Origin: Candidatus Dojkabacteria bacterium
GTDB taxonomy: Bacteria; Patescibacteriota; Dojkabacteria; J137
Reading direction: 5' to 3'
DNA length: 64,000 nucleotides
Assembly (NCBI GenBank): GCA_030834985.1
Contig: JAUQWV010000003.1
Location: 656-64,655 of the forward strand
Part shown: positions 1-64,000 of the stretch, piece by piece
Position numbering within the stretch: the stretch's first letter is position 1
Layout of the letters: each line of letters opens with the position of its first letter
Notes under the pieces: generated by a model
The model's input: only the letters and a program-made list of their open reading frames with translations
What the model was told of the DNA's origin: nothing
Databases searched by the model: none
Made by a program: the position numbers and the translations under genes

Positions 1-467
1 AAAATTACAGAAGGATTTTAAAAGTTCGAAGCCAGGCAAAGTATAGGCACTTTATGCTTTTAATTGAAAGTATACTTTCAAGCGAAAATATCTCTAAAAA
101 AGAATTCAACCGAAGATTAAGACATATGTTTGACCTCTATCATCACGATGTATTGGCCTTATCCATACTTGCAGACATTAAAAGAAAAGAAAAAGAACTG
201 CATGCACATAGGTTAATAAAGCATACTCCAAAGACTACTAATTTAATTGAAAGCTTTAATTCACAGCTTGAAGCCAGACTGGTTTCTATCCGTAGCTTTC
301 AGAGTTATGAACACGCAAGGTTATGGTTAAATGGGTATGTTTTAAAAAGAAGATTTACAAAATTTACCGACTGTAAAGGTAAATTTAAGAATTTAAATGG
401 AAAAAAACCTGTAGAAATCACATTACGAGAAGATAGGGTTTTAACCCCAATTTTTAAGAAAATATAG
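1..467 (+). CDS. DDE transposase, C-terminal part (IS256/ISL3-like); reading frame open to the 5' window edge, so partial
   Basis: TTNLIESFNSQLEARL and SFQSYEHARLWL match the conserved C-terminal motifs of mutator/ISL3 transposases. The frame stays open upstream to position 1. Confidence 0.6.
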   Translation, partial: NYRRILKVRSQAKYRHFMLLIESILSSENISKKEFNRRLRHMFDLYHHDVLALSILADIKRKEKELHAHRLIKHTPKTTNLIESFNSQLEARLVSIRSFQSYEHARLWLNGYVLKRRFTKFTDCKGKFKNLNGKKPVEITLREDRVLTPIFKKI

Positions 468-3400
468 CGGGCAACTGTCAGAAATGGTACACTGCCAATT
501 ATACTGACCATTTGCATTAGTAATTGCAGCACCTAATTGCCTACCTGACTCTCTTTCAAATACCCTTACAAATATTCCACTTAGCTTAGTTCCTGATTGA
601 CGATCATATACACTCCCTGTCTTATTCCTGCGAATAAAGTAGTACACTACAACTTGAATAATAAAAATAAATAATATTACTAAATTTACCAAATTCGGTG
701 CAATTACAAGTGTAATAATGGAGAATATTAAACCGATAAAGAAAATCAAGGAGTTAATCTTGAATAAATTTTCTTTAAACCATCTTTTTACTTCATAAAA
801 TTTGTTTTCTTTAGAATCTAAAGCTGTCATAGGTATCTCTAAGTTAAACGTATCGCCCTCTAACTTAACCCTCAATTGAAATTCTTTATAGCCATTGACT
901 TTTGCAATTACAAAATATTCCCCAGGAGTTGTAACAATAGAATATTTACCATTTAGATCGCTTATCTCTTCTGTTACAAACTTTCCTGATAATTCAAGTA
1001 ACCTTACAGTAACAAATGGAATCGGTTTATTAGTTAGACCGTCAAATACAAGACCCCACGAAAGTTGTTTCTTTCTTTTTCTAAACCATACAAATGCATA
1101 CAACACAGAATTAGGATAACTTGCTGCCGTAAGTACAGTAGCTGCAGTTGTTGTTGCTACAAGGGCAGCTGGAAGCTGCCCTGATTTTGCAGTTGTTGAG
1201 ATAGCGTCTGTTACAGAATTTACGATATTTAACAACTGCGCTTCAAGAGTATTATTTCCAGCATCCCTATCGGTACCCAATAATTCATCCAGCTCATCAT
1301 CCATTTCACTAACTGGCAGTTTTGATGGGGAGTTTGGATCTGTTGGATCGGTAGGATCAAACTTTTGAGTACTACATACAATTGTTCCAATTCTAAAATA
1401 ACATCCATAAACTTCTTCTCCATCAAGAAGCCCATCATCATCTGTATTAGCGTTATTCGGATCTGTTATAGGAAAGGTAGTATCAGAGCATTCTGTAGTA
1501 TTTTTTATAAATAAACAGCCTTTAACTTCCTCACCATCAAGCAGTCCATCATTATCTGAATCGCTATCATTCGGATCAGTTCCCAAAGTTGCTTCCTCTT
1601 TATCGGTTAAGCCGTCTTTGTCTGAATCGATATCCTCATCTTCTGTATCGCTCTCTTCATTATTATCCTGACTGCTTCCGGTTGGCTGATTTACAATTAT
1701 TGTTAAAGACTTTTCTAAGCTCCCATACGGTCCATTTCCAAATATTGTATAAACCGTTGTTGTAGTTGGAGCAACAATAGTTGAGCCAGAAAAGGTATTA
1801 AGTGTTCCCACTCCTCTATTTATATTTAACGAAGTTAAATTCGAAGCATTCCATGTTAATGTAACAGATTCACCTAAATTAATTGTATATCTATTTGCAG
1901 TAAATGTTATTGCAGGAACAGGATCAGGAATACTTTCAACTACACTAATTATGTTAGAAAAATAAGTTTCCTCTTCGTAAGTTGAGGTAATTACAAAAGA
2001 ACCTAGATTAGAAATCGATGCATTATTTAGTGTTGCTTCTCCATTAACTAAGTTAACAGAATTTATATTCATCCACGATGTTCTATTAGTGGAAGTTGCA
2101 CTATCAATTAAGCTTATTGATAATGTTCCATTATAATCAGTATTTGTAAATCCTAATTCATCTACTACTTTTATAGTCAAAGCAAAATTCTCAAGTGGAT
2201 TCACTTCATTCGGAAGTACATTTATACTTAATGAATAATTATTTTTTGCTTGCTCTTCGTCTTGGTATGCTCCAAATGCAAGTGTATATGAATCAAGAAC
2301 TGGAGTTGAATTATTTACCTGATTCATTTCGATTTTAAACTTTACTTTGTAATCATTCTGATTAACATTTAATATTTCTGCCAATGTGATCGGGTGCCAT
2401 GTGATACCATCGTCAACCGATACCGAGTAATAAACAGCGTTGCTTCCTGCTTGCGCATGTACTGTTGGGAATAACAAATCCTGTAATTTATTAAAGATGG
2501 TGTTACTTGGTTCGATTTGCTCAGCAACAATTATGTTACTAATTCTTTTAATCTCTTTAAGTTCAAAAAAGTTTGCAAATAATCTGTCTTCCGGTGTTGA
2601 ATAAACAACAGCCTGGCCATCATCTTCCCATCCACGGTTAAGATCATATTTTTGGAATCCGTCTACATCGCCATTTACATACAATGTATTGTAGTCTTTA
2701 ACGATTAGATTAGCGCTTCCTCTGTATGCATAATTTGTATCAACCCCTCGGTTGTTGGTTGTAATTTTTAATCTTATATAAGTATCGTCTAGTAAATCAG
2801 TGTAGGTGTCATTAAAGTTCAAATAGTAAGCGTCTCCCAGTTCTCCGCCTAAGAATAATTGATCTCCTACTCCGTTCTGACCTTCAACATACACAATATC
2901 GTATACATTCAAATTTTTTATTTGAGTTGAATCAGCTAATTTTAATACAGTATCATCGGATGCATTGTTTGGAGTTGTATGAGGATCCAAAACAACATAC
3001 AATCCTCCTGTTTGGTTGAACCCTGCCATTCCGACTAAAAGATATCCATTAGGATCTACCAGCATTGAAAATACATTTCCATTATTTTCAAATTGAGCAT
3101 TACTATATTGAGTTAACACATCATCTGAAAAATCTAAAGGAGTATTATTATCATTTAATCGATCCATTCCAAATCCATATCTAGAAATATATAAATGGTT
3201 GCGAGGGGCATCTAAATATAACTCTACTCCACTTCCTAATGGAGCTGAAGTGACATTAGTAAAAGTATCATCAGAAGTATCTGTTAAAGTTCCGTTTAAA
3301 TTTAAATACCGTAGATTTCCATTAATCAGTATATATGCTCCTAACCTTCCTCTTTGGCTATCGGGTAGTATTGCACCAGTTCCACCGGTATTAATTTGTA

Positions 3401-6400
3401 TAGCTGTATTATCTGTCAAATTATATATTTGTATTTTACCTCCATCTGCAACCCATAAGTAAGTCTTTCCATTTAGCTGTACTGCTTCAATACTTCGAAT
3501 TGGAGCACCTAGATTCGCCAATCCCCATGAAGTAGGGTTAAGCGGTGTAACTTGATCAGTAGAAATGTTGTAACTAACTATTTCTCCGGTTCTGGAATAC
3601 CATATTCTATTTGCATTTCCAGGATCCGACTTTATTAAATACATATTATAAGCAGTATTTACATACTTTGTTGGATAATTGGTAGTATCAATTGATGTTC
3701 TAGTAGTTGTAATCGTTTCTCTTAATCTCAATTTTCCATTACCCCATATTAGGTTAGATTCAGATAACACATGATTAGTATGATCTTCAAAGTCTTCAGT
3801 CTCTGTAATTAATTCAGGATCTACGTTTACGGGGGATATAATGTTAAATTCATCACTTTCTGTCGATGTGTGTCCTGCATCGTCATCGCATTCGACTTCT
3901 ATTGTATGAGCCCCATTACTGATCTCTGGTAAATCAAAAGAGTACTTTTCTACTGAATTACCAAAACCTCCATCAAGCGGAGTTATATTCTCCCAAGAAC
4001 CTCCATCTAAGCTGTACCTTAAACTGGTAATTACTGAGTTAGTATCATAAAGGCTATTATCCGCACAACTTCCTGTAATACTTGGAGTAGAATCCATAAT
4101 AGGATCAGGCCTTACAGGTTCAAGAAACAATGTTGGAGGCGTGTTATCTTCAGCTTCTAAGGTAAAGAAGTCGCTGCCTACGTAAGTTGCACCGTTACCG
4201 GCAATATCGATTGGATTTAGCCTTACAAAAATAATTCCATCCGGCAAATCTATTGGGATTGTAAATGTAATAACTTCATGCGTATCACCTAATGAACCAT
4301 CTTGTGCCACGGTTTCAGGAAGCATATCATTGTAGAGTACATCATACAAATTATCTCTTGTTACTATTAGTTGTAGTTCAGCAATACCGCTGTCATCCTG
4401 ACACTCAATATTGCTGTAAGTAACCTGGTTTGAATAGACAACTGATTCCTGACTTACCAGGTTACAGAAAGGTCTTTCGTAATCATCAATATAACCGACA
4501 TAATTAAAAGTAAAGGATTCGGTTGTAGATTTACCGGATTCATCATATGCAGTAAATGAAACAATATTACTACCTAATTCTAATTCTTCAATATAAAGCC
4601 AAAAGTATTTATAATCATGATCACCTTCTATCTCTAACATTTCGGGATCACCATCGTTAATCTGATATTCTGCATAATCTACAGCTACATCATCAATAAT
4701 ATAACCTTCAAATTCAATGCTGTTCGATTCAATAGTACCAGGAGCCAATATAAATTCAAATTCTGGAGGATCGATATCTTCAGACGGGCCTCCTCCCTCT
4801 GGCACATAAGTATAGCTATTAGGAGACAATGCAGGTCCATCAGCTCTTACCGCTACTGCAACAGCTGTATAGTTTTTAACATCTTCATTTGAGTACCATT
4901 CTAACGTTGAACTGTAATCAAAAGCCGCATTAAACGCGTATCCCGACCCGTTCCAAGACTGAATATATTCTCCATATGTTGGAGTTAACACAACATTCGA
5001 ATCTGTATAAACAGCACCTATAACAAGGTCCTTACTTTTTGCATTTGTATCTACAGAAAAGTTGGATGTATTAGCATCTCCCGAAGATGCACATCCATAA
5101 TCAGTAAACCTAAAACCTTGGTTAGCATTTGATAACGCAACTGCTGTTAAAGTTAAGTCACGGATATTTGATTTATTACCTGAAAAGTTAAAGCCCAATT
5201 CTAAAGTTCTTTCTACACCAAGATTATGACTGTAGTACCATACTTCTGTAACCATGGAATATGGTTCTGGAATATTTTCTAATATTGGAAAACATTTAGG
5301 ATATCCTCTAGATGAATATGGCATAAGTTGCGCGAAGCTTTCTTCTTCTTCATCAGTATCTATAGAAGATAAACGATTTCCCGCACCACCATAAGCCTTA
5401 TACGAAGCAAATAACAGAACTACATCAGTATCTTCTTCCACACCAATAGCTAGCTCAGCCTCAGTAGCATCATCAAATTTACCGACTGCACCATTAGTTA
5501 CTGTTGGACTTACAGCTTCTGAATACTCTTCAAAATCTTCCGTAAATACTTTTATTTCATAATCTACAGGATCACTTAAGTAATAATCTGTGTATACTTG
5601 TATGTCGTAAGTTCCCTCTTCAGGATCTTCCAATACAACAGATTTATAGAAAGTACTCAAATTATTATCGGATGCAACTAACATATAATCCCAATTACCA
5701 GCCTCAAGCATTAAATCATTAACATCAGCATCCTGAGTAATTAGACTTACTATTAATCTCTTTGCATTCCCGTCATAATAGAATGAATGCCCGTTAAAAT
5801 CTGAATCTAGAGTATCTGTAACTGTATAAATGTCTGTTGAACTAGAACCTTCTTCAAGCTCATAATAAACTAAAACTTTGTATCCTCCACCAGAAGCTGA
5901 ATATAGATCAAAAATCCAATCCTGATACATAACACCCATAGAGCTGTTTACTTCCATATATTTTCCATCCTCAGGGTAGTAAGTCATGTCGCAAAAGTAT
6001 TTTCCACACAAACCTCCAAGTTCTACATCAGAGTCACCTAAAACACTTACTATTACATTCTTAACATTTTGGGGCGTAGAAAAACTAAATTCCTTAAAAT
6101 TATCATAATCAAATTGTCCCACTTCAGATAAAACTGTATTTGGAGGATCTTCATAATAAGAACTTGAAATATAGTCTACTGAAACCGAAAAATCCCCTCC
6201 AATATCAGAACCACCATATGGATAATATACGTCAAAATACCAAGTTCCTTCATAAGGATAGTCTATTGTGAACTCTTCGTAATTTGTATCTCTTTCTTCA
6301 GAATAATAACTAAAGGACATCTCAGAATGAGTTATATCGAATAAATCGAAATCTGTTCCTTCTTCACCCTGCATTGTTATAGTTACAGACTCTACATTCG

Positions 6401-6590
6401 CTGGTAGGTTAAATGAAAATGGAGTACTTTCATCTTGAAAAGATAAGCTTCCCACCGCAGTAAGAGCGTTGTCAGCCTTTACAGGATTGCATACTGATGC
6501 AATAAAAGGGATAGACACTATAATCAGGAAAATATGAAAAACTCCAAGACCTACAATTAGAAGTCTTTTGTTATTATTTTTCATAGACAA
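441..6590 (-). CDS. Giant secreted surface protein (2049 aa). It has PPC-like and Ig-like domains, thrombospondin type-3-like Ca-binding repeats (DxDxDGLxDxEE), and a C-terminal module of TM helices alternating with CarboxypepD_reg-like domains.
   Basis: Long ORF with an N-terminal signal anchor, DSDKDGLTDKEE/DSDNDGLLDGEEV repeats, and a hydrophobic C-terminal region of TM, beta-sandwich, 2TM, beta-sandwich. The 3' end overlaps the transposase ORF. Confidence 0.8.
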   Translation of the reverse strand: MSMKNNNKRLLIVGLGVFHIFLIIVSIPFIASVCNPVKADNALTAVGSLSFQDESTPFSFNLPANVESVTITMQGEEGTDFDLFDITHSEMSFSYYSEERDTNYEEFTIDYPYEGTWYFDVYYPYGGSDIGGDFSVSVDYISSSYYEDPPNTVLSEVGQFDYDNFKEFSFSTPQNVKNVIVSVLGDSDVELGGLCGKYFCDMTYYPEDGKYMEVNSSMGVMYQDWIFDLYSASGGGYKVLVYYELEEGSSSTDIYTVTDTLDSDFNGHSFYYDGNAKRLIVSLITQDADVNDLMLEAGNWDYMLVASDNNLSTFYKSVVLEDPEEGTYDIQVYTDYYLSDPVDYEIKVFTEDFEEYSEAVSPTVTNGAVGKFDDATEAELAIGVEEDTDVVLLFASYKAYGGAGNRLSSIDTDEEEESFAQLMPYSSRGYPKCFPILENIPEPYSMVTEVWYYSHNLGVERTLELGFNFSGNKSNIRDLTLTAVALSNANQGFRFTDYGCASSGDANTSNFSVDTNAKSKDLVIGAVYTDSNVVLTPTYGEYIQSWNGSGYAFNAAFDYSSTLEWYSNEDVKNYTAVAVAVRADGPALSPNSYTYVPEGGGPSEDIDPPEFEFILAPGTIESNSIEFEGYIIDDVAVDYAEYQINDGDPEMLEIEGDHDYKYFWLYIEELELGSNIVSFTAYDESGKSTTESFTFNYVGYIDDYERPFCNLVSQESVVYSNQVTYSNIECQDDSGIAELQLIVTRDNLYDVLYNDMLPETVAQDGSLGDTHEVITFTIPIDLPDGIIFVRLNPIDIAGNGATYVGSDFFTLEAEDNTPPTLFLEPVRPDPIMDSTPSITGSCADNSLYDTNSVITSLRYSLDGGSWENITPLDGGFGNSVEKYSFDLPEISNGAHTIEVECDDDAGHTSTESDEFNIISPVNVDPELITETEDFEDHTNHVLSESNLIWGNGKLRLRETITTTRTSIDTTNYPTKYVNTAYNMYLIKSDPGNANRIWYSRTGEIVSYNISTDQVTPLNPTSWGLANLGAPIRSIEAVQLNGKTYLWVADGGKIQIYNLTDNTAIQINTGGTGAILPDSQRGRLGAYILINGNLRYLNLNGTLTDTSDDTFTNVTSAPLGSGVELYLDAPRNHLYISRYGFGMDRLNDNNTPLDFSDDVLTQYSNAQFENNGNVFSMLVDPNGYLLVGMAGFNQTGGLYVVLDPHTTPNNASDDTVLKLADSTQIKNLNVYDIVYVEGQNGVGDQLFLGGELGDAYYLNFNDTYTDLLDDTYIRLKITTNNRGVDTNYAYRGSANLIVKDYNTLYVNGDVDGFQKYDLNRGWEDDGQAVVYSTPEDRLFANFFELKEIKRISNIIVAEQIEPSNTIFNKLQDLLFPTVHAQAGSNAVYYSVSVDDGITWHPITLAEILNVNQNDYKVKFKIEMNQVNNSTPVLDSYTLAFGAYQDEEQAKNNYSLSINVLPNEVNPLENFALTIKVVDELGFTNTDYNGTLSISLIDSATSTNRTSWMNINSVNLVNGEATLNNASISNLGSFVITSTYEEETYFSNIISVVESIPDPVPAITFTANRYTINLGESVTLTWNASNLTSLNINRGVGTLNTFSGSTIVAPTTTTVYTIFGNGPYGSLEKSLTIIVNQPTGSSQDNNEESDTEDEDIDSDKDGLTDKEEATLGTDPNDSDSDNDGLLDGEEVKGCLFIKNTTECSDTTFPITDPNNANTDDDGLLDGEEVYGCYFRIGTIVCSTQKFDPTDPTDPNSPSKLPVSEMDDELDELLGTDRDAGNNTLEAQLLNIVNSVTDAISTTAKSGQLPAALVATTTAATVLTAASYPNSVLYAFVWFRKRKKQLSWGLVFDGLTNKPIPFVTVRLLELSGKFVTEEISDLNGKYSIVTTPGEYFVIAKVNGYKEFQLRVKLEGDTFNLEIPMTALDSKENKFYEVKRWFKENLFKINSLIFFIGLIFSIITLVIAPNLVNLVILFIFIIQVVVYYFIRRNKTGSVYDRQSGTKLSGIFVRVFERESGRQLGAAITNANGQYNWQCTISDSCPLYFLKNWG

Positions 6591-6780
6591 AAAAGGAAAG
6601 ATATCTATAAATGCACTATATACTTGAAATTGGAAGATTGCAATGTTTTTATAAAAAATTCTATCCGCTATAACCTAAAACTGGAAATAGTTATAGGATT
6701 TGCAGGCGAAAGTGTTGACCTGGATTTGAACGTGATATATTCTTACTTATAATGGTAATTTAAATTTTTAATCTCTAAGT

Positions 6781-6948
6781 ATGAAGAAAGGTAAAATTAT
6801 CTTCAAAGGTAGCTTCTGGGACTACTTTATTAAGTTTCTCGGTTTATCAGTGTTAACCGTTATTACTTTAGGATTGTTGCTTCCTTACCTTGTCTATTGG
6901 CAGGTTAAATATTTCGTAGATAATCTAGAGCTTGAGATATACGGCTAA
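6781..6948 (+). CDS. 55-aa membrane peptide resembling a single DUF898/YjgN repeat unit
   Basis: Translation is MKKGKIIFKGSFWDYFIKFLGLSVLTVITLGLLLPYLVYWQVKYFVDNLELEIYG. The F-x-GS-x-W-x-YF ... TLG-x-x-x-P-x-x-x-x-W motif is typical of DUF898. It is below the ORF-track length cutoff. Confidence 0.35.
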   Translation: MKKGKIIFKGSFWDYFIKFLGLSVLTVITLGLLLPYLVYWQVKYFVDNLELEIYG

Positions 6949-6991
6949 TTGTATTGTTTTAAAAGAAAGAAATGGTACACTGCCTAAATAA

Positions 6992-7067
6992 TGGGGTAGC
7001 TGGAGGGACTTGAACCCTCGACACCCGCTTCCACAGAGCGGTGCTCTACCACTGAGCTACAGCCACC
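6992..7067 (-). tRNA. tRNA-His (anticodon GTG) with an encoded G-1 and no encoded CCA after discriminator C73
   Basis: Reverse complement folds as a cloverleaf. The acceptor is GTGGCTG/CAGCTAC, the D-arm is GCTCAGTGGTAGAGC, the anticodon loop is CTGTGGA, and the T-loop is GGTTCAAGTCC. Confidence 0.85.
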
Positions 7068-7106
7068 ATACATGACGCGACTATTATACCATCTGAATAA
7101 TGTTTA

Positions 7107-7916
7107 CTAAAGCCTGCAGGAGTTAAAATCGCCAGTAGTATAACCTTTATTAAATGACTCTACTCTTTGAGCTGATGAACCGTGAGTCCAAGTTTCAGGA
7201 TTAATCTGACCTTCTACTTTTTGCTGTATTCTATCGTCGCCGACTGCTGAGGCGGCGTCTATGGCTTCTTGAATTTCGTTGGGCTCTAAGATATTTAAAT
7301 CACTGATATAGTTGCCCCAAAGGCCTGCATAGCAGTCGGCTTGAAGCTCTATTTTGATTGAATCTTCATTTGTTTGCCTGCCCTCTAGATCTCCTAGTAT
7401 ATTTTGAATATGATGCCCTACTTCGTGAGAAATAACATAGGCTTGAGCTACATCTTCATTTGAACCGCCTAAATAGGTTTTTAATTCATCAAAGAAGGTC
7501 TCGTCTAAATAAATAGTCCGATCAAAAGGACAATAGTGAGGGCCAACATCTGATGTTGCTATCCCGCAACCGGATTGTGTAGCATTCCTAAAAAGTACTA
7601 GCTTAGGAGTGGTGTATGCTCTATTCTGCTGCTGAAAGATCTGATTCCACATATCGTTGTTAGAACCTAAAACTGTAGAAGCAAATCTTTCGTAGCTATC
7701 CTCTCCTTCAAATTCTTGAGTATTTTGTTGTGTAAGACCCTGATCTTCGACTATAGAAAATATATTATTCGCTACATCACCTAAATCTCCACCTGCTAAA
7801 AGAGTTATCCCAGCTATTAACGCTATACCTACAACTCCTATGCCACCGGCAACTGTAGACATTCCTCGTCTATCTTCAACGTCACCTCTACTGCCAATTC
7901 TTTCCCAAACAGCCAT
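7107..7916 (-). CDS. Putative neutral zinc metallopeptidase (YpfJ family), membrane-anchored
   Basis: HEVGHH zinc-binding motif, conserved GCGxATSxxGPxYCPxDxxIYLD block, N-terminal TM segment. Confidence 0.75.
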   Translation of the reverse strand: MAVWERIGSRGDVEDRRGMSTVAGGIGVVGIALIAGITLLAGGDLGDVANNIFSIVEDQGLTQQNTQEFEGEDSYERFASTVLGSNNDMWNQIFQQQNRAYTTPKLVLFRNATQSGCGIATSDVGPHYCPFDRTIYLDETFFDELKTYLGGSNEDVAQAYVISHEVGHHIQNILGDLEGRQTNEDSIKIELQADCYAGLWGNYISDLNILEPNEIQEAIDAASAVGDDRIQQKVEGQINPETWTHGSSAQRVESFNKGYTTGDFNSCRL

Positions 7917-7974
7917 ATAAAATTAATAATATTTGTATTGTAAAGTTTAATGTATACAGTGAGAGATAGTAAAG

Positions 7975-8001
7975 GGTCGCCCCGACTTGTTAAGTCGGGG
8001 C
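7975..8001 (-). terminator. GC-rich hairpin (ccccgactt gtt aagtcgggg) downstream of the 261-aa gene
   Basis: Perfect 9-10 bp inverted repeat immediately 3' of the stop on the minus strand. Confidence 0.45.
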
Positions 8002-8775
8002 TCCAACTGGAGATTGCGGGCGCAAAAGTACAATGTACCGCGCCCATATATACCAACTATCACGAGTATCCGGTGTATAAGGGCCCCACCCGCAGAATGC
8101 CATGATGACATACTGATCGGGAGAATCCATAGCATCCTGCCACACTTCGGCGTTTTCAAGGTCAAAAGCTTGCGCCAGACCTAGAATGTTCCGTGTGTTT
8201 GTTGAGTAAGCAGGAACGCCACTTGGATCGATGTAAGCGATCGCTGCTACATCGAACCGTAAGTCTACTGCCGGATTGCTCTGGCTGCCTTCTTCGCGGA
8301 TTCGCATGGTGTGATTCTGGCTTACGAACTCTGCAGTATTCTCGCGAATCCGCTCGTAGTTCGCGTCCAATTCCTCATTGGACATTGCTCTTTCCGGCCA
8401 AAGACCGGATTCAAATTCATGACGGAACTCCTCCCCTTCGAGAGGTGCACCACCGAATATACCAGAGTGTACAATCAAAAATGGGTTGCCCCAATCTTCT
8501 ATTGTCACAACTCCGGTATGCTGTCCTGGTTGAAAACGCCGATCACGAATATCCTCTAAGCTTACCTCACCCCCGTATATTACAGGAGTGAAGGTATGCC
8601 CCCAAAGCCGCGCACCGCTTGCGTTGTACACGCTGAATGTGATCGGCATTTCCCACCCATAACCCAGATCATTTTTTTGTTCTGGATCAGGAGTGGCTTC
8701 AGGCTCTTGAGCGCTAACCGTTAAGCTAGCAAGGGTTAAGAGGATTACAAACAGCAGAACTGCTATCGCTTTCAT
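7990..8775 (-). CDS. Secreted hypothetical protein (261 aa) in GC-elevated island 1
   Basis: Signal peptide MKAIAVLLFVILLTLASLTVSAQE. RBS-like gaaagg lies upstream. Composition is distinct from flanking genes. Confidence 0.7.
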   Translation of the reverse strand: MKAIAVLLFVILLTLASLTVSAQEPEATPDPEQKNDLGYGWEMPITFSVYNASGARLWGHTFTPVIYGGEVSLEDIRDRRFQPGQHTGVVTIEDWGNPFLIVHSGIFGGAPLEGEEFRHEFESGLWPERAMSNEELDANYERIRENTAEFVSQNHTMRIREEGSQSNPAVDLRFDVAAIAYIDPSGVPAYSTNTRNILGLAQAFDLENAEVWQDAMDSPDQYVIMAFCGWGPYTPDTRDSWYIWARYIVLLRPQSPVGAPT

Positions 8776-8805
8776 TTCAAACCTTTCGGTCTAGTCCAGA
8801 AATAC

Positions 8806-8832
8806 TTCGCCCCCCAGTTACGGGGGGCGAGT
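8806..8832 (-). terminator. GC hairpin (cgcccccc agttac ggggggcg) downstream of the 685-aa gene
   Basis: 8-bp G/C stem about 20 nt after the stop of the upstream minus-strand gene. Confidence 0.45.
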
Positions 8833-8850
8833 TAACTGGACGATTATAGG

Positions 8851-10908
8851 TTAGGCTGTCTTGACAGCGCGGCGGCGGGTTATTGCAACTGCGCCTACGA
8901 TGAGCGCACCACCGACGATCACTATACCGGACGGGAAACTGCTAGCTTCACCCGGACGCTCAGGCGAACCCGACTCCGGTGCCGGTTGAGGCGTTGGCGC
9001 GGGATCATCTGCGCGAACCGAGCAAACGCCGGGCTGGACATAGTCTAGCACCACAAATACTGCGCCATTGCCTCCTACCACACGGAATGGACCGTAGTAA
9101 TAGTCGGCATTGGCATTCTTGTGAATGCTAACTTCCCAGCCGCTGGTTTTCTGCTCCTGCTGGGGAACCCAGGCGTCCCACTCGCCCCATTCCTGTCCAT
9201 CCCAGCGCTGTACATACAGTGGCTCGGGTAGCGGATTGGGGAGGTACGCCAAGCATACAAACTGCGGACCGGGTAGCGGAGGCGGAGGTGGCGGTAACGT
9301 CACCGTAGCCGTGGGGACCGGATCGGTGGGGGTCGACGTTGGCTCAAACGGCTCACAGCTAGCGCTCGCCGTCCATGTAAAGTCGGGCGACAAACCGGGT
9401 GCCGTTACGGTCACTCCCTGACCGTTCGGAACAGCTCCCAAATCCATCGTATCTGTTGCTCCGGCCGCGACATTCCGCGTCGCGTTCACGAAGCCCGTTA
9501 CGGTAAACGTTACCGGCTGGTTAGAACCGGTATTATCGAACGTCAGTACTGCGGGAACAGCGCTTTCGCTTCCGTTCCAAACGCACTCGCCGACACTCAC
9601 ACTGACTGCTGGACCGAAAACATCCGGCGGGCAATTTGCTGCCGCCGTCCACGTAAAGTCAGGCGACAAACCGGTTGCTGTTACAGTTACGCTTTGACCG
9701 TTCGGGACTAGCCCTAGGTCAAGCGAATCCGTTACACCGGCTGCGACATTCCGTGTCGCATTTACGAAGCCCGTTACGGTGAATGTCACCGGTTGGTTCG
9801 ATGCCGTGTTGTTGAATATGAGTAGGGCTGGCGATTTGCTTTCGCCTGCGTCGTACACACACTCGCCGACGTTCACACTCACTTGCGGAGCGTAAACGTC
9901 GGGAACACAGCTAGCGCTTGCCGTCCACGTAAAATCGGGCGATAAGCCCGGTGCTGTTACAGTCACGCTTGCACCATTTGGGACTAGCCCCAGGTCCAGT
10001 GTGTCTGTTGCTCCGGCCGCGACATTCCGCGTCGCGTTGGCGTAGCCTGATACTGTGAACGTCACTGGTTGGTTCGACGCGGTGTTGTCGAATGTGAGCA
10101 CGGCTGGCACTTTACTTGCGCCAGCATCGTACATACACTCTCCCACGTTTACACTCACTTGCGGAGCGTAGACATCCGGGATGCAATTGGTATCGACGGT
10201 GAACGTTACTGGCAAGAGATACCAGTTTTGCTCTGCGCCGAGCTGTAGCTTGTACATGATAGTCACTGATCCCCCGTTATAGTCCTCGGGGAATGTTAGC
10301 GGAACGTTCACCGTGCTGAACACGGGAACGTTGACGATACTGTAAATCGGTCCGAATGGCTGCCCAGCGTATGGTCCCTGCGAAATCGTGCCAGGGAACG
10401 ATGGATGGCTTTCGTACGTCGGGGCTTGATCTCCCACCCGGTAGTCCCACGCGAATGCAAAGCGCGTGGAGTTGTTGAAGGTGAGTGTGGCGCCGCCACA
10501 CGTTGCCGTGTGAGACATGGTGGGCGGTGTACTCGGGAATGCGGTGTAGCTTCCGTTGCTGTCGCAGTCGGCGGAGGCGTCAAGCCTCCATGTGAACGCA
10601 CCAGTTGGCGGCACAGTAACATTTCCTACCGTTACCCAATCGGTGCCGGCCGGCAGTTGAGGGACGGGAAACGTCCCCTGACTGACGTTGTTTATGTACA
10701 CGACCACGTTTTGCGCGGCTTCGGTTGCGCCACTCAGATTGCGATAGCGCACCAAACCCTGTTGTGTAACTTCACCGTAGTAGCCGTTCGTGGCATTACA
10801 GTACCACGCTTGGACCGCTCCTTGCGGCGCGGCGAAGAAAGCCAACGCACCGATGAAGAGCGCTAGCCCCAACAAAGACCGCAGTAAGTAACTTAACCGC
10901 TGTTTCAT
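8851..10908 (-). CDS. Surface-anchored protein (about 685 aa) with three tandem ~92-aa Ig-like repeats, a Pro-rich stalk and a C-terminal TM anchor. It lies in the high-GC island.
   Basis: The start is set at ATG 10908 (MKQRLSYLLRSLLGLALF signal peptide), which is preceded by the strong SD GGAGGG. The ORF-track start at 11004 looks like a spurious extension. Three near-identical CxPDVYAPQVSVNVGEC...DFTWTASAS units. C-terminus is GIVIVGGALIVGAVAITRRRAVKTA. Confidence 0.75.
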   Translation of the reverse strand: MKQRLSYLLRSLLGLALFIGALAFFAAPQGAVQAWYCNATNGYYGEVTQQGLVRYRNLSGATEAAQNVVVYINNVSQGTFPVPQLPAGTDWVTVGNVTVPPTGAFTWRLDASADCDSNGSYTAFPSTPPTMSHTATCGGATLTFNNSTRFAFAWDYRVGDQAPTYESHPSFPGTISQGPYAGQPFGPIYSIVNVPVFSTVNVPLTFPEDYNGGSVTIMYKLQLGAEQNWYLLPVTFTVDTNCIPDVYAPQVSVNVGECMYDAGASKVPAVLTFDNTASNQPVTFTVSGYANATRNVAAGATDTLDLGLVPNGASVTVTAPGLSPDFTWTASASCVPDVYAPQVSVNVGECVYDAGESKSPALLIFNNTASNQPVTFTVTGFVNATRNVAAGVTDSLDLGLVPNGQSVTVTATGLSPDFTWTAAANCPPDVFGPAVSVSVGECVWNGSESAVPAVLTFDNTGSNQPVTFTVTGFVNATRNVAAGATDTMDLGAVPNGQGVTVTAPGLSPDFTWTASASCEPFEPTSTPTDPVPTATVTLPPPPPPLPGPQFVCLAYLPNPLPEPLYVQRWDGQEWGEWDAWVPQQEQKTSGWEVSIHKNANADYYYGPFRVVGGNGAVFVVLDYVQPGVCSVRADDPAPTPQPAPESGSPERPGEASSFPSGIVIVGGALIVGAVAITRRRAVKTA
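9358..10185. repeat. Three tandem ~276-bp coding repeats (about 80-90% identity) inside the 685-aa gene
   Basis: Repeated DNA blocks, e.g. ccgtccacgtaaa(g/a)tc(g/a)ggcga(c/t)aa(a/g)cc(g/c)ggt. The protein repeats are at aa 274-549 of the ORF-track numbering. Confidence 0.7.
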
Positions 10909-11171
10909 TGTGATCCCTCCTAGGATCGAGAACCGAAAGTGGGTACGATGGTGGCAGCAGTTGAACTGCTTCGACCGCACTGGGAACCTAATCGATAGAT
11001 TCACAAAACGGTCGAAGCAGCAGCTTAACCTAAATTATTAATTAATCTCCAGTTGTTAAAGAACTTTTGCAGGGCTTTAAGCCACTGCTCATTTTCTAAA
11101 ACTCAATAGAGATAAAGATATCATCTAAATGGTTTTATACCGGAATTATAGCAAAATATATTACAAATATA

Positions 11172-11186
11172 TAGCCTTTGAGGCTA
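11172..11186 (-). terminator. Weak hairpin (tagcct ttg aggcta) plus a T-rich tract on the minus strand, downstream of the 419-aa gene
   Basis: 6-bp stem followed on the minus strand by tatatatttgtaa. Confidence 0.3.
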
Positions 11187-11219
11187 AAAATTGTCTATAG
11201 CGAGGGATGCCAGTTATAG

Positions 11220-12479
11220 CTATTTTGGCATAGCTGTCTGGCTAGTATTTGAGGCAGAGGCAGGCGGCAAAACCTGTTTTTCCATAGCAGTAGGCGCAGA
11301 CGCATCTTTTGCCGCCTGCTTTTGTTTACCACTTCTTGCTCTGGTACGTTTGATTAGACGGTAAATACCGAATATTACTAATTGAAGAAGTAATAAAAGC
11401 GCTAAAGCAATCAGTGCCGATTTTAGGTCAAAACCTGTAGTAGTAGTTTCCTCTTCATCACTTACTTCTACAAAATCATTTGGAGAAATGTCCAAAGTAG
11501 CAGACTGTTTATTGCCTGCTTTATCAAACGCATCTACTACAATTCTACCCGTTGTCTTAGATATACGCATTCCGCTAGCGGCTTTTTCTACTACCTTACC
11601 ATCGATAGTAACTATATATTTATCAACCCCAGAGATTCTATCAAAAGATGAGTAATATACTTGGAGCTCAGTATCACTACTATTTAAAGTTGCAATACCA
11701 AATGGATCTGGAGGTGTTGTATCTACCCTTACTGTAAAATGAGATATAGGTCCCCATCCCACATTATTTCTCGCTTTAATATGAAAATAATAGACCCCAT
11801 CTTTTAAATTAGGAAAAGAAGCAGATGTACCTTCACCTTTTGATTCATCACCAGGATCAGTTTCTGGTGTCTGATCAAATGCATAGCTAAAATCTGTTAC
11901 TCCATTTTGTCTATTCCATGAAAATTGCCCTTCAGCTTTTGAATACCACACGCTTTGATCCGGATGAGATGCAGAAGTGATTGAAACAGCTTCAGGTGCT
12001 GGATCTGGCGGCGGCGGCGGATTAATAGCATTAAATACAACTGTATTGCCGCCGCCATTCACTGGTGTCCCAGATCCGTCGGCTAAAGCAATAGTACCAG
12101 ATGAATTTATACTAGCTTGTGATTCGTGATTTGGTAATGCGAATGAAACTGATAATACATCTCTTCCACCAGAAGCGCTACCACCTAACAAAGCCCCACT
12201 AAAACTTATTGTATTACCAGATACTGAAGGTCCTGCGACACCTGTCCACCCTCCTACAACAGAAGCTCCTAAATACGTTAGGTTATTGAAAGTTACATTA
12301 ACAGTTACCGCGTTATATGTATCGCCAGAATTAGCACTTACAACAACATTTACAGTTTGGCCGATATAGAAAGTTCCACCTCCTGTGGTCCAGAAATTTA
12401 CATCTGCAGCCTTAACAGGAACTGCCGGAACAACAGGAAATACTAAAAGCGCAACTAAAAGTAATAAGAATTTTTTCAT
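11220..12479 (-). CDS. Surface protein (419 aa): signal peptide, N-terminal cohesin-like beta-sandwich, Pro-rich linker, FN3-like domain, and a C-terminal TM anchor with a long basic tail
   Basis: The GQTVNVVVSANSGDTYNAVTVNVTFNNLTYLGASV pattern resembles the cohesin strand-1 to strand-3 region. NPPPPPDPAPE linker. The C-terminus is LIALALLLLLQLVIFGIY followed by RLIKRTRAR. Confidence 0.7.
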   Translation of the reverse strand: MKKFLLLLVALLVFPVVPAVPVKAADVNFWTTGGGTFYIGQTVNVVVSANSGDTYNAVTVNVTFNNLTYLGASVVGGWTGVAGPSVSGNTISFSGALLGGSASGGRDVLSVSFALPNHESQASINSSGTIALADGSGTPVNGGGNTVVFNAINPPPPPDPAPEAVSITSASHPDQSVWYSKAEGQFSWNRQNGVTDFSYAFDQTPETDPGDESKGEGTSASFPNLKDGVYYFHIKARNNVGWGPISHFTVRVDTTPPDPFGIATLNSSDTELQVYYSSFDRISGVDKYIVTIDGKVVEKAASGMRISKTTGRIVVDAFDKAGNKQSATLDISPNDFVEVSDEEETTTTGFDLKSALIALALLLLLQLVIFGIYRLIKRTRARSGKQKQAAKDASAPTAMEKQVLPPASASNTSQTAMPK

Positions 12480-12518
12480 ACTATAAAATAATAACTGCTT
12501 ATTTAATAAATTTCTACC

Positions 12519-14888
12519 TTAAAAATTCTGCATCCAATTTATGGCCAGAATACTTAAGTCAGAAATATTTGTTATACCATCATTGTTAGCATCTGCTGTA
12601 TTGTTTGATTGATTCCAGTAAGTTGCTAGTATACTTAAATCAGATAAATTTACGGCACTATCTAAATTGAAGTCCCCTTTAGTTTTTAAAAAATATTGCT
12701 GAGCATTTATTTGAAATGTTGTTGTAACTTCACGATAATTTCCTACATTATCAAATGCTCTAACTGTTGCAGAGTGAGTTCCGTCTCCTAAAGCAGAAGT
12801 TGTGTATGGGGAAGTAACAGTACTAAAACTTCCTCCATTAATAGAGATTTGGTAGTGCGACATGCCAGATAACGAATCAGTTGTAGAAAAGCTCAATATG
12901 GCAGTCGCACTCAAACTTGTTTTCCCGATTGTAAAATTATTTGGAATAATTTTATCGATTCTTAAATTTCTATTAGATGATAATGTAGTGTTGCCTGCTA
13001 CATCTGTTGCCCTAACTCTCCATTGTTTATTGCCGCTTGGTATTGCCGATGGTGCAGTATGCGAAATTGCTGACAGGTCAGAATATGTTTCAACAGAATC
13101 TATAAGGATATCGTATGTTACTGGACCATTTGCATCAGTAGATGCCTGCCAAGTAAACTCCGGTAAATCATTATTAGTCCAATCAGTTGTCGGACCTGTT
13201 AAATTAAATACCGATGGAGGTGTATTATCTATAATTAATTCTAGAGTATCAGGATCAGATCGGTTTCCATTAAAGTCTTCTGCAATAAGATTAGCCATAT
13301 ATGTTCCATCAGGTTGATCGATATCTAAATCTATTAATGTTGTATTTGATTTATTGCCACGTCCGGTATACATATACGTTGTAGCATCGGGTCCAACTAT
13401 TGAGAAACTAATATAATATGCGTACAAATTTGTAGAGTTAACTGAGCCATTAAGCGCAATATTTCCTTTAAATAAATTGCTTGGAGGTTCTGTAAATGTT
13501 GCGGTTGGAGTTGCGCTGCCTAGTGCTGGGTCAGATAAAGATAGCGCGTTCAGCGCATTAAGTCTGCCAAATCCATACAAGGTGTCGTAACCAGCCGTAC
13601 CTTTATCTTCTGCAGTTGAAAGCAGCGCTTTTCGGATCTCATAATAACCCCAAGGGGTTATATCTTCTGAATGAAGGCTGTACAAAAGCGCTGCTACACC
13701 CGATACATGGGGCGCGGCCATTGATGTACCGCTAAAGCAGCCATATTTTACCGCGCCCACACATCCACTAGTAGGATTCTGCTTTGTCGTTAAAACTCCT
13801 TGTCCTGGAGCAATAATATCAGTTGCTAATCCAAAATTAGAAAATCCGCTACTAAAAACATCATTGTGATTAGCAGCATTTACAGTAATTACATTCTGTA
13901 AACCTGCAGGAGAATAAAATGATGAATCAGTGCTATCGTTACCAGAAGATGCCACCACTGTAATATCATTTTCTACTGCATAGTTAACTGCATCCTGCGT
14001 AACTTGCGAAAAGCCAGGTCCTCCAAGGCTTAAATTGATAATATTTGCACCGTTATCAACTGCGTATTCAATAGCTTCTGCCACAATCGGATCTGCAGTA
14101 CTATTTACTGCTCCAAAAACTTTTAAAACCATTATCTTGCATCCCCAGCAGACACTTGCAATGCCAGTTACATTGTTTGAATTGGCTGCAGCAATTCCTG
14201 CTGTGTAAGTTCCATGGCTTAATTGTTCTTGAATATTTGTAAAGTCGCTAGGATTACAGCCTGGCAGTGGTGTAGGTACACAGAGCGATTTTGCATAAAA
14301 GTTAAAACCGTTAATATCATCTATGTAGCCGTTGTTATCATCATCTACACCGGTTGCTCCATTCGCTTCAATAGTATTTATCCATAATTTATTAGTAAAT
14401 TCCGGATGAGTTAAATCTATCCCTGAATCTACAATTGCAATAATTGTATTTGTTGAACCTGTTTCGATTTCCCAACCTGAAAGGCCACCTGGCGGGTCAG
14501 TAACAGGATTTAGCCCTATTTTTCTTAAACTCCACTGATCGTACTGACCCGCCAAAAAAGTTCCTTGCGAAGCATAGTACTGGTCATCTGGATTAAGCAT
14601 TAATGAATATTCAACAATTGGAGTAACTGTTTCTACCAAAGGATTATTTATTATATTTGTATATTCATTTTTATCTGTAACATTTACTTTACTCCATTTA
14701 CTAAGTTCCTTTGATTTTGACCGACTATTAAAGCCATACTTTCCTGTATTTTTGTACTTAATAAGAAACTCACCTGATTTATACTCATTTGATTCAGCTG
14801 AAATTTGAAAGTTAGCCGCAAAAGAAGATACTAAAAAAACAAGCAGTAAAACTAAAAACGTAGTAGTAGATTTACGTAAATACATCAC
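12519..14888 (-). CDS. Subtilisin-like serine protease (peptidase S8) with FN3/Ig-like domains and a C-terminal type-I dockerin
   Basis: Catalytic triad motifs are AIVDSGID (Asp), HGTYTAG (His) and GTSMAAPHVSG (Ser). Two Ca-binding dockerin segments are present: DFNLDSAVNLSDLSILA and DANNDGITNISDLSILA. Confidence 0.85.
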   Translation of the reverse strand: MMYLRKSTTTFLVLLLVFLVSSFAANFQISAESNEYKSGEFLIKYKNTGKYGFNSRSKSKELSKWSKVNVTDKNEYTNIINNPLVETVTPIVEYSLMLNPDDQYYASQGTFLAGQYDQWSLRKIGLNPVTDPPGGLSGWEIETGSTNTIIAIVDSGIDLTHPEFTNKLWINTIEANGATGVDDDNNGYIDDINGFNFYAKSLCVPTPLPGCNPSDFTNIQEQLSHGTYTAGIAAANSNNVTGIASVCWGCKIMVLKVFGAVNSTADPIVAEAIEYAVDNGANIINLSLGGPGFSQVTQDAVNYAVENDITVVASSGNDSTDSSFYSPAGLQNVITVNAANHNDVFSSGFSNFGLATDIIAPGQGVLTTKQNPTSGCVGAVKYGCFSGTSMAAPHVSGVAALLYSLHSEDITPWGYYEIRKALLSTAEDKGTAGYDTLYGFGRLNALNALSLSDPALGSATPTATFTEPPSNLFKGNIALNGSVNSTNLYAYYISFSIVGPDATTYMYTGRGNKSNTTLIDLDIDQPDGTYMANLIAEDFNGNRSDPDTLELIIDNTPPSVFNLTGPTTDWTNNDLPEFTWQASTDANGPVTYDILIDSVETYSDLSAISHTAPSAIPSGNKQWRVRATDVAGNTTLSSNRNLRIDKIIPNNFTIGKTSLSATAILSFSTTDSLSGMSHYQISINGGSFSTVTSPYTTSALGDGTHSATVRAFDNVGNYREVTTTFQINAQQYFLKTKGDFNLDSAVNLSDLSILATYWNQSNNTADANNDGITNISDLSILAINWMQNF

Positions 14889-14922
14889 TTAACAATATAT
14901 ACTGTATGAAACTTCAAGGCAA

Positions 14923-15168
14923 TTATTGAGTACTGCCATCTATGCAAGCCATTTCTGTACAAATAACTTCACCTTGTGAACAGCTGCAGGTATTGCAGTT
15001 ATCTATACTTAAAAAGGACTCTCCATCTTGATAAGTCTTTCCATCGTATAGACATTGAAGACTATGATTTAAATTATTGATAGTAAAAATAGTTGTAAGT
15101 ACTGCGAGAATACAAATAACTACAGAAGCTAATAGCAAAAATATTTTCAGATTTTTATTGTTAATCAT
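14923..15168 (-). CDS. Small (81 aa) membrane-anchored Cys-rich protein with a VWC-like (von Willebrand type C) cysteine pattern
   Basis: N-terminal TM, then CLYDGKTYQDGESFLSIDNCNTCSCSQGEVICTEMAC. The C-x-x-C-x-C ... C spacing resembles VWC/TIL-like modules. Confidence 0.5.
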   Translation of the reverse strand: MINNKNLKIFLLLASVVICILAVLTTIFTINNLNHSLQCLYDGKTYQDGESFLSIDNCNTCSCSQGEVICTEMACIDGSTQ

Positions 15169-15197
15169 TGTCTAGAGTATAGCGTAAAAAAACCTAA

Positions 15198-18100
15198 TCA
15201 CAAAGGTGCCAATTTGCTTAACACAATGTTTTTATTTATATATCCATTCTTTTTAATTTCAACAGGAACAATTTTTAACATGTTTTCATCTTTTGTACCG
15301 TATTTCATGTTGTAGCCTTTTTTATCAACTACGACATAATAATTGCCATGGTCTAAATCTAAGCTAACTTCACCTTTTTTATTTGTTGCAGCAATATCTA
15401 CTAGTTGGGCATCTTCATCGTAAGCTCTTAATACTGCACCTGCAATGCCTGAGTTAGTAGATTCATCAAGTACTTTATTTTTCTTTAAGAAGAACTGATA
15501 AAGCTTAGGGTAAGCAACAGTAATAAATATTAAGCTATAGATTATTAACAACAATACATTTTGCAAAGATGAATTTGCTACTTGATTGTAAATTGTATTT
15601 AAGAAACCAATAGCTGAAGCAACAAGTACAACTAAATTAAATAAGTTAAAGATTTGTGTTTTAGGTAAAGTTAAAACTTTTTTAGGTGTTAAATATACAT
15701 CATAAATTTGATTATCAAATTTAGATACTGCTTCATTTCTATCTAAAAACCTTAGATATTTATCGTAGCCAGCTGCTTGGACTTCTATAAACATATTTTC
15801 TTTTTGCTCTGAATCTAATCTATATTTACCGCCTAAATCAGTTAGTGTTCTCGCAACTACTGAGGTTTTAACTTTATTATTATCGATTGTTTCTTTTCTC
15901 AATAAGGTAACTATTGCTAGACTTACAGGAGCACCTGTTTGTTCATTTAAAACTATTCCCCAATATTCATTATCTAATGATTTAAAATAGCCAATAATTG
16001 CACTTATAGCTTTAACAGGATTTAGTAAAAGTAAGATCAACAAAGTACCAAGAGCTAAAAGCAATAAAGCAAGGAATATAAGAATTAGTGGGCCCTGTGA
16101 TTGAATAAACACTACACTACCTAAAACTGATCTTAAGAAACTTTGTATAATTGATGAACCAGAATCTACAATTGCAGGAACAAGTTCTTGTATCTCTGTT
16201 GTATCGTTTATAAATACAGAGGAACCATTCGGCTTATTAGTTACTGATGTATTTTTAATAGTGGTATTAGTTGTTGTTTGATTTGTAGTAGTATTTTGCG
16301 TACCACCGCCACCTCCACCAGGTCCACCGTTACCACCACCATTACCGTTGCCGTTACCATTCCCATTTCCTGGGTCATCGTCGTCGTCATCTTCTTCTCC
16401 AAAAGGGTGTTCATAAATCATTATTTTTCCGCGGTTTGTATCGTAAACATACAAATTATCGCCTTCATCAAAAGTCATAGCAAAAGGCCAGCCGTAAAAG
16501 TCTTCAAGTTGACCATCTGCAACTGCATACGCAGGATCTGATCTATTTGAAGGATTAAATTCAGTAGGGTCTTCAAAATACTCGATAAATCTTGGTCCAC
16601 TATATGGGTTGTACCCGGTAACCATTCTATTTTCGCTATCAAATGCGGTTTCAAAAGTAGATGGCGCAAAACCTGTAATTGGGTTAACTCGTGGGAATTC
16701 TTTAGCAGCTGATAATCCAAACACAACAGATTCTGGTGATGCTGGGAAAGAACTTGCAGCAAACATTAGGAGTCTCCAATTACCATCAATCTCAAAAAAA
16801 TGATCTGATACAAATAAATTACCATTATTATCTAAGGATAATGCACCAGGTAAACAAAGCATTGATCTATCGGCAGATTGACTGCCGTCTACGTTTGGCG
16901 GCGGCACAACTCCTCTGTTGCACTGAGTACCACCTAAACTAGTTTGCCCAAGCATAATATCAACAACTGGGTCTGTTAATGGATTTCGTATTCTGAATAC
17001 GCGATGATAATCGGTATTAGCAACCCAAAGATATTGGCCATCAGGTGACGGAGCAAGTCCTCCAAATGTATCTGCGACATTAACTGTGCCGCCGCCAGCA
17101 GCATTAAATGGACCTGTTAGTGTAACAAGTGGTTCTGACTCTTCTGTTAATGGAGTTTCAAAAATATCTATATGTCTTTCATAAATCGAAGATCTTACAA
17201 CATATATATGACCGCTTTTATCGGCTTTTAGTACGTTGTATCCAGGCTGTCCATCTAAAGGAAGTGCGCCATCTTCATAAGTTACAAAACCGTCTGCAAC
17301 TTTGCCGTTTGTAATACTCGATAAATCGTTCCAGAACATTAATCTTCCATCTGTTGCTATTAGCTGATCATCCACAACTGCTACTCCACCCCAACCGCCT
17401 TGTTCAAACCTATCAGGACTTGTTAAGTTGTATCCTCCGGGTAGAGAAAATAGACTCATGTCTGGTAAGTAATCACCTTCACCATTATCAAAAGAAAATC
17501 TTGCAACATCCTGCTGATATACATAAGCTGAAACTAAGATGTTCCCTTCAGTATCTATACCAACTGAACCACCTCCAGGATTCCAGTTAGTAAAATGATG
17601 TCCTTCTGATACGCCGTCTAGATCCCAATCTCTAAAACCTGCGCCTGCACCCTCATTTTCATATGTCCAAAAAATATTTCCACTAGGATCCATTTCAATT
17701 GCTACCAAACCATCTGGGAAATCACTATCATCAAGAATCGCAGTACCGCTCATACCGGAGGTAAAGGGTGCTGTGTATCGCATTACTCTATTATTACCAG
17801 CATCGGCGATAAGTAGATCTCCAGTTGAACCAAATCTTACTGCAGTAGGACTTTTTAAGTTAGTTGTCGAAGAACCCGATGCTGCCGAGGTAAAATTTGC
17901 TTGTCCAATCACAATATCTGCCGTTTTAGCTATTACACCGTCATTATTTGGAAACCTTAATACGCGGTTGTTTCCACCGTCAGCTACCCAAAGGTTTCCA
18001 TCAGCATCAAGCGCTACTCCAGCACCTCCATCAAAAGTTGAATAAAAACATATCGAAGAAGCAGTTGGTGCAGGTGTACTTTGGTTATAGCCTCTAGTTA

Positions 18101-18779
18101 AATTGCATTTATTCCCAGTAAAATTTACCTGTCCCCAAACTTCATCTGCAATTGAATCAGTAGTAAACGGATTAATATATTTTAAAACTCTGTGATTTTC
18201 AAAATCACCTACATATAGATTACCATCATCATCTACAAACATACTTGTGAATGTTTTATGCTCTAAAGATGTATGTGTCCACTCTGGAATTCCACAGATC
18301 GTTTCTGCGCCAGCTGGAGCTCTTTCTGGATAATATTGAAAACTTGAATCTCGATTACATGCACCCCAATCCGTTGCCGAAGGCTGACCTATTACAATAT
18401 CTGCAGCACATCGTTCTTCTTCATCTTTGAGATAACAATCTTCTAAATCAATTCCTATAATTCTACTGTTTCCAGAATCCCATACGTAAGCTCTCCCAGG
18501 ACTCTCTGATCTATCAACAATAACTCCTCCCGGTGATGAAACTTTATCTAGAACTATTTTACGCGGGGCAATTTCCCCGAAGTCCCTTTTTCCTAAAACT
18601 ATATCTGCCCATAAATCATTTGCTTCTCCACGTACTGCCCCGCCTTCAGCAGCACCAATATATGCTGCATACCAACTAGCAAAAAAATTACCTGATACAA
18701 AAAGAAAGACCAACAATATTGCTAAAACAGAAACTTGTCTTTGAGTTTTTGTAGCTCTAAATTTCTCTCTGCCTAACAC
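15198..18779 (-). CDS. Large (1193 aa) surface protein with NHL-repeat beta-propeller(s), an acidic/Gly-Asn low-complexity linker, and the same C-terminal TM/CarboxypepD_reg-like module as the 2049-aa protein
   Basis: GNNRVLRF, AGNNRVMRY and HRVFRI are NHL repeat signatures. DDDDDDPGNGNGNGNGNGGGNGG is the linker. The C-terminus has 3 TM helices interleaved with two GxxxGxYxL/AxGY beta-sandwich motifs. Confidence 0.8.
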   Translation of the reverse strand: MLGREKFRATKTQRQVSVLAILLVFLFVSGNFFASWYAAYIGAAEGGAVRGEANDLWADIVLGKRDFGEIAPRKIVLDKVSSPGGVIVDRSESPGRAYVWDSGNSRIIGIDLEDCYLKDEEERCAADIVIGQPSATDWGACNRDSSFQYYPERAPAGAETICGIPEWTHTSLEHKTFTSMFVDDDGNLYVGDFENHRVLKYINPFTTDSIADEVWGQVNFTGNKCNLTRGYNQSTPAPTASSICFYSTFDGGAGVALDADGNLWVADGGNNRVLRFPNNDGVIAKTADIVIGQANFTSAASGSSTTNLKSPTAVRFGSTGDLLIADAGNNRVMRYTAPFTSGMSGTAILDDSDFPDGLVAIEMDPSGNIFWTYENEGAGAGFRDWDLDGVSEGHHFTNWNPGGGSVGIDTEGNILVSAYVYQQDVARFSFDNGEGDYLPDMSLFSLPGGYNLTSPDRFEQGGWGGVAVVDDQLIATDGRLMFWNDLSSITNGKVADGFVTYEDGALPLDGQPGYNVLKADKSGHIYVVRSSIYERHIDIFETPLTEESEPLVTLTGPFNAAGGGTVNVADTFGGLAPSPDGQYLWVANTDYHRVFRIRNPLTDPVVDIMLGQTSLGGTQCNRGVVPPPNVDGSQSADRSMLCLPGALSLDNNGNLFVSDHFFEIDGNWRLLMFAASSFPASPESVVFGLSAAKEFPRVNPITGFAPSTFETAFDSENRMVTGYNPYSGPRFIEYFEDPTEFNPSNRSDPAYAVADGQLEDFYGWPFAMTFDEGDNLYVYDTNRGKIMIYEHPFGEEDDDDDDPGNGNGNGNGNGGGNGGPGGGGGGTQNTTTNQTTTNTTIKNTSVTNKPNGSSVFINDTTEIQELVPAIVDSGSSIIQSFLRSVLGSVVFIQSQGPLILIFLALLLLALGTLLILLLLNPVKAISAIIGYFKSLDNEYWGIVLNEQTGAPVSLAIVTLLRKETIDNNKVKTSVVARTLTDLGGKYRLDSEQKENMFIEVQAAGYDKYLRFLDRNEAVSKFDNQIYDVYLTPKKVLTLPKTQIFNLFNLVVLVASAIGFLNTIYNQVANSSLQNVLLLIIYSLIFITVAYPKLYQFFLKKNKVLDESTNSGIAGAVLRAYDEDAQLVDIAATNKKGEVSLDLDHGNYYVVVDKKGYNMKYGTKDENMLKIVPVEIKKNGYINKNIVLSKLAPL

Positions 18780-18851
18780 ACGACAAACGTTAATAATTAC
18801 TATCTTTTAGTATACACATTATTAAATTTGGAGGCTAGAAAAATCAAGAAG

Positions 18852-18924
18852 TATGCCCGGCACGATTCGAACGTGCGACCTACTGCTTAGAAGGCAGTTG
18901 CTCTATCCACTGAGCTACGGGCAC
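18852..18924 (-). tRNA. tRNA-Arg (anticodon TCT), no encoded CCA
   Basis: Reverse complement is GTGCCCGTAGCTCAGTGGATAGAGCAACTGCCTTCTAAGCAGTAGGTCGCACGTTCGAATCGTGCCGGGCATA. The anticodon loop is CTTCTAA and the T-loop is GTTCGAATC. Confidence 0.85.
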
Positions 18925-18965
18925 ATATATAGTGTAATTTTAACACTTTGCTTGAATTTTTAAAC

Positions 18966-19037
18966 TGAGCTGACCGAGACTCGAACTCGGAACCAACTGC
19001 TTAAGAGGCAGCTGCTCTACCATTGAGCTATCAGCCC
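18966..19037 (-). tRNA. tRNA-Lys (anticodon CTT), no encoded CCA
   Basis: Reverse complement is GGGCTGATAGCTCAATGGTAGAGCAGCTGCCTCTTAAGCAGTTGGTTCCGAGTTCGAGTCTCGGTCAGCTCA. The anticodon loop is CTCTTAA. Confidence 0.85.
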
Positions 19038-19104
19038 TTTCAAGCTTTTTAAGCTTGTGAATTATACCATTTCGATACTTGAAGTTAAAGTTATAGAAAG
19101 TGTT

Positions 19105-19125
19105 GAGGGAGCCTTCGGCTCCCTC
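19105..19125. other. Perfect GC hairpin with a UUCG tetraloop (GAGGGAGCC UUCG GGCUCCCUC). Probable terminator or structured RNA element at the edge of GC island 2.
   Basis: 9-bp G/C stem with a canonical UUCG loop, seen directly in the sequence. Confidence 0.45.
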
Positions 19126-19411
19126 GAAAAGAAATATTTGAGCGTTTGCCAAAACTACTTCTTTCGCCTGCGCGCTTTACGTCGCTCCTCCTTTTTGAAA
19201 GCACGAATCCGCGCACGCTTTTCAATTTGGCTCGGGCTCTTCATGACGCAACTCCTTTACTAGTATACGGTACCTTGATTGTACTATCTGTAAAAAGTTA
19301 TGTAAATATTAGTCAACTTAAATTGGAAAAATTTTCGAAGAAAACGATTACAGAGAAAGATACTCCGGCGAAACACCTTACCCTGCAATCGCCCTATTGG
19401 GGACGGAGACG

Positions 19412-20005
19412 CTAGTCTTGCTCGTCCTCGTCATCACTGTCGCGGCCGAAGTTTTCGCTGGCGCTAAAGCGATGAATGATGCTTCTCAGCACCAAAGTCA
19501 GCACTACAGCTGCAAGTCCATAACCGGCAACTGACCGCGCTTCTACTGCCAGCATATCCAACGTTTCAGCGGGCACTCCCGTGCCCCAGTGAATCGCGAT
19601 ACGCTCTGCAATGAAGCCCAGCGACGAGAACGCTTTTCCAGCAAAGAAAAGGGTACCTGCGAACGCGGCATCTCCCACGAATTCGGCGTATTTCCCGTGG
19701 CCGGGGACTGTGTCCAATGGCAAGGCTATAAGATAGCCCACCACGAACACAACGTAGTGGATATTTGCCACTACCTCCCAGACAATCGGTGTGATTACAA
19801 CGCCGGTAGGCAGATTCATGCCCAGGCGCGCGAAAAGGAATCCTCGAAAGAGGCTCGCAACCGCAGTTACCACAACGAGGACTACGAAGAGCCCCCAGAT
19901 AACGCGCTGATTTTCTAATACGCCTTTCAGGGATACTGATGGCAGACTGGGCGCAGAAACGCTCGGCAATGAAAACGGAAAACGCTTACCAGCTGTGTCA
20001 GACAT
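19412..20005 (-). CDS. Polytopic membrane protein (197 aa) with an acidic C-terminal tail, encoded in GC-elevated island 2
   Basis: Several hydrophobic helices. The tail is RDSDDEDEQD. Codon usage is rich in GCG/CCG/GGC, unlike neighbouring genes. Confidence 0.65.
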   Translation of the reverse strand: MSDTAGKRFPFSLPSVSAPSLPSVSLKGVLENQRVIWGLFVVLVVVTAVASLFRGFLFARLGMNLPTGVVITPIVWEVVANIHYVVFVVGYLIALPLDTVPGHGKYAEFVGDAAFAGTLFFAGKAFSSLGFIAERIAIHWGTGVPAETLDMLAVEARSVAGYGLAAVVLTLVLRSIIHRFSASENFGRDSDDEDEQD

Positions 20006-20046
20006 TGACTGTCTCCTTTGAACTATTTGCCCATTCGATATACGAT

Positions 20047-20105
20047 TTGTGCCGGAGCATGTGTGTACAGTATTATACGCACATGCTCCGGCACAAGGTA
20101 ATTTT
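20047..20105 (+). terminator. Strong 17-21 bp perfect inverted repeat (ttgtgccggagcatgtg ... cacatgctccggcacaa) followed by a T-run, at the right boundary of GC island 2
   Basis: The stem is at 20047-20063 and 20080-20096, followed by ggtaatttttg. Confidence 0.5.
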
Positions 20106-20246
20106 TGTATCTTTCTCTGTTAATGTGCTAAAGCTTTATCTAAAAAGCATTTATATTATCATTATATAGATTTAGCCATAAGTTGTCAATATTTGGCAAC
20201 AATATAGCCTAGTGCTAAGTTGCCTTATATGTGCTACATTTAATAT

Positions 20247-20516
20247 ATGAAGCTTCATTTTGAGGAACCAAAAGATTATACAAGAGAAAATAGTGCTATT
20301 TTCGAGTTTTTTGCGAACAAAGAAGACGACTCTATGCAGCCAAAACTGCTGAAAGGGAAATCGCTAGCAAGGCTTATTGAAGAACGAAAAATCAGTAATT
20401 ATTACAAGAAAAAGAAGGATATAAGGAAAGACTTAAAACTTTTAAATATTCTAGTAGTATTTAGTTCAATAATATGTCTAATCTTTATTATTTTTTTGCT
20501 AACTAGGCCTATTTAA
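20247..20516 (+). CDS. Small (89 aa) tail-anchored hypothetical protein
   Basis: Charged N-terminal region and a single C-terminal TM (LNILVVFSSIICLIFIIFLL). It overlaps the convergent downstream gene by 8 nt. No recognisable family. Confidence 0.35.
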   Translation: MKLHFEEPKDYTRENSAIFEFFANKEDDSMQPKLLKGKSLARLIEERKISNYYKKKKDIRKDLKLLNILVVFSSIICLIFIIFLLTRPI

Positions 20517-21060
20517 AATCACCAAGATCCATCTGCTCCTGCTCCCCTATTAAATCGTTTAGATTTTGTAATATAAACTGCCTTACAACTTCGCGGAATT
20601 GTTCGATATCATTACCGGGATTGGTAACGTAGTAATCATAAATGAACTGCGCAGTTCTGGAATCTGCAGGATTATCAAACCGCTCAATACCTTCTCTATC
20701 TATATGTATTGTCTGTGCTTCGGGATACTCCTGTAAAAGTTTCGCAATCTCTTCGGGCTCGCGTATATGCAAAAATACTATCGAGTTATCTTCTGTTTGA
20801 GCAATCTTTTCAAGTAAATATCTTGTAGGCCTGTTATTATCAGCAACCATCATCTGCTTAATTTCATGCATTCTAAATCTTATTGAGGCATCTTTTGTTA
20901 TACCATCCCAGCCTTCGTTATCCTTTAACCATTGCTTAACTTCATCTACTGAAGAATATGTAGCAACATTCACATTACCTGCAAAAAGTTCACGCGTAAG
21001 GTTAATAAACGTGTCTTTACCTGTGCCTGCTGCACCATTGATTACAAACACTCTTTTCAT
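20509..21060 (-). CDS. P-loop nucleotide kinase, dNMP-kinase-like (phage T4 gp1-like)
   Basis: Walker A variant VINGAAGTGKDTF resembles the GxxxSGKDT P-loop of dNMP kinases. Size is 183 aa. Confidence 0.55.
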   Translation of the reverse strand: MKRVFVINGAAGTGKDTFINLTRELFAGNVNVATYSSVDEVKQWLKDNEGWDGITKDASIRFRMHEIKQMMVADNNRPTRYLLEKIAQTEDNSIVFLHIREPEEIAKLLQEYPEAQTIHIDREGIERFDNPADSRTAQFIYDYYVTNPGNDIEQFREVVRQFILQNLNDLIGEQEQMDLGDFK

Positions 21061-21069
21061 ATTGTGAGA

Positions 21070-21840
21070 TTAATTGTTTCTTAATTCTAACAAACTTCCC
21101 ATACCGACAGATTTACTAAATTCTTCAATTTGCCGAATAAAGAATTTAATACTATTTCCCCAATTATGACATTCTTCCTGCGGGCCACAGAATGTTCCCT
21201 CCATTAAGGATGGATCTTCCATATATTGAGTTCCATAGTTTTCAACCAGTACTTTTGTTACTCTATCTATAGATTCTTCAAAATTAGAAAATTGAATTCT
21301 ATTTACGCCACCACCTCCAAAACCCCAACAGTTAAACATTTCAGCAGATAGTTGATATTTACATAAATTAGTTTCATTACGTGCAATTGCAATAACCGTT
21401 ATGCAGTCTTTTGGGGCACCATACTGGTCACACTTTTCTACAAAATACTTACCATACCCAAATAGTGGAGAATCATTAGCTAAAAAATATTGATCGAATA
21501 CAAAAGCCCGTTTATCTAGCAGATCAATAGTAGAGTTTATCTTTTTTTCCTGGTAAGCAATTCCTAAAACTTCTGCTCTATTATTTACGGTAATTGCTGA
21601 AGGATCTACATTTAAAGATGCTTTATAGTACGACTCTTTTGCATCAACTGAATACGAGGTGAAATTACCATTAATAATATGCCCCAGTTCATTAACACCT
21701 AAGCCAAGAATTAATAGTAAGAATAAGTAATATGTCAGTTTATATGGCTTAAGTTTTTTAATTCGGAGTTTTCGGTACAATCTTTTCTTAAAAGGTCTCA
21801 ATAAAGAAACCTTTTTTACTCTCCCTAATTTTTGATCCAT
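21070..21840 (-). CDS. Membrane-anchored hypothetical protein, possibly a glucosaminidase-like cell-wall hydrolase
   Basis: N-terminal basic segment plus TM. The FNCWGFGGGG block is weakly reminiscent of the NNLFGIKG glucosaminidase motif. Low-specificity call. Confidence 0.5.
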   Translation of the reverse strand: MDQKLGRVKKVSLLRPFKKRLYRKLRIKKLKPYKLTYYLFLLLILGLGVNELGHIINGNFTSYSVDAKESYYKASLNVDPSAITVNNRAEVLGIAYQEKKINSTIDLLDKRAFVFDQYFLANDSPLFGYGKYFVEKCDQYGAPKDCITVIAIARNETNLCKYQLSAEMFNCWGFGGGGVNRIQFSNFEESIDRVTKVLVENYGTQYMEDPSLMEGTFCGPQEECHNWGNSIKFFIRQIEEFSKSVGMGSLLELRNN

Positions 21841-21889
21841 TAAATTATTCTACCAGAACAGAAGTGAAATGGCACTCACCGTTAGAAGT

Positions 21890-22666
21890 TTAATCAAGAA
21901 GAGTTAATATCTCTGGCTTGCCTTTTCTTACTATAACCATATGCTCAAACATTACCCCCTTGGAGCCATCAACCGTTTTTAAACTCCAGCCATCGTTGTC
22001 TAAATATAGATCAGCTTTACCTAGTGTGAGCTGATTCTCTATACACAAACACATTCCTTCAACTAAATCTATCTGCTCCATTCCAGGGTATGTATATGTT
22101 AAAATCTCAGGCTCCAGCCATAGCTGTTTTCCTATACCATGTCCGCAGTATTGTCTTACAAAGTTAAAGCCTGCTAATTCTGCTACTGATTGCAATGCTC
22201 TTGAAATATCCGATACTTTATTGCCAACTATTGCTTCTTTGACTGCAGTATTTACACATAACTTACCAGTTTCTAGTAATCGTTTCTCCTCACTTGTAAT
22301 ATTACCTAAACCTACTGTTACACAATGATCAGTATAAAAGCCGTTGTATATTAATCCAAAGTCTATTTTTACTAAGTCGCCATCTTTAAATTCAACAGTG
22401 CTGTGAGGAATACCATGTAAGATAGTGTCGTTTACACTTATGCAAACTGCTGATGGAAATGCACCTTTTGGGCCAGGTACACCTAAGAATGCGGGTTTAA
22501 CACCTTTTTTAGTACACAAGGTGGTTACAAGCTCATTGATATCACTTGCTCTGATTCCAATTTTTACAGAACCTCTTAGCTCTTTTAGAATTTGTGTGGA
22601 AATTTCTGCAGCCTTTTTTACAGAAGTATAGTCGCTTTCAGTTTTAATTATATTTTTGTAAGACAT
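21890..22666 (-). CDS. map: Methionine aminopeptidase type I
   Basis: Pita-bread fold motifs: DGDLVKIDFG, HGIGKQLWEP-like, and the MEQIDLVEGMCLCIEN metal ligands. Confidence 0.9.
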   Translation of the reverse strand: MSYKNIIKTESDYTSVKKAAEISTQILKELRGSVKIGIRASDINELVTTLCTKKGVKPAFLGVPGPKGAFPSAVCISVNDTILHGIPHSTVEFKDGDLVKIDFGLIYNGFYTDHCVTVGLGNITSEEKRLLETGKLCVNTAVKEAIVGNKVSDISRALQSVAELAGFNFVRQYCGHGIGKQLWLEPEILTYTYPGMEQIDLVEGMCLCIENQLTLGKADLYLDNDGWSLKTVDGSKGVMFEHMVIVRKGKPEILTLLD

Positions 22667-24187
22667 TTAGGCGCTTATATATTTTTCGTAGTTTCTAGTT
22701 GCCTGCAAAGATTTGTACTGCCTATAGGTATCTAAGAAAACTCCTACAATAATCAAAACACTTGTACCTCCGATTCCAGATAAGATTATCAGCGTAGTTC
22801 CGCTTGAATTTAAAACCATATTACTTGCCAAAATCGGAATCTCTGCAATGATTGCTAAAAATATACCGCCAACTAATGCTATCTTCAATAGTACGCTAGA
22901 AAGATAGTTCTCTGTTGCTTTACCAGGTCTAATTCCCGGAATAAACGCACCATTTTTTTGCAAGTTTTCTACTGCAACTTCCTGCGGGTTAAATACAATA
23001 AATGCATAAATTAACGCAAATACGACTGTTGTAACAAAGTAAACTAATGCATAGATTGTGTCGTGTTCATTTACAACGTTGTCTGTTGTTGCGTATAAAA
23101 AGCTAGTTTTTAACGATTGTATAAATGGATATATGCTTGAATCCGGCTGAATATTATTTTCAACTAAAGGCAGTATAATCTGCGGTATTGATAAGAATGC
23201 GTATGTGAAAATTACTGGAATAACACCTGTTAAGGTAAACTTTAGCGGCAAAAATGAGCCTCGGCCAATTTCTGCACCTCTTACCCTACGAGCATATTGA
23301 ATATTTATTTTTCTATACGATTCATTAATAAAAATAATACCCGCAATAACCAGGACGGCTCCAATCAGTACTACCAGCAAGGCAGTTGTAAGTGGATTAT
23401 TAAGAACTGAAAAGTTACCTTGCAATAATTGATTTATAATTTCACCAAAATTTACTCTGGCAAAATCTTGAGTAAGGTAAACAGGTAATGTAGATAAAAT
23501 TCCAATTGTAATAATTACAGAAGAACCATTTCCTAATCCTTTTTCTGTAATTATTTCAGAAAGCCACATTAAGAATATTGTTCCAGCTGCCAAGATAATT
23601 GCCATAAAGATAATCTTTTCTAAACTTGGCATATTTGAACCTATTTCGTGGGGAATCAAATATACTGGTGTATGATTAGGGTCAGCTGCAATTGCTGGAT
23701 CTGCATTAGGATTACCTAAGTCTCTTTGAGCAATAATGTATAAATATACAATTGAGTAGAAGAGCGAAAGAGGCAAGGTCAGAAACCTAGTTATTTGATT
23801 GATAACCTGTCTGCCTCTTTCGCCTTCTTTTTGTAATTCTTTTAACCTAGGTATAGCATAAGGTAAAATCTGCATTACAATAGATGCGTTAATATAGGCA
23901 GCAATTCCTAAACCAACTAAACTTGGAGTATCAACTCTACCTCCTGTAAAAATAGTAAATAAGTAATTAATTTCTGATGCAGTATTAGCTCCAAAATAGC
24001 TTTCGTAAATATTCATATCTACACCTGGCAAAGGAATATTTGCTAAGCCTCTGTAAATTACTACTATTAAAAGTGTGATACCAATTCTTGTAAGGATTTC
24101 TTTATTTGTTAAAAACGATGGTAATCTGATTTTTCTAAATAATCTTTTAGGGAATTGCTTTACAGCATCAAGTCTTAATTTTGCCAT
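22667..24187 (-). CDS. secY: Preprotein translocase subunit SecY (506 aa, with an N-terminal extension)
   Basis: Ten TM helices. Position is at the end of the spc operon. Conserved SecY blocks present. Confidence 0.9.
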   Translation of the reverse strand: MAKLRLDAVKQFPKRLFRKIRLPSFLTNKEILTRIGITLLIVVIYRGLANIPLPGVDMNIYESYFGANTASEINYLFTIFTGGRVDTPSLVGLGIAAYINASIVMQILPYAIPRLKELQKEGERGRQVINQITRFLTLPLSLFYSIVYLYIIAQRDLGNPNADPAIAADPNHTPVYLIPHEIGSNMPSLEKIIFMAIILAAGTIFLMWLSEIITEKGLGNGSSVIITIGILSTLPVYLTQDFARVNFGEIINQLLQGNFSVLNNPLTTALLVVLIGAVLVIAGIIFINESYRKINIQYARRVRGAEIGRGSFLPLKFTLTGVIPVIFTYAFLSIPQIILPLVENNIQPDSSIYPFIQSLKTSFLYATTDNVVNEHDTIYALVYFVTTVVFALIYAFIVFNPQEVAVENLQKNGAFIPGIRPGKATENYLSSVLLKIALVGGIFLAIIAEIPILASNMVLNSSGTTLIILSGIGGTSVLIIVGVFLDTYRQYKSLQATRNYEKYISA

Positions 24188-24260
24188 AGTCTAAATATGT
24201 TTAATGTGAGTAGATTATACACCATAAATTTAATTTGACGTGCGCTTAATTGCAATAAAA

Positions 24261-24278
24261 ACCCCCGAAACCGGGGGT
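24261..24278 (-). terminator. Hairpin (acccccg aaac cgggggt) flanked by an A-tract and a T-tract, between rplO and secY. Possible intra-operon attenuator or bidirectional terminator.
   Basis: 7-bp G/C stem. On the minus strand it is followed by ttttattgc. Confidence 0.4.
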
Positions 24279-24315
24279 AATTTTTCAGAATACTTATTTT
24301 TAAATCAGCAATACA

Positions 24316-24786
24316 TTATGCTTCTACAACGCTTCCACCTGCTTTTTCAATAGCAGCTTTTGCAGTCTTTGATGTTTTTACACCCTTCAAATTCAATTTT
24401 ATTTCAATATCTTTATCGAATAATACTTTTGGCATTACTACTTTATGAGATTTTAATTTCAAAAGTCCTAATTCAACTAAAGTTCCCAAAGTTACTTCTT
24501 CCACTTTTGCATTCTTAGCCAATTCAGCTAATACACTTAGTTTAACTGGTGCATTAACTTCGCTAGCTTTTATGAACTCTCGGCTGAATCCTTTGTATTT
24601 AGGTAATCGTCTTGAAATTGGGTTTTGACCTCCTTCAAAGTTTCTTCGTGGAGCTTTGTATCCTGTTCTTGCAGTTGCACCTTTTCCACCTCGTGTTGAA
24701 GTATGGCCTCCTTTACCGGATCCCATTCCTCTTCCGATTCTCTTTGATTTTGATGTACTTTTTGGTGATGGTAGTGTATGTAACAT
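24316..24786 (-). CDS. rplO: 50S ribosomal protein L15
   Basis: KRIGRGMGSGKGGHTSTRGGKG motif. Confidence 0.9.
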   Translation of the reverse strand: MLHTLPSPKSTSKSKRIGRGMGSGKGGHTSTRGGKGATARTGYKAPRRNFEGGQNPISRRLPKYKGFSREFIKASEVNAPVKLSVLAELAKNAKVEEVTLGTLVELGLLKLKSHKVVMPKVLFDKDIEIKLNLKGVKTSKTAKAAIEKAGGSVVEA

Positions 24787-24810
24787 AATCTTAAAAATTT
24801 CTATTGTTTA

Positions 24811-25395
24811 TTATAGTCTTGTATTTCTTAAAGCTGCTAATGCATAAATTGTTGCATAAGCATTGGTTACTTTATTATCAGCACCTAAAATTTTGCCTAA
24901 AACATCGTGTATGCCTACAACTTCTGCAACTTGTCTTACAGAAGAACCTGCAACAATTCCTGTTCCAGGAGCTGCCGGTTTAAGTAAAATTCTAGATGAT
25001 TTATATTTAAATTCAATCTCATGTGGAATTGTATTTCCTTTCAGATTTACAAATACTAAATTCTTTTTTGCTTGGCTAACAGCTTTATCTTGTGCACTTC
25101 TAACATCCTCTCCTTTTCCAACTCCAATTCCTACTCTACCTTTTTTATCACCTACAACAACTACAACGCTTATTTTCATTCTTCTACCGCCTTTATGCAT
25201 CTTTGTAACTCTTCTAATAGTAATCAACTTGTTTTCAAATTGATCTTTCTTTTCTTCTGATCTTTCTTTTCGATCTGGTCTTCGTGATCTTATTCTTGAT
25301 CGATCTCGGTTTCTATCCTGTCTATAAGGTGTAGGTGCAGAATGTCCTAATGGTTTTACTTCTGTTGTTGTTTCTGGTTTTACTTGATCTGACAT
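24811..25395 (-). CDS. rpsE: 30S ribosomal protein S5 (with a basic N-terminal extension)
   Basis: Conserved S5 dsRBD and C-terminal domain (GRRMKISVVVVVGDKKGRVGIGVGKG). Directly followed by rplO with no rpmD in between. Confidence 0.9.
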   Translation of the reverse strand: MSDQVKPETTTEVKPLGHSAPTPYRQDRNRDRSRIRSRRPDRKERSEEKKDQFENKLITIRRVTKMHKGGRRMKISVVVVVGDKKGRVGIGVGKGEDVRSAQDKAVSQAKKNLVFVNLKGNTIPHEIEFKYKSSRILLKPAAPGTGIVAGSSVRQVAEVVGIHDVLGKILGADNKVTNAYATIYALAALRNTRL

Positions 25396-25414
25396 ATTCT
25401 ATTAAATATTTTTA

Positions 25415-25756
25415 TTAAAATTGTAAACCTGATTCTCTAGCTCCATCTGCTAAAGCCTTTACTCTTCCATGGTATTTAAAACCTCGTCTATCAAAGACTA
25501 CAGTTTTTACTTTAGCCTTTTTTGCTTTTTCTCCCAATAAAATTCCAACTTCTTTTGCTAATTCAACTGGTTTCAATTTCTTTTTGACTTCAAGGTCAGA
25601 GGCAGCTGCCAAAGTTTTGTGGGTTATATCGTCCACAACCTGAGCATATATATGGTTGTTAGTTCTATGAACAACAATTCTTGGCGTACCTTCTGTTCCT
25701 CTTAAGGTCTTTGAAATTGATTTTATTCTTCTTTGTCTTCTTTGAATTTTATCCAT
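25415..25756 (-). CDS. rplR: 50S ribosomal protein L18
   Basis: RRQRRIKSISKTLRGTEGTPRIVVHRTNNHIYAQV. Confidence 0.9.
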   Translation of the reverse strand: MDKIQRRQRRIKSISKTLRGTEGTPRIVVHRTNNHIYAQVVDDITHKTLAAASDLEVKKKLKPVELAKEVGILLGEKAKKAKVKTVVFDRRGFKYHGRVKALADGARESGLQF

Positions 25757-25781
25757 ATTAATTCAATTTTTTACTTTAAAA

Positions 25782-26354
25782 TTATGCAGCTCCTTTAGTT
25801 GATTTTCTTCTAATCTTTTCTCCTTTATATCGAATACCCTTTCCTTTGTATGGTTCAGGTTTTCGGAATCCTCGGATCTTTGCTGCTACTTCTCCAACTA
25901 GTTGTTTATTTGCGCCGTCAACTGTAATGTTGACCTGATCAGTAACACCGATATTAATTCCAGTTGGCGGCGCATAATTAATTTTATGCGAATAACCAAC
26001 AGATAATACCAAGTTTGAGCCTTGCATTTCTGCTCTATAACCGATTCCAACAATCTCAAGTTCTTTTTTATAACCAGTCACAACTCCTTCTACCATGTTA
26101 TTAATCAATGTTCTGTATAGACCATGATAACTTCTATCTTGTTTAGATTCGCTACTTCTAGTAACAATAATCTGATTGTCTTTAACTTCTACATCTATTC
26201 CTCGTTGAATTGACTGTTCTAGTTCTCCTTTTGGGCCTTTAACTATAACTTTTTTATATCCAAAAGATCCGCCCTCTATAACATTTGCTTCAACTCCTGC
26301 TGGTAATTGTATTTCTTTCTTTCCAATTCTAGACATTATTAATAAACGTAACAA
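25782..26354 (-). CDS. rplF: 50S ribosomal protein L6
   Basis: SRIGKKEIQLPAGVE start, two-domain L6 pattern. Confidence 0.9.
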   Translation of the reverse strand: MLRLLIMSRIGKKEIQLPAGVEANVIEGGSFGYKKVIVKGPKGELEQSIQRGIDVEVKDNQIIVTRSSESKQDRSYHGLYRTLINNMVEGVVTGYKKELEIVGIGYRAEMQGSNLVLSVGYSHKINYAPPTGINIGVTDQVNITVDGANKQLVGEVAAKIRGFRKPEPYKGKGIRYKGEKIRRKSTKGAA

Positions 26355-26731
26355 ATGTATTCTCCACCAATTTTGCTTTTAACTGCTTCTTTACCAGAAA
26401 CAATTCCCATTGGTGTTGAGAAAATTGATAATCCTAATCCTCTTCTAACTGGTTTAATTTCTCTGTAACCTCTGTATTTTCGAACTCCAGGTTTAGAAAC
26501 TCTTACCATTTGAGAAATAGCAGGAACACCATTTACATATTTTAAATCAACCACTAACTCACTTTGTGGCTTAGCTTCTTCAACTCTATAATCTGCTATA
26601 AAGCCTTCAGCTTTTAAAATTGATGCAATTGCAACAATCATCTTTGTAGCAGGCATAGAAACAGAATCCTTCTTTCTGGCTTGTGCATTCCTTATTCTTG
26701 TTAAAAAGTCTGCTATTGGATCACTTATCAT
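26339..26731 (-). CDS. rpsH: 30S ribosomal protein S8
   Basis: MISDPIADFLTRIRNA start. Confidence 0.9.
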   Translation of the reverse strand: MISDPIADFLTRIRNAQARKKDSVSMPATKMIVAIASILKAEGFIADYRVEEAKPQSELVVDLKYVNGVPAISQMVRVSKPGVRKYRGYREIKPVRRGLGLSIFSTPMGIVSGKEAVKSKIGGEYICYVY

Positions 26732-26760
26732 ATTTTCCGTTTAATTCTGTAAATAAAATA

Positions 26761-26973
26761 TTACCAAGACATCTTTCTTACTCCAGGTAGTTCTCCGTTT
26801 AGAGCTGCTTTTCTAAAGCAGATTCTGCACATTTTGAATCTACCGATATATCCTCTTGATCTTCCACAAACTTGACATCTGTTTTTTAACTTAACAGACT
26901 TAAATTTTGTGCTTCCGCCTTTTACTCTGATCTGTTGTTTTTTATTTTTAGCAATTGCTGCTTTATTTGCCAT
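26761..26973 (-). CDS. rpsZ: 30S ribosomal protein S14, zinc-binding type Z
   Basis: [23 protein letters not shown] contains the CxxC...CxxC zinc ribbon. Position is between rplE and rpsH. Confidence 0.9.
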
Positions 26974-27028
26974 ATCTTAGTAATTTTTTCTAATTAATTT
27001 TTGTTTAAATCGCCAACAATTATAGCTT

Positions 27029-27595
27029 TTAAGCGTTTGCCTGTCTACCTTTTTGCCTTTCAAATGGCATTCCAAGCTGCTCTAAAAGCGATAATCCTTG
27101 TTCATCATTTTCTGCAGATGTTTCTATTACAATCTGCAAAGATCTGATCTTTACTAATGTTGATGTATCAATTTCTGGGAAAATAGTATGATCTTTTATT
27201 CCCAAAGTGTAGTTTCCTCTTCTATCAAACGCTTTTCTAGAAACACCTCTAAAGTCTTTAATTCTAGGTAGCGTTACTCCTATTAACTTGTATAAGAAAT
27301 CCCACATCCTGTCACCTCTTAAAGTAACTTTAAGACCATTTGGAGTTCCTACTCTTAATTTAAAGTTAGAGATTGCAATCTTAGAGTTAATTACAATAGG
27401 TTTTTGACCTGTAATTGCCGCTAACGTTTCAGACATTTCTGCAACAACATTTGAATTATTCTGATACTCTTTACCAATACCTGCATTTACAATTATCTTT
27501 TTAATTGTAGGTACAGCCATATCATTTTTAATAGCAAACTGCTCTTTCAATTTTGGCTTTACTTCTTTTTGATATTTAGTTTGTAACTCTGTCAT
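27029..27595 (-). CDS. rplE: 50S ribosomal protein L5
   Basis: Conserved L5 sequence and operon position. Confidence 0.9.
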   Translation of the reverse strand: MTELQTKYQKEVKPKLKEQFAIKNDMAVPTIKKIIVNAGIGKEYQNNSNVVAEMSETLAAITGQKPIVINSKIAISNFKLRVGTPNGLKVTLRGDRMWDFLYKLIGVTLPRIKDFRGVSRKAFDRRGNYTLGIKDHTIFPEIDTSTLVKIRSLQIVIETSAENDEQGLSLLEQLGMPFERQKGRQANA

Positions 27596-27614
27596 ATATT
27601 CAAAATTTTTCTAT

Positions 27615-27932
27615 TTATTTAAGTAATTCACCACTTTTTTTAGCAAATCTAACCTTTTTACCGGTTTTTTCATCAACTTTAAATCCAACTCTTGTTGGCT
27701 TATCAGTTTTTGGATCAATCAACATTACGTTTGAAACATCGATTGCTTTTTCAACTTCAACTAGACCGCCTTTAATGCCTAACTGAGGATTTGGTTTTCG
27801 AGCTCTTTTTACAACATTAATTCCTCTAACTACGATTTTTGCATCATCAACAAGTGCTAAGACTTCACCTCTTTTTCCAGAGTCTTTGCCTCTCATAATT
27901 TGTACTGTATCACCTTTTCTTATCTTGCTCAT
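27615..27932 (-). CDS. rplX: 50S ribosomal protein L24
   Basis: KOW motif in [24 protein letters not shown]. Confidence 0.9.
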
Positions 27933-28312
27933 AATACTTCTAGTGCTAACGAAACTAATTTATTAAATCCTTTTTCCTTTAATTCTCTTGCCACTGGACC
28001 AAAAATTCTGGTTCCTTTAGGCTCTTTTGTATCTTTTGTTACTAAAGCAGCTGCATTTTCATCAAACTTGATGTATGAGCCGTCTTTTCTTCTAACTTCT
28101 TTTTTTGTTCTAATAATTACTGCATGTACCACATCTCCTTTTTTGTAATTGCCATTTGGCAATACTCTTTTTACAGAAGCACTGACGATGTCACCTACAT
28201 AGCCGAATTTTTTAAACATTCCTCCTTTTGCATTACCCAATACTTGAATAACCATAATTTCTTTGGCTCCTGAGTTGTCTGCAACTTTTAGTCTAGTTTG
28301 TGTTTGAACCAT
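27929..28312 (-). CDS. rplN: 50S ribosomal protein L14
   Basis: [18 protein letters not shown] is the canonical L14 N-terminus. The internal Met at 28312 is preferred over the ORF-track start at 28345. Confidence 0.85.
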
Positions 28313-28322
28313 ATCCTTAAAC

Positions 28323-28580
28323 TTAAATTGATTTAATAACTCCAACTACTTCCCATTTCTTTAATTTAGAAACAGGCTTGCATTCACTGAATTTAACAAT
28401 GTCTCCTACCTTTACGCTGAATTTATCACTTACATGAACTACGTAACTAGTATGATGCTTTACGATTTTTTCGAATCGGGCATGTGGATATTTAGACTCT
28501 ACTCTTACTTTAGCAGTGTCTTTTCCACTTAGTTTAGAAATAATTCCTGTAATTGTTTTTCTTTTCTTAGTTTCAGCCAT
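28323..28580 (-). CDS. rpsQ: 30S ribosomal protein S17
   Basis: [23 protein letters not shown]-fold start. Confidence 0.9.
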
Positions 28581-28585
28581 ATTAC

Positions 28586-28822
28586 TTATTTAACGCTTTT
28601 ATTAAGATTTAATTTGGTCATTTCTTGAGCAATCAATCTTTTCAATTTTTTAACCAAAGATGTATTCTGCTCTTTCCCAGTTTTTACATCTAAAGTAAGC
28701 TTTTCTAATTCTGCTTTTAATTCTTTTAGGTTTAAGTTTGCCCAAGAATTTACAGCTTCAGCTTTTTTAACAGCTTTTGCTGGAGCTTTTTCTGTTTTTG
28801 TTGTTTTAGCTTCTTTAGCCAT
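28586..28822 (-). CDS. rpmC: 50S ribosomal protein L29 (with an N-terminal Lys/Ala-rich extension)
   Basis: LNLKELKAELEKLTLD...LIAQEMTKLN coiled-coil pattern. Position is between rplP and rpsQ. Confidence 0.8.
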   Translation of the reverse strand: MAKEAKTTKTEKAPAKAVKKAEAVNSWANLNLKELKAELEKLTLDVKTGKEQNTSLVKKLKRLIAQEMTKLNLNKSVK

Positions 28823-28826
28823 AGTC

Positions 28827-29243
28827 TTAGTTTAATTGATCTTTAGAAACTATTCTGGTTTTTACAGATAATTTTGCAGTAGCAAGTTTTAAGGCTTCCT
28901 TTGCAACGTTTTCTGGTAAACCACCTATTTCAAATAAAATTCTTCCTGGTTTTACAACAGCAACATACATTGAAACTTCTCCTTTTCCTGAACCTCGAAC
29001 AACTTCATCACTTTTTTTAGTGTATGGCTTGTGTGGAAAGATTTTTATCCAAAGTTTTCCTTTTCTTGCTGTGTAATTTACAATAGTCTTTCTTGCTGCT
29101 TCAATCTCTCTTGCTTTAACCCAAGCTTTCTCAGTTGTTTGAATTCCAAAATCGCCATAAGCTAACTCAGAACCTCTATAAGAAAGTCCTCTCATTTTTC
29201 CTCTATGTTCTTTTTTGTGTTTTCTTTGCTTTGGTTGCAACAT
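28827..29243 (-). CDS. rplP: 50S ribosomal protein L16
   Basis: MLQPKQRKHKKEHRGKMRG start. Confidence 0.9.
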   Translation of the reverse strand: MLQPKQRKHKKEHRGKMRGLSYRGSELAYGDFGIQTTEKAWVKAREIEAARKTIVNYTARKGKLWIKIFPHKPYTKKSDEVVRGSGKGEVSMYVAVVKPGRILFEIGGLPENVAKEALKLATAKLSVKTRIVSKDQLN

Positions 29244-29255
29244 ATTTAAATCTTA

Positions 29256-29912
29256 TTAATCAATTGAATACGAGCTTTTCTCGCCCTTATTAATCCAAAC
29301 TTTAATTCCATGCTTTCCTGCTTGAGGAACATGAGCTTCTGTAAAAGCATAATCAATATCGCTTCTAATAGTGTGTCTTGGAACAACACCCCATCTTACT
29401 CTTTCTCGTCTTGCCATTTCAGCTCCTTTAATTCTTCCGCCTACCCAAACTTCAATTCCCTTAATTAAACCAGTATTTTTAGCAGCTTCTACTGCTTTAC
29501 TTGCTGCTACTTTAGGATTAACTCTTTTTTCGCATTGCAAAGCAATATTTTCTGCAACTAGTTTAGCTACAACATCAGGATTCTTAACTTCAAATATCTT
29601 AATGTCTACATTAGTTTTTAAAAGCTTAGTTAACTCGTCTTTTAATGAGTTAATGCCAGCACCACCTCGGCCAATAACTACACCAGGTCTAGCTACACTA
29701 ATTTCAATTAGAACTTTGTTAATCAACCTTTTAATAACTACTGAAGCAACACCAGCTGCTTTTAGCTTAGTTTCTATTAGTTTATTAACTTTTTTGTCAC
29801 TTAAAAATTTATCGGCATACTCCTCTTTAGTTGCATACCATCTTGAATTCCAATTTTTATTGACTCCGATTCTAAATCCTATTGGATTTACTTTGTGTGA
29901 ACCTCTTGCCAT
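29256..29912 (-). CDS. rpsC: 30S ribosomal protein S3
   Basis: KH domain and C-terminal S3 domain. Starts MARGSHKVNPIGFRIG. Confidence 0.9.
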   Translation of the reverse strand: MARGSHKVNPIGFRIGVNKNWNSRWYATKEEYADKFLSDKKVNKLIETKLKAAGVASVVIKRLINKVLIEISVARPGVVIGRGGAGINSLKDELTKLLKTNVDIKIFEVKNPDVVAKLVAENIALQCEKRVNPKVAASKAVEAAKNTGLIKGIEVWVGGRIKGAEMARRERVRWGVVPRHTIRSDIDYAFTEAHVPQAGKHGIKVWINKGEKSSYSID

Positions 29913-29963
29913 ATTTTTCTATCTAAATGTTTTTAAAGTTAAAAAAAGCTTTATATTATAACA

Positions 29964-30434
29964 TTATTCTGCTTTTTCGGCAGTTGCTGCTTTAGTTGTT
30001 TCAGCTGCTTTTTTTGCAGGAGCTTTTTTAGCTACTGGCTCGCTAGCTTCAACTTTATTAGCTTTAGCAACCTTCTGAACCGGCTTTTCAGCTTTAGTTC
30101 CTAATGAGTCTTTAACTATTACTGTTATATGGCTCATTGGTCTATTGTAAAAAGCGACACTACCTTTAGCCTTATATTCAACCCTTCTTAAAGAAGGTCC
30201 TTTATCTACTAAAACCTCTGAAACAACCAAATCTGACTGCTTCATTCCTAAATTATGAACAGCATTTGCAATAGCAGATTCTAAAACCTTTTTTACTGGA
30301 TGTGCGGCTCCTTTTGGCATGTATTTTAATACATATACAGCTTCAACAGCACTCATTCCCTTAATAATTTGTGCAGGAATTCTTGCCTTTCTTGTTGATA
30401 CTCTAATAAATTTTCCTACTGCTTTTGCTTCCAT
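29964..30434 (-). CDS. rplV: 50S ribosomal protein L22 (with an Ala/Lys-rich C-terminal extension)
   Basis: MEAKAVGKFIRVSTRKARIPAQIIKGMS start. Confidence 0.9.
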   Translation of the reverse strand: MEAKAVGKFIRVSTRKARIPAQIIKGMSAVEAVYVLKYMPKGAAHPVKKVLESAIANAVHNLGMKQSDLVVSEVLVDKGPSLRRVEYKAKGSVAFYNRPMSHITVIVKDSLGTKAEKPVQKVAKANKVEASEPVAKKAPAKKAAETTKAATAEKAE

Positions 30435-30456
30435 ATCTATTAACTTAATTTAAATT

Positions 30457-30762
30457 TTATTCGCCACTTTTACCAGTTGATCCCGTTGCTTTTGCAATCT
30501 TACCTTTCTTACTGTGTCCTGCGAATTTTCGCGTAGGCGAAAATTCGCCCAGCTTATGTCCAACCATACTTTCTGTAACAAATACTTTATTAAAGTATTT
30601 ACCGTTATGCACATCAAATGTAAGTCCTACCATATCTGGAGAGATAGTGCTTCTTCTAGCCCAAGTCTTAATAGACTTTCTATCACCAGTCTGTTTAGCC
30701 TTTAACACTTTTTGTGATAATTTTGGATCAATAAATGGTCCTTTTTTGCTACTTCGTGACAT
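30457..30762 (-). CDS. rpsS: 30S ribosomal protein S19
   Basis: [15 protein letters not shown] ... [23 protein letters not shown]. Confidence 0.9.
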
Positions 30763-30767
30763 ATATA

Positions 30768-31631
30768 TTAAATAACTGTCTTATATGATTTAAACTTATT
30801 CTTTTCTGGTCTTCGTTTAATAATAAACTTATTATTTGTATTTCTAAGTTTTCTTGTTCTTTTTCCAACAGGATTACCCCATCTGTCTTTCTTAGGTCCT
30901 CCGGTTCCGTGTCTACCACCTTTACCTTGTCCGCCTCCGTGAGGGTGCTTTGTTGACATGGCTACACCTCGAACTGATGGCCTAATGCCTTTTCTTCTTC
31001 TTCTTCCTGCTTTTCCAAATTTAACATTTTTATTATCAGTATTACTTACTGTACCAACTGTTGCATAGCAAGTTTCTTTTACTAATCTAAACTCCCCACT
31101 TGGCATTTTTAACTGTACATATCCTTTATCACCGCCCATCACCTGAATTGCAGTTCCAGCACTTCTTGCAATCATCGCCCCTTTAGTAGGGAACATTTCA
31201 ACTGCATGAACCATTGTACCTTGAGGAATATCTTTTAACATTAAAGCATTTCCAACTTTTATAGGTGAATTTGGACCGCTAACTACTTTATGGCCAACCT
31301 TTAATCCATCTGGGGCCAAAATATATCTTCTTTCACCGTCTAAATATTTAACCAAAGCAATAAATGCTGTTCTGTTTGGATCATATTCAATTGTTTCAAC
31401 AACACCTTCAACACCATATTTTTCTCTTTTAAAGTCTATTTTTCGGTAAAGCTTTTTCTCGCCACCACCTTGGTGTCGCATAGTGATTTTACCTTGGTTA
31501 TTTCGGCCTGCATTAGCTTTTAACTTTTCTGTTAAAGCTAAATAAGGTCTTCCCTTGCTTAACTCAGATCTATCGATCAAGACAGCATGTCTAACTCCTG
31601 GTGATGTTGCTTTAAACTTTTTTAATGCCAT
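30768..31631 (-). CDS. rplB: 50S ribosomal protein L2
   Basis: Conserved L2 blocks ([22 protein letters not shown] ... [10 protein letters not shown]). Confidence 0.9.
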
Positions 31632-31641
31632 ATTCTTTTAA

Positions 31642-31932
31642 TTAATCGTTTTTGATTTCAAATAAATCTATTTTGCTAGCATCATCTAATTTAAAAATCA
31701 TAATCTTTTTATCTGATTGTCTGCTAGCTCTTCTTGTTAATCTGTTGTACTTGGTTTTACCTAATCTGCTAGAAACTTTTGCCTCTAACACCTTCACTCC
31801 AAAAATTCTTTCTAAAGATTTTGAAGCAGAGATTTTATCTGCATTTAAAGCTACTTCAAATGTAACCTTATGTTCATCAGCATATTTGCTCAAAGACTTT
31901 TCTGTTATTACAGGTTTCTTAATTATTCTCAT
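31642..31932 (-). CDS. rplW: 50S ribosomal protein L23
   Basis: Size and position. KVTFEVALNADKISASKSLERIFGVKV. Confidence 0.85.
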   Translation of the reverse strand: MRIIKKPVITEKSLSKYADEHKVTFEVALNADKISASKSLERIFGVKVLEAKVSSRLGKTKYNRLTRRASRQSDKKIMIFKLDDASKIDLFEIKND

Positions 31933-31933
31933 A

Positions 31934-32557
31934 TTATGCCCAAGTGTTATTTATATATTCTAAAGATTCTTTATCTAATAAAACCTTTCCACCATTAATT
32001 AAGTCGTAAACATTTACTTCTGAAACCATTACTATATTAGATTTTGGTAAATTAGCAAAAGATTTTACTAAATTATCATTCTTTTTGGCAGTAACGATTG
32101 TAAGTTTTTTTGGATTTTCAAAATTAGCTTTAATTTCTACAGCTTCTTTAGTAGAAGGTTCCTTAATTTCAAAACCATCTATAATATTTAGTAATCCAGC
32201 TTTATTTAATTTACTAAAAGCATTCCTAAATGCTGCTGCTTTAAAACTTTTTGTTAATTTTCTTTTCCAGTTGGTCTGATTTGTTGGTCCAAAAGTAACT
32301 CCACCACCTTTCCAGATTGGAGATCTAATAGAACCTACTCTTGCTCGACCAGTACCTTTTTGCTTCCATGGTTTTTTACCACCTCCTCGAACCTCACTTC
32401 TATCCTTTGTATGTGCGTTTGATTCTCTTTGGTTAGATAAATAAACATACACGTATTGAGCAAGTACTTTATCGTTTACAGGAGCATTAAATACCGAATC
32501 ATTAACTTCAATCTCTTCAATCTTTTTTGCTTTTTGGTTAAATACTGGTAAGTTCAT
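31934..32557 (-). CDS. rplD: 50S ribosomal protein L4
   Basis: RGGGKKPWKQKGTGRARVGSIRSPIWKGGGVTFGP. Confidence 0.9.
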   Translation of the reverse strand: MNLPVFNQKAKKIEEIEVNDSVFNAPVNDKVLAQYVYVYLSNQRESNAHTKDRSEVRGGGKKPWKQKGTGRARVGSIRSPIWKGGGVTFGPTNQTNWKRKLTKSFKAAAFRNAFSKLNKAGLLNIIDGFEIKEPSTKEAVEIKANFENPKKLTIVTAKKNDNLVKSFANLPKSNIVMVSEVNVYDLINGGKVLLDKESLEYINNTWA

Positions 32558-32564
32558 ATTTTAA

Positions 32565-33179
32565 TTATTTTTGCTTTTTAATAATTACATAACCTTTGTT
32601 AGGACCTGGAATTGCGCCTTCTACAGCGATCAAGTTCTCTTCAGCCATAACTTTTACAATTTTTAATCCACTAATTGTCTTTGTTCTTGTTCCCATGTGT
32701 CCACCCATCTTTTTTCCTTTAAATACTCTTCCTGGGATTGTTCTTGTACCTAATGATCCTGGAGCTCTTTCTCTGTCAGAAGCACCATGAGTTCTTGGTC
32801 CGCCTGCAAATCCCCATCTTTTAACTACACCTTGAAAGCCTTTTCCTTTGGTTGGTGCAGTTACTTGAACTTTATCGCCAACACTAAAGATATCAGCTTT
32901 AACTTCTGTACCAACTTCTGGCGCAGCTTCGTTCTCAATTAATTTAAATACTTTTTTAAATCTTGGAACAAAATTCAAAATCTTATAATTACCATTATCA
33001 GCTTTATTTGTAATTTTTCTTTTATCCTTGCCAAGTTCAATATGTGTAGCTTTGTCAGCAGTATTTAAAACTTTAGCAACTACGTTATTTGATACATCTA
33101 CAACAGTTACTGGAATTGCATTTCCATTCTCTGTATAAACTTGTGTCATTCCGATTTTTTTTCCTAGTATAGCGTTCAT
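32565..33179 (-). CDS. rplC: 50S ribosomal protein L3
   Basis: ILGKKIGMTQVYTENGNAIPVTVV ... KGKGFQGVVKRWGF. Confidence 0.9.
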   Translation of the reverse strand: MNAILGKKIGMTQVYTENGNAIPVTVVDVSNNVVAKVLNTADKATHIELGKDKRKITNKADNGNYKILNFVPRFKKVFKLIENEAAPEVGTEVKADIFSVGDKVQVTAPTKGKGFQGVVKRWGFAGGPRTHGASDRERAPGSLGTRTIPGRVFKGKKMGGHMGTRTKTISGLKIVKVMAEENLIAVEGAIPGPNKGYVIIKKQK

Positions 33180-33228
33180 AAGTTAATAAATTTACTTAAA
33201 CCGATGAATATCTTTATCTGAATTATCT

Positions 33229-33528
33229 TTACGAAATCTTTAAATCAACTCCGGCAGGCAATTGCATATGAGTCAACGACTCAATTGTTTTAGCATTTGG
33301 TTCTAAAATATCCACCAATCTTGCATGCTCAGTAAGACCAAAATGTTCCTTTGACTTTGCATCGATGTGCGGACCTTTATGTACCGCAACCTTCCATGTT
33401 TTATTTGGCAATGGAACAGGGCCTCGAATCTTTGCACCGGTATCTATTACAGTTCTGCAGATTTGCCCAGTAGCTTTATCTACAACTCTGTAATCGAATC
33501 CTTTTATTCTTACTCTGATTTTCTGCAT
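33229..33528 (-). CDS. rpsJ: 30S ribosomal protein S10
   Basis: QKIRVRIKGFDYRVVDKATGQI ... HFGLTEHARLVDI. Confidence 0.9.
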   Translation of the reverse strand: MQKIRVRIKGFDYRVVDKATGQICRTVIDTGAKIRGPVPLPNKTWKVAVHKGPHIDAKSKEHFGLTEHARLVDILEPNAKTIESLTHMQLPAGVDLKIS

Positions 33529-33573
33529 ATTCTCAATTTAAATTTTCAAATTAGCTTTAAATAATCAAATTAA

Positions 33574-33599
33574 ATCCCCCAAATTTATGTTTGGGGGAT
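33574..33599 (-). terminator. 10-bp hairpin (atcccccaaa tttatg tttgggggat) between tuf and rpsJ. It could be the tuf terminator or an S10 leader element.
   Basis: Perfect inverted repeat with flanking T-rich tracts on both strands. Confidence 0.5.
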
Positions 33600-33609
33600 T
33601 TTTATCTTA

Positions 33610-34818
33610 TTACTTAATAATTTCTGTAACGATACCAGCTCCAACTGTCTTACCGCCTTCTCTAATAGCAAAAGTCATCTTATCTTCTACTGCTACTGGA
33701 GTAACAAGTTTAACATTTACAGTTACATTATCTCCTGGCATTACAATTGCGTTTGCATCATCTAGTAACACTTCACCTGTAACATCAGCAGTTTTAATGT
33801 AGAACTGTGGTTTATAACCTGATTTGAATGCTGTATGTCGTCCACCTTCATCCTTAGATAGAATGTACAATTCTGCCTTGAATTCAGTGTGTGGTTTAAT
33901 AGAGCCTTTAGCTGCCAAAACCTGACCTCTTTCGATCTCTTCTCTTTTAATACCTCTAATCAATAAACCTACATTATCGCCAGCTTGGCCTTCCTGTAAG
34001 CTTTTCTTGAACATTTCAACACCAGTGATTGTAAGCTCTTTAACCGATTTCTCTTCTTCTCCACCCATGAAACCGATTTGCTCTACAACTTCCCCAACCT
34101 TAACTTTTCCTCTTTCAATTCTACCTGTTGCTACTGTACCTCTTCCTTCAATTGAGAATACATCTTCAACTGGCATTAAGAATGGTTTGTCTAATTCTCT
34201 TTCTGGCAATGGAATTGTAGCATCCATAGCAGCTAACAATTCTTCCATTGTTTTATCACCATCTTTTTCACCTGTTGTACCGTATAAAGCACTACCAACT
34301 ACGAATGGAACTTTTTCTGCATCGTATTTATATTTCTTTAATAGATCTTTGATTTCTTCCTTGATTAATTCAAGTAAGTCAGCGTCCATATCATCTTCAA
34401 ATCTGTTGATGAATACAACGATATGCTGTACTCCAACTTGGTGAGCTAATAATAAGTGCTCTTTTGTTTGAGGCATAGGACCGTCTGCTGCAGAAACGAC
34501 TAAAATAGCACCATCCATTTGTGCAGCGCCAGTAATCATGTTCTTGATGTAGTCTTTGTGGCCTGGACAGTCAATGTGTGCGTAATGTCTTGTTTCAGAT
34601 TCATACTCTACGTGAGAAGATGCAACTGTAACAATCTTATTTGAACCTGCTCTTGCAATACCTCCCTTAGCAATGTCTGAGTAAGACTTGCCAGAGTTTT
34701 GCCAACCCTTTCTTTGAGAGTATGCAACCAAAGCAGCAGTTAATGTAGTCTTACCGTGGTCAATGTGACCAAGAGTTCCAACATTAACATGTGGCTTAGT
34801 TCTCTGAAAATCTGCCAT
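33610..34818 (-). CDS. tuf: Elongation factor Tu
   Basis: [21 protein letters not shown] and NKFEDD GTPase motifs. Confidence 0.95.
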
Positions 34819-35031
34819 ATATTTTTGTTAATAAATTAAAATAAGTTATTTTAGAACAATTTAAAGGCTAGATAAATCAGCCTTTATAAATTGGTTTTCG
34901 CTAAGTGGGTATTATATAAAATAAGTCTCAACTTAGCAATGCCTTATCTTTAAGCTTTGGAATTATACCATCTTAAAAGCATTTGTGCAGTATTTTAGGG
35001 GAAAATTTAAGGAAATTCGTCCTATATATTT

Positions 35032-36795
35032 TTAGCTGCTTCGTTTTTGTTTTAGTATCAGACTTTCCACATTTTTAAAGTCTTTAGCCTTCTCTATGCT
35101 TCCATTATTTACAAAGAATATCTGATCAGCTTTCTTAATAGTATTAAGCCTGTGAGCAATTATTACTTTAGTAGTCTTTTTAGGCAGTTTATTGATTATA
35201 TTTTGAAGTAATTCCTCAGTTACAGTATCTATATTAGCAGTAGCTTCATCTAGAATTAATAGATCCGGATTGCGCAAAATTATTCTAATAAATGAAATTA
35301 TCTGCTTTTGACCTAAACTGATATTTTCAGCGTTGTTATTAATCGCAGTTTCTAATCCATTATCGAATTTCTCAATAAAGTCCGATAAACCTGCCTCTTT
35401 TAATCTATCCAACAGCTCTTGATCTGATAAGCTAGCAAGTTCATTATTTCCATATCTAATATTTTCACCTACAGTTCCCGTAAATAGCAGTGGATCCTGC
35501 AGTATAAAACCTATTCTATTTGAAAGCTCTTTGAAAGAATAACTTTTAATATCCTTACCCCAGAAATTAATTACCCCGCTTGTAGGGTCATAAAGACGCA
35601 CCATTAAAGATGCCGTTGTACTTTTACCGCCACCAGTTGGCCCTACAAGCGCGTAGGTTTTGCCCTTTTCAAGCTCTAAGTTAACATTCTTTAAAATAGG
35701 ATCTTCATTTTGATAACCAAAATTAACATCTTCAAATTCAATTGCATTTATACTTTGTGACCCTGTATCAGTATTAGAAGATGATTCAACTACTCTTAAA
35801 TTTGATTCAAGCTTTAAAACCTGATTTATTCTGGACCATGCAGCTAACGCTAACTGAACGTTACTCCATATTTGAGCCATCATTCTTAAAGGATCATAAA
35901 ATCTTTGAGTATATGTAAAGAAAGTAAACAGCAGACCAAAGGTGATTTCGCCGCGAGTTACTAAGCTTAGACCATAGACTACAACTATTACTTGAGCCGC
36001 ACTACTTGCCAGATCATAAATTGGCTTTAGAAATTGACTGGCAATATCAGCTTTAATTGATGCTAAGTAGTTTTTTTCGTTGAATTCTTGGAATTTATCT
36101 GCAAAGTAGTCGCGGCGGTTAAAAGCAATAATTACTTTAAATGCGCTTAGTCCTTCTTGGATTTGTGCAGATAAATTCCCTGTTGCATCTAAGCTTACTC
36201 TGTTAAGTCTTTTTAGAATCGGCGAAATCACCTGAGTAATCACAAACAGAATTACCGTAACCGACAATGTAACTGCTGCAAGCTGTATATTGAGCACAAA
36301 CATTGAGATTGCTATGCCAACTAGAACAAAAATGCTACCAAGTAACCTTATTAAGTATTCAGATAAAAATGAATTAACTTTATCGGTATCGTTATTAATT
36401 CTAGAAATTAAATCACCACCTCTATTAGCATTAAAAAATGCTAATGGCAGCATTTGCAGCTTATTAAATATTACGTTTCTTAATTTGAATAAGACTCTTT
36501 GTCCAAGTTTTCCTGTTATATAGATTTGTAAAAAGCTTGCTAAAGCGCCAATTATATATACTAACGCCATTAAGCCAACAAAGGCTAAAAGTGTATTAAG
36601 ATCACGATTTGATAACAAATCATCTAAAGCATCCCCCTGTAGTTTTGGGCCCAAAATACTAGTTAGTGAAGTAACAATAACCATTGTTAAAGCTAAACCC
36701 ATAGCCTTAATTTCTCCACTTATAAAAAGATTAAAACTCTTTATTGTTTTTAATAAGCCTGTTTTTTCTTCTTTGTTATTTAAATTATAGTCCAT
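35032..36795 (-). CDS. ABC exporter, fused permease/ATPase (half of a heterodimeric MsbA/LmrCD-like pair)
   Basis: Six N-terminal TM helices, Walker A GPTGGGKSTT, signature LSLGQKQ, Walker B ILDEATA. Confidence 0.85.
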   Translation of the reverse strand: MDYNLNNKEEKTGLLKTIKSFNLFISGEIKAMGLALTMVIVTSLTSILGPKLQGDALDDLLSNRDLNTLLAFVGLMALVYIIGALASFLQIYITGKLGQRVLFKLRNVIFNKLQMLPLAFFNANRGGDLISRINNDTDKVNSFLSEYLIRLLGSIFVLVGIAISMFVLNIQLAAVTLSVTVILFVITQVISPILKRLNRVSLDATGNLSAQIQEGLSAFKVIIAFNRRDYFADKFQEFNEKNYLASIKADIASQFLKPIYDLASSAAQVIVVVYGLSLVTRGEITFGLLFTFFTYTQRFYDPLRMMAQIWSNVQLALAAWSRINQVLKLESNLRVVESSSNTDTGSQSINAIEFEDVNFGYQNEDPILKNVNLELEKGKTYALVGPTGGGKSTTASLMVRLYDPTSGVINFWGKDIKSYSFKELSNRIGFILQDPLLFTGTVGENIRYGNNELASLSDQELLDRLKEAGLSDFIEKFDNGLETAINNNAENISLGQKQIISFIRIILRNPDLLILDEATANIDTVTEELLQNIINKLPKKTTKVIIAHRLNTIKKADQIFFVNNGSIEKAKDFKNVESLILKQKRSS

Positions 36796-36796
36796 A

Positions 36797-38566
36797 TTAA
36801 TTTTCAGTAGATTGTTGAGATTCGTAAATTTGTTTGTACTCTAAAGAGCTTTTTAGAAGCTCTTCATGAGTTCCTTGAGCTAAAACTTCTCCTTCCATAA
36901 TCAAGATTATCTTGTCGAAATCTTTGATTGAGTCTATTTTTTGAGAGATTACAAGCTGCGTAATACCTGGATACTCATCATCTAAATTTTTAAAGATTTT
37001 CTGCTCAGTACCCTTATCTACTCTAGCCGTAAAGTCATCTAATAGCAGGATCCTCGGATTAATTGCCAAAGCTCTTGCTAAAGTTAAACGCTGTTTTTGT
37101 CCACCCGATAGATTAGAACCTCTTTCGTTTATATAAGTCTCTAAGCCTTGGTCTAAACCGTTAACAAAATTATTAAGTTCGGAAGCCGCAATTACTTTAT
37201 TCAAGTCTGAGCTAGCCTGATGAAAATCTATATTTTCTCCAATTGTGGTATTAAAAATTATACTGTCTTGAAAAACAATACCCATTTGCTTATACAGATT
37301 TTGTAAATTGTAATCTTTTACATTAATGTCATCTATTAATATTTCACCTTCTGTAGGCTCAATTAAACCTGTTAGCAAATACATAACTTGAGTTTTGCCT
37401 GCCGCAGTAGGTCCAATAATTGCAGATTTTTTACCCGCTGGGATAGTGAATGATACATCTTTTAAAATATTTTTCTCATCAAGTATTAGACTTACATTTC
37501 TAAATTCAATTTTGCCTTCGATATCCTTTTGATAAGTTCCTTTACCCTCTTCAACTTTGGAGTCTAGGACTTCGTTGATTCTATTTATTGAAATAAAGGC
37601 CCTAGAAATTAAGTTGCTTATAAATCCAAGAGTTACAATTGGCCAAATTAATATACCTAAGTAAGTGAAAAAAGAAACAAAATCTCCGGGAGTAATACGA
37701 TCTTGCAAAAATTCATTTGCTCCAACATATAAAACTAAGACTCCTCCTAAGCTACTTACAAGATTCATAAATGGAAACACAAAGGCAAAGCCATTAAGTA
37801 TTTGGGAACCCAAAGTCCTTGCTGCAATATTCTGCTCTTCAAACTTTTGAATTTCTGACTTTTGAGAATTTAATACGCGAATTAAACTTGCTGCAACAAT
37901 ACTTTCTGTAATAACTCTATTTAGCGAATCTATTATTATTCTAGATTTAAAGAATAATGGACCAAGTTTTTTAAATACAATAAAAAAGGCGCCGGCGATT
38001 AAAGGGATCATTAATAAACCAGCAATAGCCATTTGCCAATTTATACTAAACATTAAAGCGCCGGCGCCTACAAGTATAAATATCGAAGACAACAGCAAAA
38101 TTAAGCTCTGTGAAATTAATTCACGAACTGCATCCACATCAGATGTTAATATACTTAATAGTTTTGACGGTGTAATTTGATTTATAAATTTGAAAGTCTG
38201 TTTTGCAATCTTGCTGGAAATTGCAACACGTAAATTAAAAGCAACTTTTTGCGATAAATATACACCTGCAACCATCTGCATAATACCTATTGCAAAAGAA
38301 ACAAATATAAGGACAATCATTGTATTAACAAGTTCAGTGTAGTCTTGCCTAAGCGCAGCTGCATCAAAAATATAACCTATATATTTAGGAGTTATTAAAG
38401 ATAATACTGTTGCTGTTATTGTTAATAGAACTAAAAAAGCAGCAACAAATTTGTAAGGTTTTACAAACATTACAACTGTAGCTATAGGATTTGTACCTTG
38501 AAATTGAGGTTTATTGGCTGGATTTTCAGTCACAGAAGTACTTTTTTTAGGTCCTTTAATATTCAT
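36797..38566 (-). CDS. ABC exporter, fused permease/ATPase (partner half)
   Basis: TM domain plus GPTAAGKTQ Walker A, LSGGQKQR signature, LLDDFTA degenerate Walker B. Confidence 0.85.
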   Translation of the reverse strand: MNIKGPKKSTSVTENPANKPQFQGTNPIATVVMFVKPYKFVAAFLVLLTITATVLSLITPKYIGYIFDAAALRQDYTELVNTMIVLIFVSFAIGIMQMVAGVYLSQKVAFNLRVAISSKIAKQTFKFINQITPSKLLSILTSDVDAVRELISQSLILLLSSIFILVGAGALMFSINWQMAIAGLLMIPLIAGAFFIVFKKLGPLFFKSRIIIDSLNRVITESIVAASLIRVLNSQKSEIQKFEEQNIAARTLGSQILNGFAFVFPFMNLVSSLGGVLVLYVGANEFLQDRITPGDFVSFFTYLGILIWPIVTLGFISNLISRAFISINRINEVLDSKVEEGKGTYQKDIEGKIEFRNVSLILDEKNILKDVSFTIPAGKKSAIIGPTAAGKTQVMYLLTGLIEPTEGEILIDDINVKDYNLQNLYKQMGIVFQDSIIFNTTIGENIDFHQASSDLNKVIAASELNNFVNGLDQGLETYINERGSNLSGGQKQRLTLARALAINPRILLLDDFTARVDKGTEQKIFKNLDDEYPGITQLVISQKIDSIKDFDKIILIMEGEVLAQGTHEELLKSSLEYKQIYESQQSTEN

Positions 38567-38631
38567 AAAAAAGAAATTTGCCTATTAGAATCAAATACCG
38601 ATTTGTTCAGTATATCACTTCTAGGCAAGCG

Positions 38632-39714
38632 TTACCTATTCTGAGACAGCCAAATGTTTAGTGTTAAACTACTATCTTTATACTCTTTTGCATTTTCAAT
38701 GCCGATATATCGCCAATGCCAGGCTTCGTGCTGATAGCCTGTTTCTGAGTCTTTACCAGCCGGGTACGATTGCACGAAGCCGTACTTATGAGCATTCTCC
38801 ATAAGCCAGCGTCCTGCAGCACCGTTTTCAAAGTTATTAGTTAAATCAAAGCCGGTTTCTTGGTCTACAAAGTCGACTGCCGTTCCTAACTGATGTTCAG
38901 AAAATCCTGGTCTGGCAGAAACTTTATCAGCTTCATCCTGGCCATACTGTCGTACCCAACCCGCATATGTTCGATATTGATCTAAATAGCTTCTATAACC
39001 CGAAGCAATTACTAAATTTTTATTTAACTCACGCTGTAAATCTCCTGCCATAACTTTTAATGCATCACCTGTTTCTGCAGTTACTAAAATTGGCAGTGAA
39101 CTATTTGTATATAAAAGCAGGTCTTTATTTACATCAACTAGCTGCTTAGGCTCATAATCTAACGGTAGCTTATTCTGTTTATCTACTAAGGCTCTTAAGC
39201 TGTCGCCATCTGCAGTATAAGAAAAAGTATCCCAATCAGAAATTTCTGTTAATCCAAATGGAAGGGTGTACGCATCTCTTTGACCTTTAACCGTAATCTC
39301 ACCTGCGGAACCATTCACGTCTTCTAAGACTACCACTATATTGAATTCGCCTACACCGATATTATTGATTTTTACAACATACCAATAATATGGATCTTCG
39401 TCTTTTGGTCTTTGAGATAGATTAAACTGATATTTTGCCGAAGAGCTTTCTTTAAGCTCAGTTTTTGATTTTAATGTAAAAGTAGCGGAATTTTGTAATG
39501 TTACAAGTACTTTATCGTTATATTGGATCTCTAATGGACCGCTATTTACTGTTTCTTGTTCTTGATCGGGGTTAATAAGGTTTTTTACTGCACTAATTAG
39601 CTCTTCTATTTTATTTGTTCCCGTAACCTGACCAGAAATAAGTAACCCAGCGATAGCAATAACAGCTAGAATAAGTGTTATTAATACTAGTTTTACAACT
39701 ATATTCTTAATCAT
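38632..39714 (-). CDS. VanY-like D-Ala-D-Ala carboxypeptidase (peptidase M15B), membrane-anchored
   Basis: SGYRSYxxQ, SEHQLGTAVD and EAWHWRY zinc-binding motifs. Confidence 0.75.
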   Translation of the reverse strand: MIKNIVVKLVLITLILAVIAIAGLLISGQVTGTNKIEELISAVKNLINPDQEQETVNSGPLEIQYNDKVLVTLQNSATFTLKSKTELKESSSAKYQFNLSQRPKDEDPYYWYVVKINNIGVGEFNIVVVLEDVNGSAGEITVKGQRDAYTLPFGLTEISDWDTFSYTADGDSLRALVDKQNKLPLDYEPKQLVDVNKDLLLYTNSSLPILVTAETGDALKVMAGDLQRELNKNLVIASGYRSYLDQYRTYAGWVRQYGQDEADKVSARPGFSEHQLGTAVDFVDQETGFDLTNNFENGAAGRWLMENAHKYGFVQSYPAGKDSETGYQHEAWHWRYIGIENAKEYKDSSLTLNIWLSQNR

Positions 39715-39738
39715 AAATATAAAATAACCTTAAACCTA

Positions 39739-40578
39739 TTATAGTTCATAGGTATCGGATATTGTAAAGTCTCCAATTTGGGTACGCTCTAGATTTATTA
39801 GTGTAGAAGGGATTTGAAGTTTATTTCCTAAGTCAATTGCAAGCTGGCGAATATAAGTTCCTTTAGAAACTTTTGCAGAAATAGTTATATATGGATATGT
39901 CTCTAAGTATAGTTGATCAGCATTTAAAGGCTCTTTTTTATATGCATTCAATACATTATTAAAATTTTCTAAAACCTGCTCTTTAGATAAAACGCCACTT
40001 TCTAAAAAATCTACTTTATAGATTGATACCTTTTTCGCAGGTAATTCAACTGATTTTGCTAGCTCGTTTTCTTTATAAAATTGAATAATAGATTTTTCAT
40101 CTCCTTTTATAACTTCAAATCTATCAAATGATCTTGCTAATTCACGAAGCTTTTTACCGGCTACCTTTACAGATGAGAATACTGGGACAGTTTGAATGTA
40201 CTCAGGCACAAATTCTGTTAAAGCATCTTTTATAGAATCTACATTTACTTTTATTTCTGTCTTAGCACTATCAACGATTTTACCTTCAGGATCGCCTGAT
40301 AGCGTTTCAAGTCCCAACAGAATTTGTGCCTTATACACTTTATCTTTATTTAAAAAAGAGTCTGACAACTTAGTAGCCTTACCTACCAAAATTAATAAAA
40401 GCCCGCTAGCAAAAGGATCCAATGTTCCTGCGTGTCCTACTTTTCTAGTTTCAAAATGTTTTCTAAATTTATAAACAATATCATGAGAAGAAACTCCAGC
40501 AGGTTTATTGTATGCAAAGATGCCTGAAACTCGGCCAAATTCGTCTTTGTAGATCTGATTAATCTCATATTTATCCAT
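39739..40578 (-). CDS. truB: tRNA pseudouridine-55 synthase
   Basis: HAGTLDPFASGLLLILVGKATK catalytic-Asp motif. Confidence 0.85.
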   Translation of the reverse strand: MDKYEINQIYKDEFGRVSGIFAYNKPAGVSSHDIVYKFRKHFETRKVGHAGTLDPFASGLLLILVGKATKLSDSFLNKDKVYKAQILLGLETLSGDPEGKIVDSAKTEIKVNVDSIKDALTEFVPEYIQTVPVFSSVKVAGKKLRELARSFDRFEVIKGDEKSIIQFYKENELAKSVELPAKKVSIYKVDFLESGVLSKEQVLENFNNVLNAYKKEPLNADQLYLETYPYITISAKVSKGTYIRQLAIDLGNKLQIPSTLINLERTQIGDFTISDTYEL

Positions 40579-40670
40579 ATTGGCAAGTATATCACAGCAA
40601 AACCTATGGCTCTACTCAAAGTATCCATTAGTCTGTTAAAATCAATATAATTAATCGTTACGTAGTAAAT

Positions 40671-41030
40671 ATGCCAGACATCATTTTAGAAGATCAACAA
40701 AAAAGAAAAGAGTTAATGAAAGAGCTTGGCAGTAAAATTAAGCTTGCTAGAGATGAAGCACAGATGTCGCAACTTCAAGTAGGAGTAGCACTAGCTGTAT
40801 CTGACAAAACAATCAGCGGATACGAATCTGGCAGAATTGCACCTCCTATCGATAAATTAATACATTTGGCAGACTTATTTAAAAAACCAATCGCATTCTT
40901 TTTAGGAGCTGACCCTAGAGAATATAAAGTAGCATCCAGACTAAGAGCAGTAGAAATCGCCCTAAGAGACGTACGTAAACAGTTAAATGAAATTCGGCTA
41001 ATTAGTCAGAATACAGATTTAGATGATTAA
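40671..41030 (+). CDS. XRE-family helix-turn-helix transcriptional regulator
   Basis: LGSKIKLARDEAQMSQLQVGVALAVSDKTISGYESG HTH_3 pattern. Divergent from truB. Confidence 0.7.
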   Translation: MPDIILEDQQKRKELMKELGSKIKLARDEAQMSQLQVGVALAVSDKTISGYESGRIAPPIDKLIHLADLFKKPIAFFLGADPREYKVASRLRAVEIALRDVRKQLNEIRLISQNTDLDD

Positions 41031-41042
41031 TTAAGAAGAAAA

Positions 41043-41124
41043 TGCAAGCGGAGGGAATCGAACCCTCACCTCTTGCGAGACTGGTTCCTAAGACCAGCGC
41101 GTATACCAGTTCCGCCACGCTTGC
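41043..41124 (-). tRNA. tRNA-Leu (anticodon TAG), class II with a long variable arm
   Basis: Reverse complement is GCAAGCGTGGCGGAACTGGT...CTGGTCTTAGGAACCAG...GGGTTCGATTCCCTCCGCTTGCA. The anticodon loop is CTTAGGA. Confidence 0.8.
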
Positions 41125-41169
41125 AGTGCGATAATTGTACTCTAAAATCACTCTATTTGTCTATTGGGA

Positions 41170-43905
41170 TTATCTATAAGTTACCGTAGCTTTTCTTCTT
41201 TTTCGTTTGTATTTGTTCACTCCAGCTACAGCACCCGTCGAAGCACTCAATAACCCTAATGCAGCTAAAGGTACTGCTATACCAGTTTCAGAAAGTCCAC
41301 CGCCACCATCCTCATCACCACCACCGCCACCTGAGCCTCCTGTGGTAACAGTTAGCACAGCACTATTAGAGCCATAATTTATTCTAAATATTGTACTGCC
41401 AACTGTGAAAGTTGAGTTATTTGGTAAACCGTTAAACGTTCCTACCAAAGCGCTTGAAGCCTGAATAATTGTAAAAGTTTGCCCAACTGTTGTAGACATT
41501 CCTAAAGCTACATTCAGTGTTGCACTATTTAAGTTTACTGCACCTGTTACATTCAGCTGATCATATTGGCTGCCAACTGTAGTTCCGTTAATTTCAACAT
41601 TAAAGCTATTTGTATTAGCAAACACCACATTACCTGTTACATTTAGAATCCCTGGACTGGTTCCAGGTGCTATTCCTCCTGTTCCTCCTCCTGTAATTAC
41701 TCCAACTCTACCTGTTCCGCCTAAAACACCTGTTCCGCTCAAAGTTACGGCACTACCTGCCTGCTGACCGTTGATATTTAGCCTACCAGCTGCAACTGTT
41801 GTTGTTCCTGTATATCCGTTATTGGCTGTTAAAGTAAATGTACCTGTTCCAACTTTAGAAACTCCTCCAGCACCATTAATAATACCACTAAATGTAGAAG
41901 TGCCATTATTCGCACCTACTGATAATGTAGCATTCCCTAAAGTAATTGCTGAATTGGAATTTTCATTACTTAAAGAGCCAAGTGTTTCTGAAAAAGAATT
42001 TAAATCTAAAGTTGACCATTGGTTTAGCCAAACACTAATAGTATCAGGGAATGCGTTTACACTGGCAGATTTTCTAAGAGTTACATCCTGCAAATTTATT
42101 TGTGCAGCACTATATGTATTTGCAGTACTAAGCTGAATTACACCTGAACCTGCACCAAATCGTTGAAATATTACATTTCCACTTACACTGCCCGATATCC
42201 CTCCTGAGATTGTTAAAATAGCATCACCATTTTGAACAAACATTGCCTCAGCACCAGCAATAGTAATTGGACCACCATAAACATTTGTACCTGATGCTGA
42301 TGTTAGTGCACCACCGAAATCTCCTCCTAAACCTGTAATTTGTAAAGGCTCATTTGCAATGGTAATTCCACCTATTAAAGCTAATACACCTCCATTTTCT
42401 ACTACAGTTCCCGATGCACTATTACCCAAACCATTAGCATGCGATACATTCAGCCTAGTATTTGGATTAATAATTGTATCTCCTGTATAAGTGTTGTTTG
42501 CCTTAAAAGAAACTCCCTTTGCTCCAATCCATATATTTGAAGAACCGGTGATAGGAACTAAGAATTCACACCGCTCGGTAGCATCTGCAATACTACCATC
42601 TATAGAGAAGTTTTCTGCTGTAGGTGTAAAATTTCCTACTCCACTGATTCTAGCAGTATTACCATCTGCGTCATTACAAATCATACCCTCTGCTGATACA
42701 GTAGAGCTGTCTAACATTTCAAGAACTCCACCATTTATAACAAGACCTGCAAGTGAAGATGTGCCTCTAATCACAGCTTTACCTATATTAATTTCTAGTA
42801 AGCCAATATTATTATTTACGCTTTCAGCATATTGTAAAAGCCCATCTGAATAGATAAATATTTCAGCATCTGCATTTATTTGATCACTGCTTTCTAGCGA
42901 TAGTATTGCACTTTCGCTGCCTCCGATGCCATTTCCAACAGCTACTAATGATGATGATACTGCTACTCCACTTGATTTATTTAATGACACCTCCCCTTCC
43001 TCTACAGTAAATGGGCGAGTAAATGTATTACCTGATGAGCCACTTATAATCAATTCGCCACCACCATTTTTGTAGATTTCAGAGTCTCCGGTAATAACAC
43101 CTGATAACGTTAAAGTTCCTGAATCTACAGTAATCCACGTTAATCCGTCTTCGAAGAAGACATCTATTGGCCCAGCCCAGGTGTTATTACCGGAGACATT
43201 ATGCAACGCACCATAATTTTCATAAAAGCCATTACCATCTAGTACTAAAGATGGTGTTGATATTGTTATATTACCAATTAATTCAATTGTTTTTGGATGA
43301 GTAACTGTTGCCGCTGAATTCTGTAGAGCCGTTGAAGAAGCTAATCTTAATATACCGTCCTGAACAATAGTATCGCCATTAAAAGTATTATTTCCCGATA
43401 AAGTTAATCGTCCCGGATACTGTTTATAGAGATCTACCCCTGTATTATTACTAATATTCCCTATCCAATCTATACCTGTACTTTCATCTATAACTTGAAT
43501 ATTTAAATAGTCGAAATATAGTGTAACGTCAATAGACCATTCCAATACTCCAGAGTTATCGTCATCATCAAATATAAAGTCACCTCGTAAATCAATAGCA
43601 TTACCTGATATTTCGTAATCGTTCCATCCTACCCATATTCCCTGTATATCTAAACCAGCACTCATATTATTTACACTGGTATAATTTTCGCCCCCATTTG
43701 GGAAAGGAAATTCTAAAGTATCGCCATCTGAAGGAGTTGTACAACCAGACCAATTACCATTAGTACCCCAATTACTATTAACTGATCCATTCCAAACACA
43801 GGTAGCTGCATATAAGCTATTTTGGCTGCTTACAAAAAGAGAAAGGCCCAGCACAACTGAAGTAAAAAGAATAAATTGTAATAATCTAGAGCTGTTAATA
43901 TTCAT
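41170..43905 (-). CDS. Large (911 aa) secreted beta-helix-like surface protein with a C-terminal sortase-type sorting signal (LSETG, hydrophobic stretch, KRKRRK tail)
   Basis: Signal peptide, repetitive G/N/T-rich beta-strand repeats, a GGGGGDEDGGGG linker, and the C-terminus LSETGIAVPLAALGLLSASTGAVAGVNKYKRKRRKA. Confidence 0.75.
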   Translation of the reverse strand: MNINSSRLLQFILFTSVVLGLSLFVSSQNSLYAATCVWNGSVNSNWGTNGNWSGCTTPSDGDTLEFPFPNGGENYTSVNNMSAGLDIQGIWVGWNDYEISGNAIDLRGDFIFDDDDNSGVLEWSIDVTLYFDYLNIQVIDESTGIDWIGNISNNTGVDLYKQYPGRLTLSGNNTFNGDTIVQDGILRLASSTALQNSAATVTHPKTIELIGNITISTPSLVLDGNGFYENYGALHNVSGNNTWAGPIDVFFEDGLTWITVDSGTLTLSGVITGDSEIYKNGGGELIISGSSGNTFTRPFTVEEGEVSLNKSSGVAVSSSLVAVGNGIGGSESAILSLESSDQINADAEIFIYSDGLLQYAESVNNNIGLLEINIGKAVIRGTSSLAGLVINGGVLEMLDSSTVSAEGMICNDADGNTARISGVGNFTPTAENFSIDGSIADATERCEFLVPITGSSNIWIGAKGVSFKANNTYTGDTIINPNTRLNVSHANGLGNSASGTVVENGGVLALIGGITIANEPLQITGLGGDFGGALTSASGTNVYGGPITIAGAEAMFVQNGDAILTISGGISGSVSGNVIFQRFGAGSGVIQLSTANTYSAAQINLQDVTLRKSASVNAFPDTISVWLNQWSTLDLNSFSETLGSLSNENSNSAITLGNATLSVGANNGTSTFSGIINGAGGVSKVGTGTFTLTANNGYTGTTTVAAGRLNINGQQAGSAVTLSGTGVLGGTGRVGVITGGGTGGIAPGTSPGILNVTGNVVFANTNSFNVEINGTTVGSQYDQLNVTGAVNLNSATLNVALGMSTTVGQTFTIIQASSALVGTFNGLPNNSTFTVGSTIFRINYGSNSAVLTVTTGGSGGGGGDEDGGGGLSETGIAVPLAALGLLSASTGAVAGVNKYKRKRRKATVTYR

Positions 43906-43945
43906 CTCATTTTATCTTACAGACTTTTTTTCTTCATTTCAAATT

Positions 43946-44605
43946 TTAAATATATCCAATAAGACTAGCCTTAACAACAAATCTTTTTTCTGAAGTATAT
44001 AAAGGAGTACAGGTGTATAAAGTAATTTCTCGGACTAATTCTGGATCAGGCTCTCTGACTTCTACCTGATCAGGATTAACTAGAAGAGTTTCGTAAACTT
44101 TGTACCAAAAAATACGGCCTTCCCAGTATATATAGATATCATCTCCATATTGCATCTCTTCTAAATTGTAGAAAGTATTGGTGTTTGGCGGAAGGTATTG
44201 AAACCTATGGCCGGCTAAGACCATATTCCCGCTTACAAGTGGAGTTGAAGATGCCGGCTCTCGCCAAACACCCTCATAAACATTCAGAATATCTAAAGTT
44301 TCTCCTTCAACAATTGCAGTATCTACATTTATTTTAGGAATATATAACTTATTACCTACTGTCGTTTGCTCATTATCTGTACTACCGGGAATTGTCTGGT
44401 CATTTACCGCAGCATCAGTAATTGCATTTTCTAAAGTTATTGGAAGATCATTACTATTTGGGACCAGAGCATAAATATGATATTGAATCTTCGGCCACAT
44501 CGGATAAAGAAAATAAGCCATTAAAACTACTACTACTACAGCTACAAGAACTTTAACAACTTTTGAATCTGCTTTTTCAAATTTAAAATTCTTAACGTTA
44601 AACAT
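43946..44605 (-). CDS. Sortase-family transpeptidase
   Basis: N-terminal TM anchor. Catalytic His in LAGHRF, Cys in ITLYTCTP (TLxTC), and a downstream Arg. Confidence 0.8.
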   Translation of the reverse strand: MFNVKNFKFEKADSKVVKVLVAVVVVVLMAYFLYPMWPKIQYHIYALVPNSNDLPITLENAITDAAVNDQTIPGSTDNEQTTVGNKLYIPKINVDTAIVEGETLDILNVYEGVWREPASSTPLVSGNMVLAGHRFQYLPPNTNTFYNLEEMQYGDDIYIYWEGRIFWYKVYETLLVNPDQVEVREPDPELVREITLYTCTPLYTSEKRFVVKASLIGYI

Positions 44606-44638
44606 TTGTGAGATAATTAAATTGTATTAAGTTTAATT

Positions 44639-46633
44639 ATGAAAAAATTTGTATTTTTCATTTCCTTTGTTTTTGTAACTATCCTATTCCATTCTACACT
44701 ATCTGCTAGCCTCAAAGCAGTCTCGTTTGAATACCCCGAATACAATGTAGACATTTCGATTAATACCGATTCATCTTTTACTGTTACTGAAAAAGCTGTT
44801 TATAGGGTTTATGGAGATTTCCATGGATTAAGAAGAGACTTAACTTTGGCCGACGCAAGAAGAGACGAACTTTGCAGAGCTGCAAGCAACTTGTATTGCG
44901 GAGGCTTTGACAGAGTTGTTGTAAATTCAGTTAAAGATTTAAGTGGAAACGATATCTCTAATCTTATTAAACTCTATGTGATTGAGGATGAAGATAATGA
45001 TAAAAGATCTATGAGATTTGAATGGGAAATTTTCCCAAACGGTGAAAATCAAAATGGTACTCAATTTGGTTGGATACTTAACTATACAATCTACGGCGGA
45101 ATTGCCGCTGTTGAAAATTCGCCATATTTTTACTGGAATTTATTACCGGAAGACAGAAGCGGAATTGTAGACAGCTCAGTTATAAGTATTAAATTACCAC
45201 CGTCTGCAGCACTTGATATCAGTAAGCTGAAAGTCTATACAGACATGCTCTTTAGACAATCAAGTACAGAAAACTCTATTACTTTTCAGCTAAATAATTT
45301 ACCATCATACGGTCCATTTACAGCTGCATATCAATTTGAAAGTTCAGAGATTCAATTACCAGGGCAAATTACATATACAATAAGTCCTGCATTTTCATAT
45401 AGTGTTTACTTAGATAGTATTGATGTTACAGATCAAGTAGATGGCGTTATTAAATCAGTAACGGCAGGACAGCATTTAGTCAGATTTGAACATATTGGCT
45501 ATGAGACAGTCGAACAACTAGTTGATGTCGAATCAGGTAAAACTAGAATTTTAGATATTAATTTAAAGCCGCATCCTTGGATGCAGATACTCTTAATAAT
45601 AAATAATTTGATATGTATATGCGGGTGTTTGCTAATTCCATTCGGACTTTTAGCAGTATATATGCACTATCGTAAGAGAGGTCGAGATAAAGATATGCCA
45701 AAAACTATAATTCCTTTATTTAAACCACCAGCAAACACCCGCCCATACTTAGTCGGTTCTCTTGCCGATGAGCAGGTTGATAGGCACGATGTAGTTGGTA
45801 CTATTATCGATTTAGCATATAGAGGATATCTAAAAATTAAAGAGATAGACAAAAATAAAAATTATGAATTAACAAAATTAGAAGGCAAATCAGATGATCC
45901 AGGACTTAACGAAATAGAAACTCAAATTTTTAATGCACTATTTAAAAATGGCGATATTGTTCAGACAAAGGATTTAGGCACATCATTTCCTTCTGATTAT
46001 TTAAAAATTCAACAAAATATTTATAAGGAGATGGTTAATGAAGGTTACTTTAACCGAGCGCCAAAAACTACTATTGGGCTTTATGCAGGATTTGGAGTTT
46101 TTGCAGTAGTTTTTGGCTTTTTAGCAACAATTTGTGTAACTACAATATTAATTACATTCTTAGGCGTAATAACTTTATTTACACCTGGAATTCTTATTGT
46201 ATTTGTTGGCATTGCAATACTGATTATTGCCAAATTTATGCCAGCTAAAACAGCTAAAGGTAGCAAAGTGTATGCAGATATTTTAGGCTTTAAAATGTAT
46301 ATGCAAACTGCTGAACGCTTTACAGTTCAAAAGCTTGAGCCAGAACATTTTGTTAAATATTTAAGTTATGCAATTGTCTTTAAAATAGAAAAAGAATGGG
46401 CAAAGAAGTTTGAAGATATTTATAAAGGACAGCCTGAGTGGTTTGAAGGAACAAACGATATATATAATGCCTTATGGGTCAGCTCTTTTGCCAGAAGCTT
46501 TAGTAACTCTACAACTCAAAGTATGATGCCAATAACATCTGGGAGTTCCAGTGGAAGTGGATGGAGTGGCGGTGGTTCTTTCGGAGGATTCTCCGGAGGA
46601 GGTGGCGGTGGCGGCTCCTCCGGCGGTTGGTAA
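44639..46633 (+). CDS. DUF2207-family membrane protein (664 aa) with a Gly-rich C-terminus
   Basis: Signal peptide, central TM helices, and a terminal SGSGWSGGGSFGGFSGGGGGGGSSGGW tail typical of DUF2207. Confidence 0.7.
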   Translation: MKKFVFFISFVFVTILFHSTLSASLKAVSFEYPEYNVDISINTDSSFTVTEKAVYRVYGDFHGLRRDLTLADARRDELCRAASNLYCGGFDRVVVNSVKDLSGNDISNLIKLYVIEDEDNDKRSMRFEWEIFPNGENQNGTQFGWILNYTIYGGIAAVENSPYFYWNLLPEDRSGIVDSSVISIKLPPSAALDISKLKVYTDMLFRQSSTENSITFQLNNLPSYGPFTAAYQFESSEIQLPGQITYTISPAFSYSVYLDSIDVTDQVDGVIKSVTAGQHLVRFEHIGYETVEQLVDVESGKTRILDINLKPHPWMQILLIINNLICICGCLLIPFGLLAVYMHYRKRGRDKDMPKTIIPLFKPPANTRPYLVGSLADEQVDRHDVVGTIIDLAYRGYLKIKEIDKNKNYELTKLEGKSDDPGLNEIETQIFNALFKNGDIVQTKDLGTSFPSDYLKIQQNIYKEMVNEGYFNRAPKTTIGLYAGFGVFAVVFGFLATICVTTILITFLGVITLFTPGILIVFVGIAILIIAKFMPAKTAKGSKVYADILGFKMYMQTAERFTVQKLEPEHFVKYLSYAIVFKIEKEWAKKFEDIYKGQPEWFEGTNDIYNALWVSSFARSFSNSTTQSMMPITSGSSSGSGWSGGGSFGGFSGGGGGGGSSGGW

Positions 46634-46635
46634 AA

Positions 46636-47079
46636 TTATAACTTTTCTAATCTCTCAATAGTCTTTCTTATTGTTTCACTGCCATCTTTTATTTCAGCGG
46701 TTTCACTATTAGTTATTACACCATCACTCAACATATCTCTTAATTTATTAATAATCTCAACTAACATTCTATAATCTTCTTCGCCGACTTGATTCAAAGA
46801 TGAATAAATCATAACGACACTTCTTAGCGATGCTTTTATTGCAATTTTATCTTCTTCTCTGCCTTCTGAGCTATCAACTGCATCTTCAAGTCTTTCTACA
46901 GTCGCTTCTATCTCTGTAGTAGAAGTTATAGGTGTAGCTTCACCAGTAAAAAACTGCTCTCTAACTTTAGGATTTAATGTACCTACTACCTCTTGAAGTA
47001 TTCTTGCAACTTCTTGCTTTCTTTGAGCAACGATATCAGGTTGTGTCTCGTTAGTCGTATCTAAAACAGAGTTTGACAT
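46636..47079 (-). CDS. Hypothetical acidic protein (147 aa)
   Basis: ORF only. No recognisable motifs. Confidence 0.45.
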   Translation of the reverse strand: MSNSVLDTTNETQPDIVAQRKQEVARILQEVVGTLNPKVREQFFTGEATPITSTTEIEATVERLEDAVDSSEGREEDKIAIKASLRSVVMIYSSLNQVGEEDYRMLVEIINKLRDMLSDGVITNSETAEIKDGSETIRKTIERLEKL

Positions 47080-47153
47080 AATGTTTATCTAAAAAGTAAA
47101 TACAAATATCATATTAGAGCTTAAAATACATTTTTGTAAAGCAGGTGAAAGTC

Positions 47154-47672
47154 CTAAAAAGATATACTTACTGATTTTTCAAGCCCATCAAGAGTATTAG
47201 GAGTACCTAAAGTTGAGTCTGCAGATAAAGTTACACTTGTAAATCTGCCAGGGTCTTGTTTTTTATCAAATATAATTTTGGCAAAATTTGTAATATCCTT
47301 AAATCCAGTAGCATTTGCAGATCTAACTTCTAGAGATATCGTTCCTGCGGAATTATTAATTTTCTGATTAACAGCTATAACATTAGAAGACATTATAATA
47401 TCTTCTACTTCAAGTAAATCTTTATCAAAAGTTAGTTCAAAATTTCCCGAAGTAACAGGAGTTGTAACTAGTATCTGTGAGTTTAGGTCTACTACTACTT
47501 TGTCTACATAAAGCGTGTCATCTTCAACCTGACTAAGTGCAACAAGGTTATAAACATTTGCTGATGAGCTCTCTAACGCATTATTCTGATTAATTTGATT
47601 GATTAAAAATACTCCACCAAGTGTGGCTGCAAGTATTCCCACTATGATTAAAAGATTTCTGAACTGCTGCAT
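47154..47672 (-). CDS. Membrane-anchored protein (172 aa) with a single cohesin-like beta-sandwich domain
   Basis: N-terminal TM. The LNSQILVTTPVTSGNFELTFDKDLLEV pattern resembles the cohesin core motif. Confidence 0.5.
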   Translation of the reverse strand: MQQFRNLLIIVGILAATLGGVFLINQINQNNALESSSANVYNLVALSQVEDDTLYVDKVVVDLNSQILVTTPVTSGNFELTFDKDLLEVEDIIMSSNVIAVNQKINNSAGTISLEVRSANATGFKDITNFAKIIFDKKQDPGRFTSVTLSADSTLGTPNTLDGLEKSVSISF

Positions 47673-47700
47673 AAATCTATTTAATCATAAATAACAAAAT

Positions 47701-47743
47701 AGCGCCAGTGCGTTGTTCCCTTTGGTTCCAACGCACTGGCGCT
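47701..47743 (-). terminator. 15-bp stem hairpin (agcgccagtgcgttg ... caacgcactggcgct) downstream of fusA
   Basis: Long perfect inverted repeat. On the minus strand it is followed by attttgttattt. Confidence 0.6.
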
Positions 47744-47765
47744 TTAAAAATTTAAGATTAAACTA

Positions 47766-49919
47766 TTATTTAGCTGAATCTACTAACACTTTCTCCATAA
47801 TATTCTTAGGAACTTCAGCATAGTGGCTTGGCTCCATGTTTGGAGCAGCAGTTCCAGAAGTTAAGTTTCTTAAATCAGAAACATAACCGAATAATTCAGA
47901 AAGCGGAGCTTCTGCAATAATCTCTTTTGTTTTACCTCTTTGCAATAAATTCTTTACAATACCTCTTTTAGAAGATAAGTAGCCTGTGCAAGCACCTACG
48001 TATTCTTCTGGAGCATTGATTGTTACAGTCATAATAGGCTCTAATAATACAGGGTTGCAAGCTTTCATTGCATTTTTAAATCCATAGTAAGCACAAGTTC
48101 TAAATGTATCTGTATTTGAATCAACTTCGTGATAGGAACCATCAACAATTTCAGCTTGAACATCTACAACAGGATATCCACCCAATGGGCCGGCTGTAAT
48201 TGATTCCTGAATTCCTTTATCGATAGCTGGGATATATTCTCTTGGAATTGATCCTCCTTTAATACTGTCTACAAATTTGTAACCTTCACCTCTTTCAAGT
48301 GGTTTAAGTACAAATGCGATATCAGCATATTGACCTGCACCACCAGACTGTTTCTTTAACAATTCTCGGTGTTCACCACTTGCTGTAATTGTTTCTCTAT
48401 AGGCAACTTGAGGTTTACCAACATTTACTTCAATTCCGTATTCTCTTTTTAGAATATCAACTTTAATGTCTAAGTGAAGCTCGCCCATTCCTGCAATAAT
48501 TACTTGTCCAGTTTCGCTATCCGTTTCAGCTTTAAATGTTGGATCTTCCGATACCAATTTAGCTAAAGCTTCTGATAATTTTTCTTGATCTGATTTTGTT
48601 TTTGGCTCAATTGCAAATCTTACAACAGGTTCTGCAAAGTTAATTCCTTCTAGAACAATTGGCTTATTTTCATCACAAATTGTGTTTCCTGTTTTTGTAT
48701 CTTTAAATCCAACAATTGCAGCAATATCGCCTGCTCTAACCTCTTTAACCTCTTCTCTGTGATTAGCATGCATCATTAAAATTCTACCTACTCTTTCTTT
48801 ACCGCCGCTTGTTGAATTGTAGACATATGTTCCAGACTGTAATTTACCAGAGTAAACTCTAAAGAATGCAAGGTTACCAACGTGTGGATCAACTGCTAAC
48901 TTGAATACTAAACCTGCAAATGGCTCTGTATCGTTTAATTGTCTTGTAATAGTTTCGCCTGTATTAGGGTCAGTTCCTGGGATTTGATCTTTATAAACTT
49001 TTTCTTCATGAGTTTCAGGATCTTCTTTTGCAAAATACTTATCGTGTGGTGATGGCAAGTATCTGCAAACATTGTCCAACATAGCTTGAACACCTTTGTT
49101 TCTTAAAGATGAACCTGCCATAACAGGGAATATTTTGCTTGATAGAACTCCTGCTCTTATTGCAGCTTCAAGCTCAGAAGCAGAAATCTCCTGACCATCT
49201 AGATATTTTTCAGCAACTGCATCATCAACATCTGCTGCAGCTTCAATTAATTTGTTTCTCCAAGTTGTAGCATTCTCTTTTAACTCTTCAGGTATATCAA
49301 CAACGTCAATTACTTTGCCTTCGTCATCTTTATGAATTAAAGCCTTAAATTGAACTAGGTCAATAAGACCGTGGAAGTCACTTTCAATACCGATTGGTAA
49401 ACTTATTGGAACTGCTTTATCTGTTAGATGTTCGTTAATACTATCGTATGATTTATAGAAATCTGCACCGATGTTATCTAGCTTATTGATGTAGCACATT
49501 CTAGGTACTCTATATTTTTCTGCCTGGAACCATACTTTAGAAGATTGAGGTTCTACACCCATTTTTCCGTCAAATACAACAACAGCCCCATCTAAAACTC
49601 TTAATGATCTTTCTACTTCAGCTGTAAAGTCAACGTGCCCTGGAGTATCAATAATGTTAAATCTATAAGTCTGTCCATGTAATTCCCAGAATGCCGTTGT
49701 TGCGGCAGATTGAATTGTAATACCACGTTCTCGCTCCTGGTCCATAAAGTCCATTTCTGCTGCACCTTCATGAACTTCACCAGTTTTATGTTTTCTTCCT
49801 GTAAAGAACAATATTCTTTCTGTAGTAGTAGTTTTACCTGCATCTACATGAGCAATAATTCCTATATTCCTATAAAAATGGGTATCTTTTACCTTTGAAT
49901 AGTCAATAACACCTGCCAT
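47766..49919 (-). CDS. fusA: Elongation factor G
   Basis: [24 protein letters not shown] and domain IV/V motifs. 717 aa. Confidence 0.95.
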
Positions 49920-50080
49920 ATAAAATTTAATTTAATAATTTATTATTCCGCTAAACTAGCAAGCGAATTCTCGCATAATTTGGCAACAATTTCAATTGCT
50001 GAACTATGCAGTATTTCTTCCGTTGTACAGAGCCCAAAAGTCAATCGCGAGCATATCTGCTCTTTTTCTATTAATCTAAA

Positions 50081-50485
50081 TTAGGAGAACCTTATTATAA
50101 ATTTATAGGTATCGCCACCGCAGTAGCCTTCGATTTCCTCACCTGCAGCTTGCGGTGGGATATTAAAATAAGTACTTCCAGTTGGGGGTAAATATTCTTT
50201 AATACCTAGCTTGGGGATATTAATAAAAGCAGTACAGTCATAAGTATTGCTGGTATCAACCTTAAGCTGGGTTGGGAGACTGGCTTTTGCACTTATCCTG
50301 TTTGGCGAATATCCCAACCCAGCTTTAATTGTAATATTCTGTACATTATTTGTTAATTCGACTGCTGAGTCTGTATATTCAGGACTGCTGCTTAATAATT
50401 TAGTACCAGCTAAAACAAGTAGCAAAAAAACAGGCAATAATACCACGCCTAATAAAAGTGTTTTTTTGCTAGATAAGAACTTCAT
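50081..50485 (-). CDS. Small secreted/membrane hypothetical protein (134 aa)
   Basis: Signal anchor KKTLLLGVVLLPVFLLLVLAG. No known motifs. Confidence 0.5.
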   Translation of the reverse strand: MKFLSSKKTLLLGVVLLPVFLLLVLAGTKLLSSSPEYTDSAVELTNNVQNITIKAGLGYSPNRISAKASLPTQLKVDTSNTYDCTAFINIPKLGIKEYLPPTGSTYFNIPPQAAGEEIEGYCGGDTYKFIIRFS

Positions 50486-50529
50486 TCCTATTAAGTTAAA
50501 TAATCTATATGAATTTAGTATAAAGGGTC

Positions 50530-53500
50530 CTAGTTATTTGTAAAACCGATTTCCCTAATTGAATATTTATCGTAGTTTAGATCCTGCTTAAAGACTTCTC
50601 TGTATCTTGCATCATAATAGAATACATGAGCAGGCTGCAATTGATTAGCATTTAGGTTAATGTCTCGCTGTAAGAATAGATCATCACTTGTAACACTACC
50701 TTTAATCATTAAGCCATCACCTTTAGTAGAAGTATTCAATCGATCTAACTTAGTAATTAACTGTCCATCTGTAAAGAATGCTGCTTCAATATAGTCATAT
50801 CTTGCTAAAGCCGAATCGTTTACATCTAATGGACCGCTTGCCTGTGTTCCGCCGTTTTCAATTAAGATATCTCTTGTGACTACAAAAATACATCCATTTG
50901 TAGCATTATTTGCAGTAAAGTTAGGTGTGATTTCAACAACAGCATTTGGATAATCGGAATCTAATACTGTTGCAGTGTCACCTCGAACAAAGAATATTGT
51001 TTTAGTATTGCAGGTTGCATTCTCAACTCGTAATGTTCCATTAATTAAGACATGAGCCTTTGCACCTGGCGATACACCCAAGAAATTTGAGGCTTCTCCT
51101 GTTAACACTGCATCTCCAGCGATTGTTGTTATTGGTGCAGCATTATTCTTTTTAACTACTTCATAAATATATGTAAACCAATTGCCATAACCTGAATCTA
51201 AAGGCGGTTTTGTTGATAAATCATCGTATCTAGTTAAATATTGAGATGTTTTTGACTGTTTTCTTAAAGGCATATCTGCAGTTCCGCTAATTGAGCTGAA
51301 TGATGACAAGAATACAGATAACTTATCTGTTAACAATGGCTGAGGAATACTTGGTGCTGCTCTTAAGTCGTCAGCAAGCTCATTAAGCCCATTTGGTACT
51401 GAAATTCCAATTATTCCATCCCCAGCAGAAACATCGCCGTTGTATCCAATCAGCCAAGGTCTCTGCAAGAATGCAGTTGCTGAAATTCCTCTCTGGTTAC
51501 ATGCTGAGTCTCTAGTAAATGCATAGAATAAGTAATTTGATTGTTTTGTTGGATCATCATCCTGGTATTCCCTTTGCCCTAAGCTTGCCTCTGTTACAAA
51601 TCCATTCCAAGGATTTATTGAATCAAACGTGATACTACCATTATTGTAATTTGCAGTATTAGGAATTTCCATACCTAAGTCAATGTAACTACCGGCAGAT
51701 AAATCTCTTAGAGCTGAATCGTCAATATCGCTTGTTACAAATGATTTTAATCTTAACCCATTAATTTCGTTAAACTGCCAATTAATTCTAAATTGTGACG
51801 GAGTTGTGTAGGTAGCAGTTCCAAAGCCCAATGGTGCCGGAGGAACAGTATCTACCCCCCAATTTACAAGTGAGCCCATAGCGTTAACTTTTCGGTACAC
51901 AAAGGAACTTTGGGGCGTTGAATACGACGTCTTAAGTCTACCTTCAGGGTCTCTAAACAACGCCGCAACAAAGTACGAAAATTTACCAAGCGGGAAACTA
52001 TTATCGAGTCTAATTGTAAATCTTGAAGTTAAATTTGTTCCTGATGCTTGAGCCGTAGATGTACTTCTAAAGCCCATCAATGTACCACCTAATCCTTGTA
52101 AGTTACCCGCATCTATAGTGCTTGCCCAGCCTGAGCCAGTATAAACTCTTGCCGCAGAAGGATTACCTGCTGCATCAAGTACGATTTTAGCTGCGAATGC
52201 TCTAGCACCATTAACTTTAGGTAAAAGTAATGCTTCCGTTTGAGTCTGCCCAACTTCTATATTAGAGGTTACTTGAGCAGGAATTCCAGACTGACTGTTG
52301 AAAGGATCGTTTGCAGGAACAATAGCTACCCAGGCTTCTACAAATGTATTGCCCGGTAGTGTTGTAAAGTTTAATCTAAAGTCTACCGGATTTGTTACTA
52401 ATGGAGATCCAGCCTGACCAGAAAAACCACCTCCACAAACATCTGCCTGAATACCGCTTGTAGTAACTTCTGTAGAATCATCAATTACTGTAAATCTAAA
52501 TACTGAACTTAAAGATGTTAAGCTTCCATTACTTTTTTGCACCCTCCAGCAATACGTAGTACCTCGAGTTAAATTTGGTAATGAATTAACTGCCCCATAA
52601 TTTATATATGCCCCTGTACAATTTGGACTTACCTGCACAGTATAACTATTATTGTTAGTTGGACATCCTGTTCCCCAGCCGCTTGAATTAACATCGTAAG
52701 ATAAAGGAACACTATTACCTACTCCCAAAGTAACATTTGCATTATTAGCAGGGCTTGTTAATGCTGCTACACCTGGAGCTGACTGACTACAAGGCGGCTG
52801 AACTCTAAAATTTACAACTGGGGAATCAGTAAATGCAGAACCGTTATGTTTACGAACAAACCATTCTACAAACGAGTTTGTAGGAAATGTAAGCTGGTGA
52901 GTATTTGAGTTTAAGCCATAGGCATTTCTATACTCAACATAATTTCCACCATTTACTCTTACAAACATTGATGAGTCGTATCGCATTGGGCATCCTCTAC
53001 CCCACCCTGATGAATTAAGATCATACGCAAAAGTTACAGTTGCCGAGGTTGTTGTAGTAAAAATCTGCCCATTACCTGGAGTATATAATGTTGCAGCCCC
53101 TGGAGATAATGGACTACAGTTACATGCCGCAACTACATCAGCTTGAGTGTTTGAACCAGTGGTTCCATTAGGCCTTACCAAGTATTTGTATGTAGGATCA
53201 TTACTACATTGTCTGCTTGTATAACCGTTCTGTGGAGTAATTGGCATACAGAATGTATTACTATTAGCACCTTGCTGACAGAATGGCCCATTTATCCAGC
53301 TACAGCTACTTACACCATCACCACATAACGGATAAAAACCGTTAGACCAAATACCACACCTATCACCGCACCTTCCAATACTTACATTACAAGCACATTG
53401 AGCATCTAAATTACTTTGGTCAGGGCAAAGAGGAGAAACACAAATCTTACGTGTGGGATGACAAATCGACCTATAAGCCCCAGTTGCACCTCTAGGACGG

Positions 53501-53661
53501 GAAGGATCCTGTCCAAACTGACTGTAAGGGCAATCATTATCGGTTTGGCATGGCCATCCGCATTCATGAGGACCTGCACTAACTGTTAAATTAGAGCTAA
53601 GTACCAAGTTAGTAATTATTCCTATAACAACAGTTATTGTTATTAACTTAATGACTTTCAT
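50530..53661 (-). CDS. Large (1043 aa) secreted protein with a Cys-rich N-terminal region and repeated FN3/Ig-like modules
   Basis: Signal peptide. CGWPCQTDNDCP, CHPTRKICVSPLCPD and CACNVSIGRCGDRCG cysteine clusters. Repeated LxYDxNSSGWGxGCP units. Confidence 0.7.
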   Translation of the reverse strand: MKVIKLITITVVIGIITNLVLSSNLTVSAGPHECGWPCQTDNDCPYSQFGQDPSRPRGATGAYRSICHPTRKICVSPLCPDQSNLDAQCACNVSIGRCGDRCGIWSNGFYPLCGDGVSSCSWINGPFCQQGANSNTFCMPITPQNGYTSRQCSNDPTYKYLVRPNGTTGSNTQADVVAACNCSPLSPGAATLYTPGNGQIFTTTTSATVTFAYDLNSSGWGRGCPMRYDSSMFVRVNGGNYVEYRNAYGLNSNTHQLTFPTNSFVEWFVRKHNGSAFTDSPVVNFRVQPPCSQSAPGVAALTSPANNANVTLGVGNSVPLSYDVNSSGWGTGCPTNNNSYTVQVSPNCTGAYINYGAVNSLPNLTRGTTYCWRVQKSNGSLTSLSSVFRFTVIDDSTEVTTSGIQADVCGGGFSGQAGSPLVTNPVDFRLNFTTLPGNTFVEAWVAIVPANDPFNSQSGIPAQVTSNIEVGQTQTEALLLPKVNGARAFAAKIVLDAAGNPSAARVYTGSGWASTIDAGNLQGLGGTLMGFRSTSTAQASGTNLTSRFTIRLDNSFPLGKFSYFVAALFRDPEGRLKTSYSTPQSSFVYRKVNAMGSLVNWGVDTVPPAPLGFGTATYTTPSQFRINWQFNEINGLRLKSFVTSDIDDSALRDLSAGSYIDLGMEIPNTANYNNGSITFDSINPWNGFVTEASLGQREYQDDDPTKQSNYLFYAFTRDSACNQRGISATAFLQRPWLIGYNGDVSAGDGIIGISVPNGLNELADDLRAAPSIPQPLLTDKLSVFLSSFSSISGTADMPLRKQSKTSQYLTRYDDLSTKPPLDSGYGNWFTYIYEVVKKNNAAPITTIAGDAVLTGEASNFLGVSPGAKAHVLINGTLRVENATCNTKTIFFVRGDTATVLDSDYPNAVVEITPNFTANNATNGCIFVVTRDILIENGGTQASGPLDVNDSALARYDYIEAAFFTDGQLITKLDRLNTSTKGDGLMIKGSVTSDDLFLQRDINLNANQLQPAHVFYYDARYREVFKQDLNYDKYSIREIGFTNN

Positions 53662-54326
53662 TTAATTGATAATGAAGTTAAAAATTCTTCAAAATTAGAT
53701 ACTGCTACAGTATTTTCTGCCTTTTCAATCGGTAATATTCCGCTACTTACACAAAAATCTTCTGCAAAACAATAATATGCCTGCCTAACTGCAAAATAAT
53801 CTAAAGGTTCAAATCCTTCTTTGTATGGTTCGTCAGGATCTGGAATAGCAACCCTAACATATGCCATTTCTATTTCACCCTGAAAAGTATTAAAGCTTCT
53901 AAATGCAATTCTGTCAAAAGTATTTAAACCTTCAACTAGAAATGATTGGTTGGCTATATAAAAAGTTGAATCATCTTTTGATATCTCATACACTCTACAG
54001 TTATCTGGATTTGATGAGTTACATACATAGTCTGTACCGGCAACACCAAGCCATGCTTTTTCTAACTGCCAATCATTTGAAAGTTCAACAGTTGTACTGT
54101 TTAATTCAATTGTAGTTTTGTTATCGAGTAATAGTTGCTTAGCAGGTTTAGTTGGATCAGGATTTAAACTACTATCAAAGTCATTTGTAGTATTTGTTCC
54201 GGTATCTGTTGATGGCTGTGTTGCCGAAGACTGCGTTAAAAAATATACAGCTACAGATACGGCCATAACTATAAGAAGAACTATGCCAATAATCGGATAA
54301 ATATTGTTTTTAATACCAAAAGTCAT
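53658..54326 (-). CDS. Membrane-anchored hypothetical protein (222 aa)
   Basis: N-terminal TM IIGIVLLIVMAVSVAVYFL. Overlaps the upstream gene by 4 nt, so probably co-transcribed. Confidence 0.55.
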   Translation of the reverse strand: MTFGIKNNIYPIIGIVLLIVMAVSVAVYFLTQSSATQPSTDTGTNTTNDFDSSLNPDPTKPAKQLLLDNKTTIELNSTTVELSNDWQLEKAWLGVAGTDYVCNSSNPDNCRVYEISKDDSTFYIANQSFLVEGLNTFDRIAFRSFNTFQGEIEMAYVRVAIPDPDEPYKEGFEPLDYFAVRQAYYCFAEDFCVSSGILPIEKAENTVAVSNFEEFLTSLSIK

Positions 54327-54364
54327 ATAAATTTCCTGCTCTTTAGATAGTATAATCAGATTGG

Positions 54365-54811
54365 TCAGGAAAGAAAAGCCTCAACTAAGACATCTTCTGA
54401 AGTTTTTTTAGAAAGTCCGTGAGACTTTAAATAATAAAGCTGATAGGGATCTAAATATCCAATTGTTGCACCATGCCCACCTTTGACTTCAGATTCTAAG
54501 ATCTCTAACGATGGGATTGCCCTTGCACATGCATTTTCATTCATTACAAGGCAGTCGATTTTTAGGTAAGTGTCAGTTCCAGTTGCACCTTTTTCAATTC
54601 GCAGCATTCCTTCAAAATCAAATTTTGCATGATCAAAAACGACTGCCTTAATATTGACGCGTGATTTTAGATTAGGCTTTTTATGTAAAATTGTTATTTT
54701 GCACTTAACTGAACTACCATCTTTACCGATAAATCTACCGGTAATTTCACTATCAGAAGTAACTTCTATTATTTGTTCAGGTTTATCAAAATTAATTTCT
54801 ATTTTTTTCAT
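54365..54811 (-). CDS. Stand-alone SufB/SufD C-terminal-domain-like protein (148 aa)
   Basis: IPSLEILESEVKGGHGATIGYLDPYQLYYLKSHGLS matches the conserved (P)ELEIxxDDVKCSHGAT(V)GQLDxExLFYLxSRGI region of SufB/SufD. Confidence 0.6.
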   Translation of the reverse strand: MKKIEINFDKPEQIIEVTSDSEITGRFIGKDGSSVKCKITILHKKPNLKSRVNIKAVVFDHAKFDFEGMLRIEKGATGTDTYLKIDCLVMNENACARAIPSLEILESEVKGGHGATIGYLDPYQLYYLKSHGLSKKTSEDVLVEAFLS

Positions 54812-55454
54812 AGCTTAATATTGGTTTAAAACTAGTCCTATGTATTTGGCTAGCACCATAAATTTTTAGAGCATTTAAATGTTCTTTTGTAGGATACCCT
54901 TTGTTTCTATCAAATCCGTAGTGATTATAGCTTAAATGAAGTTGGCTCATTAATTCATCTCTGTAAACCTTAGCTAAAATTGATGCTGCAGCTACGCTAT
55001 AAAAAGTTGAATCTGCTTTATTCTGTTTTACCGTTTGATTGCCAAAATCAGTTTTAAATTGCCCATCAATTATATATACCGCTCGCTTATTTTGTTGCAT
55101 CAAGGATTCATTTAACTGAGAGATAGCAGAAGTTATGAGCTGAGATATTGTTTGCCCAATGCCCACCTGATTAATATCTTCTAAAGAACCTGTTAACACT
55201 AGATGATTTGTTGGCTGTAATAAAGATGATAGCTCTTGGCGCTTTTGTTTTGGAACTAGCTTTGAGTCATTAATCCCATCAATTAACTTAAAAGAGTTTA
55301 TATCTAAAACAAAAGCGCCAATACACACCGGTCCCGCCCACGCGCCCCTACCAACTTCATCAATACCAATTACTAAATCAGCATTATGTTGATTTAATAA
55401 TTGTATATCGGCTGAAAAATCTAGAGCTTGCATACGCTCATTATACAACACCAT
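54792..55454 (-). CDS. rnhB: Ribonuclease HII
   Basis: LVIGIDEVGRGAWAGPVCIGA catalytic DEVGRG motif. Confidence 0.85.
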   Translation of the reverse strand: MVLYNERMQALDFSADIQLLNQHNADLVIGIDEVGRGAWAGPVCIGAFVLDINSFKLIDGINDSKLVPKQKRQELSSLLQPTNHLVLTGSLEDINQVGIGQTISQLITSAISQLNESLMQQNKRAVYIIDGQFKTDFGNQTVKQNKADSTFYSVAAASILAKVYRDELMSQLHLSYNHYGFDRNKGYPTKEHLNALKIYGASQIHRTSFKPILSYEKNRN

Positions 55455-55465
55455 AATGCAACAAA

Positions 55466-55488
55466 AAGCCCCGACAAAGTCGGGGCTT
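55466..55488 (-). terminator. Hairpin (aagccccgac aaa gtcggggctt) downstream of rplS
   Basis: 10-bp stem. On the minus strand it is followed by ttttgttgc. Confidence 0.55.
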
Positions 55489-55509
55489 TCAAAGTCTAAA
55501 TACTATATT

Positions 55510-55956
55510 TTATTCAGCAGAATTTGTTTCTGTAGTTTCTGCTGGAACTTCAGCTGCCACTGGTGCAACATTTTCTTCAATTTGACCTTCCTCTGGAACA
55601 GTAACTGTTCTACCTTTTCGAACTCGCATAGACATTTTACCAACTCTGTCTCGCATAAAGTAAAGTTTTGATCTTCGAACAGCTTCAGTTTTTACTACTT
55701 TAACTTTAGAAATATTTGGTGAATATAAAGGTAATTTCTTTTCTACACCAACTCCATAACTAATTTTTCTAACAGTAATCATTGTGCCTGTACCACTTCC
55801 GCTTACAGCAATAACTAAGCCTTTGAATTTCTGAATTCTTTGCTTATTGCCTTCTCGAATGATTGTATCTACTTCTACAGTATCGCCAGGTTTAATTGCA
55901 GGAACCTTTTTGGCTACTGAGTCTTTTTGCACTTTATTTAAAATCTGAGTATTCAT
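55510..55956 (-). CDS. rplS: 50S ribosomal protein L19 (with a C-terminal extension)
   Basis: GDTVEVDTIIREGNKQRIQKFKGLVIA ... KLYFMRDRVGK. Confidence 0.9.
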   Translation of the reverse strand: MNTQILNKVQKDSVAKKVPAIKPGDTVEVDTIIREGNKQRIQKFKGLVIAVSGSGTGTMITVRKISYGVGVEKKLPLYSPNISKVKVVKTEAVRRSKLYFMRDRVGKMSMRVRKGRTVTVPEEGQIEENVAPVAAEVPAETTETNSAE

Positions 55957-55998
55957 AATTATTTCTTAAAAAAGCTTTTCGATTATAACGTAATTTAG

Positions 55999-57417
55999 TT
56001 AAAAATCAAAGCTATATCGAGGTAAAATGACCTTTACTCTATCATAAGCCGTCCCTAAATCTACTTTTTCCCAATAATATTCAGCTAACTCTTCCTGTGT
56101 AAGTTCCTGCTCAGCTGGAAAAGAAGATGGAAAAGATGCAGGTGTTACTGTAGGAAGCTCTGGATCTGGATTATACCTGTACAAATAAGATTTACCAAAA
56201 AATTCTAAAGATGTTGCATATAAGTTATCAAATGGAATAATTGTATAAATATCGCTTCTAATATTTTTAAGATTTAAAGCAGTTTCTGCTGTTGTTATTG
56301 TATTTACATACCGTATATCTATCGCTGTTGTATTCCAAAGTGTTGGACCTGCGGATGTTAAGTTATTAAGCACATAGTATAGATCATTACCTGATAACGA
56401 TAATCTATTAACTACTTGCCCATTGCCTTTAGATAAAATTACTTTCCTTTCAGCTTCTCCGAATGTAAATTTATAGATTTCACCATTTTGGTAAGCTTTA
56501 TAAAGACCATCTGTACTCTCGTTAGTCCAATAAAAGTTACCTCCGAGATTGGAACGTATTTTTTCGCAGGCAAGTGGAGAAATTACTTTATCTCTAAGGC
56601 CTAAGGTATAGCATTCCTTCTGCTGATTTAAATATATTGTGCCTTCAGATACACCAACATACCATACACTTGCCTGCGTATTTAAAAAATTTGTCTGGTA
56701 AAGATTATAGTCTCTTCCTTTTACATCAGTTGCTTCAATATGTACTGTATTATTTCGGTCAAAATACGAGTAATAAAAGGTTTTATCTTGTATTGAAAAG
56801 TGAGCACTTATAAAAACTTCATCCCTAGCTAATTTTCTGATTAAAATTGGCGGATTATTCCGGGTATTCAAATAAAGTTCTGAAGTATGTGAGTTTGGAC
56901 TATTAATTGCGTATAAGAAAGTATTCTCATTATAGAATCTAAACATTTCTATAGGACTGTTAATAAAAGCGACTTGCTGAAATGTCCCATCTTTGTTGAA
57001 TTTACTAATTGTTGTATTTGGCCCTGCTTCTAATTGTAAATACCTAAAGTCGCTAGTGGGAAGTGGCTGAAATTCTTCTGTTAAAGTATCTGTAAAATTA
57101 TTTATTATTGTTTCTGCCTGAGTTAAGGTAAGACTATTTAATTTGGTAGCTGGATTTGTATCAAAAACTCTGCCAATAGTATCTAAGATTGAATCATTAT
57201 CAAATTCGGGCGGATTCTGTAAAAAAACTCCACGTAAGATAAAAACTAAAGCAAAACAAACAATAATTAGTACAAAAGGTATTAAAAGTAGCCGTTTATC
57301 TAGCTTTTTTCTTTGAGCTGCTGATGCACTAATATTATTAAGGCCTGCTGTATTAACTGCAGTTGGATACTTTACATCTAAAGAATTGTTTACTTTTTGT
57401 TCAAAATCAGGATTCAT
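55999..57417 (-). CDS. Membrane-anchored hypothetical protein (472 aa), beta-propeller-like
   Basis: N-terminal TM LLLIPFVLIIVCFALVFIL. No catalytic motifs recognised. Confidence 0.55.
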   Translation of the reverse strand: MNPDFEQKVNNSLDVKYPTAVNTAGLNNISASAAQRKKLDKRLLLIPFVLIIVCFALVFILRGVFLQNPPEFDNDSILDTIGRVFDTNPATKLNSLTLTQAETIINNFTDTLTEEFQPLPTSDFRYLQLEAGPNTTISKFNKDGTFQQVAFINSPIEMFRFYNENTFLYAINSPNSHTSELYLNTRNNPPILIRKLARDEVFISAHFSIQDKTFYYSYFDRNNTVHIEATDVKGRDYNLYQTNFLNTQASVWYVGVSEGTIYLNQQKECYTLGLRDKVISPLACEKIRSNLGGNFYWTNESTDGLYKAYQNGEIYKFTFGEAERKVILSKGNGQVVNRLSLSGNDLYYVLNNLTSAGPTLWNTTAIDIRYVNTITTAETALNLKNIRSDIYTIIPFDNLYATSLEFFGKSYLYRYNPDPELPTVTPASFPSSFPAEQELTQEELAEYYWEKVDLGTAYDRVKVILPRYSFDF

Positions 57418-57506
57418 TTTTTCAATTTAGCTTGTTTTTAAGGGCTTTAGCCATTATAATCATAGTTTGATTAAGCAAGAATTTCAAATATTAAAATTAT
57501 TTAAGT

Positions 57507-57710
57507 ATGTCAAAGACTCAAGGCCCAACCTATAAGCCAAGCAAGATTAAAAGAATCAGAAAATTTGGATTTAGAGGACGAATTGCTAAAAAAGGCGGAG
57601 CTAAAGTTCTAAAAGCTCGACGCACAAAAGGCAGACACGCTTTAACTGCTTCTTCAGAATTCGGCAGTAAAGTTCAAAAAAATAAGAAATTTTCTAGACG
57701 ACGAAGATAA
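57507..57710 (+). CDS. rpmH: 50S ribosomal protein L34 (with a C-terminal extension)
   Basis: [39 protein letters not shown] matches the L34 consensus (FQPSxxKRxRxHGFRxRMxTKxGRxVLxRRRxKGRxxLT). Confidence 0.75.
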
Positions 57711-59465
57711 TCAAACTATCGAATAGTTCTTTGAATCTATAGATTTTCTTTCTTTAGTTAGTACATCTACCTCTTCCATTAAAGAAAGATCCTCTGGGTT
57801 TAGTTTGAATTCCTTTCTAAGCTGCATCAGTCTTTTGTTGATATATTCTTTGCGTAAATTTTGAGCAGTGGAATTTATCTCTTTTTTTATATCTATATCA
57901 CGAACTTCAAACATGATGATATCTTCAAATAGCTGATGATACTCTTGTGGTAATTTACTTTCTAAAATCCCAAAGTCAACTTCTGGGTTCTCTTTTAAAA
58001 TTGTAAATACTGTTTTTGTTGAATCACTTAAAAAATTGTCTGCATCGAACTGCGATGATTCAAGTAAATTAGAATAAACAAGCAATTGAAGTAAATATTT
58101 CTCGTCAGGATTAAAAGTGTTATTACTAGGTTTTGTTTCTACAACTTCATTTTCCGTCTGCCCACTATGCCTTAATGCAGGAGCTTTAAGCTTGTTTGCT
58201 CTGGAATCTATAAAGTTTTCAGAAACTTCTAAAATCGATGCTATAGTCTTTCGATAATGATTAAATAGTACTTCATCTTTAACCAAAGATAAACACGGTA
58301 AAATTCGAGACTCGAATACACTTTTACCTTCAGCACTCCCCATATCCAAATCTTCACTAAACTTTTCAATCAAATAGTCCATAGTTTGCTTAGCATTTTC
58401 TATTCTGACTTTCCATTCCTCTGGTACAGCTTTGATTAAATCATCGGCGTCTTGGTAGCCTGTTAAGTCGATTACTTTGTGCTTTAGTTCTATTTCTTCA
58501 GCTATGCCCATACCTCGAATAAGCGCTTTGGTGCCGGCAGCATCTGTGTCAAAACAAAAGTAGACGTACTCACCAAAGCGCTTTATCAATTTAGCTTGGT
58601 TTATTGTAAGAGCAGTTCCAAGAGGAGCCACAATATTGCCGATTTCTACTCTATGTGAAGATAAAATATCAATATTACCTTCTACCAAAATTAGAAAGTT
58701 GTTATCTTTCAAAAACTCTTTTGCTTGATGTAGTCCATAAAGCATTTCCTTTTTTTTATATACTAAGGTTTCTGGTGAATTTAAATATTTAGGAGCTTCT
58801 TTTATTGAACCAATATAGCGGCCGCTGAAAGCTACAACTTCACCTTTTAAGTTGAAAATCGGTTGAATTAATCTTTCACGAAATTTGTCGATAGTTTTAT
58901 TGTTTCGCTCAACTAATAAACCCCATCTAATAAGGTCCTTTTCTTCAAACCCTTTTGATATTAAAAACTTTTTTAGATTATCTGTTTTGTTTGGTGCATA
59001 GCCAACTAAAAAATCATGAATACGCTGTAAATCTATTTTTCTTTTTTTAGTGGCATACTCTAATCCTTTCTTCCCGCTTTTGTGCTGAGTAAGAATATAG
59101 TTGTAATACTTTGCAGTAAGCCAATTTGCATTCAAAAGTTTTTCTTTTTCGGCTTTTTCTTTTGAATTCTTACTAGATGATTCCCGTGTTAGTTCAATAC
59201 CTGCTTTTTCAGCTGCAATTTTTAAAGCATCGGCAAAGTCGGTATGCTCGATCTCTTCTATAAACTTAATTACATCACCGACTTTGCCGCATCCAAAGCA
59301 TTTGAAAATTTGTAAAGACGGATTTACTGTAAAAGATGGAGTTTTTTCTGAGTGAAAAGGACATCTGGCTTTAAAATTCACACCTGCTTTTTTTAAGTCA
59401 GGAACGTATGAACCTATTACATCAACAATATCAAGTTTTGCTTTTATATTTTCAATATCACTCAT
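57711..59465 (-). CDS. dnaG: DNA primase
   Basis: Zinc ribbon CPFHSEKTPSFTV...CFGCG and TOPRIM motif LVEGNIDILS. Confidence 0.9.
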   Translation of the reverse strand: MSDIENIKAKLDIVDVIGSYVPDLKKAGVNFKARCPFHSEKTPSFTVNPSLQIFKCFGCGKVGDVIKFIEEIEHTDFADALKIAAEKAGIELTRESSSKNSKEKAEKEKLLNANWLTAKYYNYILTQHKSGKKGLEYATKKRKIDLQRIHDFLVGYAPNKTDNLKKFLISKGFEEKDLIRWGLLVERNNKTIDKFRERLIQPIFNLKGEVVAFSGRYIGSIKEAPKYLNSPETLVYKKKEMLYGLHQAKEFLKDNNFLILVEGNIDILSSHRVEIGNIVAPLGTALTINQAKLIKRFGEYVYFCFDTDAAGTKALIRGMGIAEEIELKHKVIDLTGYQDADDLIKAVPEEWKVRIENAKQTMDYLIEKFSEDLDMGSAEGKSVFESRILPCLSLVKDEVLFNHYRKTIASILEVSENFIDSRANKLKAPALRHSGQTENEVVETKPSNNTFNPDEKYLLQLLVYSNLLESSQFDADNFLSDSTKTVFTILKENPEVDFGILESKLPQEYHQLFEDIIMFEVRDIDIKKEINSTAQNLRKEYINKRLMQLRKEFKLNPEDLSLMEEVDVLTKERKSIDSKNYSIV

Positions 59466-59539
59466 TTACCGAATTATACCGAAAGTATACTGTTTTGCGT
59501 CAATTTGGTTATATAATGTGATTATTATTAACTTTTAGG

Positions 59540-60016
59540 ATGTACTTAATGCAAGTTTATATAGCAAGCGACCACGGTGGTTTTGAATTAAAAGATAAGA
59601 TTAAAAAAATGTTATTAGAAATGGATATAACACCAATCGACTGTGGTGCTGAAACTTTAGACCCTGAAGATGATTATCCTGATTTTGCAATTGCATTAGG
59701 CCAAAAGTTTAAACAGGATAATTTTGAAGGAGCAAAAGGAATATTAATTTGTCGCTCGGGAGTTGGGATGGCAATAGTAGCAAATAAAATTAAAGGAATT
59801 TATGCAGCACTTTGCTCAACTCGTGAACAAGCAATTAAAGCTCGTGAACATAATAATGCTAACGTACTGTGTTTAGATGCCGATTTTATTGATGACAATA
59901 TTCATTTAGATATTGTAAAAACTTTTCTTGAAACAGAATTTGGAGGCTGGAATTCAAGACACGGCAGAAGGGTCACTAAAATTATTGAATTCGAAAGAGA
60001 TCATTTAAACGATTAA
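59540..60016 (+). CDS. rpiB: Ribose-5-phosphate isomerase B (RpiB/LacAB family)
   Basis: QVYIASDHGGFELK, ILICRSGVGMAIVANK, NANVLCL. Confidence 0.85.
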   Translation: MYLMQVYIASDHGGFELKDKIKKMLLEMDITPIDCGAETLDPEDDYPDFAIALGQKFKQDNFEGAKGILICRSGVGMAIVANKIKGIYAALCSTREQAIKAREHNNANVLCLDADFIDDNIHLDIVKTFLETEFGGWNSRHGRRVTKIIEFERDHLND

Positions 60017-60020
60017 AGAA

Positions 60021-60041
60021 AGCGCCCTCCTCGAGGGCGCT
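60021..60041. terminator. Bidirectional intrinsic terminator (agcgccctc ctc gagggcgct followed by tttaatttt) between convergent rpiB and the 229-aa gene
   Basis: 9-bp GC stem with T-tracts on both sides. Confidence 0.65.
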
Positions 60042-60063
60042 TTTAATTTTCAATAAATCAATC

Positions 60064-60753
60064 TTATAAATTCTCTGTTGCAACAATAGTCAAGATAGAT
60101 TCACTTGAGCTTTCATCGCCAATCACAGAAACTACAACTTCAGTACTGCCCTTCTTAAAGTTTAAGACTTGAGCTAAGAAGTTAAATTCTCCATCTAAAG
60201 TATAGCCATTATTTGGCATTTGAGCTTTGTAGAAGTTAATAATTTCACTAGCTTTTGCAGAAGCAGTAAATGTTACTGATGTTTCTGCTCCATCCGCAGT
60301 ACTCCACGTAGCTGTTGCACCGGTATAAATCGGAACATCGCTTGGAAATGTTGATGGGATCTCTGCACCAAAATTAATACTACCGCTTAAACCAGAATCA
60401 TCTGAATCAGAATCTGAACCTGTATCGTTTGTATTATTAGTTACAGTATTAGTTTGACCGTTATTTGATGATTCAAGGTTATTCAGCATAGCATTCGTTG
60501 CTGCATTTTGTAGTGTTGGGATAGCTTGATTTAGCACATTAGTGAATAAGAACCATGCTACTCCTGAGCATAGTAAACAAGCAATAATCAATACCAATAA
60601 AATTATTAAAACCTTTGGTAATGCTGAGCTCGACTTCTTTTCTACCACAGTTGTAGATGCTGCTGGCGCTGCAGCAGGTGCTGGAGCCACTGCTTGAGTG
60701 TTTGCTTCTGGAGCAACTGGAGCAGTTTCAGCTGGCTTTGGTTCATTAGCCAT
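60064..60753 (-). CDS. Membrane hypothetical protein (229 aa) with an Ala/Pro-rich N-terminus
   Basis: TM LPKVLIILLVLIIACLLCSGVAWFLF. Low-complexity APAPAAAPAA. Confidence 0.55.
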   Translation of the reverse strand: MANEPKPAETAPVAPEANTQAVAPAPAAAPAASTTVVEKKSSSALPKVLIILLVLIIACLLCSGVAWFLFTNVLNQAIPTLQNAATNAMLNNLESSNNGQTNTVTNNTNDTGSDSDSDDSGLSGSINFGAEIPSTFPSDVPIYTGATATWSTADGAETSVTFTASAKASEIINFYKAQMPNNGYTLDGEFNFLAQVLNFKKGSTEVVVSVIGDESSSESILTIVATENL

Positions 60754-60807
60754 AATATTCTTTATAAAAATTAAATAATACTAAAATATATCAGCTATAA
60801 AGCCGTA

Positions 60808-61479
60808 TTACAACTTAAAGATACTCCAGGGATATTCGTCTGGAGTTTTTACTATAAATTTCTGCTTAACTTGAGTTATTGGATGCAAAAACTCCAAACT
60901 ATATGCAAATAGCGCAATTGGTGCAGAACTATCTCGAATGCCTTCAATATACAGTTTATCGCCTAAGATTGGATGGCCTATATCTGCGAGCTGGGCTCTA
61001 ATCTGGTGAGCCCTTCCTGTTTTTAAATCTATATCAAGCATCGACAAATTATCTTTTGATGTAATAACTTTGTAAGATAATTCTGCATATTTGGCATCTT
61101 TAGTTGGCTTATCTAATGCGATTGTTCTACGTTCACTTTCTGACTTTAGCAAAAAGTTCTTAAGTGTTCCGGTAGGTTCTTTTAGAACACCTTCTACAAC
61201 AGCATAGTATTTTTTTTGAAAAGTATGGCTCGCCACCTGTTTAGAAAGCCGGCTTGCTGCCTTAGAAGTTTTAGCAAATACCATTACTCCACCTACATTT
61301 TTATCAAGCCTATGGACTAATCCTAGGAATACATTCCTTGGCTTATTATATTTTTTCTTTAATATCTTTTTAAGTTCTGTAAGGATATCTGGATCACCGG
61401 TAATATCGGCTTGAGAAAGCATACCATACGGCTTTTCAGCTACAATAATATGGTTATCTTCAAATAAGATATTAATCAT
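60808..61479 (-). CDS. RluA-family pseudouridine synthase
   Basis: HRLDKNVGGVMVFAKTSKAASRL catalytic-Asp block. Confidence 0.8.
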   Translation of the reverse strand: MINILFEDNHIIVAEKPYGMLSQADITGDPDILTELKKILKKKYNKPRNVFLGLVHRLDKNVGGVMVFAKTSKAASRLSKQVASHTFQKKYYAVVEGVLKEPTGTLKNFLLKSESERRTIALDKPTKDAKYAELSYKVITSKDNLSMLDIDLKTGRAHQIRAQLADIGHPILGDKLYIEGIRDSSAPIALFAYSLEFLHPITQVKQKFIVKTPDEYPWSIFKL

Positions 61480-62344
61480 TTACTTGAGCTAAACTGTAAA
61501 GTCCCGCTGGCAATATAAAACCACGATTTGTATCTTGTAAGCCTAGTTCACCTGAGGTGATTTGAAATTTTGAATCTAAGTTATCTTTTAATACATTTTC
61601 TAATGCTATAGCAGAAAATGAAGTTGCATAAGCATTAACTAAAAAGAACAAAGGATCTTCTATAATTTTCGCACAGGCTTCAACAAGCTCACTTAAATCT
61701 CTTTCAATTTCCCACAATTGCCCTGTTGGACCTCTACCGTAAGCTGGAGGATCCATTATTATTCCATTGTATTTATTACCCCTTCTAAATTCTCTTTCTA
61801 CAAATTTAATTACATCCTCCACAATAAAACGTGTGCCCTTCCCATCAAGACCTGAATCAACAATATTTTGCTTTGCAATGCTAGTCATACCCTTTGAAGC
61901 ATCAATATGGGTTACTTGAGCTCCAGCTGCCGTACAGGCAGCTGTCGCTCCACCTGTATATGCAAAAAGGTTAAGTATTTTTATTTCTTTTTTACCTTTT
62001 GACTTAGCATTTTGAATTAAATCAGTAAGTCTTTCCCAATTAACTGCCTGCTCAGGAAATAAGCCTGTATGTTTAAATTGTGTAGGTTTAATATTAAATA
62101 TAAGACTTTTGTATTTGATTTTCCATTCACTTGGAGTTTTAGACAAAGTTTCCCATCTGCCGCCACCTGAGTTACTTCTATGATAAATCATATTCGGCAT
62201 ATGCCACTCTTTTACTTTATTGTCTTTATTCCAAATAGCCTGAGGATCAGGTCTACGCAAAATGTAGCTCCCCCATCTTTCAAGTTTTTCACCATTCCCT
62301 GAGTCTAATAACTCAAAATCCTGCCAATCTTTAGGTGTTTCCAT
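61472..62344 (-). CDS. Class I SAM-dependent methyltransferase, RlmI/RlmK-like
   Basis: ILNLFAYTGGATAAC SAM-binding motif and MDPPAYGRGP motif IV. Confidence 0.7.
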   Translation of the reverse strand: METPKDWQDFELLDSGNGEKLERWGSYILRRPDPQAIWNKDNKVKEWHMPNMIYHRSNSGGGRWETLSKTPSEWKIKYKSLIFNIKPTQFKHTGLFPEQAVNWERLTDLIQNAKSKGKKEIKILNLFAYTGGATAACTAAGAQVTHIDASKGMTSIAKQNIVDSGLDGKGTRFIVEDVIKFVEREFRRGNKYNGIIMDPPAYGRGPTGQLWEIERDLSELVEACAKIIEDPLFFLVNAYATSFSAIALENVLKDNLDSKFQITSGELGLQDTNRGFILPAGLYSLAQVND

Positions 62345-62443
62345 AGTTTCTAATTAAAGTTATATGTTAATTGTAACAAATCCTGCAATTGACTTAAGAA
62401 GCGCATTATGACAAACTTAGACGCTAATTTTTAATAAAAATAA

Positions 62444-63169
62444 ATGAGTATTACATTCTCCAAAGCTAAATTACAGGGTTTTTACAAGTTAACCAGAATA
62501 AGAACAATAATGGAATTCTACCCCATATTAATTGTTCTAGGCTTTGTAGCTACTAAATCAGCAATAAATTTATATTCAATAATAACTGCTATCTCAATAC
62601 TACTAACTTTGGTAGCTGCATTTATTATTAATGATGTTGTAGATTCCGATGACGATGCTAAAGATCCTAAAAAAGTAAATCGCAATCCAATTTCAGCAGG
62701 AATAATATCCAAACAGGAAGGTTTTAACTTTTACCTCCTTTTTGCCGCTGTGGGCGTATTGATTTTACTTTTTATAAATCTGCATACTTTATTACTTGGA
62801 ATAATAACTACCGTTATAGGCTATCTATATTCAGCTAAACCGATCCGACTAAAATCACGACCTATTGTTGATCTTTTATCACATGGATTCTTTTTGGCTG
62901 CAGCAATAGTTTTAATGTTTACCTATTTGCCTAACGCAACAGTTAGTATAAACACCGCGCTAATAGTTGCTGGGGTATATCTATTTTCTATGGGTGGTGA
63001 CCTATATAACGAACTACGCGACTGGGTAGTTGACCGAGAAACAGGGCTAAAGAATACCTCCCACTTTTTAGGTATTAAAGCTTCAAAACTTTTAAGCTAT
63101 ATTCTTTATACGCTGGGTATTGGATTATGTGCTTATGCAGCTTTAGCAAATTTAGTTAATTTGTATTGA
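62444..63169 (+). CDS. UbiA-family prenyltransferase
   Basis: NDVVDSDDDAKDPKKVNRNPI first Asp-rich motif, a second DxxxE/D motif, and multiple TM helices. Confidence 0.75.
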   Translation: MSITFSKAKLQGFYKLTRIRTIMEFYPILIVLGFVATKSAINLYSIITAISILLTLVAAFIINDVVDSDDDAKDPKKVNRNPISAGIISKQEGFNFYLLFAAVGVLILLFINLHTLLLGIITTVIGYLYSAKPIRLKSRPIVDLLSHGFFLAAAIVLMFTYLPNATVSINTALIVAGVYLFSMGGDLYNELRDWVVDRETGLKNTSHFLGIKASKLLSYILYTLGIGLCAYAALANLVNLY

Positions 63170-63660
63170 TGAGTCTGACCATTTGGTAAGATTACTTCAA
63201 CAACATCACCAATTTTTGCATTTAAGATTGCTTTACCAATAGGTGAATCTGTAGAAATTTTGCCTTCTGTAGGATTAGCAGATTTACTCTCTTCTGAACC
63301 AACTAATGTGACAACTCTTTTTTGCTTGTTTAAGGTATTTTCAATCTCTACACTTTCACCAACATTTACAAAGTTATCGCCTGAGGTTTTTTCAGTTTCT
63401 TCAACAATGAATACTAAAGCTAAAATGCTTTCTAGCTCATTTATTCTATTTTCATTCATCTCTTTTTTATCCATAGCAACTGTATAAGCATGGTTCTCTG
63501 ATAAGTCACCAAGCTCACGTGCAGCTGCAATTTCCTCAGCAATTTCTAATCTTAAAACATCTTTTCGATATGCTAATTCCTTTGATAATTCATCAAAAGA
63601 AGCCTGAGTCATTGTTATTTGATTCTCTTTTACTTTTTGTGCTTTTCTTGTTCTTGCCAT
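63133..63660 (-). CDS. greA: Transcription elongation factor GreA (with an N-terminal extension)
   Basis: ITMTQASFDELSKELAYRKDVLRLEIAEEIAAARELGDLSENHAY is the GreA coiled-coil. The C-terminus has an FKBP-like domain. Confidence 0.85.
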   Translation of the reverse strand: MARTRKAQKVKENQITMTQASFDELSKELAYRKDVLRLEIAEEIAAARELGDLSENHAYTVAMDKKEMNENRINELESILALVFIVEETEKTSGDNFVNVGESVEIENTLNKQKRVVTLVGSEESKSANPTEGKISTDSPIGKAILNAKIGDVVEVILPNGQTHQYKLTKFAKAA

Positions 63661-64000
63661 AAAATATTTGTTATTCTTAAATTTCTAAAAAATAAGCCAA
63701 ACAAAGGTTACCTTTGCTTGGTCTTTATACGGGTTATTATTTTACCAGATAAATCATAACACAAGCAAGCCTATTTTGTGTTATTTTTTTAGGACAATTT
63801 CAACAACCAAGTTATCAATTAGTTGACTGGTAAAGATTAAAGAGTTCCCAGTTTGCCCAATTTGAGGAACAAAGCTTAATATATTTAAACCGGTAGCTAC
63901 TTCAAACTTAGAATCCAACGTTGTATTCCCCCCTCTAACCTTCGAAATTCCATACTGAATTTCTCTATTTTCGGTCTCAATTATTCTACCTATCGAATTA

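Follow-up and report, generated by a model that had tools for sequence, protein, structure and literature searches.

Two large genes of the window (the whole 64,000-nucleotide stretch analysed here) were found to encode proteins with unrelated ectodomains and a common C-terminal tail of ∼300 residues. In this tail module, a transmembrane helix (TM1) is followed by a basic cluster, a CarboxypepD_reg beta-sandwich (D1), a hairpin of two further helices (TM2 and TM3) and a second CarboxypepD_reg beta-sandwich (D2). The order of these elements is fixed, and the module is conserved and found at the extreme C-terminus of many different proteins. We consider it fairly probable that the tail is a membrane anchor reused on exported CPR proteins, built as a module of three helices with its two beta-sandwiches in the cytoplasm; docking or self-association is a probable further role. 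The features of both genes are shown in Table 1.

Table 1. Features of genes A and B and of the adjoining transposase-like fragment
Feature	Residues	Position in window	Strand	Basis
Gene A, 2049 aa		441..6590	-	ORF list, translation, Pfam
A export signal: basic N-terminus, hydrophobic core, ...VKA/DN	1-41	6468..6590	-	hydropathy 2.61 at residues 10-28; sequence
A TSP3 (Ca-binding type, bacterial) repeats and acidic linker ahead of tail	1643-1753	1332..1664	-	PF18884
A conserved pre-TM segment	1766-1805	1176..1295	-	start of BLASTP alignment with B
A TM1, LPAALVATTTAATVLTAASYPNSVLYAFVWF, weakly hydrophobic	1806-1836	1083..1175	-	Kyte-Doolittle
A basic cluster RKRKK (stop-transfer, predicted cytoplasmic side)	1837-1841	1068..1082	-	sequence
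A D1, CarboxypepD_reg/transthyretin-like beta-sandwich	1845-1921	828..1058	-	PF13620
A TM2	1945-1964	699..758	-	hydropathy 2.5-3.0, strong
A TM3	1967-1986	633..692	-	hydropathy 2.4-2.75, strong
A D2 stub: first two strands of second beta-sandwich	1992-2031	498..617	-	family HMM coverage
A non-homologous read-through past breakpoint, with stop codon	2032-2049	441..497	-	ortholog comparison
Transposase-like C-terminal fragment, 137 aa, convergent with A and overlapping its 3' end		54..467	+	weak matches
Gene B, 1193 aa		15198..18779	-	ORF list, translation, Pfam
B export signal/anchor: basic N-terminus, hydrophobic core	1-47	18639..18779	-	hydropathy 2.41 at residues 16-34
B best NHL/teneurin-NHL region of ectodomain	169-305	17865..18275	-	PF01436 E=4.4e-19; PF25021 E=3.7e-07
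B low-complexity linker, EEDDDDDDPGNGNGNG...TTTNQTTTNTT...	795-856	16212..16397	-	sequence
B TM1	897-919	16023..16091	-	hydropathy ∼3.0; AlphaFold2 helix 41-63 of tail model
B juxtamembrane helix	921-933	15981..16019	-	AlphaFold2 helix 65-77
B D1, transthyretin-like beta-sandwich, begins at conserved WG motif	940-1030	15690..15962	-	AlphaFold2 strands 85-174, pLDDT ∼90
B TM2	1040-1068	15576..15662	-	AlphaFold2 helix 184-212; hydropathy (∼1042-1060); conservation
B TM3	1072-1097	15489..15566	-	AlphaFold2 helix 216-241; hydropathy (∼1072-1092); conservation
B D2, second CarboxypepD_reg beta-sandwich, complete	1101-1189	15213..15479	-	PF13620 residues 1103-1157; AlphaFold2 strands 245-333

The product of gene A consists of an N-terminal signal peptide or anchor, a large ectodomain, TSP3 repeats and a truncated tail module. 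In gene B, a signal peptide or anchor is followed by an NHL beta-propeller ectodomain, an Asp/Gly/Asn/Thr low-complexity linker and a complete module. The PF18884 match to the TSP3 region of A (E=2.4e-05, 24.5 bits) fell slightly below the 25-bit Pfam cut-off, and a weak CglD match was seen in the same region. The sequence of gene B recurs in other assemblies, and close members of its cluster carry the name 'hypothetical protein [Candidatus Dojkabacteria bacterium]'. An earlier note on this DNA had claimed that the two proteins carry the same tail on unrelated ectodomains, and BLASTP agreed: the tails were colinear across 291 residues (22% identity, E=9e-10), whereas no significant similarity was observed between the ectodomains (best E=0.034). 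The order proposed in that note, with TM helices between the beta-sandwiches, was recovered by hydropathy, by Pfam and by the AlphaFold2 model of the B tail. Its suggestion of a carboxypeptidase-regulatory fold also held, as two stretches per tail exceeded the PF13620 gathering score in Pfam (45.4 bits, on A residues 1846-1921, and 46.9 bits, versus 32.3); a CarbopepD_reg_2 match lay within D1 of B (residues 976-1008). Both sandwiches were CarboxypepD_reg by sequence in 35 of 35 family members, and the D1 and D2 profiles were homologous to each other (hhalign probability 99.6%, E=4.9e-24). The B tail model (pLDDT 83, pTM 0.69) contained, in order, two helices, a beta-sandwich, two long helices and a beta-sandwich, and the Pro preceding its juxtamembrane helix is the majority residue at that column of the family alignment. 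The A-type model had the same order, with low confidence for the helix homologous to TM1 of A. No Pfam, NCBIfam or PDB entry covered the whole module (the Pfam models span the sandwiches only) and no description of it was found in the literature, in agreement with the claim that it is novel.

The expectation of two complete beta-sandwiches in both tails was correct for B and failed for A, in which a break in the gene near window position 497, beside the transposase-like fragment, leaves D2 as a stub of 40 residues. The copy of gene A in the window is thus damaged and lacks most of D2. It covers positions 8-263 of the 335 in the family HMM, whereas all other copies reach ∼332, and intact orthologs extend ∼70 residues beyond the breakpoint. 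Residues 1-2031 of A were 56.6% identical to a 2086-aa ortholog of Patescibacteria bacterium BroJett037; beyond '...NANGQYN', the residues of A resembled neither P0194 nor P0001 nor the L005 ortholog. All matches of the transposase-like fragment were weak (IS256 NF033543, 21 bits against a cut-off of 150; rve_3, E=0.017), and no second copy of it could be identified in the window or the fetched loci. An identical 2047-aa allele (P0193) was found in one NCBI assembly, and the truncated allele is still present in several assemblies, which suggests either that A is a pseudogene or that some purposes do not require D2.

To examine how widely the tail occurs, a profile built from the A and B tails was used as the query, and hits were counted as cluster representatives. 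Representatives numbered 3042 at E≤1e-3, of which 1049 reached E≤1e-10 and 36 reached E≤1e-30. Among the best 150 of the 1049 matches, 145-147 carried the whole module at the extreme C-terminus; in 147, a single match spanned approximately profile positions 30-348 and ended within a few tens of residues (mostly <50) of the C-terminus. The proteins with such a match ranged from 255 to 4044 aa (median 1262), and the ectodomains joined to the module were unrelated or unannotated (NHL, TSP3, NosD/beta-helix, or none), so that the tail does occur on other ectodomains elsewhere, as had been predicted. An N-terminal hydrophobic export signal was present in 85 of 145 module proteins. The earlier note had assigned the tail to giant adhesins, which proved too narrow: stand-alone forms of ∼380-440 aa, of which some at ∼390 aa were among the best 150 matches, consist of a signal peptide or anchor, 40-90 predicted extracellular residues and the module. 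On the other hand, its view of a lineage-specific module was supported, since every match with a named organism belonged to CPR/Patescibacteria (Saccharibacteria, WS6/Dojkabacteria, Patescibacteria BroJett037 and Candidatus Dojkabacteria). The window itself was assigned to Candidatus Dojkabacteria by exact matches of its EF-Tu and SecY. Among the conserved positions were the WG motif at the start of D1 (W940 in 93% of tails, G941 in 100%, B numbering), G1058 in TM2 (94%), N1074 and Y1081 in TM3 (90% each) and, in the strands of D1 and D2, G/Y motifs.

Chance similarity, in which hydrophobic composition and a very common beta-sandwich domain would mimic a module, might be suspected because phmmer from one tail failed to recover the other, because word-indexed searches gave nothing (B tail alone) or two proteins (family profile), and because three of the best 150 profile matches were multi-repeat CarboxypepD_reg proteins without the module. 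We rejected this explanation, whose probability is negligible in view of the single, full-length and colinear C-terminal matches, the family HMM coverage, the conservation both of the spacing and of positions outside the sandwiches (WG, TM2 Gly, TM3 Asn/Tyr), and the retention of the module by orthologs in other genomes.

The prediction that both D1 and D2 are cytoplasmic rests on the positive-inside rule, on how the elements are connected and on the scarcity of Cys. The number of Lys and Arg residues (K+R) was higher on the predicted inner side in all 138 tails tested, with a mean excess of 6.9. In the family, a mean of 4.1 K+R was found in the 12 residues between TM1 and the WG motif, 5.7 in the stretch ahead of TM2 and 2.6 in the 9 residues past TM3, compared with 0.12 in the TM2-TM3 loop (6 residues on average); the flank ahead of TM1 was acidic. 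The loop is short (3-6 residues; the gap is 2 residues in A), and the 3-residue turn in the B tail model would force D1 and D2 to the same side. Cys accounted for 1.16% of ectodomain residues versus 0.12% of tail residues. Thus, the sandwiches themselves would not belong to the surface-exposed structure.

It should be noted that characterised CarboxypepD_reg/CnaB-like domains are almost always extracytoplasmic, which makes a pair inside the cell unusual, although HIUases, which have the transthyretin fold, are soluble intracellular enzymes. If TM1 failed to cross the membrane, or if the orientation were inverted, D1 and D2 would form a wall-proximal pedestal outside the cell and only the TM2-TM3 hairpin would dip in. 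Such an extracytoplasmic stalk would suit a fold that is typically extracellular (Foldseek and PDB matches of the tail sandwiches included the carboxypeptidase D transthyretin-like domain (1qmu_A, 5aq0_B), CnaB2, SdrD B and pilins), as well as the Ala/Thr-rich TM1 of A-type tails, whose weak hydrophobicity (best 15-residue Kyte-Doolittle window of 1.38) and low model confidence speak against cytoplasmic sandwiches. It might also agree with 16 of 145 relatives that have an N-terminal REC-like domain (PF00072 at 20-31 bits, marginal) followed by two hydrophobic segments, giving five per protein: membrane passage by both of these segments would put D2 on the side opposite to REC, and the two could not both be cytoplasmic. 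However, the stalk would violate the positive-inside rule in 138 of 138 tails, with ∼7 more K+R beside D1 and D2 and an uncharged hairpin loop; the best TM1 window reached at least 1.5 in 131 of 147 members, and D1 and D2 are almost devoid of Cys, unlike the ectodomains. We therefore regard it as unlikely.

For the favored anchor with cytoplasmic sandwiches, the N-terminal signal would route the ectodomain via Sec, and TM1 would halt transfer with the RKRKK-type cluster remaining inside the cell. D1 would then fold just beneath the membrane, TM2 and TM3 would be inserted as a tight hairpin, and D2, being homologous to D1, would fold on the same cytoplasmic face. The outcome would be a three-helix anchor and two folded cytoplasmic 'buttons' keeping large surface proteins in the membrane. 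Since one TM helix suffices to anchor a protein, anchoring alone leaves unexplained why D1, D2 and the polar residues of the hairpin are conserved; the pair may act as a stopper or as a docking or clustering platform, and probably also offers a surface for self-association or for a cytoplasmic partner. With the same tail on at least 145 other protein clusters, the module appears to be a widely reused tie between surface proteins and the cell interior.

A conservation exceeding the needs of an anchor could also indicate transmembrane coupling, in which the cytoplasmic pair would bind a partner and, integrin-like, report ectodomain engagement inward or control the ectodomain from inside. Integrins and Mycoplasma cytadhesins such as P1 likewise combine a large ectodomain with a stretch that crosses the membrane close to the C-terminus and a cytoplasmic part able to couple inside, although their tails, unlike the CPR module, are single-pass and either short or unstructured. 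We know of no sequence or fold relationship between them and the module, for which coupling is hypothetical. The REC-like domain that replaces the signal peptide in the 16 relatives is the hint that remains of the signalling role raised in the earlier note; its matches are marginal and allow two topologies. The stand-alone forms with tiny ectodomains would also fit, as would a short C-terminal PF/NPF or KFG[FY]M motif that ends more than half of the tails but is absent from B, and a 155-aa soluble protein family that adjoins B-type genes in four fetched loci of other assemblies but has no member in this window. No partner gene conserved at all module loci was found in the neighbourhoods of the fetched loci. 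As neither a kinase or cyclase domain nor any other output domain is part of the module, signalling appears rather unlikely.

Several known systems resemble the module in part. D1 and D2 belong by sequence and fold to the CarboxypepD_reg/transthyretin-like (prealbumin-like) domains (PF13620, PF13715; relatives CnaB, SdrD_B and PEGA), whose known members serve as accessory domains outside the cell, in the periplasm or in a lumen, whereas the tail interleaves two copies, predicted cytoplasmic, with three TM helices. Weak sequence and fold matches linked D1 and D2 to NOMO (BOS complex) domains, EMC7_beta-sandw and FAM171 N-terminal domains. These proteins also place a beta-sandwich directly beside a membrane helix, but theirs are lumenal or extracellular, precede a single TM and do not alternate with a TM hairpin; common descent is supported at the level of the domain superfamily only. 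DUF2207 membrane proteins (PF09972 and PF20990; one in the window at 44639..46633, plus strand) have an exported beta-rich N-terminal domain and then a multi-helix membrane region, without beta-sandwiches between the helices; a faint DUF2207_C match on the A hairpin (E=0.34) was not significant.

Finally, the tail closes a wide variety of exported cargo proteins at their extreme C-terminus, a location shared with sortase-type signals (LPXTG, hydrophobic stretch and basic tail) and with single-pass C-terminal anchors of other types. The tail might thus be a sorting or export signal that is recognised by a dedicated machine (LPXTG/sortase, PEP-CTERM/exosortase or T9SS-like) and then removed or processed. 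In A-type tails, a 'G-x-LP-x-AL' motif at the helix start, the hydrophobic stretch and RKRKK recall the tripartite sortase signal, and weak TIGR04183 Por_Secre_tail matches were seen in 3 of 35 members. These T9SS-tail matches, however, land on a beta-sandwich, and T9SS is a system of diderm Bacteroidota. LPXTG is absent, and the LP motif is missing in B-type tails. Unlike known sorting signals, the tail runs on past the basic cluster for ∼270 conserved residues, which hold two folded domains and a further pair of TM helices, and the stand-alone proteins are little beyond the module itself. A permanent anchor is preferred, and removal or processing of the tail is very unlikely. A sortase-type signal of normal form is present elsewhere in the window, in a 911-aa protein (41170..43905) that ends in LSETG, a TM helix and KYKRKRRK; thus, the module appears to be a parallel anchoring solution.

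With a GC content of about 34%, the window is a low-GC segment of a bacterial chromosome, and it encodes SecY, EF-Tu, EF-G and DnaG. The sequences of its SecY and EF-Tu match exactly those of proteins on deposit for Candidatus Dojkabacteria bacterium. Two genes of the window, A and B, specify proteins whose N-termini show, by hydropathy, a basic stretch followed by a hydrophobic core, as is usual in Sec export signals. In the ectodomain of A, Pfam recognised no family strongly apart from TSP3-type repeats close to its end, and the ectodomain of B is an NHL beta-propeller (PF01436, 67.9 bits against a cut-off of 20, in three stretches; TEN_NHL, 29.9 bits, cut-off 27.1). No significant similarity could be detected between the two ectodomains (best E=0.034). 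The earlier note proposed that both proteins end in the same tail, in which membrane helices (TM1 to TM3) alternate with two beta-sandwich domains (D1 and D2). Indeed, the last 290-340 residues of A and B are colinear (BLASTP E=9e-10, 22% identity over 291 residues), and hydropathy placed the helices in both tails where that note had put them; the shared tail is thus real, and considerably broader in occurrence than could be seen from the sequence alone. Searching all window ORFs with each tail by phmmer returned only the query's own protein, and a tail HMM built from 147 sequences confirmed that the window has just two copies.

The layout of the tail is best seen in B, for which an AlphaFold2 model based on a 35-sequence alignment gave the same order of elements (mean pLDDT 83, pTM 0.69), with D1 and D2 at a pLDDT of about 90. 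For an A-type tail, that is, one resembling the tail of A, the predicted order was the same and the model less confident (pLDDT 77, pTM 0.39), with a poorly defined TM1. Comparison of D1 with D2 by hhalign showed the two to be homologous (probability 99.6%, E=4.9e-24), and both are bona fide CarboxypepD_reg/transthyretin-like domains by sequence as well as by fold. PF13620 (cut-off 32.3 bits) matched A with 45.4 and B with 46.9 bits, in two stretches each, as well as all 35 aligned family members, and Foldseek recovered 1qmu_A (rmsd 2.9 over 90 columns), 5aq0_B (TMt 0.78) and the CnaB2 structure 8bdw.

Features of the window, of the tail of B and of related loci fetched from other assemblies (L numbers)
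Feature	Location	Strand	Remarks
Gene A	441..6590	-	2049 aa
Gene B	15198..18779	-	1193 aa
B pre-TM segment	B residues 862-896
B TM1	B residues 897-919
B juxtamembrane helix	B residues 921-933		short, with conserved Pro; basic patch follows
B D1	B residues 940-1030
B TM2	B residues 1040-1068		3-residue turn follows
B TM3	B residues 1072-1097		basic patch follows
B D2	B residues 1101-1189
81-aa protein	14923..15168	-	N-terminal TM helix, Cys-rich VWC/pacifastin-like domain; directly downstream of B
Secreted subtilase	12519..14888	-	Peptidase_S8, Big_13, C-terminal type I dockerin; two genes downstream of B
About 155-aa family	L004:9128-9616, L005:9656-10159, L010:414-890, L011:6378-6854, L013:631-1290	-
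261-aa exported protein	7990..8775	-	in GC island
717-aa exported protein	8851..11004	-	in GC island
Transposase-like ORF	54..467	+	137 aa, C-terminal fragment; overlaps 3' end of A, junction about 495-498
PATR-repeat surface protein	41170..43905	-	911 aa; ends in LSETG, hydrophobic stretch/TM and KYKRKRRK

To examine the spread of the tail, an HMMER profile of the two tails was run exhaustively against 1.84 billion cluster representatives, and 3042 proteins were found at E<=1e-3, 1049 at E<=1e-10 and 36 at E<=1e-30. Almost all of the 150 best matches (147) contained one full-length stretch that ended a few tens of residues, mostly fewer than 50, from the C-terminus; the other three were multi-repeat CarboxypepD_reg proteins without the module. 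Tail carriers among these best matches ranged from 255 to 4044 aa (median 1262), 81 having at least 1000 and 30 at least 2000 residues. Most of the ectodomains sampled had no annotation; TSP3 or NosD/beta-helix regions occurred occasionally. About a dozen complete relatives of 377-442 aa consisted of little beyond the module itself (a signal peptide or anchor, 40-90 external residues and the tail), and are referred to here as stand-alone forms. The tails formed a continuum, 132 of the 147 being linked at 35% identity or more. These exported proteins share a conserved and portable C-terminal module of three helices and two sandwiches. It should be noted that a word-indexed protein search gave no match for the B tail and only two for the 35-sequence alignment, probably because low-complexity and giant proteins saturate its candidate list.

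All organism names recovered for tail carriers belonged to CPR. Candidatus Dojkabacteria, also called WS6, is a lineage of CPR/Patescibacteria, and its carriers included the window, OLB20, another MAG and the HLD03205/HLD03568 proteins; the other named carriers were two 'Saccharibacteria' MAGs and Patescibacteria bacterium BroJett037. A genome scan with the A-type alignment yielded five loci, a small taxonomic sample biased to A-type tails, so that the module may also occur outside CPR. No tail relative was found in the viral contigs scanned. Module genes tended to cluster: the orthologs of A and B are neighbours in L004 and L005, a 361-aa CarboxypepD_reg protein (L012:1889-2974) lies directly upstream of the 2525-aa relative P0005 (L012:3031-10608), and fragments with similarity to the D2 end of the tail HMM alone (L011:5886-6323 and L010:3-359) are found upstream of P0019, a stand-alone form.

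No curated family or solved structure spanning TM1 to D2 could be found. Pfam and NCBIfam scans of 35 members returned beta-sandwich families only, PDB sequence-profile and Foldseek searches gave only single-domain matches (TMq <=0.24), and cluster names at NCBI for the tail proteins were 'hypothetical protein' throughout. We considered whether the tail could be a known sorting signal. At the corresponding place A reads GQLPAALV and B SQGPLILI, neither of which is LPXTG, and whereas a sortase substrate ends shortly past its basic tail, about 210 (in A, which is truncated) to 270 (in B) more residues follow here; a sortase signal was therefore rejected. So was a T9SS C-terminal domain, since TIGR04183 matched neither A nor B and only weakly three of the 35 relatives, on the beta-sandwich. 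The hairpin of A is not a DUF2207_C domain either (E=0.34, 11 bits against a cut-off of 33). Sortase-type anchoring is present elsewhere in the window, as the 911-aa PATR-repeat protein bears such a signal, and thus at least two anchoring solutions coexist in this organism. Our search of the literature on surface proteins of CPR, Patescibacteria, Saccharibacteria and Dojkabacteria found no published description of the module; a Vampirococcus paper noting membrane-located giant proteins and a preprint on the Pam pilus with its single-TM chaperones are unrelated to it. The module would thus be a C-terminal membrane anchor of undescribed architecture, built from familiar components.

The distribution of charged residues over the 147 tails points to a topology for the module. 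The flank before TM1 is acidic, and the 12 residues after it contain on average 4.1 K+R and 0.3 D+E; the stretch preceding TM2 contains 5.7 K+R, the TM2-TM3 loop (mean 6 residues) only 0.12, and the nine residues after TM3 again 2.6. In all of 138 tails, K+R were more numerous in the flanks predicted inside than in those predicted outside (mean excess 6.9, minimum 2). Since the turn between TM2 and TM3 has 3-6 residues, D1 and D2 must be on the same side of the membrane and, the ectodomain being exported, this side would be the cytoplasm. Cys content provides independent support: Cys makes up 1.16% of ectodomains vs 0.12% of tails, with less than 0.1 Cys per sandwich. From these sequence features, we infer with fair confidence a cytoplasmic position for D1 and D2, immediately beneath the membrane. 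Two points call for caution. First, TM1 of A-type tails is weakly hydrophobic. Second, 16 relatives (P0015, P0020, P0038, P0047, P0049, P0052, P0056, P0057, P0069, P0093, P0102, P0124, P0128, P0136, P0139 and P0148) begin with a REC-like domain, after which come two hydrophobic segments, and a 2838-aa gene at L003:1-6671 is of the same type with the same tail. In these giants a PF00072-like N-terminus replaces the signal peptide and the hydrophobic segments lie at about residues 170-250. PF00072 scored 20.1, 24.5, 28.4 and 30.9 bits in four of them (cut-off 30.2), and a DD and a central D can be seen in the sequences. With the three helices of the tail, the hydrophobic segments number five, an odd count that does not fit the proposed topology unless the first segment does not cross the membrane. 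No PF00072-type receiver domain is present in the window.

On this topology, the module would act as a robust anchor. TM1 would serve as stop-transfer, the TM2-TM3 hairpin would add membrane grip, and the two folded domains could not be pulled through the membrane; its cytoplasmic face probably would be used for clustering or docking too. However, anchoring alone leaves unexplained the conservation of D1, D2 and the polar residues of the hairpin as well as the existence of stand-alone forms. Conservation was seen family-wide both at sandwich-strand positions and at sites outside the strands: the WG opening D1 (W in 93% and G in 100% of tails), a Gly in TM2 (94%), and in TM3 the starting Asn and an internal Tyr (90% each). 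In addition, 89 of the 147 tails (about 60%; for example, P0001-P0013) carry, past D2 and close to the C-terminus, a short aromatic motif: NPF(S), a different PF or KFG[FY]M. This motif, which B lacks, may represent a short linear motif, located on the side predicted to be cytoplasmic. What anchoring leaves unexplained keeps a coupling or signalling role in contention, although we regard it as unlikely. Quite unlikely, too, is a CPR-wide integrin-like coupling device, in which D1 and D2 would dock a cytoplasmic partner and either relay host contact of the giant protein across the membrane or switch adhesion from inside. Candidate partners would be the REC-like domain of the 16 relatives, the 155-aa soluble protein beside B-type genes in other genomes, and whatever reads the C-terminal NPF/KFGFM motif. 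Such a device, if true, would represent a new class of bacterial transmembrane receptor made from a fold that is elsewhere employed extracellularly.

Members of CPR/Patescibacteria are ultra-small and, to our knowledge, every one so far cultivated lives attached to other microbes. Prime candidates for a role in host recognition are their large surface proteins, nearly all of which bear the annotation 'hypothetical'. With the tail as a handle, a single HMM could, for any CPR genome, retrieve much of the anchored surface proteome, the most variable ectodomains included, and the module offers a concrete testable unit of about 300 residues with three helices and two beta-sandwiches. It combines a common fold, transthyretin-like, with an unusual predicted location, and provides a clear topological prediction that can be tested. 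If the cytoplasmic location holds, this would be one of few instances in which a transthyretin-like/CnaB-type fold operates in the cell interior, right beneath the membrane, and a candidate link from surface adhesion to the cytoplasm in organisms with little-known cell biology.

The expectation of two beta-sandwiches per tail held for B, in which D1 and D2 are complete, and failed for A, in which D2 ends after about 40 residues. The family HMM (147 tails, 335 positions) covered A at positions 8-263, and every other copy reaches about 332. Residues 1-2031 of A are 56.6% identical to a 2086-aa ortholog in BroJett037, which runs 70 residues past the point where homology with A ends, and P0194 (2082 aa, 63% identical to A) likewise extends beyond it. 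Homology stops at NANGQYN, about position 498 of the window, and 18 unrelated codons follow. We considered a frameshift hiding the rest of D2, and rejected it: homology ends abruptly and the other two frames downstream contain no D2-like sequence. The ORF overlapping the 3' end of A matched IS256 (NF033543) with 21.1 bits (cut-off 150), at profile positions 287-334 of 338 only, and Pfam rve_3 with E=0.017, so from its sequence it can be named only as a transposase-like C-terminal fragment. An insertion of an IS element at the end of A is tentative, because no second copy of this left-end DNA or protein was found in the window or the fetched loci. In BroJett037, the A ortholog is flanked by homologs of the 183-aa and 197-aa genes of the window, and a B ortholog follows a few kb on; this gene order differs from that of the window, showing that A has moved and that a rearrangement breakpoint coincides with its 3' end. 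An NCBI assembly carries the identical truncated allele on a 226.5-kb contig, and the truncation is thus no artefact of a single assembly. In exact look-ups, neither the 2047-aa form of A nor P0193 gave a contig on record.

An all-against-all comparison of neighbouring genes revealed no universal partner of the module, only two lineage-restricted companions. One is the VWC-like 81-aa protein, of which a 51%-identical homolog lies directly downstream of P0019 (L010:2235-2732 and L011:8199-8696); none was found beside the B-like genes in L012 and L013. In the window the subtilase gene directly follows it and, as pacifastins are inhibitors of serine proteases, the two proteins could be a protease/inhibitor pair. 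The other is the soluble-looking family of about 155 aa, with no Pfam match on record, which in the tabulated loci lies just upstream of B-type module genes in divergent transcription and has no homolog in the window; it is possibly a cytoplasmic partner of the module, or merely conserved synteny. Apart from these genes, positions 8000-10950 of the window form an island of 50-60% GC within the 34% GC genome, which could reflect horizontal acquisition or an assembly chimera, with tRNA-His nearby (6992..7066). Neither of its two exported proteins had a Pfam match; the 717-aa protein contains three tandem repeats of 276 bp (9354..10179) and a C-terminal TM helix followed by RRRAVKTA. Finally, a DUF2207 membrane protein with both the N- and C-terminal DUF2207 domains is encoded at 44639..46633 (+), the only long plus-strand ORF listed amid the surrounding minus-strand ORFs.

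Follow-up and report, generated by a model that had tools for sequence, protein, structure and literature searches.

A fixed two-gene high-GC island with a mosaic gene for a predicted surface protein in a Candidatus Dojkabacteria species complex

Genomic islands and transferred genes in Patescibacteria (CPR bacteria) have been described as atypical blocks of a few kb. Most of their genes are hypothetical, and the donor is often unrecoverable (PMC12455944; PMC10031880). The locus described here lies in a 64,000-nt stretch of DNA (the window) and resembles these islands in being a short atypical block in a streamlined CPR genome (PMC12455944; PMC10031880). It differs from them in that it has no mobility genes, is found in every sampled strain rather than being variably present, and is situated in the core chromosome; its main gene, geneA, has deep recombining alleles. 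Like a classical tRNA-linked genomic island, it is atypical in composition and codon usage. However, a native gene separates it from the tRNA, and tRNA-derived repeats, mobility genes and variable presence are all lacking.

The O-antigen and capsule loci of enterobacteria provide a further comparison. These loci occupy a fixed position, have atypical composition, carry alleles which are far older than the flanking genome, and recombine via conserved flanks. By analogy, the geneA locus may be likened to them in its fixed position, atypical GC and deep recombining alleles. O-antigen and capsule loci are, however, multi-gene polysaccharide pathways, usually with a GC content below that of the genome; here there is a single protein gene, of higher GC, in an episymbiont-type bacterium.

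Composition and edges of the island

The host, an ultra-small CPR bacterium with an AT-rich chromosome, is labelled Candidatus Dojkabacteria. Its EF-Tu, SecY and DnaG have exact counterparts among NCBI 'Candidatus Dojkabacteria' proteins. The original prediction, which was made from the sequence alone, was correct in calling a CPR genome; its Saccharibacteria-like host-epibiont setting is not supported, the genome belonging to Dojkabacteria and not Saccharibacteria. The genes for SecY, EF-Tu, EF-G and DnaG are all inside the window, and the island is part of the core chromosome, close to the cluster of SecY and ribosomal-protein genes.

Cusum segmentation places the island at 7974-10988 (3015 bp), with a GC content of 0.556 versus 0.352 for the rest of the window. 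This corresponds to z = 9.4 against 220 equal-sized windows (mean 0.352, sd 0.022, maximum 0.431). In 200-nt windows, GC rises from 0.30-0.44 outside to 0.49-0.64 within approximately 7990-11000; in 1-kb windows it is 0.52-0.58 in the island and 0.28-0.49 in the remainder of the 64 kb. The tetranucleotide correlation between the island and the rest of the window is -0.44 (other 3-kb windows, 0.94±0.03) and, after GC normalisation, 0.06 (other 3-kb windows, 0.77±0.08). GC3 is 0.61 in geneA (z 9.5) and 0.46 in geneB (z 5.9); the 46 other genes have 0.216±0.041, with a maximum of 0.32. GC1 and GC2 are also elevated in the island genes, and GC is high in non-coding DNA (0.52 in the leader, 0.51 in the geneA-geneB spacer). 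Synonymous sites and non-coding DNA of the island both have a foreign composition.

Both edges are in intergenic DNA. The right edge comes directly after geneB ends (stop codon at 7990), and the left one falls within the 311-nt spacer between a 419-aa gene (stop at 11220) and the geneA ATG (10908). Both flanking genes are on the minus strand and have host composition. On the right is a YpfJ-type Zn-metallopeptidase (7107-7916; Pfam PF04228 at 5e-77, NCBIfam NF050010; GC3 0.29), whose relatives are all in Patescibacteria-type genomes. On the left is a 419-aa membrane-anchored surface protein, p419 (11220-12479; GC3 0.22). The island contains two ORFs only, both on the minus strand; neither matched a Pfam, NCBIfam or PHROG family. 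No integrase, recombinase or other mobility gene is present in it, and a repeat search found no flanking direct repeats. The abrupt GC switch, the intergenic junctions, the two co-oriented genes and the GGAGGG site had all been anticipated, and the sliding-window GC and tetranucleotide checks which had been proposed both return the island as an outlier.

We consider that the island is best explained, with a probability of about 0.7, as a two-gene foreign cassette which became fixed between native genes and whose geneA encodes a mosaic surface protein, with repeated import of GC-rich DNA. The source of the cassette would be a bacterium, or a mobile element of one, with a GC content of roughly 55-60%. 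The cassette would have been placed between two native core-chromosome genes of the AT-rich species complex and then inherited vertically. Some observations are at odds with this reading. A single old, passively ameliorating insertion predicts an excess of GC-to-AT changes, and there is none among the substitutions between strains in the island. Furthermore, GC3 is unequal between geneA and geneB.

The non-coding elements are on the minus strand unless stated otherwise. The spacer upstream of geneA is AT-rich and host-like (11026-11219; GC 0.30); it probably holds the geneA promoter, so that geneA would be transcribed from host-like AT-rich DNA. It also contains a hairpin following the 419-aa gene (11186-11172). 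The 166-nt leader (11060-10895) includes a long hairpin with 25-nt arms and a 5-nt loop (10966-11020), exactly at the left GC edge; the RNA fold is -57 kcal/mol (z -5.0). A Shine-Dalgarno sequence, GGAGGG, is found at 10915-10920, 6 nt upstream of the geneA ATG. Two GC-rich terminators had been predicted. Both hairpins exist. The one between geneA and geneB (8807-8830) has 10 pairs, 8/10 of them G-C, and a fold z of -5.1; it passes the terminator scan and is 98.7-100% conserved in sister strains, with a modest U-tract. The other, at the right GC edge (7979-8001; fold z -3.5), overlaps the stop codon of geneB; it has a weak U-tract and was not called by the scan.

A perfect 12-nt inverted repeat brackets the island. 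Its right arm, CAACTGGAGATT, is at 8004-8015 on the plus strand, and its left arm is at 11044-11055 on the minus strand. There are just two copies in 64 kb and none in shuffled sequences, and the repeat is conserved in all sister loci. The island could on this basis be what remains of a phage moron or other small, non-autonomous mobile element which ended at these arms, and one distant homologue lies on a 65%-GC contig resembling a phage replication module. We regard such an origin as unlikely. One arm is inside the geneB coding sequence, there is no transposase or integrase, and no target-site duplication was seen. A chance 12-mer match is expected about 0.6 times in a 4.4-kb region; only the position is unusual (roughly 1e-3, an estimate). 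Phage, plasmid and IMG/VR collections gave no island match, nor was there any match to PHROG.

Continuity across strains and the tRNA-His gene

The island is at the identical place in more than 20 assemblies obtained independently from this species complex, with flanks 92-100% identical. Three of them (L001, L085 and L096) span both junctions, and L001 is 99.9% identical to the window over 7770-13381. The right junction is shared by L003 and L086-L093 and the left junction by L094-L100; the junction between the island and the 419-aa gene is identical in L001, L085 and L094-L100. Contigs carrying exact copies of geneB reach 226 kb in length, and one of 234 kb has a close variant.

An assembly chimera, in which a high-GC fragment of another organism was joined into a low-GC contig, is effectively refuted; the original prediction had called it less likely. 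One copy of the region (L001) is filed in a MAG named 'Anaerolineae bacterium', and many short-read contigs end within geneA, as a chimera might lead one to expect. However, the L001 contig itself has both low-GC flanks, L085 and L096 cross both junctions independently, and the same junctions recur at 92-100% identity in more than 20 runs from different samples. The contig ends in geneA coincide with its 276-nt repeats, and the flanks co-diverge with the island. The locus also illustrates how contigs of this kind come to be mis-binned into other MAGs, where they can mimic transfer in MAG-to-MAG BLAST screens.

The island is inherited vertically. The Zn-peptidase flank and the island diverge in parallel among strains (94.7-97.5% identity for the flank, 93.3-96.6% for geneB). 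The presence of the island in every sampled strain, together with this co-divergence, indicates that it is not recent. Sister genomes without the insert had been suggested as a comparison, but none was found among the sister-strain contigs reaching either junction; the insertion event itself is for this reason not observed, and this too counts against a foreign cassette. More distant genomes (Zn-peptidase ≤61% identical) have no synteny here and are outside the presence/absence comparison.

The tRNA-His(gtg) gene (6992-7066, minus strand) is one gene away from the island, as noted originally, with the Zn-peptidase between them. It is a real hot spot in this species, but it acts past the tRNA 3' end, on the far side of the Zn-peptidase: sister-strain synteny breaks exactly at the tRNA 3' end, on the side facing away from the island. 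The only recombinases belong to a separate element, located past tRNA-His in strains L090-L093. With up to 3 mismatches allowed, the tRNA-His 3' end does not recur in the window. Integration of the island at the tRNA, as first suggested, is not supported, given the side of the synteny break, the lack of a repeated tRNA fragment and the lack of an integrase.

Encoded proteins, their relatives and the donor

GeneA (8851-10908; this and all geneA features are on the minus strand) encodes a 685-aa protein which, from the ORF and an AF2 model, is predicted to be exported, anchored at its C-terminus and multi-domain. It comprises a signal peptide, two N-terminal β domains (D1 and D2), three Ig-like repeats of 92 aa each, and a C-terminal domain followed by a membrane anchor. 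For both island proteins the signal peptides were assigned by visual inspection together with predicted helices at the N-terminus, in agreement with the two exported proteins first proposed. That of geneA (10807-10908; aa 1-34, MKQRLSYLLRSLLGLALFIGALAFFAAPQGAVQA) has a predicted helix at 2-25. D1 (10534-10806) covers aa 35-125 approximately, with HMMER matches to query residues of about 10-140. Its AF2 confidence is low because the alignment had no D1 matches. D1 relatives are 35-48% identical, and one is on a 0.94-Mb contig. Most are proteins with CPR-type C-terminal tails and low GARP (Gly+Ala+Arg+Pro content, a proxy for genomic GC). They look like CPR proteins, so that geneA could in part have a patescibacterial origin, which also tells against the foreign-cassette reading.

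D2 (10174-10533; aa 126-245 approximately) is modelled as a β-sandwich bounded by Cys137 and Cys242, with a pLDDT of about 90. The three tandem 276-nt repeats (9354-10188) encode 92 aa each, with 75-83% mutual amino acid identity; each is an Ig-like β-sandwich with two Cys. The C-terminal β domain (9013-9267; aa 548-632; pLDDT 70-88) has Pro-rich linkers on both sides and is also found in the proteins P0057, P0217, P0135 and P0176. The predicted membrane anchor (8854-8928; …SSFPSGIVIVGGALIVGAVAITRRRAVKTA) has a predicted helix at 668-684, followed by the basic tail RRRAVKTA. The AF2 model is all-β apart from a terminal helix; D2, the C-terminal domain and the repeats have pLDDT values of 85-95. 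Foldseek with this model returned only Ig/FN3/macroglobulin-type domain arrays and adhesin repeats; matches include FN3 arrays, macroglobulin domains, large-adhesion-protein repeats (6xi3) and WxLIP. On the model, geneA is an array of independently folded β-sandwich domains. The product would be Sec-exported and would form a C-terminally membrane-anchored stalk; it is most likely a surface adhesin or recognition protein.

The closest protein type is the sortase-anchored LPXTG adhesin with Ig-like repeats found in monoderm bacteria. The predicted geneA protein is similar in its signal peptide, tandem β-sandwiches and Pro-rich stalk. It also ends in a hydrophobic segment and a basic tail, and its D2 is homologous (36-44% identity). 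D2 is common to actinobacterial LPXTG proteins such as Spinactinospora WP_179641213.1, to Patescibacteria sortase substrates such as HEX9817619.1, which adjoins a sortase gene, and to P0057 and P0217. A comparison with the tails of homologues shows that the geneA anchor resembles a sorting signal without the LPXTG motif. A regular-expression scan found many LPXTG/LAxTG motifs among the homologues and none in geneA, which has only …SSFPSG… (tail …GEASSFPSGIVIVGGALIVGAVAITRRRAVKTA). No sortase gene is next to geneA at the locus, and geneB has no sortase similarity (Pfam Sortase at E = 10; BLASTP against the L104 sortase).

GeneB (7990-8775, minus strand) encodes a 261-aa orphan protein which is predicted to be secreted and is found only in this lineage. 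It had no match in Pfam, NCBIfam, PHROG, PADLOC or PDB, and its AF2 model is poor. No homologue outside the lineage was found in the collections searched, an absence which weighs against the foreign-cassette reading. The combination of D1, D2, three repeats and the C-terminal domain in geneA is likewise found in this lineage only.

The closest outside relatives of geneA, P0057 and P0217, are metagenomic secreted proteins of about 250 aa, consisting of D2 (56-61% identity) and the C-terminal domain (about 38-50%). Neither contains D1, the three repeats or the anchor, nor is a geneB-like gene present downstream. The P0057 gene is on a 0.53-GC contig with a GC-rich convergent neighbour, and its GC3 of 0.60 matches that of geneA. 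No high-identity donor sequence was found in any collection searched, a further point against a foreign cassette. More distant D2 relatives are in 0.65-0.68-GC contexts and in Spinactinospora. Distant D2 matches are divided between actinobacterial-type and CPR-type proteins, and D1 matches look CPR-type.

The original prediction favoured transfer from a high-GC actinobacterial host to its epibiont. A recent event of this kind, with integration at the tRNA-His hot spot, is very improbable. It is consistent with D2/repeat-domain relatives in Spinactinospora and Cellulosimicrobium (WP_069385349.1), with the relative on the 65%-GC phage-like contig, and with the hot-spot status of tRNA-His. However, in addition to the position of that hot spot and the occurrence of the island in all strains, the GC3 of geneA is far below the 0.76-0.86 found in high-GC homologue contexts (n=2), and the closest homologue is P0057. 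Actinobacterial D2 domains are also no closer than patescibacterial ones; both are 36-44% identical. Under the preferred reading of a foreign cassette, the donor could itself be a GC-richer patescibacterium. The interpretation given in the original prediction is, as a whole, partly supported.

Divergence among geneA alleles

GeneA is a hypervariable recombination mosaic with deep alleles, a new finding which the original prediction had missed. Between the window strain (W) and L096, the flanks are 98-100% identical, and the leader and signal peptide are 100% identical, but the region 10800-10180 is only 59-74% identical. The dS is 0.07-0.09 in the flanks and is saturated at geneA codons 51-250, with a dN/dS of about 0.15. 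Over this segment W and L002 are 98.7% identical, with flanks that are more diverged in L002. In strain L002/L086 the divergent segment is the repeat block; L085 has a single repeat copy. Domain-sized segments would be exchanged between strains by homologous recombination, with alternatives old enough for synonymous sites to have become saturated.

At four-fold sites, 62 of 85 differ between W and L096. The GC4 values are 0.68 and 0.64, and G<->C changes make up 34% of the differences. A simple Markov model, with a substitution spectrum taken from all codon positions of the flanks, gives a GC4 of ≤0.48 and approximately 10% G<->C at that divergence, even when starting from a GC4 of 1. The alleles are saturated yet all GC-rich, and the host substitution pattern cannot produce this; it implies either repeated import or a local force which maintains GC. 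Since all geneA alleles are GC-rich, they most likely diverged outside this AT-rich genome, and GC-rich DNA has probably entered the locus on more than one occasion. In other respects this would be ordinary gene transfer, but the geneA variants seem to have diverged in GC-rich genomes.

A local force is central to the alternative that both genes are old native patescibacterial genes, with GC held high by GC-biased gene conversion at a hot spot of recombination or by selection on mRNA or protein. We think this a poor prospect, although recombination at the locus is heavy, the island substitution pattern is near equilibrium at high GC, and D1 and D2 are present in other Patescibacteria. The jump in GC3, from 0.22 to 0.61, is very large, has sharp limits and takes in the non-coding leader and spacer, and the oligonucleotide signature shifts beyond base composition. 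The patescibacterial D2 homologue examined has a GC content normal for its own genome, and the nearest relative of geneA is in GC-rich DNA. The neighbouring variable surface genes, encoding p419 and an S8 protease, retain host GC3.

Composition, genomic setting and continuity of the island

Measured in 200-nt windows, GC content rises from 0.30-0.44 to 0.49-0.64 across positions ~7990 to 11000, then drops again. Cusum segmentation places the island edges at 7974 and 10988, giving a length of 3015 bp; both edges are intergenic. The three kilobases of the island have GC contents of 0.52, 0.58 and 0.56, and the rest of the 64 kb does not exceed 0.49 in 1-kb windows. Island GC is 0.556 compared with 0.352 elsewhere in the window (z = 9.4, 220 equal-sized windows). 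The tetranucleotide correlation with the rest of the window is -0.44 raw and 0.06 after normalisation for base composition; for other 3-kb windows the values are 0.94 and 0.77, respectively. The original prediction had described an abrupt GC block with intergenic edges and had called for a sliding-window GC and tetranucleotide check. The GC profiles, segmentation and z score bear out the block, and its composition is atypical by both measures.

Two minus-strand genes fill the block: geneA (10908..8851; 685 aa, ATG preceded by GGAGGG) and geneB (8775..7990; 261 aa). GC at third codon positions (GC3) is 0.61 in geneA and 0.46 in geneB, compared with 0.216±0.041 (maximum 0.32) in the 46 other genes of the window. 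The anomaly sits at synonymous sites; amino-acid composition alone is therefore not the explanation. Non-coding island DNA is also GC-rich (leader, 0.52; geneA-geneB spacer, 0.51), and the spacer upstream of geneA (11026-11219), which probably bears the promoter, has a GC content of 0.30. The foreign origin originally proposed for the island is supported. The island belongs to a known class, the horizontally acquired islands of CPR genomes (PMC12455944, PMC10031880). Since horizontal transfer into CPR is already documented, the island by itself is unsurprising.

The window contains SecY, EF-Tu, EF-G, DnaG and a ribosomal-protein cluster, which identifies it as core chromosome. EF-Tu, SecY and DnaG are identical to NCBI proteins from one 'Candidatus Dojkabacteria bacterium' MAG, an EF-G fragment of which shares a 90% cluster with the EF-G of the window; the same MAG also supplies close variants of geneB and of the YpfJ-type Zn-metallopeptidase (7107..7916) beside the island. 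As predicted, tRNA-His(gtg) (6992..7066) lies one gene away from the island. Large surface-protein genes surround the island; they encode a 2049-aa protein, a 419-aa protein (11220..12479), an S8 protease with dockerin and an NHL-repeat protein. Among GTDB species representatives, Zn-peptidase relatives are found only in Patescibacteria-type genomes (≤61% identity), and none of these genomes shares synteny of the neighbouring surface genes.

The same region was retrieved from many independent assemblies by exact-sequence look-ups and BLAST. L001, an NCBI contig in an 'Anaerolineae' MAG, is 99.9% identical over window positions 7770-13381 and spans both junctions. Both are also spanned in the Logan assemblies L085 and L096; the overall identity of the L096 strain is 92.7%. 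The junction comprising the 3' end of geneA, geneB, the Zn-peptidase and tRNA-His is present in L003 and L086-L093, and that comprising the NHL protein, S8 protease, 419-aa gene and 5' end of geneA is present in L094-L100. An exact copy of geneB is found on a 226 kb contig and a close variant on a 234 kb contig. Short-read contigs frequently end within geneA, at its 3 × 276-nt tandem repeat. With both junctions crossed in L001, L085 and L096, an assembly artefact is rejected, and the original judgement that the island is not chimeric holds.

Proteins identical to those of the window are also filed under 'Anaerolineae bacterium', 'Candidatus Brocadiaceae bacterium' and 'Patescibacteria group bacterium' MAGs; records with such labels are CAJPFV010000716.1 (L001), CAG0940304.1, CAG0943242.1 and CAG1021222.1. 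These labels reflect mis-binning. The 'Anaerolineae' label was considered as a hint to the donor and dropped, as the contig has Dojkabacteria flanks. It should be noted that GC islands of this kind cause mis-binning and can yield false 'HGT events' in MAG-versus-MAG screens; mis-binned Dojkabacteria proteins could pass for inter-phylum gene transfer. To judge from the MAG names, the sample was probably an anammox-type reactor community.

Predicted surface and secreted proteins of the island

Surface proteins are likely determinants of host recognition and attachment in ultra-small episymbiotic bacteria. GeneA encodes an N-terminal signal peptide, domain D1 (aa ~35-125), domain D2 (aa ~126-245, with Cys137 and Cys242 at its borders), three 92-aa repeats (aa 245-520; 75-83% mutual identity, two Cys apiece), a C-terminal domain (aa 548-632) with a Pro-rich stretch on either side, and a hydrophobic helix followed by an RRR tail. 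This C-terminal end looks like a sortase sorting signal, except that LPXTG is absent. The AlphaFold2 model, built from a 41-sequence alignment, is all-β. In it, D2, the C-terminal domain and the repeats reach pLDDT values of 85-95; D1 is modelled poorly because its relatives are missing from the alignment. Foldseek searches of the PDB with this model find nothing more specific than arrays of Ig, FN3 or macroglobulin-type β-sandwiches; large adhesion protein repeats and Enterococcus WxLIP are among the matches. From this domain array and these matches, geneA is read as a putative membrane-anchored, stalk-like adhesin or recognition protein. It has no match in Pfam, NCBIfam, PHROGs or PADLOC, and PDB sequence searches were empty. 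The architecture has not been described previously.

The geneA of L085 (1875-3380, corresponding to window 9354-10188; P0003, 501 aa) has one 92-aa repeat instead of three. The repeat number may really differ in this strain, or the 276-nt repeats may have collapsed in short-read assembly.

The product of geneB is a secreted orphan, found solely in this lineage. It has no family in Pfam, NCBIfam, PHROGs or PADLOC and no PDB relative, and a scan of IMG/VR gave no match. A divergent sortase was considered: the protein has the order His…Cys…Arg, and its gene follows that of an anchored substrate, like the sortase gene at locus L104. However, there is no sortase similarity, the AlphaFold2 model is too poor (pLDDT 45), and the fold search with it is meaningless. 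The candidate was dropped for want of sequence support.

The 5' leader of geneA contains a hairpin with 25-nt arms (10966-11020), precisely at the left GC boundary. The 166-nt leader with this hairpin has a folding energy of -57 kcal/mol (z -5), and its sequence is identical in all strains. An Rfam scan over 6500-12000 matched tRNA-His alone and left the leader hairpin unmatched. A terminator-like hairpin lies between geneA and geneB. Both of the GC-rich hairpins originally claimed (8807-8830 and 7979-8001) are present. A perfect 12-nt inverted repeat, CAACTGGAGATT, brackets the island at 8004-8015 and 11044-11055. It occurs only twice in the 64 kb and is kept in every strain and all sister loci. 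It may bear on how the island entered, as a remnant of terminal repeats, or it may have arisen by chance.

Mosaic alleles and the retention of high GC

Synonymous divergence (dS) between strains is 0.07-0.09 in the flanks, 0.28 in geneB and 0.58 in geneA overall. Between the window strain and L096 the flanks are 98-100% identical, whereas window 10800-10180 (D1-D2) is 59-74% identical; its breakpoints are sharp and lie immediately downstream of the signal peptide and where the repeats begin. In the same segment the proteins are 81% identical and dN/dS is ~0.15, which indicates old alleles under purifying selection and not fast evolution. The apparent pS of 0.85-0.96 was considered as deliberate recoding; this was dropped, as direct inspection shows ordinary saturation, with a different codon at 103 of the 166 conserved residues. 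Between the window strain and L002/L086 the D1-D2 segment is 98.7% identical although the flanks are more diverged, and it is the repeat block which is saturated. Different segments are saturated in different strain pairs; geneA is therefore a mosaic, with domain-sized segments moving between strains. A tblastn search with geneA found no silent paralogous cassettes within the 64-kb window. GeneA is compositionally foreign, present in every sampled strain of the species complex, and exchanging very old, domain-sized alleles, which is the signature expected for diversifying selection at a cell-cell interface.

All geneA alleles have a GC3 of 0.57-0.65. Of the 85 4-fold sites in codons 45-250, 62 differ, so that these sites are fully saturated; GC at these sites (GC4) is 0.68 and 0.64 in the two alleles, and G<->C changes make up 34% of the differences. 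A four-state Markov model was parameterised with the substitution spectrum of the flanks, for which the equilibrium GC is 0.33. At that divergence, and even from an ancestor with GC4 = 1, it gives a GC4 of ≤0.48 and ~10% G<->C; the test uses few sites and a simple model, and the donor pool is unsampled. The observed values lie beyond the model, so the divergence would not have accrued under the substitution regime of this genome. Saturated synonymous sites with GC kept, in a genome which erodes GC, make a concrete, testable case that alleles were imported repeatedly out of a GC-rich gene pool.

Alternatively, it is possible that a local force keeps geneA alleles GC-rich. Within the island, substitutions seen as singletons among strains are not skewed from GC to AT, and the apparent equilibrium GC is 0.41-0.59 compared with 0.32-0.36 in the flanks. 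This pattern fits either local GC maintenance or separate import, and recombination confounds the test; a polarised amelioration test was dropped for the same reason, as the recombination involves old alleles. Divergence of the alleles in GC-rich genomes, followed by separate imports, is favoured over local maintenance.

A broader reading, to which we give a chance of roughly one in five, is that the locus is a standing entry point at which surface-protein alleles are repeatedly imported from a GC-rich partner organism. Domain-sized geneA alleles would come repeatedly from this partner, perhaps the physical host of the presumed epibiont or phages of that host. They would enter by homologous recombination, with the C-terminal parts of geneA and the conserved stretch of leader and signal peptide as points of entry, and would next spread among Dojkabacteria strains. 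If so, geneA would be a host-derived, host-matching recognition or adhesion module, and the GC-rich alleles would record ongoing host-to-epibiont gene flow and not one ancient transfer.

Relatives, donor and route of entry

A HMMER search of 1.84 billion representative proteins gave 185 geneA matches. One is full-length (P0002, encoded on L002) and comes from the same species complex; the remainder are single-domain. L002, an island-only contig with 86% identity, was dropped as a donor, as it is identical throughout their overlap to strain L086, which carries the Dojkabacteria flank. D2 is present in actinobacterial LPXTG proteins, such as an Excalibur-domain protein of Spinactinospora, and in a Patescibacteria protein whose gene precedes a sortase gene. 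Its relatives in the two groups are equally close (36-44% identity), and neither group is clearly favoured in a neighbour-joining tree. D1 relatives mostly have low GARP (Gly+Ala+Arg+Pro, a proxy for genomic GC) and CPR-style tails; one sits on a 0.94-Mb contig. The nearest outside family comprises P0057 and P0217, secreted proteins of ~250 aa which consist of D2 and the C-terminal domain and are 56-61% identical to geneA in D2. P0057 is the member for which DNA is available (L102): its gene has a GC3 of 0.60, as geneA does, and its convergent neighbour is GC-rich.

The original prediction raised transfer from a high-GC actinobacterial host as a possibility; this is not supported. Neither the D2 identities nor the GC3 of the P0057 gene single out Actinobacteria. 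The evidence favours a donor of moderately high GC (~55-60%). A GC-richer patescibacterium is possible; the commonest reported transfers are those within Patescibacteria (PMC12455944). No relative was confirmed in two metagenome-contig scans, one with geneA alone and one with an alignment that includes P0057, and none was found in IMG/VR scans with the P0057+geneA alignment and with P0004 (a distant LPFTG-anchored D2 relative), or by tblastn of geneA against phage and plasmid collections. The donor, if found, could reveal the partner organism.

P0004 is carried by L084, a 31 kb contig of GC 0.65 from Logan SRR21722025. Small co-directional ORFs surround its gene, together with genes for DnaB, primase, PolA, RecA and N6/N4 methyltransferases. 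The set resembles the replication module of a phage or plasmid, which suggests that surface proteins of this family can travel on mobile elements.

There is no integrase, transposase or flanking direct repeat in or around the island, and the 3' end of tRNA-His is not repeated elsewhere in the window. Sister strains are homologous up to exactly this 3' end (window 6988-6991). On its far side, the window carries a 55-aa ORF and the 2049-aa surface-protein gene, and the genes of L086/L087 are unrelated. In L090-L093 this place is taken by an integrative element that encodes a serine recombinase, a tyrosine integrase, an HTH_17 protein and an MmeI-type restriction-modification enzyme. The tRNA-His gene is a true hot spot in sister strains, as was suspected. 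Integration of the island there is not borne out: the variable side of the hot spot points away from the island, the native Zn-peptidase separates the two, and neither an integrase nor a tRNA repeat is present.

A second high-GC stretch (19330-20010; GC ~0.55, GC3 0.58, z 8.7) lies ~300 bp from tRNA-Lys(ctt) and tRNA-Arg(tct) (18851-19037). It contains a minus-strand ORF (20005..19412) for a 197-aa multi-pass membrane protein with no match in Pfam, NCBIfam, PHROG or PADLOC, and has no sequence similarity to the main island. In L031, a Doudnabacteria MAG contig (JBKJSV010000029.1, 4600-6100), GC switches from ~0.38 to 0.64 about 400 bp past the Zn-peptidase gene, and a single short low-GC ORF lies in the interval. 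From the switch to its end the contig is GC-rich and contains an ORF of coiled-coil-like composition; either L031 has a similar island or the contig is chimeric.

Follow-up and report, generated by a model that had tools for sequence, protein, structure and literature searches.

The 64-kb stretch of DNA analyzed here (hereafter, the window) belongs to a Saccharibacteria-like (TM7) genome of about 34% GC. Beside two minus-strand tRNA genes, tRNA-Arg(UCU) at 18851-18924 and tRNA-Lys(CUU) at 18966-19037, GC content rises well above that value. Both tRNAs were called as such and matched in Rfam, where they alone passed the threshold, the remaining matches being sub-threshold noise on a nearby palindrome. 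Is the GC-rich segment foreign DNA that has inserted beside the tRNA genes, as its preliminary description proposed, or is it an old possession of the lineage whose composition has another cause? We favor the second answer and, with a probability of roughly 55%, interpret the segment as an ancestral, Saccharibacteria-restricted expression cassette with paired mRNA ends, whose alleles are swapped between genomes, rather than as a recent foreign island.

Composition and ancestry of the GC-rich segment

The rise in GC had been described as a single tract of about 1 kb just past the tRNA genes. The rise itself is confirmed, but it comes in two blocks (19100-19250, GC ~0.50; 19350-20050, GC 0.51-0.59) with an AT-rich gap between them (19250-19350, GC 0.27); over 19364-20106, GC is about 55%. 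The main ORF of the segment, encoding 197 aa (19412-20005, minus strand), has a GC3 of 0.58, and a smaller 29-aa ORF reaches 0.60, against 0.11-0.32 in some 50 other ORFs of the window. The segment forms a discrete, self-contained cassette of deviant composition, equipped with a promoter and a 3' hairpin of its own.

The cassette is nonetheless far from private to this genome. The same protein in the same context is found in at least 23 contigs from many samples, and a homologous cassette is present in nine species-level lineages (that of the window and at least eight others), mostly within the same neighborhood: SecY-Map-p256-p183-p89, the cassette, the basic peptide, tRNA-Lys and tRNA-Arg. 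The tRNA-Lys gene follows the cassette in L015, L057, L059, L060, L062 and L066, and tRNA-Arg is also there in L015, L057 and L059. The exception is L014, where the cassette lies between p183 and p89, 7 kb from the peptide and tRNA genes, having travelled with its promoter and the first leader hairpin (P1). Across lineages, identity is 79-82% for SecY, 73-78% for Map and 57-61% for p183, and only 24-34% for the cassette protein. Every ORF of the family is GC-rich (GC 0.47-0.55; GC3 0.48-0.69) in loci whose overall GC is 0.34-0.46. Sister genomes holding a syntenic and equally GC-rich cassette are precisely what the preliminary description had named as evidence against its own reading of a compositionally foreign, tRNA-adjacent island, and we abandon that reading.

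A recent integration from a GC-rich donor, by the same route as the other such segment of the window (island 1), would account for the GC3 of the ORF, for the adjoining tRNAs and for the similar GC3 of island 1. The likeness to tRNA-associated genomic islands ends with this compositional anomaly beside tRNA genes. Sister lineages, with core proteins at 73-82% identity, have the cassette too, and its family members were recovered only as seven Saccharibacteria-context proteins among 1.84 billion representatives; searches of phages, plasmids and viral contigs gave no match. The cassette adjoins the 5' end of tRNA-Lys rather than its 3' end; no att-like repeat of the tRNA end occurs at the far border, the sole tRNA-like repeat being a 15-nt match of 80%, as expected by chance; and a Pfam scan of the cassette ORF and its four neighbors (the 29-aa ORF, p183, p89 and p256) revealed no integrase or recombinase domain. 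Nor could we sustain the suggestion that the two islands have a common donor, as they have neither sequence similarity nor a common flanking motif. We therefore consider recent foreign origin extremely unlikely. The 12-nt perfect inverted repeat that flanks island 1 (8004-8015 and 11044-11055) was also considered and dismissed as no better than chance, three perfect inverted repeats of 12-13 nt having been found in that region where we estimate that about 0.6 would be expected.

The membrane protein and the basic peptide

The product of the main ORF was rightly described as a polytopic membrane protein: an AF2 model built from nine sequences (pLDDT 77; an earlier model from four sequences was poor, at pLDDT 55) contains four long hydrophobic helices. 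Proteins of the family are 188-283 aa long and share a conserved loop motif, ALP(L/M)DT(V/I)PG(K/R)GKxxEFxGD. HMM searches of Pfam and NCBIfam gave nothing below E = 0.1. Foldseek against the PDB returned a best match with E = 0.34 and a query-normalised TM-score (TMq) of 0.16, the highest TMq among the best 50 matches listed being 0.37. A profile search of the representative proteins yielded seven convincing relatives, all in Saccharibacteria context, and searches of phage and plasmid proteins yielded no relative. The 197-aa protein is an orphan by these searches, and the function proposed below for its cassette is a putative one.

The 29-aa K/R-rich ORF (19155-19244, minus strand), previously noted as a possible basic peptide, now has support as a gene, since it possesses a Shine-Dalgarno (SD) sequence, AAGGAG, and since seven other lineages have a conserved K/R-rich peptide ORF in the corresponding place. 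It also has its own conserved promoter-like site, TTGACA..TAAAAT, at 19278-19306. Leader-peptide attenuation, with a K/R-rich peptide sensing the adjacent tRNAs, was considered for this gene and found to be only half consistent with its codons: AAG, read by tRNA-Lys(CUU), is enriched, and AGA, read by tRNA-Arg(UCU), is avoided.

Layout and hairpins of the cassette transcript

All elements of the cassette lie on the minus strand. Some 40 nt ahead of a leader sequence that we call element A lies a sigma-70-type promoter-like site, TTGACA-17 nt-TATAAT (20161-20189), which agrees with the consensus in all 12 positions; inspection of the relatives shows promoter-like hexamers in the corresponding place. 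The full-length minimum free energy (MFE) fold contains the small hairpin P1 (GCUUU/AAAGC, approximately 20133-20152) close to where the mRNA is inferred to begin, and relatives have AGCUA/UAGCU, AAGUUC/GAACUU or AGUCA/UGACU there. Element A itself, ACAGAGAAAGAUAC, spans 20107-20120 and is followed by the large GC-rich 5'-UTR hairpin P2 (20047-20096), and then by the SD sequence AAAGGAG (20013-20019), located 7 nt ahead of the ATG and with SD-like counterparts at the matching place in all relatives. Downstream of the ORF lies a terminator-like 3'-UTR hairpin (19342-19394), which carries element B, GCCGGAG (19363-19369), in its loop and element C, GUAUCUUUCUCUGU (19350-19363), as its 3' arm.

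P2 and the 3' hairpin are backed by covariation. P2 folds at -39.2 kcal/mol (z = -9.7), and the alignment fold over nine lineages contains 19 pairs, eight of them with compensatory changes. The preliminary description had taken this stem for a perfect palindrome of 17-21 bp bounding the island; 17 nt of it are indeed perfect, but the 21-nt version has one mismatch and, far from marking a border, the stem is a conserved 5'-UTR hairpin of the 197-aa ORF. We also rejected the stem as an intrinsic terminator: hairpin and T-run come together on the plus strand only, where no gene lies upstream, and the T-run is antisense to every nearby gene and absent from several relatives, while on the gene strand the stem falls within the 5' UTR. 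The view that the cassette has terminators of its own may hence hold for the terminator-like 3' hairpin but not for this stem. The 3' hairpin folds at -24.2 kcal/mol (z = -5.7), with 20 pairs in the alignment fold; because it is rich in G.U pairs it is specific to the sense strand, and the U run that follows it is short (3-4 U).

A further GC hairpin, between the peptide ORF and tRNA-Lys (19105-19125, minus strand), folds at -18.4 kcal/mol (z = -4.7), and relatives have GGGCAGC..GCUGCCC hairpins in its place. The hairpin reported there is thus real, but the UUCG tetraloop attributed to it exists on the plus strand only, the loop in the gene sense being GAA.

Predicted pairing between the ends of the mRNA

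Elements A and C are exact complements and form a perfect 14-nt inverted repeat (19350-19363 and 20107-20120) that brackets the GC-rich gene exactly and that the preliminary description had overlooked. With up to two mismatches allowed, the motif occurs at those two sites only in the window. Every locus of the family that extends past both ends of the cassette has exactly one element A and one element C around its ORF, and loci lacking the ORF have neither. Element B is likewise complementary to a CUCCGGC sequence in the 3' arm of P2, and the two long-range helices together (A:C and B:P2) comprise 20 pairs, all cells of which are paired in five distinct haplotypes, versus 38-57% in slid controls. 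Two pairs are compensatory: GAUA/UAUC changes to GACA/UGUC, and CCGG changes to CUGG/CCAG, as seen in L014, where GCUGGAG of element B pairs with CUCCAGC in the 3' arm of P2. Two further changes, in L064 and L065, produce G.U pairs. Since 11 of the 13 pairs of A:C never vary, the evidence for this helix consists mostly of sequence conservation and complementarity, with only the two compensatory pairs. Such strict conservation suggests an extra constraint, for instance a binding site for a protein or a third RNA, and is equally compatible with an inverted repeat acting at the DNA level.

Within the 3' hairpin, element C faces an imperfect 5' arm, a degenerate copy able to pair with it only by way of G.U wobbles; element A reproduces this arm in perfect Watson-Crick form. 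A joint fold of the two UTRs lies 3-20 kcal/mol below the two separate folds. In thermodynamic folding of full-length transcripts, which ignores the kinetics, ribosomes and entropy of real cells and takes transcript ends inferred only from the promoter match and the hairpin, the A:C helix has a mean probability of 0.71-0.996 in all ten transcripts and is part of the MFE structure in eight. The predicted unpaired probability of the SD sequence and start codon is essentially equal with and without the 3' element in six lineages, and because of this unchanged accessibility no regulatory output is demonstrated for A:C closure. Scanning metagenomes for the leader motif CATTRACAGAGAAAGATAC gave 37 matches, all due to chance and none accompanied by a paired 3' element or the ORF, and scanning viral contigs for the 3' motif found nothing.

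Predicted structure within the coding region

The coding region also appears to be structured. In 10 of the 11 ORFs of the family, the real sequence was more stable than all 24 of its synonymous-codon shuffles, with z from -0.4 to -8.8 (mean about -3.4), compared with +0.64 to -3.45 (mean about -0.9) in 18 control ORFs. This excess is a shift in distribution rather than a unique property, because two of the 18 controls also reach a z of about -3.4. Against dinucleotide shuffles, the window ORF scored z = -3.9, its L057 counterpart -2.7 and the neighboring gene +1.2. A consensus ORF structure for alleles 30% apart has 95.5% of its cells paired and 13 compensatory pairs, as counted on the same four sequences from which the structure was derived. 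We infer that high synonymous-site GC is a conserved property of the gene, tied to RNA structure, and GC-biased gene conversion may also contribute to it. Island 1 resembles the cassette in its high GC3 and in a predicted mRNA structure that exceeds that of synonymous-codon shuffles. The two segments may owe these traits to one cause; a common donor is unsupported.

Probable exchange of diverged alleles

The ORF differs sharply between genomes that are otherwise the same. The window's allele (A) is represented in samples SRR17055905 and SRR17651514. A contig carrying a second allele (B, L011, from SRR17055916) matches the window base for base over 20133-22633 and 18975-19243, while its ORF is only about 70% identical (59-73% per 100-nt bin), the tract that differs between the identical flanks spanning 19246-19960. 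The alleles have a dS of 0.7-1.06 and a dN/dS of 0.17-0.23. A third allele (C, L012), from another sample (SRR27460160), has flanks 99-100% identical to those of the window, and the alleles are themselves mosaic, B and C being 94-100% identical in the 3' third and different elsewhere. A diverged ORF within identical flanks looks like allele replacement by recombination; on this reading the cassette is exchanged horizontally, as alleles within the lineage.

These contigs are short-read unitig assemblies (Logan), and automated assembly of two species whose conserved UTRs share 31-mers could in principle have joined them into chimeras, with no true replacement. We regard this as very unlikely, marginally more so than the toxin-type lock weighed below: both junctions of L011 are crossed without a branch in the assembly, into identical flanks of 2.6 kb and 0.27 kb, its divergence climbs in steps from about 10% in the spacer to 30% in the ORF, allele C comes with nearly identical flanks from a different sample, and B and C are mosaic. 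A diversity-generating retroelement, which would confine adenine-specific changes to a short variable repeat, was rejected as the source of the variation: the substitutions cover the whole ORF under a dN/dS of 0.17-0.23, and opposite changes are about equally frequent (among them 24 A>G and 20 G>A, 23 T>C and 18 C>T). A tblastx search for silent paralogous copies that might feed gene conversion found none elsewhere in the window.

A proposed cassette with paired mRNA ends

We propose that the consensus sigma-70-type promoter drives an mRNA for the orphan four-helix membrane protein, in the order P1, single-stranded element A, P2, SD and ORF, and G.U-rich 3' hairpin. Its 5' end would fall about 7 nt past TATAAT (at about 20154) and its 3' end just beyond 19342. 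During transcription the 3' hairpin would form first, helping to terminate the RNA or to shield it. Once the RNA is complete, element C would leave this hairpin and re-pair with element A of the leader, a second helix (GCCGGAG:CUCCGGC) would extend the A:C helix, and both together would close the whole mRNA into a panhandle over its structured, GC-rich coding region. The outcome might be a long-lived transcript, or one whose processing is controlled. With nearly invariant UTRs around a rapidly evolving ORF, the cassette would act as a portable unit, its deeply diverged alleles being swapped between otherwise identical genomes via homologous recombination.

Alternative explanations and known relatives

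The 14-nt repeats might instead work on DNA, as the borders of an invertible phase-variation segment or as terminal repeats of a small mobile cassette. A perfect repeat around a gene with a consensus promoter just outside is indeed reminiscent of invertons, the repeat is conserved across species beyond the needs of RNA pairing, inversion would turn the P2 stem and its plus-strand T-run into a terminator, the L014 cassette sits elsewhere, and contigs L003 and L012 break off, at 19375 and 19360 respectively, at element C or close to it. Yet a single orientation is seen in all displayed junction-spanning contigs and in all nine lineages, and no recombinase domain was found among the neighbors scanned. 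In L014, moreover, promoter and P1 move with the cassette, so that the repeats are not terminal, and the G.U wobbles that join element C to its local partner, like those of the long-range helices in L064 and L065, are meaningful only in RNA. This makes a DNA-level role improbable. Pairing in RNA could, on the other hand, serve processing or read-through rather than stability. The 5' and 3' flanks of 16S and 23S rRNA pair into RNase III substrates, and A:C plus B:P2 would similarly provide a stalk of about 21 bp whose arms flank a long, structured, GC-rich RNA with tRNA genes nearby; the RNA enclosed here differs in being a protein-coding mRNA under a dN/dS of about 0.2, with a cleavage that is hypothetical. 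As a long-range antiterminator, element A would compete with the 3' hairpin and so set the level of transcription into the peptide and tRNA-Lys/Arg genes. The perfect copying of an imperfect hairpin arm, the lower energy of the joint UTR fold and the presence of the peptide ORF or tRNA-Lys next in line, in the same orientation, in all lineages but L014 favor such a role. We still find it unlikely, although less so than a DNA-level one, given that the peptide gene has its own conserved promoter-like site, that the L014 cassette lies 7 kb from the peptide and tRNA genes and that a local hairpin should beat a partner 750 nt away during transcription.

Two described systems bear on the pairing of mRNA ends. 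In the hok mRNA of the type I toxin-antitoxin system hok/sok of plasmid R1, the full-length molecule is closed and made more stable by a long-distance 5'-3' UTR helix (tac/fbi), one strand of which comes from the extreme 3' terminus (PMC9841398). The cassette shares with hok a conserved end-to-end pairing, predicted in silico here, in a stable and structured membrane-protein mRNA (PMC9841398), and one could imagine a comparable lock in which fold-back blocks translation of a harmful membrane protein until the 3' end is trimmed. In hok, closure hides the SD and 3' trimming activates translation; in the cassette the predicted accessibility of SD and start codon is unaffected. The hok toxin has about 50 aa, whereas the cassette encodes a four-helix protein of about 200 aa (188-283 aa in the family) under purifying selection, not a toxin peptide of less than 60 aa. 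The sequences are unrelated, and no antisense RNA is evident, there being no antisense promoter and no promoter-like site on the plus strand in 18700-20700. We hence judge a hok-like lock very unlikely. In the icaR mRNA of Staphylococcus aureus, the 3' UTR base-pairs with its own 5' UTR into a double-stranded region (PMC3868564), much as we predict for the cassette mRNA. The icaR 3' UTR pairs with the SD region, blocks translation and recruits RNase III, whereas in the cassette the 3' element would pair with a stretch of the leader some 100 nt ahead of the SD, in competition with the transcript's own 3' hairpin. Anti-SD pairing of the icaR type was accordingly rejected, since the conserved partner of the 3' element is element A and not the SD; a GGAGAC/GUCUCC match in the window allele, which would give SD-type pairing, is lost in allele B.

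Implications

Returning to the ancestral cassette with paired mRNA ends, we note that a GC-rich patch in the AT-rich genome of a candidate phylum should not automatically be annotated as foreign DNA. Here, the patch is a vertically inherited gene whose synonymous sites have been kept GC-rich across every lineage examined, and it offers a natural case in which to ask whether local GC content is driven by biased gene conversion or by selection on RNA structure. For the study of evolution, alleles with a dS of about 1 in an identical background point to recombination that replaces one gene precisely, anchored in its ultra-conserved UTRs.

It is also conceivable, if rather doubtful, that the cassette is an undescribed RNA device, in which a GC-enriched, rod-like closed mRNA has had its end pairing and internal helices co-selected with the coding sequence. 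If so, the RNA would be persistent or dual-function in these ultra-small epibionts, for example stored, processed or exported, and its invariant ends would double as recombination anchors that move whole alleles between lineages.

For RNA biology, the locus adds a bacterial mRNA in which the comparison of genomes, with support from covariation, points to conserved pairing of the 5' and 3' UTRs, the leader strand imitating an arm of the 3' hairpin of the same gene. We know of only a few cases of such conserved pairing in bacterial mRNAs (hok and icaR among them), and to our knowledge post-transcriptional control in Saccharibacteria is almost unexplored. The cassette is a testable model of 5'-3' UTR pairing in these organisms.

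Results

An ancestral GC-rich cassette beside two tRNA genes

The window has a background GC of about 34% and carries a minus-strand ribosomal-protein/SecY/Map operon; its nearest public relatives are metagenome-assembled genomes (MAGs) of Saccharibacteria (TM7). Next to the minus-strand genes for tRNA-Arg(TCT) (18851-18924) and tRNA-Lys(CTT) (18966-19037), GC rises in two blocks, to about 0.50 at 19100-19250 and to 0.51-0.59 at 19350-20050, with an AT-rich spacer between them. The anomaly is carried by synonymous sites: GC3 is 0.58 in a 197-aa ORF (19412-20005, minus strand) and 0.60 in a 29-aa ORF, against 0.11-0.32 in some 50 other ORFs of the window, and only the two ORFs of island 1, the other GC-rich segment, reach comparable values there (0.46 and 0.61). 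The preliminary description took the segment for a foreign island set beside the tRNAs and bounded by an inverted repeat, and probably sharing a donor or mechanism with island 1. The rise in GC and the stem at 20047-20096 were borne out, as was a GC hairpin at 19105-19125, confirmed by folding, although the 'UUCG' loop ascribed to the latter is legible on the antisense strand only; the foreign origin was not. The stem consists of an inverted repeat of 21 nt, perfect over 17 nt and mismatched at one position, and folds at -39 kcal/mol (z = -9.7). Unnoticed in that description, a perfect 14-nt inverted repeat (19350-19363 / 20107-20120) exactly flanks the GC-rich gene, and at ≤2 mismatches its motif occurs at those two sites alone across the 64-kb window.

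The exact 197-aa protein was found in 33 blocks of a public assembly collection, with neighbours always identical in kind and on contigs 98.5-100% identical to the window; the cassette is neither an assembly artefact nor a recent arrival. Among 1.84 billion representative proteins, a profile search picked out only seven true relatives, and a word-indexed search added one more. In the lineage set, composed of the loci of these relatives and three related genomes reached through Map, nine species-level lineages have the cassette gene. Upstream of it, loci L057/L059 and L065 keep the order of the window: SecY, Map, the 256-aa and 183-aa ORFs (p256, p183), the 89-aa ORF (p89) on the opposite strand, and the cassette. 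Downstream, L057/L059 continue with a basic-peptide ORF, tRNA-Lys and tRNA-Arg towards an NHL protein, and the L065 contig stops after the peptide ORF. In L015 and L060 a giant surface protein is followed by the cassette and then tRNA-Lys, the peptide ORF being present in L015 as well; in L014 the entire cassette is displaced, lying between p183 and p89, with the peptide and tRNA genes 7 kb off; and L016-L019 have neither cassette ORF nor motifs in the 8-10 kb covered downstream of Map.

All family ORFs are GC-rich (GC 0.47-0.55, GC3 0.48-0.69) within loci of overall GC 0.34-0.46 (0.34-0.39 in the longer ones), and their product is the quickest to evolve in the block, at 24-34% identity between lineages compared with 79-82% for SecY and 73-78% for Map. 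The cassette is ancestral and self-contained, and its GC-richness is conserved. Because the segment is ancestral in sister genomes, at equal GC, and the marks of integration are absent, integration of a foreign island at the tRNA is largely refuted: the segment lies on the 5' side of tRNA-Lys, a repeat search found no copy of the tRNA end at the segment, Pfam scans of neighbouring ORFs found no integrase, and searches for phage, plasmid and viral relatives of the cassette found none.

Structure and predicted pairing of the transcript ends

The shared features, read from the sequences of all lineages, begin in gene orientation with a putative minus-strand promoter (20189-20161), which in the window is TTGACA-17-TATAAT and matches at 12/12 positions. 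Near the inferred 5' end lies P1, a small minus-strand hairpin with covarying arms (GCUUU/AAAGC, AGCUA/UAGCU, AAGUUC/GAACUU, AGUCA/UGACU), followed on the same strand by leader element A (20107-20120; (c)auuaACAGAGAAAGAYR) and the large hairpin P2 (20047-20096), whose outer stem is GCCGG.../...CCGGC and whose inner stem and loop vary between lineages. Of the 19 pairs that RNAalifold assigns to P2, 8 show compensatory double changes. Downstream of P2, again on the minus strand, come an SD sequence and the ORF, and the 3' UTR forms a long hairpin, CGAAUCA-UAGAGAAGGGUA-loop-UAUCUUUCUCUG-UGAUUCG, followed by 3-4 U, with 20 pairs, many of them G.U, in the alignment fold and -24.2 kcal/mol (z = -5.7) in the fold of the window sequence. 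Since neither the opposite strand nor duplex DNA offers an equivalent of G.U pairs, this hairpin would act as sense-strand RNA. Its loop holds element B (GCCGGAG, 19363-19369) and its 3' arm is element C (19350-19363).

Element C is exactly complementary to element A, and element B to CUCCGGC of the P2 3' arm. Element A thus repeats the imperfect 5' arm of the 3' hairpin in a form that pairs by Watson-Crick rules throughout. Scored on a hand-built alignment of only the four core elements per lineage, joined by poly-A spacers, the A:C and B:P2 helices form 20/20 pairs in all five distinct haplotypes of the nine lineages, against 38-57% in slid controls. Each helix has one pair changed on both sides (GAUA/UAUC to GACA/UGUC in A:C of L057, L062 and L065; CCGG/CCGG to CCAG/CUGG in B:P2 of L014), and two more changes yield G.U pairs. 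The UTRs are structured, with a covarying 5'-3' complement. When both UTRs are co-folded, the A:C helix forms in 8/9 lineages and the joint fold is 3-20 kcal/mol lower than the separate folds; in full-length transcripts (~790-1110 nt) its mean pair probability is 0.71-0.996 in 10/10, and it is part of the MFE structure in 8/10.

The ORF, too, has an established excess of predicted structure. Dinucleotide shuffles gave z = -3.9 for the window ORF and -2.7 for that of L057, against +1.2 for the neighbouring p183. With synonymous-codon shuffles, which preserve protein and codon usage, none of the 24 made per ORF was equally stable for 10 of the 11 family ORFs (z from -0.4 to -8.8, mean about -3.4); in 18 control ORFs z lay between +0.64 and -3.45 (mean about -0.9), two of them reaching about -3.4. 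A consensus ORF structure for four allele sequences (~30% different) has 95.5% of cells paired and 13 compensatory pairs, as counted on the few sequences from which it came; 0/500 shuffles matched it in cells paired, double-changed cells or covariation score, and slid controls were 41-48% paired.

Island 1 (7990-11055) has no sequence or motif similarity to the cassette. Its ORFs resemble the family in synonymous-codon shuffles (z = -6.3, -3.3 and -3.1), and its 5' leader contains, at 10966-11020, a GC-rich stem of 12 bp. The 12-nt perfect inverted repeat around its two-gene unit (8004-8015 / 11044-11055) is at chance level. For the 717-aa ORF the probable start is MKQRL, 32 codons inside the listed ORF, and L070 has a shorter copy-number variant, of 501 aa, in which about 270 nt of the tandem-repeat region are missing.

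Replacement of alleles between strains

Contig L011 (SRR17055916; allele B) and the window share 100% identity in two stretches, 20133-22633 and 18975-19243; identity falls to 59-73% per 100-nt bin across the ORF and is about 90% in the spacer ahead of the peptide gene. A third allele, C, stands on contig L012 in a background 99-100% identical to the window. For allele B the divergence sets in some 15 codons past the start of the ORF, for allele C at its start codon, and it stops after the 3' UTR; the adjacent p183 is 99.3-100% identical. Alleles have been replaced between strains. The contigs are short-read assemblies, and a chimera might produce such differences, but this is unlikely, since the contigs run without branches and divergence is graded. 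The symmetric substitution spectrum, the dN/dS of 0.17-0.23 (at dS 0.7-1.06 between alleles) and the mosaic alleles, B and C being 94-100% identical in the 3' third and different elsewhere, do not fit hypermutation at the locus or a DGR. The sequences fit alleles that are old, or orthologues of diverged lineages, transferred by homologous recombination, for which the nearly invariant UTRs would be plausible anchors. In the 256-aa ORF, a 200-nt patch at 21133-21233 is 92-95% identical in L002/L005 (98-100% elsewhere) and looks like another short recombination tract of the same population.

The protein and its neighbours

The 197-aa protein is predicted to form four long helices (AF2 pLDDT 77, pTM 0.68) and has an invariant loop motif, P-x-D-T-x-P-G-x-G-K-x-x-E-x-x-G-D. 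It matched nothing in Pfam or NCBIfam and no PDB fold (best E-value 0.34, with TMq 0.16; highest TMq 0.37 among the matches listed). This orphan envelope protein is apparently confined to a clade of Saccharibacteria that occurs in samples of bioreactor type.

The 29-aa K/R-rich ORF (19155-19244, minus strand) belongs to a conserved family of 27-44 aa (relatives at L015 19838-19972 and L014 13086-13169) with a C-terminal motif such as KKRxKRxxLRRxKKEQRRxRR and no match in Pfam or NCBIfam. Signals of its own include an SD sequence, a promoter-like site (TTGACA..TAAAAT) and, downstream, the GC hairpin at 19105-19125. The ORF is always immediately upstream of tRNA-Lys(CUU), then tRNA-Arg(UCU) where the locus reaches that far; in a codon choice unusual for the genome, its family uses AAG for 39/52 Lys codons (genome background 24%) and AGA for 1/75 Arg codons (background 65%).

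Contig L006 (1340-4733; SRR25397366) departs from the window's gene order 6 nt past tRNA-Lys, continuing with a 135-aa ORF, a methyltransferase and CTP synthase, and many other contigs end at 18975, within tRNA-Lys; the 3' side of this gene (18960-18975) may hence be a strain-level rearrangement point. Giant predicted surface proteins surround the tRNAs at 441-6590 (2049 aa), 12519-14888 (789 aa) and 15198-18779 (1193 aa, with NHL repeats and CarboxypepD_reg domains); since a homologue of the 2049-aa protein (L015 12560-18799) lies directly upstream of the L015 cassette, the neighbourhood has been rearranged between species. p89 (20247-20516, plus strand) and the P-loop-like p183 (20509-21060, minus strand; weak AAA_18 match) are convergent with an 8-nt overlap, a pair kept in all relatives. 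L069 (CAJPFV010000716.1) and L059 (JAWXCF010000098.1) have Saccharibacteria-type gene order and are filed under an Anaerolineae and a Bacteroidota MAG, respectively, probably through misbinning, possibly helped by the GC-rich genes.

Discussion

We infer that element C would leave the 3' hairpin once transcription is over and pair with leader element A instead, so that the mRNA would close, yielding a persistent or processing-controlled transcript. RNA structure would be what maintains synonymous GC, whether or not biased gene conversion at a recombination hot spot contributes. DNA-level inversion or a mobile cassette would also explain the 14-nt repeats, and the strict conservation of the repeat sequence and the displaced cassette of L014 speak for it; however, a single orientation was seen everywhere, and the pairing relies on G.U wobbles. 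The pairing could possibly serve as an RNase III stalk or a long-range antiterminator. A hok-like translational lock is opposed by the prediction that SD/start accessibility is the same when the 3' element is deleted, and the design is in this respect unlike hok.

Even so, the hok tac/fbi fold-back (PMC9841398) and the icaR 5'-3' UTR interaction (PMC3868564) are the systems most similar in working to the cassette, which matched no Rfam family. It departs from their defining features in that the SD sequence is not sequestered, the product is not a small toxin, an antisense RNA is not evident, and the 5' partner is other than the SD sequence. The segment is of more interest than an island, although the function proposed for it is a computational prediction: an orphan gene would carry a variant of a mechanism whose kind is known, in a phylum as yet unexplored.
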